A DNA stretch of 63,307 bases, the filler included, from Octopus bimaculoides (Eukaryota): the NCBI RefSeq assembly GCF_001194135.2. It is 3 parts of 3 records of this genome, joined end to end, with 100 filler letters (N's around TTAATTAATTAA, not from the genome) between each part and the next. Parts side by side here need not be neighbours in the genome. Positions count along the whole stretch, not along the records: positions 1 to 28,965 come from NC_068981.1; positions 29,066 to 47,562 come from NC_068982.1; positions 47,663 to 63,307 come from NC_069004.1. One strand, given 5' to 3'. Each line of letters starts with the position of its first letter. Within the stretch, counting starts at the first letter, position 1. The translations under genes and the position numbers were made by a program. Shown here in pieces: positions 1 through 63,307 of the stretch. The notes under the pieces are model-generated. The model was not told the DNA's origin and made no database searches. It was given only the letters and a program-made list of their open reading frames with translations.

Positions 1-42
<42 letters not shown>

Positions 43-715
43 CTCTTTTCTTATATATCTATAAGCTCTTTTATTCATGAAACACTGTGTTTTTATCAAA
101 TGATGTTATTTGCAACTAGCTAATCATATTTTCCTAATGTATATATTGTCTGACAGGATCTAATTTAACAACGTGTTATCAACACATGTAATCCAGGGTT
201 TTATTTCTAACATAAATCGCATATTGCAAGCTTAAACTGAAATATCATTTCTATTACGCAACAAGACTAAACATTCGCATACACCTACATACATGCATAT
301 ATATATATATTCATACATACATATATACATACATACATATATACATACAGACTTTCATATATACGTACATACATACATACACCCATTTGTATGGAAGCAT
401 AGGTATGTATGTATACATTTTCCCATTATGGAGACATTGTTCCCCAAATGTTTATGTAATATATGTATAATAAACAATAAGTGTATCTCTCTCTCTCTCT
501 CTCTCTCTCNNNNNNNNNNATATATATATATATTTACATACATATATATACTTACATATATACATATATATGTATATATACATGCATGTATATACATGCA
601 TATATATATGTATGTATGTATATATATATATGCATACATATATATATATATATATGTGTGGGTATGTGTGTGTATGTATATGCACACACATACACACATA
701 TATATATACATTTAT

Positions 716-748
<33 letters not shown>

Positions 749-813
749 GAACGTAGTATATATATATATGTACATATATATGTGTGTGTGTGTATATACA
801 TACATATATGTGT

Positions 814-864
<51 letters not shown>

Positions 865-911
865 GGCGCAGTATATATGTATGTACACACACACATATAT
901 ATAATGTGTAT

Positions 912-953
<42 letters not shown>

Positions 954-1013
954 NNNNNNNNNNNNNNNNNNNNNNNNNNNNNNNNNNNNNNNNNNNNNNN
1001 NNNNNNNNNNNNN

Positions 1014-1073
<60 letters not shown>

Positions 1074-1074
1074 A
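1..1074. repeat. (TA)n/(CA)n/(CT)n/(TG)n microsatellite cluster with N gaps
   Basis: Directly visible dinucleotide runs; the ORFs here are low-complexity YI/CV/HT artefacts. Confidence 0.97.
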
Positions 1075-1509
1075 TGTATTATGTGTATATAATTATACTA
1101 AAGTCAGAAGAGTATACACACAAGTTATTACGAATTGTTATTGATACATTATTTTTCTGCTTTCTTTCAATAAATTTTCATGTTGACAGACATTCTGCTG
1201 TGTGTGTATTACAATTTAGAAAATTTTACTTGTCAATTCATTCGTTATTTACAACCAAACATTCTGAGTTGCAGACAATGGTGAAAACGAAACTGGTGGC
1301 TTTCTATTTAGCGCAAAGCTACAATGTTTTGAGAGCGAGAATTCCATAGATCACCGTAGCAATCTGATACTTTATAGACCCCAGAGGATCAAAATGTACA
1401 ATGGAACCAAAAAAGGTTTGTGCTCAGAACATAGAGAGCCTGAAAAAATATCGCAAGTAATTTTGTGCTACTCTAACGATTCTGTCAGTCCGTCGCTATA
1501 GTGATAATG

Positions 1510-1700
1510 ATCCTTTTTTGTATAGGCACAATGCCTCAAATTATGGGGTAGGGACTAGTCGTTTTCATCGACCCAAGTGTTCAACTTGTGTTTATTTTAT
1601 CGATTCAGAAGTAATAAAAGGCGAAGTCTACCTCGGTGGAATTTGAACTCGGAACGTAAAGCTGGAGGAAATGCCACTAAGGCCTCTCGCTCGGCAGTGA
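1510..1700 (-). mobile_element. tRNA-type SINE, family 2 (GGCAGCGAGCTGGCAGAA head), degenerate copy
   Basis: Reverse complement resembles the copies at 4609 and 16639 (GAGTTCAAATTCC B-box-like motif, ...CTTTT...TCGATAAAATAA). Confidence 0.7.
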
Positions 1701-1707
1701 ATCAGTA

Positions 1708-3360
1708 ATGATGCAGACTGACGACATCTGTCATCCTAATACAGAATCAGCAGATAATAGAGCAAGAAGGAGGAAGTGGACCAGCGAGAAAAATAGGATG
1801 GTAATACAGTGCTACTTAGAAAGTGAACCTAAAAGAAGGGGCTATAGAAAACGGATGTTATCATTTCGGGTAGAGAAGGGTATGTTTAAAGTGATTGAGC
1901 AGAGGTTAGTTGATCAAGTTAATGCTATTAGGAGAAGAAAGTGGATGACGGAATTGGAGGTAGAAGAGATCACAAGAGAACTGGAAAAGAAAGACCAAGC
2001 ACTGGGAAAGACAAACAACAACATAAGAGACACATCTCAAACCAAAGAACATAAAGAAAGAAAAATAATAATAGCGCTACAAATAAAGAAGGGACAACTG
2101 GCACCTACGACTTAAGTGATTTAAGTGAGGAAGATCAGAAGATTTGAGATGAGTTGTAGGAAGAGTAAAGAAGTAAGGAAAAGATTGCCAGCATTAAAAG
2201 ACATCAACAGAAGGAATCTGCTAGAAATGACTGGGAAAGTAGATTCTGTTATCAGGAGGATAGATACTAAAAATATAGAAGATACTAGCTTATTGATCTA
2301 TGCATGAGGTGTAGTAGTCACCAGAAGATTATATATCTCACAGGGAAAGGTTAAAAAAGAGCAAATGTGGAAAAGGAGATTATAAAATTAAGTGAAAACT
2401 GTTAGACAAGATCAGAGTAGAATAGAAACCTGGAAACTGAACAAGTTAGGAGACACAAGATGCAAATCTTCCCTCGAGAAAAGATATTTTTCAAAGAGAA
2501 AGGATTTGGGACAGTAATAGAAGAGCTGAAACAGCGTATCATAGCAGTAGCAGGCAAGCTCTCCAGATATCGGAAAAGAATAGATCAGTATCAACAAACT
2601 AGATTATTTGAGAAGACCAGAGGAGATTTTATAACCAAATAAATCGTGGAGAACGAAGTACTGAAGATGAGAAACCTAATGTAGAGGAAGCTAGAAAGTT
2701 CTGGAGTAATATTTAGGATAAACCAGTGAATCGTAATGGAGATTCAGTATGGTTAAACAAAGTGAGGGAAGAAGTAGTGAGTGAGAAACAGCCAGATCTA
2801 AGATTAACTAATGCATCAATAAGTAAAGTGTTCGGAAAAATGTCGAATTGGAAGGGCACAGGACTAGATTTAGTTCAAGTGTACTGGCTAAAGAAATTCA
2901 GTAGTTTACATAGGAGGCTGATGGAACAACTTCATGATTGCTTTAATGGAAAAACAATACCAGATTGGATGACTAGAGGGAAGAGAATACTAATTTTTAA
3001 GGATAAGAGCAAGGGTAATACAGCTAACAACTATAGACCAATTACTTGCTTACCATTAGTATGGAAGCTGTTAACAGGAATGCTTTCAGAAAACATTTAC
3101 GAGCACCTTGTCAATCAGAATATATTACCAGAAGAACAGAAAGTTTGCAGAAAGAAGGCTAGATGAACGCGTGATCTATTATATAGAGAGAAAGCAGTTC
3201 TCAATGAAGTAAAAGCTAGAAAGAAAAATCTAACAATAGCATGGATAGATTATAGGAAATCCTATGACACGATCTCACACTCATAGATAAGCGAATGTTT
3301 TAGTATTTTTAGCATAGCAGATAACATAAGAGAATTAATTAGCTTTAGCATGAAGAAAGT
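1708..3360 (+). mobile_element. R4/Dong-like non-LTR retrotransposon, 5' half, frameshifted and 3'-truncated
   Basis: N-terminus RKWTSEKNRMVIQCYLESEPKRRGYRKRM...EQRLVDQ; RT motifs NYRPITCLPLVWKLLTG, LPEEQK and AWIDYRKSYD (about 3240-3270); several stops and frameshifts. Confidence 0.85.
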
Positions 3361-4127
3361 GACAACTAGTCACTGATTTATAAATTTGAAAATTACTACA
3401 GCCAGCTGGAAACGATATCTCCTGGGGCTAAATTACAGCAACATTAGTCCTAAACCAGGACTGCCATGTTATGTTGGTAAACAATCTTTACCACAAAGAT
3501 TAGATTATCGTTCTGTGTAACTAACCGGTGAATTTCAATTAATTACCTCTATGTTTTTGCACGCGGCATTCAGTTTATCGAGCAATACATTTCTTATCAA
3601 AGTTCCTACCATTGATCTATTTGAGTTATCTCCCTCAGCTCACTTTATCTTATAAGCTCATTTGTGGAGATACTTAGATGATAAATGATTAATTGATCGA
3701 CTGGTAGCTAATTAAATAGATGTAATATAAGTTAGATTGATGGGTGTGGTTTAAGATGAGAGATAGGCTGCAAAGGTCATATAAATACATGCACACATAT
3801 GTGTGTATGTATGTATGTATGTATGTATGTATGTATGCATGTATGCATGTATGTATGTATGTATGTATGTATGCATGTATACGTATAAACACACATAAAC
3901 ATATATGTATACTTACATACATGCACACATACATTTATACATTTATACATGTGGTAACAGTTTCAGCGTCGAATAAATTATGTTTACATGTTAACATTAA
4001 TACGTTAGTGTAAGCATGATGCTCTGGTGCTCTAATGAGCTAGGTTTCTTCATTTGCGCTCATCTGTCAATATATAATTGTATTGCATAACGCGAAAACG
4101 TACGATATTCCGCACTGAAATTATTTC

Positions 4128-4156
4128 TACATGAAGAGGACTGCAAACCGGTCGTA
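4128..4156 (+). ncRNA. Decayed minimal type I hammerhead-like motif
   Basis: TAC-ATGAAGA-GGACTGC-AAAC-CG-GTC-GTA: stem I TAC/GTA, palindromic ACCGGT and a GUC site; C3 and G12 are missing and stem II is broken. Confidence 0.3.
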
Positions 4157-4386
4157 ATCCTTGGGATATGAAGTGGTTAAATAGATGTATTCACCTCCTC
4201 CTGTCTTTTTATACGCTCCACATGAAATAATTTCATCCACCGATCTTCTGTATTTCAGCTGCATAGTCAGTCGAGTCCGTTAAAGAAGCCTTCTCTAATA
4301 CCCAGGAATATGCGCACCGACGCATGCACGCACGCGCGCACGCACGCACGCACGCATGCACGCACGCACGCACGCACGCACGCATG

Positions 4387-4447
<61 letters not shown>

Positions 4448-4608
4448 TTATAAATCTGTGTCTGTGTGTTTCTGTTTGAATCGTCTTTTAATGTTTATCA
4501 TGGTTACATATTTTGCATAAACTAAGAAATGTATCTTTTTGTATTTTAGCAATCTAATATGACAAGAATCTTGCGTGTTTTATCATCAGTCAATAAATAA
4601 ATAAATAA

Positions 4609-4820
4609 GGCAGCGAGCTGGCAGAGACGTTAGCACGCCGGGCGAAATGCTTAGCGGTATTCCATCTGTCTTTGTGTTCTGAGTTCAAATTCCGCCGAGG
4701 TCGACTTTGCCTTTCATCCTTTCGAGATCGATAAATTAAGTACCAGTTACGTACTGGGGGCGATCTAATCGACTGGACCCCTCCCAAAAATTTCGGGCCT
4801 TGTGCCTTGAACAGAAAAGA
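4609..4820 (+). mobile_element. tRNA-type SINE, family 2, full length, inserted in (AAAT)n
   Basis: GGCAGCGAGCTGGCAGAGACGTTAGCACGCCGGGCG...GAGTTCAAATTCCGCC...AGAAAAGAA, flanked on both sides by AATAAAT repeats. Confidence 0.9.
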
Positions 4821-6240
4821 ATAAATGAATAAATATATAAATAAATGAATAAGCAATAAATAAATAAACAGAACCGTCTCCTGCACAACTTTATCATTTT
4901 TTTCCGGGTTTGTTCATCGATATCTCTTATTCATAATTATTAACACTTATTATGTTTTATTGTTTCTTTCCTAAACGACTTCCTGTATACACAACATCGA
5001 ACCTATTGCAACTGATTATAATCGAATTATATGAACCCAATCCTCTCTTAATTGATGTGAACAGAGTGTTATTACTTGCGATATATGTGCCATTTCAGTT
5101 GCTTTATGCACCATTTTCTTATTATTTTTATTTCTTCTATTTCCCCGCTTCACCGTGAGTAGAGTGTTACGCAGTTTTTGTTAGACAATTTGTATTCGAT
5201 CTAAATATATTGATTATTCTGTGTAAAATAACCATGATTTATTCCGTAGGTTCGAGATTTTAATGATATGATTATTTACTTTTAGAATGACATTGTAGGG
5301 TAGCTATGAGAGGTCGAATCTGGCCAGTATGGACGTAAAACAGGTAGAATGTTTGTACCTCCTGATATGGCTGACTTAACTGCTAAAGTGTTAAAACTGT
5401 TTCAAAACGTTCAAGTCTCAACTCAATTGTTGATAATTTCTTGTTTTTAATCACGATTTACGCAGTTTAATCTTGATTTCTTGATATTTTTTTTTCTAAT
5501 TTACCCCGATTAAAACATTCTTATTTAGAATTTTTTCCATTTTCTTCTAATCTAGTATTGTTGTTTTTGTTGTTGTTTATGGGCTCAATCCAACACTCAT
5601 TAAACAGTTACACTCAAACGGTTCCTCACTATGATGATCTCATAATTTCCTCAATATTTCTATACCCCGAAAGAGATTATCCATTGGTTCTTTTCTTAAA
5701 ACAGGCATCTGTAGCTCTGACCAGCTAATTTCTAACAAATCCATCGATATTTGAAATTTATCCGGTTTGCACAAGATCTTAACTGGTTCGAACTGTTAGA
5801 AACGGGTTTGTTCTTATGTGTAGTGATTTCAACGAGTTATATATTCACGTGTATGTCTTACTAAAACATTTTCTTCTTACAAGTTTCTCTTGAAAAACCA
5901 ATATTTGTGAATCTCATAAGTTCTGAAATAAAAACTAGTAATATTTATAGCATAAATTACAATGAATAAAGACATTCACTCCATAGCAACATTTATAGAT
6001 GACAAGCTTAGCTCATAACATCTCAGTGACGTTCATATTTGTATATAATAAGATTTCCATAATTAACAAACAAGTGTTACATTACTAGAAATTGCATCTG
6101 TGTGTTGTTTCGTCGATATTCTGGAATGTTCTTTGACGATATTATACCTTAATTATAGCAACGATCGCTTAAGATATCAATGAGCTTTAATGTTTATTAT
6201 TATCACTTAAAAGAGAATGTTACATTTAAAACGCTTTGAT

Positions 6241-6290
6241 CTGCTTTGAACTGGTTTGAACTGGTTTTAACTGGTTTACACTGGTTTCAA
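6241..6290. repeat. 10-bp minisatellite, 5 copies (CTGGTTTGAA consensus)
   Basis: ctgctttgaa ctggtttgaa ctggttttaa ctggtttaca ctggtttcaa. Confidence 0.9.
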
Positions 6291-8676
6291 TAAGATTTAC
6301 AAATGTTTCCAGTTTACATAATATTATTTACGATTCCCACGTATTTCTTTTTAATTTTTTAAAACAAATTCATTTGAATTATTACAATATCACTTTCTTC
6401 GTATCAAACCGTTGTATTTAGACATATTCAGAAGATTCCACTGTGGATACCAGCTTTGGTATGTTTTACCCTCGTTTTCTCTTCACCGTCTCATAGTACA
6501 TTGCTTTTTTCTAATCGAGTCCAGGAATAAAATGTTAGAAAAATAAAAAAAAATATATAATTGCAAGACAAGTTACAGTGTAAACACTCAAATATCTCCG
6601 ATAAAACCTTTTATTTATGAGAAACTGAAAAAGAAAAAAAAAAACGAGAAAAGAACGCGATTTTTTTCACATGCGTTAAGTGCCATTATATAAATAGTTC
6701 TGTCAGTTAAAATGCGACTTAAAATATTGTTTGTTTAATTACTTTATGATATTTAAATGAAATGCGAAATTTATTCTTTTTCTGTTTTTTNNNNNNNNNN
6801 NNNNNNNNNNNNNNNNNNNNNNNNNNNNNNNNNNNNNNNNNNNNNNNNNNNNNNNNNNNNNNNNNNNNNNNNNNNNNNNNNNNNNNNNNNNNNNNNNNNN
6901 NNNNNNNNNNNNNNNNNNNNNNNNNNNNNNNNNNNNNNNNNNNNNNNNNNNNNNNNNNNNNNNNNNNNNNNNNNNNNNNNNNNNNNNNNNNNNNNNNNNN
7001 NNNNNNNNNNNNNNNNNNNNNNNNNNNNNNNNNNNNNNNNNNNNNNNNNNNNNNNNNNNNNNNNNNNNNNNNNNNNNNNNNNNNNNNNNNNNNNNNNNNN
7101 NNNNNNNNNNNNNNNNNNNNNNNNNNNNNNNNNNNNNNNNNNNNNNNNNNNNNNNNNNNNNNNNNNNNNNNNNNNNNNNNNNNNNNNNNNNNNNNNNNNN
7201 NNNNNNNNNNNNNNNNNNNNNNNNNNNNNNNNNNNNNNNNNNNNNNNNNNNNNNNNNNNNNNNNNNNNNNNNNNNNNNNNNNNNNNNNNNNNNNNNNNNN
7301 NNNNNNNNNNNNNNNNNNNNNNNNNNNNNNNNNNNNNNNNNNNNNNNNNNNNNNNNNNNNNNNNNNNNNNNNNNNNNNNNNNNNNNNNNNNNNNNNNNNN
7401 NNNNNNNNNNNNNNNNNNNNNNNNNNNNNNNNNNNNNNNNNNNNNNNNNNNNNNNNNNNNNNNNNNNNNNNNNNNNNNNNNNNNNNNNNNNNNNNNNNNN
7501 NNNNNNNNNNNNNNNNNNNNNNNNNNNNNNNNNNNNNNNNNNNAAAAAAAAAAAAAATCATAGAGTGGTAAAATTCCTAGACGTAAAGCTGAAACGTGTA
7601 ACAGATAACAGAACATATAACACATTCTATTTACCAAAACTTCTTGGTCAATCCGACTCTATCGCAAAAGACACTTGCCAAAGGACTGAACCCGAAACCT
7701 CATGATTACGCATCCGGTTTCTTAACCACTCATCCATATTCTTCTTGTGACTTTATTTTCATTGATTCACCTATTTTCGTAAGCAATGCTGTTATTATTT
7801 AGTTGCGAGTCAGGCAACAGGCTTACGATCAAAAGCATTCAGGTGATAACTATCGCATCATTTATTCAGGCACAACGCTTCTAGTAGTACACTATCTGCC
7901 GACTCCTTCTCTTTTTTAAAAGTTAGTTGGGTATACTTAAAGTTGGACGTGGTTGATATTTCTAGCAGACCATGTAGCGACATAGTGCTTCCCTTTTATA
8001 TATTTATAATATATGTACAAGTATATATTATATATGTATATATGTGTATATATATATATGTATATATTTAGTTATATATATACATGCATATGCAAAATAC
8101 TAACATATACATATAGTGGCTAAATTATATAAATACCATTTTGAGCACATTAATTTTATTTTATGCTCAGGGTGCGCCAAAATATTTATATTTCATTCGA
8201 AGTGCGATGCGAGTAAAGTAAAGTTGGGAGAAAACATGGCGTGGAGTATATGTCGATGCCTCATTCTCCGCTTCTATTATTAATAAGGTGGAACGTCGTA
8301 TGTTCAATAAATATATGAAGGCATATGAAGGGATTAATTTTCAATATAGTCTGATCAACTGTTTGCCAGAATTCTGGATAAGCTCTGAAGCAAACACAGA
8401 CTGCACGCTGTATTCTTATTTTCTAAAATCAATAATGAAACAAACTGTTGGTAAATGTTTAATGCCATTCTCTTTATACTCATTTCTCTTTCTTTTTCTT
8501 CCTTCCTTCCTTCCTTGCTCTCTTTCTTTCTTTCTTTCTTTCTTTCTTTCGTTCTCTCTTTCTTTCTCTCCCTCTATNNNNNNNNNNTCTTGAAACTTGG
8601 TTATTTTCCCTAAATCTATATATTTTATATATATATTTATATATACTAGTGCGGACGCACGCACACATACACATAG

Positions 8677-8707
<31 letters not shown>

Positions 8708-8810
8708 CACAGACATTGACACACAAACGCACATGCGTGCTCACACACATAGATATGAGGATATAAAGTTAGATAGATTTATATGTAAATATGTATACAA
8801 TTATGTGCAT

Positions 8811-9240
8811 TGACTACAGCAATAGAGCATCTCAGCTCATATTTCTACCAATGTAGGTGTTTCTGACAACCAAGTCACGCTTAATGACGAGTATAGTTTT
8901 CCTTTTTGGTGAAACATTGTAAATTGCTATCTATATTAATTTTCTGTATACACGTTCACTAAAATATCCATAGATTTCTATCATGAAAACATATACACAG
9001 CCCGGAATCTACCGAAGTCGAGTCATTCCTTACTGATACGGCAACGAAAAATTGCCGAAACTGACCAGTCAGTATAAGGAATTCTTGAACGGTGTTTTCG
9101 GGCCATTATACGCTTTGACTACAGTAGTGGAGGATTTTAGCTCTTATTTCTAGCTATGTAGGTGTTTCTAACACCCTAGTCAAATTTAGTGAGAATCATA
9201 GTTTTCCTTTTTGGTGAAACATTACAAACTACTGTCACGT
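8811..9240 (+). repeat. Diverged direct repeat (8811-8930 vs 9117-9240), period about 305 bp
   Basis: Shared TGACTACAG...CTC(A/T)TATTTCTA...ATGTAGGTGTTTCT...ATAGTTTTCCTTTTTGGTGAAACATT. Confidence 0.85.
9025..9082 (+). ncRNA. Decayed type I hammerhead-like motif
   Basis: Stem II GGCAA/TTGCC, GAAA, stem III ACT/AGT, GUC site, stem I ATTCCT-TACT/AGTA-AGGAAT; the core reads (CT)GATAC instead of CTGATGA. Confidence 0.5.
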
Positions 9241-10056
9241 TAATTGTATAAATATATATATATATATATATANNNNNNNNNNNNNNNNNNNNNNNNNNNN
9301 NNNNNNNNNNNNNNNNNNNNNNNNNNNNNNNNNNNNNNNNNNNNNNNNNNNNNNNNNNNNNNNNNNNNNNNNNNNNNNNNNNNNNNNNNNNNNNNNNNNN
9401 NNNNNNNNNNNNNNNNNNNNNNNNNNNNNNNNNNNNNNNNNNNNNNNNNNNNNNNNNNNNNNNNNNNNNNNNNNNNNNNNNNNNNNNNNNNNNNNNNNNN
9501 NNNNNNNNNNNNNNNNNNNNNNNNNNNNNNNNNNNNNNNNNNNNNNNNNNNNNNNNNNNNNNNNNNNNNNNNNNNNNNNNNNNNNNNNNNNNNNNNNNNN
9601 NNNNNNNNNNNNNNNNNNNNNNNNNNNNNNNNNNNNNNNNNNNNNNNNNNNNNNNNNNNNNNNNNNNNNNNNNNNNNNNNNNNNNNNNNNNNNNNNNNNN
9701 NNNNNNNNNNNNNNNNNNNNNNNNNNNNNNNNNNNNNNNNNNNNNNNNNNNNNNNNNNNNNNNNNNNNNNNNNNNNNNNNNNNNNNNNNNNNNNNNNNNN
9801 NNNNNNNNNNNNNNNNNNNNNNNNNNNNNNNNNNNNNNNNNNNNNNNNNNNNNNNNNNNNNNNNNNNNNNNNNNNNNNNNNNNNNNNNNNNNNNNNNNNN
9901 NNNNNNNNNNNNNNNNNNNNNNNNNNNNNNNNNNNNNNNNNNNNNNNNNNNNNNNNNNNNNNNNNNNNNNNNNNNNNNNNNNNNNNNNNNNNNNNNNNNN
10001 NNNNNNNNNNNNNNNNNNNNNNNNNNNNNNNNNNNNNNNNNNNNNNCGAGAGGAAG

Positions 10057-10087
<31 letters not shown>

Positions 10088-10088
10088 C

Positions 10089-10125
<37 letters not shown>

Positions 10126-10158
10126 AGTGTATGTGTGTGTGTGTGTACATATATAAAT

Positions 10159-10640
10159 TCAAGAAAGTTAGGGGTTGTGAATCCAACCCACTAAGGGATA
10201 ATATCTATTCAATATACTGCTGGAAGAATACCCAATTATTATTACACTAGTGTTTTTTCATTGCATGGCAATTACATTACCAAGTGCAATAAATGGGTGC
10301 AGGTAAAAAGTCATTTTACCATTAATTTGTATAGCAATAAGAAAATGGAGGGGATTAACAGGTGGTATTCATGAACTTGCAGACATTGTATTGTGTCAAT
10401 TTATTTGTTTATTTGTTTACTAAAAGGTCAATAATAACAATATACAAACACATGTGGCATATTATGTCATATCAGTGATTATAAAAATGACATATAGTGA
10501 CAGAAAATGGGATAATATCTTACAGCTGTTTCAGTCTAGAGGTGACATGCCTCATTTTATCTTTATCATTCCAGTAGACTTTTTACATGGACTTTATCGT
10601 AACATTGCTGGTTAAGTCTCTCCATGAGATTTAGAAATGG
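10159..10640 (-). mobile_element. Hammerhead-tail element, copy A (non-coding, PLE pseudo-LTR/retrozyme-like)
   Basis: 10159-10505 is homologous to 30642-30985 (same strand) and 30234-30572 (opposite strand); minus-strand GAAACAGCTGTAAGA at 10518-10532; the 3' end abuts a TA/TG microsatellite. Confidence 0.7.
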
Positions 10641-10753
10641 ATCATTTCTAATCTATATATAGATATATTTTATTATATCCAATGTAGTGTACATATAATT
10701 GTGTGTGTGTGTGTGTATACATGTATATGTGTGTATAAGTGTGTGTGCGCGCA

Positions 10754-10789
<36 letters not shown>

Positions 10790-10872
10790 CACNNNNNNNN
10801 NNNNNNNNNNNNNNNNNNNNNNNNNNNNNNNNNNNNNNNNNNNNNNNNNNNNNNNNNNNNNNNNNNNNNNNN

Positions 10873-10928
<56 letters not shown>

Positions 10929-10934
10929 GTTTGC

Positions 10935-12259
10935 ACTGTGACTAAAGTGTGCATAAATACGTCTTCGACAGAATTCAGTAATTCATTGCACGTGTTTGAT
11001 GAATATAAGTGTAAAAAATGGCAAACACAGGCTTGCACAAAGAGATCTGGCCTGTTCTGCTTCAACAAGTGCTAAACGCCTCCTTTGCTTCCCATCATAA
11101 CATTTGCATTATCACAAGCGTGACCTATCAAATTTTCCAGTATTTTTATAAGTGTAAGAAAATCGTCGACTGTCTTTTGAATTTCAACGTCATAATATCT
11201 GGAAACCAGGACAAGTTGTTTTAGTGTTGAAACATCAGTTGTTTCATTAATAACGAGTGAGAATTTTGATGAATGGAGTTTTTTTTTAATAAAGCAATGA
11301 AGCCGTAGAGGCCAATGGCTTTAAGAAAGATGTATGTGCCTTTCGTTCGGGCACACTTTGCATCTTGGGTGATTTTAGAATCAGGGCAGGCGTTTGCAAC
11401 AAGGCCAGGTAAGTGGTCCAAAATAGAAATTGGGAGATTATGCTCAGCAACAAATGCACAGTATTTTAATTCAGCAGCTGCTACTTTCTTGGAATGTGAA
11501 GAAAACGATGAGGCCTCGAGATAATTGGTCAACTGTTTTGCTTTATTTGCATTCTTGCGGTGTTTTTCTGTCTGCTCATGTTAAATTTGGCTCAAACTAC
11601 CGGCAATTTCACACCTTGCATAATATGCATTTGCCTTTAGCTGTATCGCTCTTGCCTCGCTCCAACCAACTAGAAAATGTTTCATCGCACAAAGGTTTTT
11701 GCGGAAGTTTCCTTTCATACGATGCCCATCTAGCCTTCTTCTTATCTGGTGCTTCACGTTCGTTATCTGAGGAATATTCTGTTTTCAAATTTCTATCACT
11801 CATATCTTGCTCCAGTAATAGTTCTGTAAGATTTATTTGAATTAATCAAATTATTAAACACATTACATACCGTTTAAAATCCGAGTTAAGAAATCTTTGT
11901 TTGTGTTCAGACTGATACAACGAGATTGTATAAAAAAGCACTGTAAAATTGAGTCTAATTTATCAAACCTTTAAAAAAAAAAACATGTACCTTCAGTCTG
12001 TGAGAAAACTTCTTGTGCTATAACAGCTATGGCGTGGTAAACAGGACGTATATACATTCATTCAAAATTATGGACGCCCTTGACCTCATCAGTCAACGCG
12101 TGCGTGCATGCAGATGCGTTTGCGAAAGCAGACCGGACGTACTTTTATTTTTATTAAGCTCACAAACACGCATATGTGAAAAATCAATCAATCAATTTTG
12201 AAAAACCAATAGCAAGATCACTAAAACGTATAGCGTATTCGCCTGAACGTACAGCGCTG
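10935..12259 (-). mobile_element. hAT-superfamily DNA transposon remnant (BED finger plus partial DDE transposase)
   Basis: SWLERG...KGKCILCK (BED-like); AEHNLPISILDHL...PDSKI...KCARTKGT; frameshifted FSLIINETTDVST, GHACDNANVMMG and ACVCHFLHL (CxxH motif); candidate CAG terminus near 12259. Confidence 0.8.
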
Positions 12260-12276
12260 TTATATGTATGTGTGTG

Positions 12277-12318
<42 letters not shown>

Positions 12319-13207
12319 AAGGTCGATAGATAAATAAATATACATATGTACATAAATATAAATATATAAATCTACCTTTCTATAGATAGATAGATAGATA
12401 GACAATGTATGTATATATGTGTGTGTGTCTGTTTGTGTGTGTGTGTGTATGACAGTAACTTCGCAGTTTGAGCTTACTTGCCCTCATCAGATTGCTTTCT
12501 TGACATTATATAGTATTTGGCAAGTTGTTTTTCTTTTGTGCCGGGAGAGCTATGTGAATGATAATTAGGTGCAGTATAGATAGACTGGAGAAATAGTTGT
12601 GTACGGATAGTTGATTAAAGAGGATAAGTGGAAGGATGTGTTTGTAGGGCATGTGTAGATAGAAAGTTGTGGTAAGAATATTCATTTCGGTTTGATATGG
12701 AAATTTTGCTATTTGAGAGTTTTCCTTCCTCTCCATAATTTTCCTCATTTCGAATTCGATAAAAGGTACCGGTTAAGTTTTGGAGCGTTTTAATCGACTA
12801 AGCATCCCATAATTTCGTATCTTGGCCCTGTACTGGAAGCAGTTAGTGTTACTTTCGCGTCGCTTCGTATTGAAAGCGGCGAGCAGGAATAATAGTTAGA
12901 ATGCTTAAGGCTGAGTCCAAATCCCGCTGAATTTAAAATAAGGTATCATTCAAATACTGAGGCTGATGTAATCGACTTGCCTTTTACACAAAATGTGCTG
13001 GCCTTGTGCCAAAATTAGAAAACAATTATTACTGTCATATCGCCAATGATTGCTCCTTTCCATTTGCTTGTGCCCACTTGACAGCATTAAAACAAACCAA
13101 GAGAGCTTTCATTGTCAGTCAATGTGTTCTAATGTAATTGTAACAGAATGGTCTCTGGCCTAAGCAACATATACTGATATTTTAAATTTTTCCTTACTCT
13201 ATACATG

Positions 13208-13596
13208 GTGGAGGCGCAATGGCCCAGCGGTTAGGTCAGCGGACTCGCGGTCATAAGATCGCGGTTTCGATTCCCAGACCGGGCGTTGTGAGTGTTTATT
13301 GAGCGAAAACACCTAAAGCTCCACGAAGCTCCGGCAGGGGATGGTGGCGAACCCTGCTGTATTCTTTCACCACAACTTTCTCTCACTCTTCCTGTTTTCT
13401 GTTGTGCCTGTAATTCAAAGGGTCAGCCTTGTCACACTGTGTCACGCTGAATATTCCCGAGAACTACGTTAAGAGTAAACGTGTCTGTGCAGTGCTCAGC
13501 CACTTACACGTTAATTTCACGAGCAGGCTGTTCCGTTGATCGGATGAACTGGAACCCTCGACGTCGTAAGCGACGGAGTGCCAACAAACAAACAAA
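13208..13596 (+). mobile_element. tRNA-derived SINE, family 1 (about 390 bp), full length with 12-bp TSD
   Basis: A box TGGCCCAGCGG, B box GGTTTCGATTCCC, (CAAA)n tail; TSD ACTCTATACATG at 13196-13207 and 13597-13608; second copy at 27839-28226. Confidence 0.92.
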
Positions 13597-14124
13597 ACTC
13601 TATACATGATTTTAATATTAGTGTTGGGACGGTACTTTTACTCGTGCAAATTTTTATCGTGCATAATTCTAGTACTGATATTTGTGATGTATAGAGCAAG
13701 GCTCTAATGATCTTATAAACCCTCCCACGAACAAATAGCCCACACATCTCACGCATTTTACAATAGTTTAAGCAATTTTCTTCAATTTGAAGCGAACAGC
13801 TCCGGTTTTAATCTGGAGTTATTTGAACTGAGGTCAAACTGCTTGCAACTGGTTTTTTAATGATCTAGACCAGATTACTCGAAATCTCCATGATCTCGTC
13901 TGTGCTAAGTCCAATTTAATTTGTTGTTTACATCAATGTTCTCTGATTCATGATACATTTCTATACTGTGGAATATATATAGACCATTTTGATTCGATAA
14001 GAATATATATTTACACGATTTTGAAAGCATTTAAATTGTGAGAGAGACAACATATGAATGTTAAGATATTTATATATTTCTAAATGTGTCTTTTCTCTTC
14101 TCCGTTTCTCTCTGTCTCTCTTTG

Positions 14125-14160
<36 letters not shown>

Positions 14161-14180
14161 ATTCTCTCTGTCTCTCTCTG

Positions 14181-14214
<34 letters not shown>

Positions 14215-15239
14215 ACAAGCGTTCGCTCGCGCCTTATTACACACTTATAATCGTCTTACTTTCTTCATAATTTTGTGGCCACGTACCTATGTAAGAAATT
14301 AAAATCGTTAAATTATCGAACAAAACATGCTTTGCTTATTTCTTCCAGCTTTTACGTTCTGAATTTCTTTCAAATACGTCAATGCATCTTGTTTAGATGA
14401 TTTTAACTGGAATTTATAAAAATTCGTTTTTTTTTTAAATTTTATGAATATCATCTGAGTTACTGAATTAACACTATTTAAAGAAGAATTATAAACTTAT
14501 TTTATATTAGATTGGGAGTTTTGATACAGTTCAAACCAATTTATATTCCTTTAAAACTACTTTATTTGGTTTAATACGATAAGGTCGTAGGAAACCGGTA
14601 TGAAAAACATGGTAATGATTTGATCTCCTTCAGTGCAATTACCATAAGTTGAGTCAAATTTCAAGATTTCAAGATTATGTAACTGATTGGAATCGGATTG
14701 AAGAATATTTCCGGCTAATGTGAGTTTCATTACGATATTGACAAACTGCAGCTTTTTATCATATTTATAAAATGTCTCATTTCATAAAATAGAATGTTAT
14801 TAAACAAGCCACATGTATTATGCCGAATATTTCTAAAACGAATGAATTAATGCTATACGTAATTACCACCGTATGAACTTCGTTATAAATAAACAAAAAA
14901 CTAAATAAATATGGGAATTCTATGCTTCTTTTTCCTCGTAATTCCTTCATTTCAAATTCAAATTTTGTAATCCTGCCACCTGTTATATAGAAATGATTAT
15001 CTCCCTTAAAATAGCTGCCATTGCAAGGGAAACTTTGAGTACAAAGCTTAAAACATTACAACGAATTTGGTGTCGGTAGATAGAGCTTGGAGATTAATCC
15101 ACCAAAGCCGTCAGCTAGAAAACATATGTTCGATCACTATTGATGAGGCATTTTCGATCTTCATTTGAAAAACAATTATTTCCCAACAACAGGTAGTTTG
15201 AGAATTATGTTCATTAACGGATAATAGAAAAGTTTCATC

Positions 15240-15730
15240 TTTTAGTCGAACGGGAGTGGGGGCGGTGTTGTTCAGAAAAGGCCTGGATCTCGAGATACGG
15301 TCGGTCTTCTTGGACTCGAAAGGTAGGATAGTGGTCCTGGATGTGAATGATAGCGAAGGCAGTGCCTTTAGACTGGTCGCTGTGTACGCACCGACCGGAG
15401 CGGGACAGCCGGATTTCTTTAGACATTTGAATGTCTTTCTTCGGACGTCTCGCTCTTTAGTGTTAGTGGGCGACTGGAACGCCATCTTGGATTGGGTGGG
15501 GCTAGCCGACAGGAAAGTGGGATGCGCAAGCCTCGCAAACCTACTCAGTCGTTTCCAATTGGCTGACAGATTCAGACTGGATTTAGTGAATGCTCCAATG
15601 TGGACGTGGGCAAATATCGTTGGGTCATCCAGATCTTATCTAGACAGGGTATTTTGTAGGCCAGCAGATAGGGATAGCATAGGTTGTCCACAATTTTAAC
15701 TTGTCAGCTATACGGACCAAAAATATGTTT
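15240..15730 (+). mobile_element. Tx1/L1-clade AP endonuclease fragment (isolated)
   Basis: GAVLFRK, SKGRIVVL, VAVYAP, LVGDWNAILD, MWTW and SRSYLDRVF are APE motifs; GC-rich island in AT-rich surroundings. Confidence 0.85.
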
Positions 15731-16321
15731 ATTATAATCAGATATTCTATTTGGAAAATATTGAGATTGCTGTTCTTGTTTAACTCTAGATCAGAAATGA
15801 TGACGCAGTTCCCCAAAACAAAGCTTTCTGGTCATGAGCATAGCTTTTTTTTTTTCTTTAAAATTAGGCCCAAACACAACTACGTAATCCAATGTATCAT
15901 TTCATTTTTTAAGACGGCCGAGTGTCATGTGTAAAGATTATTATGACCTGGCAGAATCTTTAGCAATGCCGGACAAACTGCTTAACGATATTTCATCGGT
16001 ATTTACCTTCTGAGTACAAATTCTGCTGCCTTTCATCCTTTTGGGGTCAATAAAATAAAGTATCAGTAGAACATTGGGGTCGAAATATTACTAGTAGCAG
16101 CCAATTGTGCAAGGAGAATATCACCACCATCACTACGAACACCACACAAATCAGTGAAATTTCGAACAAAGAAAGAGAAGGTTCAAATAGAAAAGATCCT
16201 TATTATTATTATAATTATTAGTATCCATATCTCTAGCAAACAAGAAGTCCACGTAGCGGTTTCTTGCCATGTTATCCTTGTAGTGGTGTTTACCAATTTC
16301 TGTTAATATTCTTCATTTATT

Positions 16322-16848
16322 AGGTGGCGAGCTGGCAGAAACGTTAGCACGCCGGGTAAAATGCTTAGCGGTATTTTGTCTGTCTTTTCTGTATTTCAAC
16401 TGCATAGTCAGTCCAGTCCGTTAAAGGAGCTTTCTGTGATACCCAGGAATATGCACACACACACACACACATGTATATATCTGTGTCTGTGTGCTTCTGT
16501 TTGAATTGTCTTTTAACGTTTATCATGGTTACATATTTTGCATAAACCAAGAAATGCATCTTTTCTGTATTTCAGCAATTTAGTATGACAAGATTCCTGC
16601 GTATTTTATCATCAGCCAATAAATAAATAAATAAATAAGGCAGCGAGCTGGCAGAAACGTTAGCACGCCGGGCGAAACGCTTCGTAGTGTTTCGTCTGTC
16701 TTTATGTTCTGAGTTCAAATTCCACCGATGTCGACTTTGCCTTTCGTCCTTTCAGGGTCGATAAATTTAGTACTAGTTGCGTACTGGAATCGATCTAATC
16801 GACTAACCCCTCCCCAAAATTTCGGACTTTGTGCCTAGAGTAGAAAAG
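16322..16848 (+). mobile_element. Chimeric SINE: family-2 head, about 250 bp of captured flank, then a full family-2 SINE, bounded by a 17-bp TSD
   Basis: TSD AATATTCTTCATTTATT at 16305-16321 and 16849-16865; 16385-16848 matches 4246-4820. Confidence 0.85.
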
Positions 16849-17420
16849 AATATTCTTCATTTATTTTCAGTTGAATTTCTTTCTAATCCGTCTTTTATTC
16901 CAATCAGCTCGAATAGCTATTGCAGCTTTAACCCGGCATAAACTGGAATTGGCTACACAACTGAATATCAGCAAAAGTCAAAGTTTTCGATTCCTTATTT
17001 ATATGCATATTCCGCATAAATGGTCACTTATGCATAACATATTAACATTAAGGATTTAAGCGTACCATTTATAAGATTATTATACACAAGTATACTTTGC
17101 ATATTCTATTAAGCATATTCGATTCCTATATGCTCAATTTGGATCTAATTTTACGCGTTTGTGAATTTAAAAGGGTTAAGTAACAGATATAGATAAACTT
17201 TACATACAAACTGGCAATTTAATTATTCCTGTCATTAACTAATTACTAATTAAGATGTGACAAGTATTTCGTTGATTATCAACAAAAGAAAAAGGAAGAT
17301 AACCTGAGTCACGTGCGCATCTACCTACACGCACACGCATAACACATTCACACACAGACACACATACACACATGCAAATGCAGAAAAGTACGCATATCTG
17401 AATATCTGTACATGTGTGCA

Positions 17421-17452
<32 letters not shown>

Positions 17453-17634
17453 AACACGTTTTATACATATTATGTGTACGCATGTAAGAACATATACGTA
17501 CAAGCACGAACAAAGATACACAAAGACACGCATGTGTATATACATGCATAAACACACACAAATACATACATACGTACCGTTGACTGAACACTATTCAATT
17601 TTTTTTCTCCGTGTTTTTCTCCTTGTCTCCGTAT

Positions 17635-17671
17635 TCTTTCTGTTGAAGAGCGTAGCTCGAAACGTCAAAGA
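17635..17671 (+). ncRNA. Minimal type I hammerhead-like motif with variant core
   Basis: TCTTT-CTGTTGA-A-GAGC-GTA-GCTC-GAAAC-GTC-AAAGA: perfect 5-bp stem I, 4-bp stem II, palindromic ACGT, GUC site. Confidence 0.6.
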
Positions 17672-18245
17672 CTTTCCGTATTCCCGAGCNNNNNNNNNNT
17701 ATATATATTTGCACGTATATATGTATATATATGTGTGTGTGTGTATAGCTGTTTGTATCTAACACTGCTTCGGTTGCGCATAGCAGATATATCTATGCAT
17801 GTGTGGGGGCTGGTGCGTGTGTATGTGTGTGTAACAGGAGCAGTATTAAATTCCCATAGCTATATAGCCATACAGACCCAGATCGTTTTTGTTTGGGATA
17901 ATTTTTTTTGTTCCTTTGCCGAATTCAAGCCAACGACTAACAACGTGAGAAGACGTTTTTTTGTTTAAGTGAAGGCACTTCTTGGGCTTTCTAATTATCT
18001 GAAGTGGTTTCTGTGCACAGATATATGTGTCCATGCATTTGTGTGTGCAAATATAGTTGTACACCTTAGTGAGTGTGCACGTCACTTGTTATACACATCT
18101 CTGTGTGTTTGCGCGCTTCATTACTGTCTTTGTGTGCCTGTGCGCATGTATTTCAAATGTTCATATGATTTTGTGCATATTTTTAACACAGAGACATTGC
18201 GTGGAGAATCCCTGGAATATTTAACAAATTTTCACTATCAAGTAT

Positions 18246-18660
18246 AGGCGCAGGAGTGGCTGTGTGGTAAGGAGCTAGCTTACCAACAACATGGTTCTGG
18301 GTTCAGTCCCACTGTGTGGCACTTTGGGCAAGTGTCTCCTACTATTTCCTCGGGCCGACCAAAGCCTTGTGAGTGGATTTGGTAGACGGAAACTGAAAGA
18401 AGTCCGTCGTATATATGTATATGCATATATATATATATGTGTGTGTTTTTTTGTGTGTCTTTGTTTGCCCCCCCCCCCCACATCGTTTGACAACTGATGC
18501 TGGTGTGTTTGCGTCCCCGTAACTTAGCGGTTCGGAAAATCTAACCGATGGAGTAAGTTCTAGGCTTCCAAAGAATAAGTCCTGGGGTCGATTTCCTCGA
18601 CTAAAGGCGGTGCTCCAGCATGGCCGCAGTCAAATGACTGAAACAAGTAAAAGAGTAAAG
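18246..18660 (+). mobile_element. tRNA-type SINE, family 3 (AGGCGCAGGAGTGGCTGTGTGGTAA head, internal microsatellite), full length
   Basis: A/B-box-like head, GGGCAAGTGTCT core, internal (TA)(TG) tract, AAAGAGTAAAG tail; many partial copies in the window. Confidence 0.9.
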
Positions 18661-18779
18661 TATATTTGAAGAATGTGAATCAGGTTGCTTTGTTCTCTTT
18701 TGAGAATTCCAACATATCTAAGCTTCACATTGTTGTTACGTATGTTAGCTAATATATGGCCTGGATTATAATATATGGC

Positions 18780-19420
18780 TTATAAATATATGGCCTGGAT
18801 ATAAGAGCAGTATGCTTCTCATCTGTTCTGCATTTGTTCTCGTTTACACCAAGCAGCTTATCTCTTCAATACAGTGCGTGATATCTGTGCCATGTCCTAT
18901 ACTACAATATCTGGTCTCTTGTGTCTGGAATATTCCACTAATGTCTTTTAGTTACGAACTTATAGAGGCATTCTCTGGTCCTGATGTTTGTATGGACTGT
19001 ATGGTCACCGGAACAATCTTTCCCTGTGGACAAAATTGCAGACACATTTAGCGACTCTGCTACGTCTCACGTCAAAGCAAGCTTGCGAATATCTTTGGAC
19101 AATTGCTTATTATACGGGTAATATCTTCCTTACTAGTGTTGCATAATTGACATTTATCGCAACGGGGAAATATAGCGATAGCCTGGTCTCTTTTAATGAC
19201 AAGGTATTTAGTCGCCGCCTCCTGTTCTTGGACAACAAAGGAGAAAGCTTCTTGCTGAGATGTAATATATTTAACGCAGGTCCAAGAAAAGCTACTATTC
19301 CTGTTAATGTTGTAGGACTTCTGTGCATAACTTATTTTTGATATGATGAGAATTGCTCCTCTGTTTAAATAGATTAATCCGCCCGCTTGTGGTTGATATG
19401 AAACAGTTGCATTATACTCT
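18780..19420 (-). mobile_element. R4/Dong-like LINE 3' fragment (CCHC finger plus restriction-like endonuclease)
   Basis: QEQEAATKYL...DKCQLCNTSKEDITRIISNCPK, followed by frameshifted HKRPDIVV and CIEEISC. Confidence 0.8.
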
Positions 19421-19450
19421 ATGTATATACGTATGTATGTATGAATGTAT

Positions 19451-19940
19451 GGCAAGACTTCCACCCGTCCCTCCCACCAGTAAAGAACCACCTGCTTAAA
19501 AAATCTTTTTTTTTCGAAACAAACCCTACTTTTCGGCTACGAGGAATACGAATCTGCAAAAAAAAATTAGCAAAAATAGGCATTTTTAAATTACCACCCC
19601 AACCCCCATTTCCTTCATTTTTTTACTTTTTTCAGAATTTTTTTTTTTTTTCTAAATATGCAGAAAAATACGGAAAATAATTTTAAAACATTTCTGCAGT
19701 TACGGTCAGGGTTAGGGTTTTAGGGCTAGGTTTAGGGCTTCAGGGTTAGGGTTAGGGTTGGGGGAAAAGTCAAAATTGAAGAATTTGAGGGGAAAAGGGT
19801 TGGAAATTTAACAATGCCGATTTTTGGCAATTTTCCGGAACCTCCGTATCCGAAAACGAGGGTTTTGGCAAAAGCAATTTTTAAAATAAAATAAATTTGG
19901 GAGAAAATGGGATGGGGGGACGGGCAGAAGTCTTTCCGTA
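19451..19940. mobile_element. Fold-back element with long imperfect inverted arms and central TTAGGG-like repeats
   Basis: Left end GGCAAGACTTCCACCCGTCCCTCCCA vs reverse complement of the right end GGAAAGACTTCTGCCCGTCCCCCCA; GTTAGGG repeats at about 19704-19764; sits in (TATG)n. Confidence 0.7.
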
Positions 19941-20032
19941 TGTGTGTATGTAGGTATGTATGCATGTATACATATGTGTGTATGTATTTATATATGTATG
20001 TATGTAGGCATGATTGTACGTAAATATGCAGC

Positions 20033-20066
<34 letters not shown>

Positions 20067-20243
20067 GTGGGTAATTCTGAACAAAAGCAGTACTAACACA
20101 GAGACATAAACTTGCACGTGAATGCTCGAATATGTTAACGCACAAATAGACAAATAAGCAAATATTCTGTATGTGAGCATAATATGTAAGAGCGCGCATG
20201 CGCGTGTACTTTCGTATGCGTGCGCGCGTGCGTGACTGTGTTC

Positions 20244-20276
<33 letters not shown>

Positions 20277-20624
20277 TATGTATGGGTGTGTGAGTACGTT
20301 AGACATACACTTGTTTAATTAATGTCGTTTTCAGAGAAATGTTGCACGTGATTACTCAGTTCGATAAACAAATAAAGAGACTGACAGACATACAGAGAAT
20401 CCAGAAGACGGGAATATTGGAAGCAAAGAAACGGAGAAAGAGAAAAGGGAAAGGGATAGAAAGAGAAAGAGTATACATGAGAATGAATAAGCAAATGAAC
20501 CGGAATGAATGAATGAATGAATGAATGACAAAATAAGAAAACAAGTACAGTAAAGAAAAATATAGACTACATCTGAAGACGTGCATGCGCATATAATTAC
20601 ACACACACACTGACACACACATAA

Positions 20625-20667
<43 letters not shown>

Positions 20668-21899
20668 NNNNNNNNNNNNNNNNNNNNNNNNNNNNNNNNN
20701 NNNNNNNNNNNNNNNNNNNNNNNNNNNNNNNNNNNNNNNNNNNNNNNNNNNNNNNNNNNNNNNNNNNNNNNNNNNNNNNNNNNNNNNNNNNNNNNNNNNN
20801 NNNNNNNNNNNNNNNNNNNNNNNNNNNNNNNNNNNNNNNNNNNNNNNNNNNNNNNNNNNNNNNNNNNNNNNNNNNNNNNNNNNNNNNNNNNNNNNNNNNN
20901 NNNNNNNNNNNNNNNNNNNNNNNNNNNNNNNNNNNNNNNNNNNNNNNNNNNNNNNNNNNNNNNNNNNNNNNNNNNNNNNNNNNNNNNNNNNNNNNNNNNN
21001 NNNNNNNNNNNNNNNNNNNNNNNNNNNNNNNNNNNNNNNNNNNNNNNNNNNNNNNNNNNNNNNNNNNNNNNNNNNNNNNNNNNNNNNNNNNNNNNNNNNN
21101 NNNNNNNNNNNNNNNNNNNNNNNNNNNNNNNNNNNNNNNNNNNNNNNNNNNNNNNNNNNNNNNNNNNNNNNNNNNNNNNNNNNNNNNNNNNNNNNNNNNN
21201 NNNNNNNNNNNNNNNNNNNNNNNNNNNNNNNNNNNNNNNNNNNNNNNNNNNNNNNNNNNNNNNNNNNNNNNNNNNNNNNNNNNNNNNNNNNNNNNNNNNN
21301 NNNNNNNNNNNNNNNNNNNNNNNNNNNNNNNNNNNNNNNNNNNNNNNNNNNNNNNNNNNNNNNNNNNNNNNNNNNNNNNNNNNNNNNNNNNNNNNNNNNN
21401 NNNNNNNNNNNNNNNNNNNNNNNNNNNNNNNNNNNNNNNNNNNNNNNNNNNNNNNNNNNNNNNNNNNNNNNNNNNNNNNNNNNNNNNNNNNNNNNNNNNN
21501 NNNNNNNNNTATATATATATATATATATATATATTTGTGTGTGTGTGTGTGTGTATTTAATTAGAGGATATGTTAACCTTGTGAAGGGATGGTTGCATCC
21601 GATGTAATATTGGTTCAATACCTAGTATTGTTGGGGAATGAAATTCCCTTAAAAAATAGGTGTATATTAAGCATATAGTTTATATCCAGCTAAAATAAGA
21701 GAAAAGAAAATGGAGATAAGGAAGTTAACAATTATTTATTATGAACAAATTGGTCATTTAATTGGTCATTCAATTAATACTCAATAATTTAATTACAAAT
21801 TTGTACATTAAACTTGCATTTATGTAACATGAGTTTAATTTCATCAGAGAAAAAAAATGTACCTTGGGATGTTATTTGTGGACCTATCAATTCATTTCA

Positions 21900-22290
21900 G
21901 CAGTCTGTGAGAGGATTTGGTAGAGGGAAACTGAAAGAAGCCCGTCGTATAGATATGTGTGTGTGCGTATGAGTCTGTCTCTGTGTGCGTGTGTGTCTGT
22001 CTGTGTGTGCATGTGTGTCTGTCTGTGTGTGCGTGTGTGTCTGTCTGTGTGTGCGTGCGCGTGTGTGTGTGTGTGTGTGTATGTGTGTGTGTGTTTGTCC
22101 CTCCACCAACGCTTCACAACCGATGTTGGTGCATGTACGTCCCCGTAATCAAGCGGTCTGGCAAAAGATATCGATACAATAAGTACTAGGCTTACAAAGA
22201 ATAAGTCCTGGGGGTCGATTTGTTCAATGCTAGGCGGTGCTCTAGCATTGCCGCAGTCAAATGACTGAAAATAATAAAAGAGTAAAAGAG
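21900..22290 (+). mobile_element. SINE family 3, 5'-truncated
   Basis: GATTTGGTAGAGGGAAACTGAAAGAAG...microsatellite...CAGTCAAATGACTGAAA...AAAGAGTAAAAGAG. Confidence 0.85.
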
Positions 22291-22844
22291 TATATATATA
22301 TATGTATATATATATATATACACACATAGATACATATGAAGCGCTAAGTTTGTCTGTACCTGGCAAAATTGTGAGCACACGAGCACTGTTTTCCTTGAAA
22401 TAATAAACGCTCTTCTGTTATTCTACTTAATTTTATCGAGTGACACTTCAATTAATGTTTGATTGTGTTTTATTTATATCCATACATAAAAGTATACATA
22501 CATGTGTATGCNNNNNNNNNNAGCAGCAGAAATATAACAAAAGACTGTTACTCTGAGTTTCACGTTCCCGTTCATTTATATATATTTATATATAAATGTA
22601 TATGTATGCGTGAGTGTGTGTATGTATAAATACATATATATATACATACATATGCAAACACACACATATATATACACATATTCATACAAATATATATATA
22701 TACATACACACATTCACACAGACACACACATTCACACAGACACACAGACACACACAAACCTATATATATATATATATATATTTTTTTTTTCTTTGTACTT
22801 TCAGCTCCGAGCCGTGGCCATGCTGATGCACCGACATTTTGGTA

Positions 22845-24960
22845 CAGTCTTATAACTGAGAGCCTTCTCCAATATGTGGTACTTGATGAAGAATGCTTGA
22901 ATGTAGCTACCCTCATTTGCACCTCTTGCCGTGAGGTAGGCTCATCTGGGACTCTCGACAAGAAGAGGTTCAGTCTCCATCAGTGTAGTTTTTAGGCGGG
23001 ACCTTTCGTTACTTTTGGGATATTGGTTGAGGTGATTTGCAACCTTCGTCCGTCGTCTCACGAGGATCTTCCTCTCCCTTGGAATCTTTTTCCTATTTTC
23101 TTTGGCTTTGTGCTCTGGGACATATTTCTGGCATATGGCTTGCATAACAGACATGAAATATTCTAGTTTCTTGCCAATGTCTGGTGTGGAGAGACATTTC
23201 GGCCAGTCCTGTCTGAGGATCTCTTTTTGAATCGATTTCCAGTCTGCTTTGTAGAAGTTTCGATTGGAGAGATTTCGGGTGCTTCTTTATGCTGTATGTC
23301 TCTGGCTACTTTCGGCCCAAACATAGACAGCTCTATTATGTTGTGATCTGAGACTGATGTCGGCGTCACTTTCACATCATGAACGATGTCCATGTTGTTC
23401 GTGAAGCAGAGATCCAAAATGCTATTCGCCCTAGTTGGTCTGAGTACAATTTGCTCCATCAATAGGGTATTGGTGAGGTTGAGCAGGGACGCCACCTGTG
23501 CTTGTTCGCAATGAGTCATTCCTGAGAGCATGAGGCCTTCGGGCCCTTTGACGTTGGGGAAGTTGAAATCACCCATAAGAAATACGTTCACGTGGTGTTC
23601 CAGTTTCAGAACTTCTTTAATCCTTGTGAGGCAATCTTCAAACCTGCCTATGTGTTTTGGGGCATCCGGTGAGCAATATGTATTGCATATGACTGTATTG
23701 TGCTTACTTTAGTATACAATTAGAGTATCACATATGAATATAAGTACGACAGTAAGACCTGGGGTATGATGTCATCATGGATGTATGCAGCAACTCTATC
23801 ATGGCTCCTTTCCCTTCTGTCTGTTCGCAGTATGGCATATTTTGGTACGTGTATTTCTGCATCCTCTATATCAGGGCTGAGGTGAGTTTCCACGAGTATT
23901 ATGCATAGGGCTTCATTGCATGCAGCAAGGTCTCTTAGGAAAGAAATCTTGCTTTTATTATGATGCAACAGGCCCCCAATATTTAGTAAAAATATTGGCG
24001 TTAGGGGAAGCCATCCAGTGGCTGTTGACTGTAGTGGTCTTGCGAAGTGGCGGGCAAGGTTCCTTGTTTGCGCTTGGTGTAGCCAGGTCAGCTGCTGCAC
24101 AATCTTTTGTGCCATGCACAAAAAAGGCTCTTGCTCAGCTGCTGCCTTGCGCATGACCTCTGAGGAGCGCACTTCTTTTGTATATTTTTTGTTTGGAGAC
24201 AGTTGTCTTTCGTCAGGGAAGTTTTTCTCCTTAAGGCCCCTGTAGTTTTGGTGGGGCATCGGGTGATTAAACCGGCAGTTTTTACCATTTTCCCCATGCC
24301 AGCATTTGCATTGCAGGTAAAATCTGCAGGTCCTTGAGTGCCATCCAAATTTCTTCTCTGTGGTTTTGGATTGCATTGGAACTTCCATGGGGTTTTCTGT
24401 TTTTTTGTTTGGTGGGTTAGAGTTTCGGTTTTATATTTTCCTTTTTCTTCCTCTCCTTCTTTATGTTTGTGTTCGTGTTCTGTCCTTCCTTTTCTTGTGG
24501 TGGGAATTTCTTTCCTCTGGTTGTCGAATGGGGTCAGGGCTCTGTTCCTTTGTAGGACCACTGGCACAGAAGGGATTCTGGTTGCTGCTTCCTTGGCTCC
24601 CCTATCCTTTTCTGCCTGGTCGTTCACAGGGGTGGGGGATCCATTCTTTTGAGGAACCACTGGATCAAAGAGACTTCTGGGTTTTGTTTCCTTATCTTTT
24701 TGTCTATATTTATCAGCCTTGCCAGAATAGTTTTCCATGATGACATCCAGGGTGTCAATGTGTGGTCTGATAAGCATATAGGATCGGATGAATTCATTTT
24801 TCTTCCGCTCTATCTGATCAATGGTTCTACAACGCCATTGTTTTTCTGTGCAGCAGTGATGATGTTGCTTGGCGGATCGCCGCTAGCAATCATCCATGCT
24901 CGCAACAGAAGATTCAATTCTTTCTTCTCCCACTTTGGTGCCATCTTCGTTTTCTAAGCC
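22845..24960 (-). mobile_element. CR1-like LINE, 5' portion (ORF1 with CCCH finger plus ORF2 AP endonuclease); RT absent
   Basis: ORF1 CRFYLQCKCWHGENGKNCRFNHP; APE motifs LNIGGL, LVETHL, RTDR, FLMGDFNFP, PTRANSILDLCFTN and SDHNII; frameshifted. Confidence 0.85.
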
Positions 24961-25572
24961 CAGAGGGGTGTAGAAGAGAGAGGGGACGTGAGAGATAGAG
25001 GGAGGTAGAAAAGAAGAAACACAGAGAGGGAATAGGGAAAGAGAGAGGGAGATATGAACGAAAGAGAGGGTGTAATATGAAGGAAAGAGAGGAAGTGTGG
25101 ATGTTAGCGAGACAGAGGGTGGTAGAGGAGGGGAGAGAAAGAGAGACAGAGTGAAGGAGAGGAGGGGAAGAGAAAGTGACAGAGGGAGAGGATGGGAAGA
25201 GAAAGGGAGACAGAGTGAGGGAGAGACGGGAAAGGATGAAGGATGTGAGGGAAAAGGAAGTACAATTTATCATCACGTGGTTTTTTCGACGATAACTCTA
25301 GCTTGCGCCACTGATTTTAATGCGCTATCTTAAACTTTTAGTGTAATATATTGCGTTTTTTAAACGATATATTATAGTAGACCGTTATGAAATAACCAGT
25401 ACTATCTTTTTGTCAGTTTTAGCAGATTTTTTTTCGTCGATTTAGGCAATCCCTCTTGGTTGTTTCAGGAGAACGAAAGAGCACGTCTTTCCTCAACGAA
25501 ACCGGGAGTATATATATATATATATATACACATACATACACTTATATATATACACATACACACATACATACA

Positions 25573-25606
<34 letters not shown>

Positions 25607-25711
25607 ATATANNNNNNNNNNNNNNNNNNNNNNNNNNNNNNNNNNNNNNNNNNNNNNNNNNNNNNNNNNNNNNNNNNNNNNNNNNNNNNNNNNNNNNNNN
25701 NNNNNNNNNNN

Positions 25712-25742
<31 letters not shown>

Positions 25743-26165
25743 TATATTTATCTGGAGAATGGAGCAACAAATACAAGAAGAAGCAATTCTGTTGGGCTAG
25801 TTAGCCGATGTTTTATTATGTGGAAGTTATGTAATGAGTCATTGTGGAGGTTGAGGTTATATATGTATATATATATCAGAGGTGAACACAAATTTATATT
25901 AATGTTCCTACGACCGTTTCACCATCTGGTTGTTTGGAGCCCTGCGATAAATGTTCCAAATCCATATATAAATACTCAACCACAGCGGATCCTCAATGAA
26001 CACTTTATAGTATCAAGCTACAATTAAGGCTGAGACATAGCGATGCTGATAATAAGTTGTCAGAACTCAAAATTTATAAACTTTAGAATAAAGCGTCAAG
26101 CTTTATTAACAAAGGCATAATTAACAAATGCTACAAGAACGGAAGTCATGTATTCAATTTCATTA

Positions 26166-26290
26166 CCTTACAGCTGTTTCTGTTATGAGGAACAGTGACT
26201 TAGAGCTAAATGTCAGTGTAACATTCTATTGCTTCCACGGAGGCATTAAAATGGCTACGATACTACAGTACTCATCACTCTACAGGGAGC
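26166..26290 (-). ncRNA. Decayed hammerhead-like motif with long stem II insert
   Basis: Minus strand CTGTAGA-GTGATGAG...CTCATAAC-A-GAAAC-AGCT-GTA-AGG; stem II pairs 7 of 8; stem I is poor. Confidence 0.4.
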
Positions 26291-27838
26291 TACAAATCTC
26301 CAGTTTTAGTTGTCGCTTAACCTAGCGTATGTGCTAACCAAGTAGACCTATGATTAAATGCGCTCCGGCTATGATTGTTGCCTTTCGTTCGTTGACATAT
26401 TGTCGAATATTTTGTATCTTGGAATACATTTATTTTTATTTCTTATGGTTTTGTCAGAGGGGGAATAACACTGTACATGACATTTTTCTGTGCTTCAAGT
26501 ACTTGTAAAAGAAAGGAGAGATGATATCCTCGGGCCGAAGAGAGCTGGAATGAATGCTTAAATATGTTAAAAATCACCCTTGGATCAAATAGTAATTTTA
26601 GACAAGGTAATGCATTAAAGTCGTCATCCCGAAAACAAAAACGATCATCGACGGACCTCTGCAGCTACCGGCTACAAAATCATACTCATATAAGACTTCG
26701 GTCGACCCGATAAATTAATATTGGCGCAAAATCCCCAAATTTAGTTGAGTTCAGGAACTGTACCCGGAAAGTTTTGAAGATGTGTATTTTTACCGTCAGT
26801 TTTCATCGAAAGGCAAAAACAAAGGGTGAAGACATTCTCTCCCCCACTTCACCCATCGAATGAATAATCCAGACAGAAATGATGTTTGATTCAAGAATCT
26901 GGTTTCCAAAGAAAAGTTCTTGCTCAAAGAAATTACATATTCGTACAAAAAGGACGACACAGAATTAATGTTCTAATTAATGAACAATCGACAATTATGT
27001 ATAAATATAGAAAATAAAAAACTGACTTTATAAATTCTCAGGATTGCAAATTTAAATTAGTAATTAAATATAATTATTAATCAACATACACTTAATATGG
27101 TTTCACTCCTTTTCTCTTTAACAATTAAAACTAAAATAAATTAATTTTGTTTTATTTTTCCGAAATTCACTCGAAGACAATGTTCATTTATTTATTCTAT
27201 TCTTCTATGTTTTGTTTTAGTTCTGTTTTTTAATCATATTTTCGTTCTTTTGTTTCTTACTTGAGCATCTGTGTCGCGTACATGCATTTGAATGTATGTT
27301 TACATGTATATGACATTGTGCTTGTCTGTAGGTGACTCTACGTTGTCGATACGTGTGACGGTGTGGGAACTAGCTTCATAATTAAGAAAATGTAAATAGA
27401 TGATTGAATAAATAAAGCAAACAGGAAAATAATTTTATTTCAATAAATTGAAATATTAATTGAATTGATTATTTGACGGCAATCTTCAATCTATATAGTG
27501 AGCGAACCAATTAACGACTAGTTAGACACAATTAAATCTAACTAATTTCTTCGCTATGTAACAAATCATTTGTCAAGTACAAAAGTACCAGTTTTTTGTT
27601 TTGGTATTTTTTTTTAAAAATTCTTTGTCGTGTGAACGCTGGTGCTGGATGTATAATGAGGTCAAACATAAAAGATGGTTGCTTGATAAATAGAGACAAA
27701 ACTGGTTATATTAAATTCAGTAAGGGTAAATATATTTAAATATAATTTCGCCAAATCTTTTACGAGTATGTAAACATACTTAGTTTTATTCGCGAGATTT
27801 AGTGGACATTTACGTACTCCAAATTAAATAGAGTACAT

Positions 27839-28226
27839 TGTTGTTGTTGGCACTCCGTCGCTTACGACGTCGAGGGTTCCAGTTGATCCGATCAACGGAA
27901 CAGCCTGCTCGTGAAATTAACGTGCAAGTGGCTGAGCACTCCACAGACACGTGTACCCTTAACGTAGTTCTCGGGGATATTCAGCGTGACACAGTGTGAC
28001 AAAGCAGACCCTTTGAATTACAGGCACAACAGAAACAGGAAATAAGAGTGAGAGAAAGTTGTGGTGAAAGAGTACAGCAGGGTTTGCCACCATCCCCTGC
28101 CAGAGCCTCGTGGAGCTTTGGGTGTTTTCGCTCAATAAACACTCACAACGCCCGGTCTGGGAAACAAAACCGCAATTCTATGACCACGAATCCGCTGCCC
28201 TAACCACTGGGCCATTGCGCCTCCAC
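27839..28226 (-). mobile_element. tRNA-derived SINE, family 1, full length with 13-bp TSD
   Basis: Reverse complement of the 13208-13596 family; TSD AAATAGAGTACAT at 27826-27838 and 28227-28239. Confidence 0.92.
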
Positions 28227-29065
28227 AAATAGAGTACATAATCAAGATCTTGACTTCAAGTCTACATGTTTACAGGACATGGCTAAATTAGAAGGTGGTT
28301 AACAAACTTGGTGAACCACCAAATTGTTGGAGCATTAATGTAAACTTTGATTCCATATAAGGTACATGGAAAAGTAACCATAATAGAACATATTTCAATA
28401 AAAACTATTGAAACATTAAGCAGTGTCAGAGTGCTACCAAAACGTATAGTGATTGTACCTATATACAAGTATGAGCACTGAGCTAGTTTTAAAATAATTT
28501 GGATACGGACAAAGAACAGCAGAGAACAGCATAGAAATAGCCCGGTACAAAATCTATTTGGCTGTCTACTCTCTCCAAATACGCGTCCATCGCTACGACA
28601 CACACATATATCGGGCTATGCTACTCAGTGAATAATTCTAATAGACCTTCGTTTTCTTTCTTCCGTAGTTTCTGGAGCCCATTCAGTCTAATGATGTCAA
28701 AAGGATTAAAGAAAGAGACTTGAATAGAAAGTTTACAAGTTGAAAGAAATACGATACACAAGCATATTATCTTCATGAGTATATAAATAAACGTATATAT
28801 ATATATGTATGGATATATACATATGTATTAAATGCACACGCACACACACACAAACACACTCACACATATATGTATACATATATATATATATATATTATTT
28901 ATATTATTATATGCATATGTATATATGTATAAACGTATATGTGCATGCGCGCATAAAGCTATATANNNNNNNNNNNNNNNNNNNNNNNNNNNNNNNNNNN
29001 NNNNNNNNNTTAATTAATTAANNNNNNNNNNNNNNNNNNNNNNNNNNNNNNNNNNNNNNNNNNNN

Positions 29066-29124
<59 letters not shown>

Positions 29125-29142
29125 ATTTATACATATGTATGT

Positions 29143-29880
29143 AGGCGCAGGCTTGGATGTGTGATAAGAAGCTTGCTTCCCATCCACATGGTTACGGGTT
29201 CGCTCCCACTGCGTAGTACCTTGGGTAAGTGTCTTCTACTATCAGTGGATTTGGTTGACGGAAACTGAAAGAAGTCTGTCTTATATACATATGTCTGTGT
29301 GTGTGTGTGTGTGTGTCTGTCTGTCTGTATCTGTGTCTGTGTTTGTCCCCTCACTCACAGCACTAAGAAAACGATGTTTGTGTGTTTACATCCCCATAAC
29401 TTAGCAATTCGGCAGAAGAAATCAATAGGGTAAGTATTAGTCTTACAAAGACTAAGTCCAGATGTCGATTTCTTCAACTAAAAAGCGGCGCTCCAGCATG
29501 GCCTCAGTCAAATGATTGAAGGAAGTAACAGAGTAAAAGACTAAAAAATATATATATATATATTATAGTCTCAGGCCGACCAAAGCCTTGTGAGTGCATT
29601 TCGTACACAAAAACTGAAAAAAGACTGTCGTATATGTGTGTGTATTCTTGTGTGTGCGTGTGCGTGTGTCTGTGTGTCTGTGTCTGTATTTGTACCCCCA
29701 GTATTGCTTGACAACCGCCGTTGCTGTGTTTATATTCCCATAACTTAGCGGTTCGGCTAAAGACACATAGAATAAGTACTAGGCTTACAAAGCATAAATC
29801 CTGTGGTAGATTTGTTTGACCAACGGCTGTGCTCCAACATAGCCGCATTCACATGACCGAAAAATTTAAAACAATAAAAA
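29143..29880 (+). mobile_element. Two tandem SINE family 3 copies (29143-29540 and truncated 29570-29880)
   Basis: AGGCGCAGG head, GGAAACTGAAAGAAG core and CAGTCAAATGA tail motifs occur twice. Confidence 0.85.
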
Positions 29881-29952
29881 AGCTATGCCATTTTAATACC
29901 GAGTGTGGCCGGGTTTCTCTGCTAGTATATATATATATATATATATATGTAC

Positions 29953-30572
29953 ATAGCAATAAGAAAATGGAGGAGAATATGCGGTATTCATCGACTTGCA
30001 GACAGTTGATCAATTTGTTTATTTTATAACTAAAATGACAAAAACCAAAATATACAGATATTTTTTATTTTTTATTTTTTAATTTTATATATCTATTGAA
30101 TTTTGTGAATCTCTGAAGAGGCCTAGCGAATCATGCATGTACCCCCATTACATCATTTCAATCTGCTAATTCGTCCGGCGCACAGGAGCTATAGAGATAG
30201 AATGGGGCATGCCAACGCTAGGCCGAAACAACTGTAAGTTTCTGTATATTCTCCAATTGCTAAATGTCCTTTATATTTGTAACCTTAATTGTTAATATGA
30301 CATGGTATGTCATAAGCATCTGTATATCGTGGTTTTTGTCATTTAATTATAAAATAAACAAATTAATCAACGGAAGTCGATGGATATCTCATATTCTCCT
30401 CCATTTTCTTATTGCTATATAAATTTAGGGTAAAATAACCCCCTTTTACCCGCACCCACTTATCGCACTTGGTATAACACTAGTGTAACAATAATTGGGT
30501 ACCCAGCAGTATATTGGATAGATACTATCTATCCCTTAGTGGGTTGAATCCTCAACCCCTAACTCTCTTGCA
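29953..30572 (+). mobile_element. Hammerhead-tail element, copy B, with 5' inverted partial copy
   Basis: Inverted arms 29953-30059 and 30318-30418; hammerhead at 30107-30242; tail ends at CCCCTAACTCTCTTGCA before (TA)n. Confidence 0.8.
30107..30242 (+). ncRNA. Type I hammerhead ribozyme with extended stem II
   Basis: GAATCT-CTGAAGA-GGCCTAGCG...CGCTAGGCC-GAAA-C-AACT-G-TA-AGTTTC: intact CUGANGA and GAAA core, perfect 9-bp stem II, 5 of 6 bp stem I, GUA cleavage triplet. Confidence 0.8.
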
Positions 30573-30641
30573 ATATATACATACATATATACATATATAT
30601 ATACATATATATATATAGATATAGATATATATATATATATC

Positions 30642-31190
30642 CAAGAAAGTTAGGGGTTGTGAATACAGCCCACTGAGGGATAATATCTATCCAATATACT
30701 GCTGGAAGAATACCCAATTATTATTACACTAGTGCTTTTCATTGCATGGCAATTACATTACCAAGTGCAATAAATAGGTGCGAGTAAAAAGTTATTTTAC
30801 CATTAATTTATATAGCAATAAGAAAATGGAGGGGATCGATAGGTGGTATTCATCAACTTGCAGACATAGTATTCTGTCAATTTACTTGTTTATTTCTTTA
30901 TTAAAAGGACAATAATAACAATATACAAGCACATTCGATTTATTAAGTTATATCAGTAATTATAAAAATGACATATAGTGACAGAATACAATATAGTCAT
31001 TATAAAATGACATATATTCACTATATGTCATTTTTATAATTACTGATATGATTTTATATGTCACATGTGTTTGTATATTGTTATTATTGTCCTTTTAGCA
31101 AACAAATAAACAAGTAAATTCACATAATACTATGTCTCTAAGTTGATGAATACCACCTATCAATCCCCTTCCATTTTCTTATTGCTATAT
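30642..31190 (-). mobile_element. Hammerhead-tail element, copy C (tail only) with inverted partial duplication
   Basis: 30642-30985 closely resembles 10159-10505; arms 30811-30981 and 31018-31190 form an inverted pair. Confidence 0.8.
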
Positions 31191-31214
31191 ATATATATAT
31201 ATACACACACACAC

Positions 31215-31258
<44 letters not shown>

Positions 31259-32096
31259 NNNNNNNNNNNNNNNNNNNNNNNNNNNNNNNNNNNNNNNNNN
31301 NNNNNNNNNNNNNNNNNNNNNNNNNNNNNNNNNNNNNNNNNNNNNNNNNNNNNNNNNNNNNNNNNNNNNNNNNNNNNNNNNNNNNNNNNNNNNNNNNNNN
31401 NNNNNNNNNNNNNNNNNNNNNNNNNNNNNNNNNNNNNNNNNNNNNNNNNNNNNNNNNNNNNNNNNNNNNNNNNNNNNNNNNNNNNNNNNNNNNNNNNNNN
31501 NNNNNNNNNNNNNNNNNNNNNNNNNNNNNNNNNNNNNNNNNNNNNNNNNNNNNNNNNNNNNNNNNNNNNNNNNNNNNNNNNNNNNNNNNNNNNNNNNNNN
31601 NNNNNNNNNNNNNNNNNNNNNNNNNNNNNNNNNNNNNNNNNNNNNNNNNNNNNNNNNNNNNNNNNNNNNNNNNNNNNNNNNNNNNNNNNNNNNNNNNNNN
31701 NNNNNNNNNNNNNNNNNNNNNNNNNNNNNNNNNNNNNNNNNNNNNNNNNNNNNNNNNNNNNNNNNNNNNNNNNNNNNNNNNNNNNNNNNNNNNNNNNNNN
31801 NNNNNNNNNNNNNNNNNNNNNNNNNNNNNNNNNNNNNNNNNNNNNNNNNNNNNNNNNNNNNNNNNNNNNNNNNNNNNNNNNNNNNNNNNNNNNNNNNNNN
31901 NNNNNNNNNNNNNNNNNNNNNNNNNNNNNNNNNNNNNNNNNNNNNNNNNNNNNNNNNNNNNNNNNNNNNNNNNNNNNNNNNNNNNNNNNNNNNNNNNNNN
32001 NNNNNNNNNNNNNNNNNNNNNNNNNNNNNNNNNNNNNNNNNNNNNNNNNNNNNNNNNNNNNNNNNNNNNNNNNNNNNNNNNNNNNNNNNNNNNNNN

Positions 32097-32135
<39 letters not shown>

Positions 32136-32389
32136 CATATATACACGACGCGGTACTTTTAGTTTCCGTCTACAAAATCCATTCACAGGGTTTTGGTAGG
32201 CTCCAAGATATAGCAGAAAATAGTTGCCCAAGATGCCACGCAGCGGGACTGAACCCAGAACCATGTGTTTGGGAAGCAAGCTACATAACACTCCCGCGTC
32301 TATATATGTATGTGTGTGTATATATATATATGCACATTACACATATGCAGAGATAATATATGAAAAAATGTCGATTCCTGGTTTGAATT

Positions 32390-32735
32390 TATACTGTGGA
32401 CACACTACTAGAAAGTGGTCAGCGACATGGGGTTGGAATCTGTAACCCTGGAAAATCGGTCATTTTGGATATTCCTGCAGACCTTAAGATGTTACCAGAA
32501 TTATGTCCTGTAGAGAGTACTGAGAGTAAAGACTTAAACATTAGCGTCCAGGGTAGAAAGTTCATCAGTTACACATACGCCGATCACAGATATTTAAGGG
32601 CCAGTCATGAGGCCAAACACTCCTGAAAGTTTCATCCGAATCCATCCAGCAGTTTTTGAGATATCTTGTCAACGGACTAACAAACAAACAAACAAACACG
32701 ACTGAAAATAATACCTGCGTATTCGCCAAGGCAGA

Positions 32736-32740
<5 letters not shown>
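32390..32740 (+). mobile_element. Probable non-autonomous DNA element ending in a hairpin (TACCTGC...GCAGAGGTA) before (TAA)n
   Basis: Internal (CAAA)n, terminal imperfect hairpin and adjoining TAA microsatellite; family not assigned, left boundary uncertain. Confidence 0.35.
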
Positions 32741-32789
<49 letters not shown>

Positions 32790-33018
32790 TTCGCTATTCG
32801 TCTCCAGGTGCAGGCGTGGCTGTGTATTAAGAAGTCTGCTTTTCAATCACATAATTTCTTCAAAGCGATGCTCCAGAATGGCTGCAGTCTAATGACTGAA
32901 ACAAATAGAGATAGAAGATATCTTCCCTGTTCCATCACATACGTATTTGTAAATTCCCTGTCTAATATATTAATCGTATCTTTGAAGTCATACTGACGAA
33001 CAAAAATCGTTTCTATTG

Positions 33019-33052
<34 letters not shown>

Positions 33053-33861
33053 AAGTTTATTACGGTGGTGATATTCTTGGAAAGCTATAAAATTTGTACA
33101 TCCCAATATTCGCTTCTCCGTTGATGGAGATTACTATTCGTTATTATTTTTTATACATGGAATTTTTAATATATTTCTAAAAACGTTATAATTTAAACTG
33201 TTATGCACATGAGTATATAATTTTGTGCTTATGCGAATGTGTATGAGAATGTATGCTAAAACAACGTAGATGTATGTATGAATTGCATACATGCGTTTCT
33301 ATATCCACATACAATATACAGTAAATACACANNNNNNNNNNNNNNNNNNNNNNNNNNNNNNNNNNNNNNNNNNNNNNNNNNNNNNNNNNNNNNNNNNNNN
33401 NNNNNNNNNNNNNNNNNNNNNNNNNNNNNNNNNNNNNNNNNNNNNNNNNNNNNNNNNNNNNNNNNNNNNNNNNNNNNNNNNNNNNNNNNNNNNNNNNNNN
33501 NNNNNNNNNNNNNNNNNNNNNNNNNNNNNNNNNNNNNNNNNNNNNNNNNNNNNNNNNNNNNNNNNNNNNNNNNNNNNNNNNNNNNNNNNNNNNNNNNNNN
33601 NNNNNNNNNNNNNNNNNNNNNNNNNNNNNNNNNNNNNNNNNNNNNNNNNNNNNNNNNNNNNNNNNNNNNNNNNNNNNNNNNNNNNNNNNNNNNNNNNNNN
33701 NNNNNNNNNNNNNNNNNNNNNNNNNNNNNNNNNNNNNNNNNNNNNNNNNNNNNNNNNNNNNNNNNNNNNNNNNNNNNNNNNNNNNNNNNNNNNNNNNNNN
33801 NNNNNNNNNNNNNNNNNNNNNNNNNNNNNNNNNNNNNNNNNNNNNNNNNNNNNNNNNNNNN

Positions 33862-33904
<43 letters not shown>

Positions 33905-34085
33905 ACACACATATATATACACTTATATGTATATATATGCATATATATATATATATATATATGTACATATATATGCATGTACGTATATGCATGTATGTAA
34001 GTATGTATTCTCTGTGAAAAGAAACGATATTTTTATGACGCACTTTTCCATCTTGGTAGCCCTATAGCTTGTAGTTTGTCTAGTA

Positions 34086-34470
34086 TACAGAGTGGGACAA
34101 AATGGCCTGCGTGTTTTGCGTTTTGAACAAATTTAATTCGGAATATGTTGAAAAATAATTTCATTTCTACTTAAACTCACAATGCTGTAGCGGCAATATT
34201 AAATTAAATTTATTCTGTATTAAATTGTCTTTCTTTATTAACAGAATGCTGAATGCTGTGAACAGATTTAAATCAAAGCCGACAATCGACGTACCCCTGC
34301 CCAGCCTCATCTTCATTTAAACATATCTCATACCATTTCGAAATTCAATGAGAGACGCAACAAGCACGTGTGTTACATTTGACGGTTAACTACTTCCCAT
34401 CATGCCTATGTAGGCACCAATGCATTTCAATGCGGTGTTGCTCGACAGATGAGAAAAAGATACTAAGAAT
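34086..34470 (+). mobile_element. Possible Tc1/mariner-like terminal remnant
   Basis: Starts TA-CAGAGTGGGACAAAA, resembling Tc1-type TIR starts; no partner TIR found. Confidence 0.25.
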
Positions 34471-35598
34471 ATTAAGATAAATTCATTTTGCTATTTGTTG
34501 TTTGTTATTAAATTTTGATTTTCATTCCTGTGCTTATTTTCTGCACAGATATAAAAGGAAGCTATTACTAGTTTCAATACATATATACATATATACATAC
34601 TTAAATGCACAAATGCGTAGACATGAATGTATACATACAAGCCTACATAAATACACAAATATAAGTACACATATATTAACATACGTTGTGTCATAAATGA
34701 ACTCATAATTTTATGAATACAGACCCACACACACACACACACTCACACACATACACGTATAGTTCACAGATGAGATCCAGAAACACTCCGCATAGAAGAC
34801 ACTTAGTAGTGCTCAAAAGATTTTAACTCTCTCTCTCTCTTTTTCTCTCTCTCTCTCTCTGTGCTTGTATCTTTAGCTAAAAGAATGGTTGATAGTGACA
34901 TCAAAGTTATTATCAACTCTGTTTTGTAGCAGACAAATGAATATGTACTCAAAATGTACTCGAGAAAAAGAACTATATAATCCTTCAATTTAATGTAATT
35001 TTCTTTTTTTTTTCCTTTTAACTATAAATCGGCATAAAGCAAGCGCTGAATATGCATTGAAGTAAGACGGCGAGATGGCAGAATCGTTAGCACACTGGGT
35101 GAAATGCTCACGATTCAAATTCCGATGACGTCGACTATGTCAGTCATATGTTTTTTTTTGTTTTTTTTTTTGGTGGGTGCAGTTCAACACTGAGATCGAT
35201 TGAATTGACTTACGTCCTCCCATGAAATATCTGGCCTTGTGCTAAATTTTAAAGCAATATATACACTATATACATATATACATAGGCGCAAGCGTGACTG
35301 TGTAGTCAGAAGCTTCCTCCCCATCCACGTGTTTCTGGGTTCAGTCCCTCTGCATGACACATTGGGCATTCGCCGTGATAGATCGCTAGCCACTAAACCT
35401 CTTTCTATTTTCTCTCCCTGTCTATTTCTGTGTTCCTTTCTGTCGAGGTTCTTTCCTCCTCAATTTTCTAGAGAGGCCACAAGCCAACAGGTTTGGGATT
35501 TGATGATATGCTGTAAAGCTAAGCGATTTATGTACGTGAAACCCAGGTTAATCCCATAAACCGGCCTTATCTAACTTTATATATATATCTATGTGTGT

Positions 35599-35654
<56 letters not shown>

Positions 35655-37982
35655 ATATGTCATTCATAATGTATGTAAAGCGTAAAGCGTCACTAGTTTC
35701 CATTTTCTGTTTCAGAGAAACTTCATTTAAGAAACCCAAATGTTTGCTCATAATAACTTCAGCTGATAGTCCGATACTGGTGTTCTGTTTCATTTGGCCA
35801 CCTGTTATGAACATCTCCGGATATTCTAGGCTAAGCTGAAGTTTTTGTCCCCATCTAGAAACCAGCAAAGAGATATTCACTGATTTAGGCGACAGCTGAC
35901 ATGCCTCAGATCCTGTTATATGTGTGTGCCTCTTCGCACAAACAGACTTTAGATACGGTGACACACAGAGAGTGAGAAGGAGAGAGGAATGTTTGTGTGT
36001 GTTTGTGTGTGCGTGTGTGTGTGTGCGTGTATGCGTGCGTGCTTTCGTTTGTGTATTCATTATACAATTTTTTTCTGTTAATTGGAAAGAGAAAACAAAA
36101 CCTACGACTTATTGTTAGGTGTCCCAAAAGAAGAATATATTTTCATAAACTTGAGAATTAATCTCAATTAATTTACTTCGTGGAAAATATACCTGTCTCT
36201 CCATGTGTATATATACGTATGAATATAAATATGTATGTGTATATGCATGCATGCATTCATGCATGTATGTATCATATATGTATGTGCGCATTTAAGCATG
36301 CAGATGCGTTTATGTGTGTATGTTTGTATATAAGTGTATGTATGTATATACGCATGTGTGTATGTATGTAAGTATATTTGTATGTATGCATGTATTGCAC
36401 TGAAAGTGAGAATCTCAGAAAAAAAACTAAGACGGTTGTTCAGCTGTAAGGAATATTCATGAAGGTTCGACTTAGACTTAGAAGTTGTGTGGGAATTTAT
36501 TTCGTGTGAATTAACCTCGTCTGTTCTGAAGTTTGCCTCACCCTGTCATAAGACCACGTGGTAAAGCTTTCTTTTTATTATCAAAGAAAACGTTCATGCG
36601 TCTTCTGAAGTCTATATACATTAACCACTAAGCTACAGCAGGCTGACTCTTCTGCTGCTGTGAAATTAATTGTGTTTGAAACCCTATAATAGCCATGTGG
36701 CGTTGTATTTCTCTTGCACCCAAAATATATCTCATACGCAGACATCTACTTGAATTGCTAATCTTACACTCCCTGAAGTGATTTTAGATTGATTTTAGAT
36801 TATGAATCAATTCTTTAGCACACAATACTAAAGCAGATTAACTACAACTATTTCTGATGTCATCTGTTTCTGTCAATCTACTTTCAATAGCAAATTTTCT
36901 ATAATTGTTTTACTTTTACGCCTCATGTTATTCTCAATACAAATGTTTTAATTAAACATGTAAATAAAATAGAAAATAATTTTTTTGAATCCAAATATAA
37001 ACATGATTTAACAAATTTATTCCAAATAAAGCTCAACCACTGCAACTACGAATATCAATTCATGTCCCTGAAAGCGTTTAAACAGATTTTATCATTTGAA
37101 ATAAAACAATGTAAAAGAGTATTTTGTAAGGAAAAATGGAAAGAAAGAAATATAATCAAATACTTGTGAAATACGTTTGAAATACTCTATATACTTTTTT
37201 GATGTTTTAAGCAATACAATTTAACAAGTGATACCCACAGCTCGGCAGTGTAAATCGCATCCTCTGTTAATAATATCCAGAAACATTTTGGACCCATGCT
37301 ACGACGTTTGAATGACTCTTACAGATGTTACTAAATATTTACAAAAGAAAAAGAGAACATGAGTTACAAGTATTTCGCAGTAGGTGGTTCTTCAGCCAAC
37401 ATCTAACAATGTCAAGAAACAATTAAGATATATTCTTTTGGTTGCACATCCTTGAAAGTGTTCCAGGGAAAAAAATATCTACTTAAAATAATATTTGATT
37501 ATGTGTTGTGCTTCTTGGCAAGTTACTTAACTTATATTTCTTAAAACTTGCGCCCAATTAAATAATCTTTATAGTAAGTAACTAAACAAAACTTAGTAAC
37601 AGCGTTTAATATATAAAGAAGTTAAGATGCAGGGACTACGATAAAGCTGAACACTATTGTGGACGTTATTGAATGTGTGTAGAAATCCCTGTGCTTTTAT
37701 GTTCTCTTGCCATTGTAATGTTCTATTATTGAATTGTACGTGAATTATGATATTTTTTATTAAGTAACCACCCAGTCAGACATCAATCGTAAGTGAAGAC
37801 CTGTAAAGCATCTCAAGTATACGATGCTTCACACGGTTCAGAAATTAAACTTATTACCTGGTGAGCATGCGGCAAAAAAGTTAAGCTCTAATACTCTACG
37901 TGTTTTCACGTGAATTATCTTTTGTTACATGTAAAATTCCTGTGATTCTTGGTCTTCCAATATTATTCCGTTCACATAAATT

Positions 37983-38210
37983 GCGGCGAGCTGGTTGAAT
38001 CTTTAGCACGCCATGCAAAGACGCTTAGCGACATTCCATCCGTATTTACGTTCTGAGTTCAAATTCCGCCAAAAGTCGACTTTGACTTTCAACCCATCTG
38101 GTTCGATCAAATAAGTACCAGTTGGGCGCTGGGGTTGATGTAATCGACTCCCCACCACCAGCACCACAAAAAAAAACTACAGGCATGTTGCGAAAATTTG
38201 AAATTAATAT
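37983..38210 (+). mobile_element. SINE family 2
   Basis: GCGGCGAGCTGGTTGAATCTTTAGCACGCC...GAGTTCAAATTCCGCC...AATAAGTACCAGTT. Confidence 0.85.
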
Positions 38211-40077
38211 TATTCCGTTCACATCCAGGATACATTACAAGAATTGAACTAATGTTTTATTGCCCGCAGAGGAACGCAAGATTAAGTTTGTATCAACGTG
38301 AACTGAACTCAGTAGGTAAAGCTATATAATATATACTGCAAGGCATTTTCTCCGATGCTCTAAGGATTCCGCTAATCCTATATATTTACTGTATACATAT
38401 TTTAGCGCGTTATTGCAGTAATAGCCATTTTGTGTAATTACAAACTACTAAGTTGTTATCGTAGTATCGTAAATTGTTATATGTTTTATGTTAATTCTTT
38501 GAATTTGTTCTTATTCTGCTAATGTACTTGCGATTTGAATGAAGACAGAAAATGTTTTTATGTTACTTAAATGAATTGAAAATAATAAAATAAGATCTAG
38601 GAAAACAAGACATTTCTAAATTTGATGTTTACATATTCTAATAGACATTGAATTGGACAACTTGGTAAAAAAATATGTCGCTGCAATAGCACACAAATAC
38701 TCAATTAAACCAATTGTAGATAAATGATCACGTAATAATGCTCAGTTTCGTATGTACTATTTGTTTAACGTTGTTTGCCAGCATTATTCTTGTTCATGCC
38801 CCATACCGTGATTATTGCAATTTTAGGATCCTAGTTCTTTGATAGTTTCTCCACATTAGGAGGATAAGCAAATATAATTTGACTTAGCGACCACTCATCA
38901 GCAAGAGAGGATATCATTAGTATCTGCATATTCTGCATTTGATGGTAACATTGTTATGAAATTGCTGTTTTATGCATCTCATCTTTTGGTGTATCTGTGG
39001 GCGTACTGTGTTTGTGATTAAGAATAGACTATACACACCTGAAAATAAATCGTTACAGCTTTTACTCAAGTATGATTGACCACACTCTGGCTACATACTC
39101 TCTGTAAAATATTATTGGTGATGATATGTCTTCACCGACAATTTTTTCTTTTTTATATACTTTGAAATTTGGTTTTGATGTTGGCTTGGATATATCTTTG
39201 TCTCTGCTCATATTCTCATTTCCTCCTTCTTAAATCTTTTCCTTCAGTGTGAGTAGTTCGTTGTTTCTTTATATAAAGACAATACATGTTTTCTTCTTTC
39301 ATGATCTTTTTGTGTACGACTTCTGATTCTGGTGTTGAAATGACAGAGTATGACACATCTCTCAGACTGCATAGCTGTTCAGAATGCTTTTAATTGAAGG
39401 GACTAATTTAATGGCTCAAAAATGTCAGGTGATGATTTTTGAGTGATGCCTTAATCTGTTGCACAAAAGAAGACACAGTCCATCCGGCATGTTTCCATAG
39501 ATTTTCGCCCACCAAATTTCAGTCACGAGGGCTGAGTAGAATCGAACCTCTGATAGATGTAGTAGATGCTGCGCTGCAGGATCGAACATAGAACCTTGTT
39601 AATTTCATTTGACTAGTCACAAGACTGAATTAGTTGGGGGTGGTATATAGTCGACTAAATCATCGCTGTCTGTTATTGCTGTTCTGTGCGCCACATGGAG
39701 AGAAAAAGCTTAACAAGCTCGATAATATTTAGAAAAAGAAACAAATGGTGTAAAGCATTTATCATAAAGATCTGTTCTTCGTCTTTAGTTGGAAAATAAT
39801 ATTAACCTCATGACAATGAATCTAACTAAAATAACATAATTTTCCCTTTCAGATACGGAATTTACAAAGTACACGATCTCGTACTAAATAGAAAAGAAAG
39901 GAAGAAGATATACAATATGCAACATTTATATCGTATATCTTAAGTTCAGTTTCTGATATTATATCTTCTTGTGTGAAACATATTTTGAAATATCGAAAAA
40001 CAAGAGAAAGTCTATCAGCGTATTACCACCTACCGCTTAGATAAATATGATTGATTTGCAGTATATATATATATATG

Positions 40078-40119
<42 letters not shown>

Positions 40120-53328: not shown

Positions 53329-56104
53329 GAGACGAACCACCATTCCATAACTCAGTCAATGAAGAACCCCTCCAAAACCATGCTGTGAGACATATACCAT
53401 ACAAAATACTAATCTAAAATTTTAATGATATATAATGAACAGTCAGATTATTACAATCATACAATATATAAGAGCAAATACTTTTAATATCACAGTGAAT
53501 TCCATACAAAGAAACATTCATCATAAAAATATTAATCTAAAAATCAAATAAAGTATAAATTGAACAATAAAAATTAATACAATAATGTAATGTATAAAAG
53601 TAAGTACTTGTACACCTACTATGCTCGTTTCATGGCTGAATTAGGACTATATAAAATCATATAAGAAAACCATATCCAAGTTCATTAGAACGGAAAAATG
53701 ATTTTTTGTTATCCCTATGGGAGCACGAGATTCCTCTCAGGTTACAGACCTAGTAGGAATTTACTTATTAGCAGAACTCCAATTAGAAAATCTTAAATTG
53801 GAGGGTGGATTATATAGAGATGATCTGCTAATAATAAAAAATTGCACTAATAGAACATTAGAAATATATAAGAAGAAAATATATAGTTTTTTTTTAAAGG
53901 ATTACAATTTATAGCAAAAATAGCAATGTTAATTACTTAGGTGTAAATTTTAACTTAATAACAGGTATAACCCAACCTTACTATAAAATTAATGAAAACC
54001 TGAAATATATTAATGCTAAGACTAACCATCCACCTTCAATGAAGAAGGCGTTAGCAAATATTATAGGGAAAAGAATTTCATTACTTTCTTCCAACTATGA
54101 GATATTCAATAAACATGCACCATATTATAATGAAGCGCTTCATAAGGCGGGATATAATAATAATATTAAATTTTTCAACAATTCTAAATATAATTATAAT
54201 TTAAAAGATAATTTAAATGATGCATTCATCTTCTATAACAATAAACACAACATTAAGAATCATCTGAAGCCCGATCAGGTAGTAATATGAACAATAAACC
54301 TCATAGTAATAATAATAATGAGAATAAAATATGGCTAATAATTCCTGATGGGATACATGTTAAAACTAACATTATTAAAGATATTTTAAATATAATTAAG
54401 ACGTTTATTAAAGACAACAATAAATATAAGGACATATTTTCTACCAATAAATTTGGAGTTGGTTAAGTTTTACAATAATAAATTAAGTAACACCTCCAAT
54501 GAAGACCAGAATACAATTGATTGTAATTGTAGAGATAAGACTAAATGTAAATTTAATGATAAATGTAATGTTGAGGACGTAGTATATAAATGTATAGTGA
54601 TTTTGAATGATAATGATAATAGTAATAATGATAACATAAATACTACTTAGATAAGATCGACTTCCAATAAAATTAAATCATGGGTGGCCCAACATATGAA
54701 TTCTTTTAAGAACAGAAATTTAATGAATTCTATGGACCTTAGTAAATACATTTGGGAACTTAAATCTAAAAGAATAAAATACGATTTAAAATGCGAAATA
54801 GTTTGTAAGGCCAAATCGTATAGAATAGGGAGTAAATTTTGATTATAATGTACGAATGAATTTAAAGAGATATTATTAGCTAATAAAAAATTGATTAACT
54901 CCCAAGATGAACGTAATATTAAATGTAGACATAAATTAAATTATTTATATAATAAGTTTAGATAATGTATTTATTTATTTAAGCCCATGAAAAGTTACCA
55001 ATTTATGGTTATAATTAGTAGCGTTACATACATATAATTAGCTTTAGAATACACTTTAAACATTACATAATTATATAAAATTAGAATAAATAACTAACTT
55101 TTTACTAATAAAGAATTTAACAATAATATGTGCATTCTTTTACAATGTTTTATAGCATTACTTACGTAATACATAAATTTTGTACGTATTATAGTTATTA
55201 TTTTTTGTAGGTCTAAAGGTTTTAAGTATCTTAAATCTTCAATAAACAATATACTTTAGGTAAACTTTCGTTATTATTATAGTAAATGTAATACATATTT
55301 ATCTCTGGATAATGGACGCCATATTTACCACGTTACTTTTCAGTATAAATGCTAAAGTACACTTATTTCGGTTTAATTTGTAGTAATTTGCCAGCAAATA
55401 AGTCATGTTTTTAAAATTTATTCTAAACAATATCGACATACGTCCTTTATTAACTTTATACACTAACACGTATTTACATTTATTTACCTTTTCCATAATG
55501 AATTAATCTTGTTCACAATAATACTCTTTTTGAATATTTTTTAGCTTGTAACTTTTAATAATAATATTAATGTCTTTAATCTAGGGATTACATTACAGGA
55601 TTTGTTTCTTTATATATATTTTTTATTCCTTATTTTTATTCCTTATCATATTATGAGGTAAGTTAAACTTTTAGGTTTTAGGTTTTTTTTAGGAATTTGA
55701 CCTCAGCAGTGACTGCTTTCGGATTAAAATCATTTTCCGTTCTAATGAACTTGGATATGGTTTTCTTATATGATTTTATATAGTCCTGATTCAGCCATGA
55801 AATGTGCGTAGTCGATGTACAAATACTTACTTTTATACATTACATTATTGTATTAATTTTTATTGTTCAATTTATACTTTATTTGATTTTTAGATTAATA
55901 TTTTTATGATGAATGTTTCTTTGTATGGTATTCGCTGTGATATTAAAAGTATTTGCTCTTATATATTGTATGATTGTAATAACCTGACTGTTCAATATTA
56001 TATATTATTAAAATTTTAAATTAGTATTTTGTATGGTATATGTCTCACAGCATGGTTTTGGAGGGGTTCTTCATTGCCTGAGTTATGGAATGGTGGTTCG
56101 TCTC
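53329..56104 (+). mobile_element. Penelope-like element (Neptune-like RT plus GIY-YIG) bounded by about 380-bp inverted repeats
   Basis: IPMGARDSSQV, GLYRDDL, KRISLLSSN...FNKHAPYYNEAL, CNCRDKTKC...VVYKC, SKYIWELK and LCTNE; inverted arms 53329-53705 and 55726-56104. Confidence 0.88.
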
Positions 56105-56660
56105 GTGTTTCCCCTATGTATGTCATATTCAGGTCTTTACAAGCACCTTCCATGCATTTTATGCTGTAAACTACATTTCTATTTCTGCAGTTAATGCCAG
56201 GGCTAATCCTACATACCATGCAGTTATCATTGGTACATATGGTATTCTCAAAGGGGTACGTCCTACATAGTTGTGATCTGATGGAGTTCCCTGACTTTTC
56301 AACAATCTTAATGTTGAGTTTGGACTCCTTCAGAGCTTCTCTAAACCTACGCGCTAGTTCTCCATGGGCTGTGGCCTCTACAAACATCACTCCTTGATAT
56401 CTGTCGGTTTTATACCACGTGTTCGCCCTGTTGGGAAACATCTAGGAGCATTGCAGAACGACTAAACGAACATCTGAGACAATATGACGACAAAAAACAG
56501 TCCTCCATACTCTACCAACATGCCAAAGACCAGCATGGAGGCAACTTGGGTCAACTTGACATCCGCATCTTATCCAAGCACCCAAAAGACCCAACTCTAA
56601 GACAAATACGGGAGTACGTCCTTATAAATGAAACTTCCCCAATACTAAATAGGAAATATA
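56105..56660. mobile_element. Second Penelope-like element, GIY-YIG region with 5' inversion
   Basis: Minus 56441-56105 reads FVEAT...VVYSIKC...YIGET; plus 56434-56660 reads ETSRSIAERLNEH...LRQIRE...PILNRK. Confidence 0.85.
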
Positions 56661-57099
56661 CATAGATATCATACCCCCATACCCACATTTTACACAGGTA
56701 AAGTAGAATAGTTAATGGGCTTTTATGCAGATAGATGTATGTATGTCTGTGTGTGTGGGTGTGTGTGTGTGCATGCACATGTATGTATATGTAAACCANN
56801 NNNNNNNNNNNNNNNNNNNNNNNNNNNNNNNNNNNNNNNNNNNNNNNNNNNNNNNNNNNNNNNNNNNNNNNNNNNNNNNNNNNNNNNACCCATACATACA
56901 AACATGGTACATAACAGCAAAACACACACACACACTCAGACATGCACACACAAGGAGACAGAGGTACATAAATACATATACACACGTGCACACACATACA
57001 TAAAAAACACACAAACACAGGAATATGCAGAATACATACATACATACATGCAAACGCACACACATACATACATATATGCATACACACACATACATACAT

Positions 57100-57260
57100 C
57101 ATCATCATCATCGTTTAACGTCCGCTTTCCATGCTAGCATGGGTTGGACGATTTGACTGAGGACTGGTGAAACCGGATGGCAACACCAGGCTCCAGTCTG
57201 ATTTGGCAGAGTTTCTACAGCTGGATGCCCTTCCTAACGCCAACCACTCAGAGAGTGTAG
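57100..57260 (-). mobile_element. Short RTE 3' tail copy
   Basis: (CAT)n CGTTTAACGTCCGCTTTCCATGCTAGCATGGGTTGGACG...CCTAACGCCAACCACTC, reverse complement of 59440-59590. Confidence 0.85.
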
Positions 57261-57392
57261 ATACATATATACATATGCACACACAGAGAGACATACATAC
57301 ACACACATGCACACATACATGCATGCATACATACACACTGAGACACACATGTGCAAAAACAAACAAAAGCAAAAAAGAACGTAGCGTAAATA

Positions 57393-58036
57393 ATGGGAAG
57401 TAACCAAAGAGCATTTAAGGTACATAATGCTTTATGAGTACAAAAAAGGAAACTCTGCAGCCGAAGCGACTCAAGACATACACTCAGTTTATAGGAAAGC
57501 TTGTTTGAACGAAAGAACTTGCAGAAGATGGTTTGCAAAATTCAGAAGTGGAGATTTCAGCCTTGAAGATGAATATCGAACAGGACGTCCAGTTGAGTTT
57601 GATGATAAGCTCCTTGAGGCATTAATTGAAAAAAATCCTGCATTATCAGTTGAAGAATTGGCAATAAAGCTTAGTTCAAACCATACAACTGTTCATCATC
57701 ATCTTCAACAACTTGGAAAGGTTCCTAAACTTGGAAAATGGGTGCCTCATGTATTGTCCAAAAGTAACTGCAAATCCCGAGTTGACATCTGCTCTTCTCT
57801 CCAGTCTCGCAAACTCGTTTCATTCTTTTTAGATAGACTTGTGACTGGTGACGAAAAATGGATCTTCTATCGAAATGTTAAACGTCGTAAACAGTGGCTT
57901 GGTAAAAGGGGAGAAGCTCAACCACAACCGAGAAGGGAAATTCATGGAAAAAAGGTTCTTCTCTCTATCTGGTGGGATTGGAAAGGAGTAATTCACTTTG
58001 AATTGTTACCACGTAATGCAACCATCAATGCTCAAG

Positions 58037-58038
<2 letters not shown>
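57393..58038 (+). mobile_element. Mariner transposase fragment (second family), 3'-truncated
   Basis: MLYEYKKG, RRWFAKFRSGDFSLED..RTGRP, KWVPHVL, VTGDEKW and LLSIWWDWKG; stops at a (TA)n tract. Confidence 0.9.
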
Positions 58039-58073
<35 letters not shown>

Positions 58074-58099
58074 ATATATATATGTATGTAGAAACTCTA

Positions 58100-59591
58100 T
58101 ATCGATCTGTAGAAAAAGTGTAGGTAGAAACTCTATAAGATGTACCCAGTGCAAGCTATGGACACATAAGAGGTGCAGCAATATTTAAGGAAGGTTAACT
58201 AGGAAGTNNNNNNNNNNAAGCTATGGACACATAAGAGGTGCAGCAATATTTAAGGAAGGTTAACTAGGAAGTTAGTTTTTGTATGTGGCAGATGTTCAGG
58301 AGCAATAAACGCTGAAAATGTGCTGAAAACAACTTCTGTCACATTCCAAGGAGAAAAACTAGACGTAGTTGATAGCTTCCGCTATCTGGGTGACCAAGTT
58401 AGTAGTGGGGGAGGGTGCGCTGAAAGTGTAGCTGCTAGAATAAGAATAGCCTGGGCAAAGTTCAGAGAGCTCTTACCTCTGTTGGCGACAAAGGGCCTCT
58501 CACTCAGAGTAAAAGGCAGACTGTATGATGCAGCCATGCTACACGGCAGTGAAACACGGGCTGTGACTGCTGAGGACATGCGTAAGCTCACAAGGAACGA
58601 AGCCAGTATGCTCCGATGGATGAGTAATGTCAGTGTGCATACCCGACAGAGTGTAAGTATCTTGAGAGAAAAGTTGAACCTATGAAGCATCAGTTGTGGT
58701 GGGCAAGAGAGACAATTACGCTGGTATGGTTATGTGGTGAGAATGGATGAGGATAGCTGTGTGAAAAAATGCCACACCCTAGCGGTTGAGGGAATCTGTG
58801 GAAGAGGCAGGCTCAGGAAGACCTGTTATGAGGTGGTGAAGCACGACCTTCGAACATTAGGCCTCACCGAGACCTTTGGAAATATGTTGTGCATGAGAAG
58901 ACCCAGCAAGCCAAGTTAGACCAAAATCCAAGGCCTCTGCCAGGGATGTAGCCAGCTCACTTATGCGTAACATTCCTTCATTGGACACTAAACTCCACTT
59001 GTGAAGACCTGTTGAGACAAGTGAAATCGAAATCAAACTAAATTTGACGACTGGCACCCATGCCAACGTCTCTTTCATTGAACACTAAACTCGGCTTGCT
59101 AAGACCTATTGGGGCAAGCGAAAGCAAAATCGTGATGGCACCTGTACCAGTGGAGCACTAAGAGCTCCGTCCGAGTGTGATCGTTGCCAGAGCAGCTGTC
59201 TGGCTTCCATGCCAGTAGCATGTAAGTAGCACCATTTGAGCATGATTGTTACCAGTGTTGCCTTCCTGGCACTTGTGCTGGTGGCATGTGAAAAGACATT
59301 CGAGCGAGATCGTTACCAGTGCTGCTGGACTGGCTCCTGTGCAGGTGGCACATAAAATACAACATTTCGAGCGTGGCCATTGCCAGTACCACCTGACTGG
59401 CCTTCTTGCTGGTGGCACGTAAAAGCACCCACTACATTCTCAGAGTGGTTGGCGTTAGGAAGGGCATCCAGCTGTAGAAACTCTGCCAAATCAGATTGGA
59501 GCTTGGTGTAGCCATCTGGTTCACCAGTCCTCAGTCAAATCGTCCAACCCATGCTAGAATGGAAAACGGACGTTAAACTATGATGATGATG

Positions 59592-59592
<1 letters not shown>
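58100..59592 (+). mobile_element. RTE LINE, 5'-truncated, with PHD-like Cys/His insert, repeat-rich 3' UTR and (GAT)n tail
   Basis: IRCTQCKLWTHKRCS...CGRC, VDSFRYLGD, RIRIAWAKFRELLPLL, LHGSET, RWYGYVVRM and GRGRLRKT; ends CGTTAAACTATGATGATGAT. Confidence 0.9.
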
Positions 59593-59625
<33 letters not shown>

Positions 59626-61614
59626 ATATATATGTATATATATATATGTGTGTGTATATATATGTATATATATGAGTGTATATATATGTATATATATATA
59701 TGTGTGTATATATATATATGTATATATATGTAGATATGTATGTATATATGTATATGTATGTATATATATATATATGTATATGTNNNNNNNNNNTATATAT
59801 ATATGTATATATATGTAGATATGTATGTATATATGTATATGTATGTATATATATATATATGTATATGTATATCTGTATGTATATGTATGTATGTGTATAT
59901 ATGTATATATATATACACATATGCATGTATATGTATATATATATATATGCATATATATGTATGTACATGGTGGCAGCTGATTAAGGATATGTTCTATATG
60001 TGGCCTGTGTGTTTTTTGTACCTTGTTTATCATTTTGTCCATGTTTTTTTGCAACGTCATGTACCTAGAGATGCATCTATCTATACATGTAGATGAAGGT
60101 ATGTACATACATGTACATATATATGTACATATATATGCATATCCTCATATTTTATTTGTAGTACATATATATATATCTANNNNNNNNNNTATATATATAT
60201 ACATGTATATATATGCATGTATATATGGAGAAATTTTTGTAACTGTGGTAAAAAGAGAACGTTCTCATTAGGCTGTCAGTGTGTTAAGAAAGAAATATAG
60301 TTTACGGGTGTAAGGTTACATCATGTGAAATGTTGCACATTCATATTTGATCATGCTTGACAAATTTCTAAGAAAAAAACATTTAGCTTCATTTGAAGAT
60401 AGGCGAAAAATGCATAAAGGAAGCTTAAGTATGCCTATCTGGTCCTTAAATATAGAAACACTGATTTTAACATAGGACGGAAAGAATTGCATGGTTAAAC
60501 GTTACGTAATTATGGAAAAGTGATGAAATCAATGCATAGCAGAAATATTCCATAGTTTCATGTCTGAAACCAACTGCTCAGTCATAGGAAGGAGCAAGAA
60601 CTAAGATGTCTACACCTTTACAGATAACATTTTAAATATTTTCATAGAGAAGATTTTAATTCTATTGGCACTCGGTTTATATGGTAAGTGTCAATGATAT
60701 ATCTGGTGTGCTTATCTTAAGTTGTAATTAATATTTTCCATACCTTGAACTGTATAGTTGAAAATACCTGCAACACACATAGGACAAAAAACTACTCTTA
60801 AATTAAAAGTTGATTTGTAAAAAGAAATATTCACCTTGATCCCACAAAGTAAGTTCTACTTATTTAAATAGCCATGTCTTAATTTTATCTAAATTAGTGA
60901 CCAGTAGCTGTATGAAATATCTAAATTCACTAAGGCTAATTTTTTTTTTATAAAGTGACTTGATTAATTCTTGCCTGGAAATTCAAATCTAAAGTCATCA
61001 GAGGGTCAACATCATCGTAATCTTTATAGTTCTATCAGATTATCTAACCTTCCTCTCATACACCTTGCACTCAAAAAACTGTAGTCAATTTCCAAAAATA
61101 TATCACCTGTCAAAACTACATATACTGAGTTTGCTTCAATCCATTTCAGTGGATGGACCTTGAATAAAGGTACATAGACTAATCGCTAATTGACAGTAAC
61201 TGGATGCAGATGCAATTGCTAGATATCTATACAACAGAAACATGTGTTGGGCAAATTTAAATCAAATATGCTGTAATTGACTGGAGAAATGATTAAAAAA
61301 TTGTGTGTGCAGAGTCTCCATATTCATTGTTACTGTATTGGATATACACTCAGTTGAATATTCATTATCCAGAGAAGCGAACCCAGGATTTACCCATCAG
61401 ATAAGATACGGTGGGATTGCTTACCTCAAGTAATTCTAGCTGCTCATTTGAACTTGATACAGTTAGCCTTAATCTGGATTATAACTAAGTGCTTGAATGG
61501 TACCAGCCTGGATATAATACCCCTGTCTATTCACTATGTGTGTATGTGTTTGTGTGCATAAAGTACATGCACACATGTATATACACATACTGTGTATATA
61601 TTTGTTTATGTATG

Positions 61615-61649
<35 letters not shown>

Positions 61650-61666
61650 AATGTATGTATGTATAT

Positions 61667-62015
61667 ACTCTTTTACTTGTTTCAGCCATTTGACCCCAAA
61701 ACTTATTCTTTGTAAGCCTAGTACTAATTTTATCGGTCTCTTTTGCCGAACCGCTAAGTTATGGGGGACATAAACACACCAGCATCGGTTGTCAAGCCAT
61801 GTTGGGGGGGACAAACACAGACACACAAACACACACACACATATATATACATATATACGATGGGCTCCTTTCAGTTTCCATCTACCAAATCCACTCACAA
61901 GGCTTTAGTCAGCCTGAGGCTATAGTAGAAGACGCCCAAAGTGGCACACAGTGGAACTGAACCCGGAACCATGGTTGGTAAGCAAGCTACTTACCACACA
62001 ACCACTCCTGTGCCT
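61667..62015 (-). mobile_element. SINE family 3, full length
   Basis: Reverse complement of 18246-18660. Confidence 0.9.
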
Positions 62016-62025
62016 ATATATAAAC

Positions 62026-62064
<39 letters not shown>

Positions 62065-62718
62065 NNNNNNNNNNNNNNNNNNNNNNNNNNNNNNNNNNNN
62101 NNNNNNNNNNNNNNNNNNNNNNNNNNNNNNNNNNNNNNNNNNNNNNNNNNNNNNNNNNNNNNNNNNNNNNNNNNNNNNNNNNNNNNNNNNNNNNNNNNNN
62201 NNNNNNNNNNNNNNNNNNNNNNNNNNNNNNNNNNNNNNNNNNNNNNNNNNNNNNNNNNNNNNNNNNNNNNNNNNNNNNNNNNNNNNNNNNNNNNNNNNNN
62301 NNNNNNNNNNNNNNNNNNNNNNNNNNNNNNNNNNNNNNNNNNNNNNNNNNNNNNNNNNNNNNNNNNNNNNNNNNNNNNNNNNNNNNNNNNNNNNNNNNNN
62401 NNNNNNNNNNNNNNNNNNNNNNNNNNNNNNNNNNNNNNNNNNNNNNNNNNNNNNCTTCAGTCCGATATTCTGATAAATTTGAAAGTGTCTCTAAAAAAGG
62501 TATGCCGTTTAGAGAAAAATTTTTAGTTTAGAATCAGTAGTTCTTTGACTGCTATTTCTAAATTTTCAGTATGTTGGAGAAGCAACTCAATGCTAATCCC
62601 TGTATATTTATGATGATAAATGGTTTTACTGATAAAGGTTTTTTCATACTGAACTACTTGGCAAAATTGTTAATTATTAATTCTATTATTAATTGACGAT
62701 TCCCTGCCCTTATTCTTG

Positions 62719-62753
<35 letters not shown>

Positions 62754-62758
62754 TGTGG

Positions 62759-63165
62759 TAAGAAATGGAGCAATAAACAGTGAGAAGTGCATCATTGATG
62801 CTTTAAAGTCATTATTTAATTAAGGTGTGATTATGTTTACAGCTGTTTCAGTATATCAAGCTGGGGTAAATTTGCATTTACCTCATTGCAATTGATAGAC
62901 ATCATTGGAACGATTACAGTTGTAAACATACTCTCATCTTAATTAAATAATGACTTTAAAACACCAATGATCCACTTCTAACTGTTGTTATTGTTCCATT
63001 TCTTATCGTCTTTTTTATATATATCTTAAACCACGATTTTACCTTTAAATTTACCTACTACCGTATACATTACAACAAGGACCATACATACTGAGGTAAT
63101 ACCAGAAGTGCCTATGGATACATCTCTCCCTTAGATGGTTACATTACCTCTAACTTATATCTTAC

Positions 63166-63170
<5 letters not shown>
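62759..63170. mobile_element. Hammerhead-tail element, copy D (related family) with inverted arms
   Basis: Arms 62759-62846 and 62916-63005; tail continues to 63170 before (TA)n. Confidence 0.75.
62835..62911 (-). ncRNA. Decayed type I hammerhead-like motif
   Basis: GTT-CCAATGA-TGTCTATCAA...TTGATATACT-GAAAC-AGCT-GTA-AAC; stem I 3 of 3, stem II 8 of 10, inner GGTAAAT/ATTTACC hairpin; core has 2 substitutions. Confidence 0.55.
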
Positions 63171-63201
<31 letters not shown>

Positions 63202-63307
63202 GTATGTATATATATGTATAATGTATGTATGTATATATATATATATATAATGTATGTATATATATATATGTATAATGTATGTATGTATATATATATATAT
63301 ATAATGT

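Follow-up and report, generated by a model that had tools for sequence, protein, structure and literature searches.

The short repeats described here, some of which carry hammerhead remnants, are most likely (probability about 0.7) the 5'-truncated 3' ends, each a pseudo-LTR (pLTR) plus tail, of several TA-targeting Penelope-like retrotransposon (PLE) families. They were found in a window of 63,307 nucleotides of Octopus bimaculoides DNA, which is the whole stretch that was analysed. The reading follows from their head-to-head layout, since this matches the layout of a broken coding PLE in the same window. Hydra-like and Neptune-like elements are candidates for the parent clade. The original prediction favoured a non-autonomous retroelement system and named truncated PLE 3' ends as one case that would refute it. 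That case is the better supported of the two, because the 5' ends vary between copies and because the ORF-bearing element shares the same end anatomy.

Repeat families and their head-to-head copies

Copies A, B, C and D and a fragment, F, lie at about the positions originally given, and form two families. In the first, identity is 91% between A and C (356 columns), 69% between A and B (437 columns) and 71% between B and C (303 columns). In the second, D and F are 82% identical over 183 columns. Likeness between the families is only distant: blastn finds no match of D or F with A, B or C, and tail-to-tail local alignment gives z 5.6 for A-D and 5.1 for B-D, scores reached by 0 of 300 shuffles. 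Tail alignments with F are weaker, the score being reached by 1 of 300 shuffles for B-F, 12 for A-F and 29 for C-F. The sequence sharing within A/B/C and the relationship of D to F were rightly recognised, and so was a motif common to A, B and D. With at most one mismatch, GAAACARCTGTAAG occurs four times in the window against 0.05 expected: once in each of these three copies and once in an additional element, E. Element E (25748..26290, minus strand), which had been overlooked, represents a third family. It has GAAACAGCTGTAAG at 26167-26180 and a damaged upstream core, with 421 nt to a TA-flanked end, and except for the motif it has no alignable likeness to A-D. PLE-type ends are dense, with six in the 57.7 kb of called sequence in the window.

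The statement that none of the copies encodes a protein also holds. A-D and F contain no credible stop-to-stop frame of at least 90 aa, the few listed there crossing microsatellite or N gaps, and no conserved ORF start was found in the tails. Next to A-F, no ORF remnant was matched by 150 PLE proteins, all of them Hydra-type.

The repeats and their location stood, but the original layout missed a second, inverted, 5'-truncated copy in B, C and D (three of the four copies with a visible 5' side), and this changed the reading of the repeats. The inverted arms are about 110, 170 and 90-150 nt long. They stop at a common inner end, 150-177 nt before the outer end, and both inverted arms of the A/B/C family terminate at the identical base. 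A tail is found on one arm only, being present on the main arms of A, B, C, D and F and missing from all three inverted arms. Both ends are fixed, the outer one coming after a small stem-loop and the inner one falling on a short TA-like tract within the element.

Copy A (10157..10651, minus strand) is a single arm with its inner end near 10334 and its tail at 10157-10333. Its decayed hammerhead has a core at about 10619-10626 and GAAACAGCTGTA at 10521-10532, and at the 5' end of the copy there is a perfect hairpin of 9 bp (10631-10651). Copy B in its entirety (29951..30573, plus strand) is a head-to-head insertion flanked by TA tracts. Its inverted arm (29951..30059, minus strand) is a tail-less partial copy of 30318-30427, 85% identical to the main arm, and terminates in (TA)11. 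The 150-nt tail of B runs from inner to outer end at 30424..30573 (plus strand), and its terminal stem-loop stops about 11 nt short of the outer end. The main arm of C (30641..30986, minus strand) has a tail of 172 nt and no hammerhead, and its 5' end corresponds to a point 16 nt downstream of the predicted cut site in A. A junction with short palindromes (30987-31017) separates it from the inverted arm (31018..31186, plus strand), which is tail-less and terminates in (TA)9. In D, the inverted arm (62759..62906, minus strand) comprises a hammerhead core that is damaged, then GAAACAGCTGTA (62838-62849) and the inner end, which is followed by TA. The main arm of D (62916..63168, plus strand) starts 8-9 nt before the predicted cut and has its inner end near 63003, followed by a 165-nt tail and (TA)15. 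Fragment F (47663..47848, plus strand) consists of a D-family inner end and tail, its left side lost to an assembly gap, and is followed by (CA)25 and then TA.

The 5' ends, by contrast with the fixed 3' ends, vary: relative to the predicted cut they lie at -130, about -176, +82 to +88, +16, +21, -8 and -68 nt. All seven visible 5' ends in A-D are thus within about 180 nt of it. Three of the seven are at most 21 nt away (p about 0.03 under a crude uniform model, the ends being non-independent). Small palindromes occur at the 5' junctions of A, C and the coding element P, and D has none. No copy contains a direct repeat of its unit, so the partial tandem that makes up a direct pLTR is missing, as is expected of short truncated copies.

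Conservation of the terminal hairpin is suggestive only, because folding against shuffles is significant in B alone (z -6.7; -1.75 to +0.09 in other copies) and the covariation term of the alignment is unfavourable (+0.88), with a two-sided change in one of ten hairpin pairs. Copy B is also partly contained in 20 of the 24 sequencing runs listed, with a best share of 0.49 and none reaching half, which was not counted as evidence. Among those listed, the runs containing B represent four organism codes and eight studies, and no RNA run.

Hammerhead motifs and TA-tract flanks

A strict scan finds a complete type I hammerhead in B only (30107..30242, plus strand). It is of the minimal kind, with five of six pairs in stem I, the core CTGAAGA at 30113 and a stem II of 9 bp (z -2.75, 0 of 200 shuffles). 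From core to GAAA there are 105 nt, loop II of about 85-90 nt contains further predicted helices, and the predicted cut falls after 30236. In A both core and stem II are damaged, in D only the downstream half remains and the core is damaged, and the motif of E is decayed; none was found in C or F. The description of the family as “hammerhead-plus-tail” is therefore accurate for B alone. No element has two hammerheads on the same strand, the count being one per strand per element.

A relaxed scan for long-loop hammerheads, with thresholds chosen after the candidate had been seen, returns only B and the 3' region of P in the entire window, against 0.1 matches per shuffled window. Folding finds the ribozyme regions of A, E and P no more stable than shuffles. 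Rfam gives no match at gathering scores. With E up to 10, UnaL2 and Mu-gpT-DE match part of B, both below threshold, and were rejected. The UnaL2-type LINE/SINE 3' element (RF00436) scores 21.1 bits against 55 (E 0.2), its central stem-loop is unmatched, and its flanking words are not retained in A or C. Viral contigs contain three loci with the long-loop pattern that have neither stem I nor stem II and were dismissed as chance. A 36-letter inner-end pattern has no match in metagenome contigs.

TA sequence adjoins 10 of the 11 ends, compared with 7 of 36 ends of other repeats used as controls (Fisher p 3e-5). For outer ends alone the figure is four of five (p 0.014). The stronger claim, that every visible 3' end abuts a TA-rich microsatellite, fails for F, whose outer end adjoins (CA)25, and is thin for A, where the TA is just 7 nt long. 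The proposed hammerhead origin and TA preference are both supported. According to PMC8557442, (TA)n is the target of nearly every Hydra family, and the catalogued families include one from octopus.

The coding element and the closest known systems

The coding element that serves for comparison is P (53329..56104, plus strand), a broken Hydra-type PLE. Its inverted arm (53329-53705) is 95.5% identical to 55726-56104 and has TA at its end. A 5'-truncated RT/linker/GIY-YIG remnant (53705-54959) starts exactly where this 380-nt arm ends (53705), and a decayed long-loop hammerhead candidate lies at 55702-55810. The inverted arm stops within this hammerhead, at -84. The linker of P is the Hydra CxCX5C (CNCRDKTKC) and its C-terminal endonuclease is CCHH-less; judged by linker and relatives, P is a member of the Hydra clade. 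In the window the 150 Hydra-type proteins match only 53.7-55.0 kb. Pfam searches in five frames give nothing at the cut-off, with GIY-YIG at E 0.033 for 56345-56662, and word-indexed protein searches give no match for two PLE fragments and one 64-aa relative for a third.

The proposed link to Penelope-like elements is supported by the inverted pLTR with one-sided tail and by the equal layout of P. Both PMC8557442 and PMC3846280 present this arrangement as typical of PLEs, for which heavy 5' truncation is the norm. The suggestion that the PLEs at 53-57 kb drive the repeats is not borne out, because they have no detectable sequence in common with A-F. The 3' sequence of P gives no alignment with A, B or E. 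Its likeness to D is slight, the alignment score being equalled in 8 of 300 shuffles.

As truncated PLE ends, the repeats could arise as follows. The RT/GIY-YIG protein of the element would bind its own RNA and cleave both strands of a (TA)n tract. Reverse transcription would then be primed twice, at the outer end by one of the cut ends and at the inner end by the other. Both cDNAs would mostly halt at or near the ribozyme, either by stalling at the long stem II or by running off a cleaved 5' end, and the two short cDNAs would then be joined head to head. The hammerhead would be inherited cargo of the parent's pLTR, and its cutting probably requires a second copy or the element's protein.

Several known systems are similar. 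Truncated EN+ PLEs, as presented in excerpts of PMC3846280 and PMC8557442, likewise have 5' truncation, head-to-head inverted partial copies, a tail on one arm, junction palindromes, AT-rich targets and a hammerhead near the 3' end. They differ in their published tail of 30-40 nt, against 150-177 nt here, and A-F have no visible ORF; target duplications are unreadable in TA tracts. The longer tail weighs against the truncated-PLE reading, as do the facts that none of A-F is joined to an ORF, that P lacks alignable 3' sequence with A, B and E, and that a short dedicated element would also give 5' ends near the predicted cut.

Hydra clade PLEs, including Hydra-1_Obim, share (TA)n insertion, a type I hammerhead and presence in octopus, according to the same excerpts of PMC8557442. 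Their hammerhead has a CTGA(A/T)GA core, often an ACAG..CTGT-A stem III and, where stem II begins, often one additional position that is unpaired or U-U. Compared by eye, the ribozyme and 3' end of Hydra-1_Obim differ from A-F. Of five short motifs taken from A-F and P, four are missing from the PMC8557442 supplement, although a match split across lines could have escaped notice, and the fifth is confined there to an unrelated Chlamys sequence. Loop II is short in published and metagenome Hydra hammerheads, unlike those here. In the metagenome, stem III starts with GAAACAG in 12 of 14 and the core-to-GAAA distance is 12-25 nt in all 14, whereas it is 105 nt in B, a further point against the truncated-PLE reading. 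Inverted self-matches of at least 50 nt occur in 9 of 79 metagenome Hydra-type loci, and 17 of the 31 loci with room after the ORF show no hammerhead under our own descriptor. Against these 79 loci, the 3' regions of A-F, E and P have matches of 16-34 nt only, at E 0.007 or worse.

The minimal metazoan PLE hammerheads of PMC4209133 share the long helix II, the loopless short helix I, the weak palindromic helix III, the mostly single or opposite-strand motifs and the high decay, but not the loop II of about 85-90 nt. That paper reports opposite-strand motifs separated by 100-700 bp, and regards motifs that occur singly as “probably related to truncated PLEs”. The Poseidon element PAc of the green anole (PMC11167929) likewise starts reverse transcription at two sites that delimit the tail and are near a stem-loop, and in vitro both strands of AT-rich DNA are cut and extended. 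The start site in PAc is non-homologous to the target, while the inner end of A-F lies at a TA-like tract resembling it, and the distance between the two ends is five times larger here. A literature search found no paper on these octopus families.

Alternative origins and what the repeats mean

One alternative, possible but on balance unlikely, is a dedicated non-autonomous PLE derivative, dispersed in the genome, about 0.5 kb long from hammerhead to tail, which would be transcribed on its own and moved in trans by a PLE protein. None of the four copies with a visible 5' side reaches an ORF, the 5' ends cluster around the ribozyme, and three families occur in 63 kb while a Hydra-type protein search of the window finds no matching coding copy. 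Precedents exist in passages of PMC3846280, where pLTRs suffice for mobilisation in trans, and of PMC8557442, where non-autonomous Chlamys elements are known. However, the 5' ends are unfixed (-176 to +88 nt), and the clustering needs no short template, because the inverted arm of the ORF-bearing P also stops in the hammerhead. Heavy 5' truncation, as the PMC8557442 excerpts have it, is what PLEs ordinarily show.

Another alternative is that the copies are monomeric offspring of a non-LTR retrozyme that replicates through circular RNA and has its tandem master arrays in other parts of the genome. Animal retrozymes (PMC7229834; preprint 10.64898/2026.07.22.740005) are also non-coding, a few hundred bases long and provided with a type I hammerhead, and descent from PLE pLTRs has been proposed for them in the same two works. 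Unit size and low GC lie within their range, A, D and E have a 2-bp stem III with a palindromic AGCU loop, and retrozyme families often include monomer copies (preprint 10.64898/2026.07.22.740005). Yet retrozymes form head-to-tail tandems with a hammerhead in each unit, whereas these copies are head-to-head, have a one-sided tail and a single ribozyme per strand, and are fixed at two points, unpermuted. The window contains no tandem unit longer than 54 nt, and beyond the outer end the sequence never resumes with the beginning of the unit. A-F are thus not to be classed as retrozymes, since no head-to-tail unit exists in the window, and such an origin is very improbable.

The repeats might also be a non-autonomous DNA element with an incidental hammerhead, either a MITE or a Helitron/Helentron-type element, the latter having a 3' hairpin besides subterminal inverted repeats. 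The AT-rich targets would suit it, as would the inverted repeats and the stem-loop that precedes the 3' end by 11-15 nt. Helitrons have a 3' hairpin and then a CTRR end. The hairpin is present here, but the ends are CTTG(C)AA or CTTACACA. The inverted arms are subterminal on one side, unequal and missing from A, so that the terminal inverted repeats of fixed length with target duplication that mark DNA transposons are not seen. The complete hammerhead of B with its 9-bp stem II, and the equal layout around the RT-GIY-YIG ORF of P, also speak against this barely credible reading, which is already largely refuted. Equally implausible are assembly errors or later DNA fold-back in microsatellite-rich sequence: the assembly is of short-read type with 23 gaps and the arms end in microsatellites, but arms about 8-15% diverged from their partners, with those of C being as far from each other (90.5%) as from A (88.6% and 90.4%), are old, independent copies, and the two A/B/C-family arms share their terminal base.

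Read as truncated PLE ends, the repeats are ordinary transposon debris of a kind already described, of use for the repeat annotation of cephalopod genomes. They may also bear on what the hammerhead does in PLEs. PMC8557442 describes its role as unclear, and in vitro it was dispensable (PMC11167929). The 5' ends close to the predicted cut make cleaved RNA a candidate template in vivo.

A more far-reaching and rather doubtful version is a dispersed, non-tandem, non-coding octopod parasite of PLEs. The hammerhead cut would form the start of its RNA, and a pair of UA-rich priming sites, spaced by 150-180 nt, would pair with both cut (TA)n ends. The insertions would then be head-to-head, with 5' ends that preserve a trace of in vivo cleavage by the ribozyme. 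If true, the PLE hammerhead would gain a visible function, and the rules of priming would come to include more than the non-homologous start demonstrated in vitro.

Repeat copies and their TA-rich setting

This animal DNA is AT-rich; across the window there are 23 gaps, and TA tracts of at least 6 nt number 297. The non-coding repeat copies A (10157..10651, minus strand), B (29951..30573, plus strand), C (30641..31186) and D (62759..63168) and the fragment F (47663..47848) are all present where they had been described; E (25748..26290, minus strand) represents a third family. A shares 91% identity with C over 356 columns and 69% with B over 437, while D and F share 82% over 183. D and F had been taken for relatives of A, B and C. 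Blastn finds no link between the two groups, but their tails align weakly: no shuffle among 300 reaches the score of A-D (z 5.6) or B-D (z 5.1), compared with 2/300 for C-D, 1/300 for B-F, 12/300 for A-F and 29/300 for C-F. As originally seen, no copy encodes a protein; a six-frame listing and tblastn with 150 Hydra-type proteins find no coding remnant in or beside A-F.

TA adjoins 10 of 11 hand-picked ends of A-F, E and the comparison element P, a broken Hydra-type Penelope-like element (PLE) at 53329..56104 (plus strand). The corresponding figures are 1.6% of random non-repeat positions and 7 of 36 ends of 18 other repeat copies, the latter blast-delimited rather than curated termini, a bias that favours the contrast. 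Enrichment of (TA)n at junctions holds within the window, but not every visible 3' end adjoins TA: F adjoins (CA)25.

B and C, inserted tail to tail, share one 68-nt TA tract (30573-30641), a reused target. A short TTAATTAATTAA island flanked by two 44-N runs, probably an assembly spacer, occurs twice (29010-29021 and 47607-47618), and one of the two cuts F. The window also holds at least four further interspersed repeat families, SINE-like by size and several with TA-rich ends (4449-4823, 13195-13587, 16474-16852, 18243-18659, 27844-28236, 47380-47545, 49299-49850, 59036-59591, 61692-62018). Inspection of translations by eye further suggests broken frames of LINE (endonuclease/RT) and mariner transposase type at 1681-3166, 15202-15699, 22942-24882, 48570-49294, 50107-51096, 57394-58188 and 58254-58685.

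Hammerheads and head-to-head arms

The stem III motif GAAACA(G/A)CTGTAA was confirmed in A, B and D and also occurs in E (26167-26180), making four occurrences where 0.05 are expected. A strict scan of both strands finds a single complete hammerhead, in B. Its core, CTGAAGA, lies at 30113, with a core-to-GAAA distance of 105 nt; stem II consists of 9 bp without a mismatch, stem I has 5 of 6 pairs, the cut is predicted after 30236, and the region folds more stably than 200/200 shuffles. The description as a hammerhead-plus-tail family thus suits B; the hammerhead of A is decayed (one insertion and one change in the core, stem II broken), D retains the downstream half and, on the inverted arm, a core that is damaged, and C and F have none. 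Rfam gives no match at gathering scores.

Judged from sequence, there are possible intron signals, among them those in E (25748-26180, minus strand) and B (30234-30573). The predicted cut overlaps a GTAAG in A, B and E, and in neither D nor P. E terminates in a pyrimidine tract followed by CAG, and a CTAAC stands about 45 nt before that end. In all five tails, CTAACT with pyrimidines lies just upstream of the outer end, where it doubles as the 3' arm of the terminal hairpin. PLE 5' introns close to the ribozyme are known (PMC8557442, PMC4209133).

A head-to-head arrangement, overlooked in the original prediction, is seen in B, C and D: in each, a main arm with the tail meets an inverted partial copy without it. 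The inverted arm of B (29944-30059) inverts 30318-30427 at 85%, that of D (62759-62846) inverts 62916-63003, and C is an imperfect palindrome of 390 nt. The arms are not assembly duplicates, because partners are about 85-92% identical and those of C resemble each other no more than each resembles A.

The two inverted arms in the A/B/C family terminate at one common position, after CTTATTGCTA, with TA following. Main arms run 150-177 nt further, from this inner end to a second fixed, outer end. Directly after the inner end lies the element's own short TA-like tract: TATAAATT in B and C, TACAAATT in A, TATATATC in D and TATATATATT in F. In A, B, C and D, folding predicts a stem-loop that closes 11-15 nt upstream of the outer end; it is individually significant in B only, and its covariation term is not favourable. 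The 5' ends are not fixed. Relative to the predicted cut they lie at -130 (A), about -176 (B, main arm), +82 to +88 (B, inverted arm), +16 and +21 (C), and -8 and -68 (D). A, C and P have short perfect palindromes at their 5' junctions; D has none.

Penelope-like elements in the window and elsewhere

In P, a 380-nt inverted arm (53329-53705, 95.5%) joins a 5'-truncated RT remnant exactly at 53705, followed by a CNCRDKTKC linker and then a GIY-YIG domain that is broken. The CxCX5C linker is a mark of the Hydra clade (PMC8557442) and is found in 9 of the 24 relatives reaching the nuclease. The two best relatives of a PLE fragment in the window are named as proteins of Octopus bimaculoides (52%) and Octopus sinensis (49%). 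N-rich low-complexity inserts follow the RT thumb in P (54170-54330) and in its two closest octopus-named relatives (P0001, P0002), as described for rotifer Penelopes (PMC3846280); under their public names (DDB_G0282133-like, GATA zinc finger 14-like) these relatives cannot be recognised as PLE proteins.

When the entire window is scanned for long-loop hammerheads under relaxed settings, with thresholds chosen after P's candidate site had been seen, B and one 3' site in P match, compared with 0.1 matches per shuffled window. The candidate in P (55702-55810) has two core mismatches, 5/5 pairs in stem I, 6/7 in stem II and a spacing of 90 nt, and its region folds no better than shuffles. The arm of P has TA at its end; it breaks off within the candidate ribozyme, 84 nt short of the predicted cut. 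An ORF-bearing PLE in the same genome thus leaves the same kind of end. A PLE like those at 53-57 kb had been proposed as a possible driver, for which the alignments give no support: the 3' region of P yields no alignment to A, B or E, and its faint likeness to D is reached by 8/300 shuffles. On sequence grounds, P is a model for A-F, not their parent.

A second PLE fragment (56103-56665) carries a Cx4CxxC linker and then YIGET...GIY-YIG, motifs from which we take it to be Neptune- or Nematis-like. It is broken at "GET": the upstream part is inverted and attached to the inner end of P, and the two sides of the break have about 8 nt in common, a pattern of twin-primed inversions. Its Atlas look-alikes are unnamed eukaryotic clusters (0.92-0.94), and its Pfam GIY-YIG E-value is 0.033.

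None of 79 metagenome Hydra-type loci (the best 80 of 108 confirmed, from at least 597 pattern matches) matches A-F. Inverted self-matches occur in 9 of the 79, and 31 have at least 250 nt after the ORF end. Among these 31, 14 carry a hammerhead 71-351 nt downstream of the ORF, several belonging to one family, with a core-to-GAAA spacing of 12-25 nt and, in 12 of 14, a stem III starting with GAAACAG. The published Hydra table gives short-loop ribozymes and a (TA)n preference, and includes Hydra-1_Obim (PMC8557442), whose 3' end is unlike A-F. Against this background, the long loop and long tail are the traits that distinguish A-F. The literature searched holds no description of these octopus families.

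Origin of the copies

A-F are real repeats derived from PLEs, and are most likely truncated PLE ends. PLEs typically show truncated copies in inverted orientation and a tail on one side only (PMC8557442, PMC3846280, PMC8969392). Minimal hammerheads, which mostly occur singly or on opposite strands as remnants of truncated PLEs, are poor cutters that probably act as dimers (PMC4209133).

A PLE protein has been shown to cut AT-rich DNA on both strands and to extend them, with reverse transcription beginning at two internal positions, one on each side of the tail (PMC11167929). In A-F, cutting of a TA tract would leave two ends, one priming at the outer end and the other at the inner end; the cDNAs would break off at the ribozyme or close to it and be joined head to head. 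The internal TA tract may pair with the target, a difference from PAc, where the start site is non-homologous to the target (PMC11167929). Alternatively, PLE inversions have been ascribed to self-priming on an antisense template (PMC3846280), which fits the data equally well.

A dedicated non-autonomous element, the system originally proposed, is unlikely: it would account for the missing ORF and for the clustering of 5' ends, but those ends are also scattered, and the arm of P stops in the same zone. The comparison with retrozymes finds no support: these are defined by head-to-tail units with one hammerhead each (PMC7229834; preprint 10.64898/2026.07.22.740005), and within the window nothing longer than 54 nt is repeated in tandem. 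Nor do the copies pass as MITEs, Helitron-type elements or UnaL2 when tested for the features of each. As truncated PLE ends, A-F add members to a known class.
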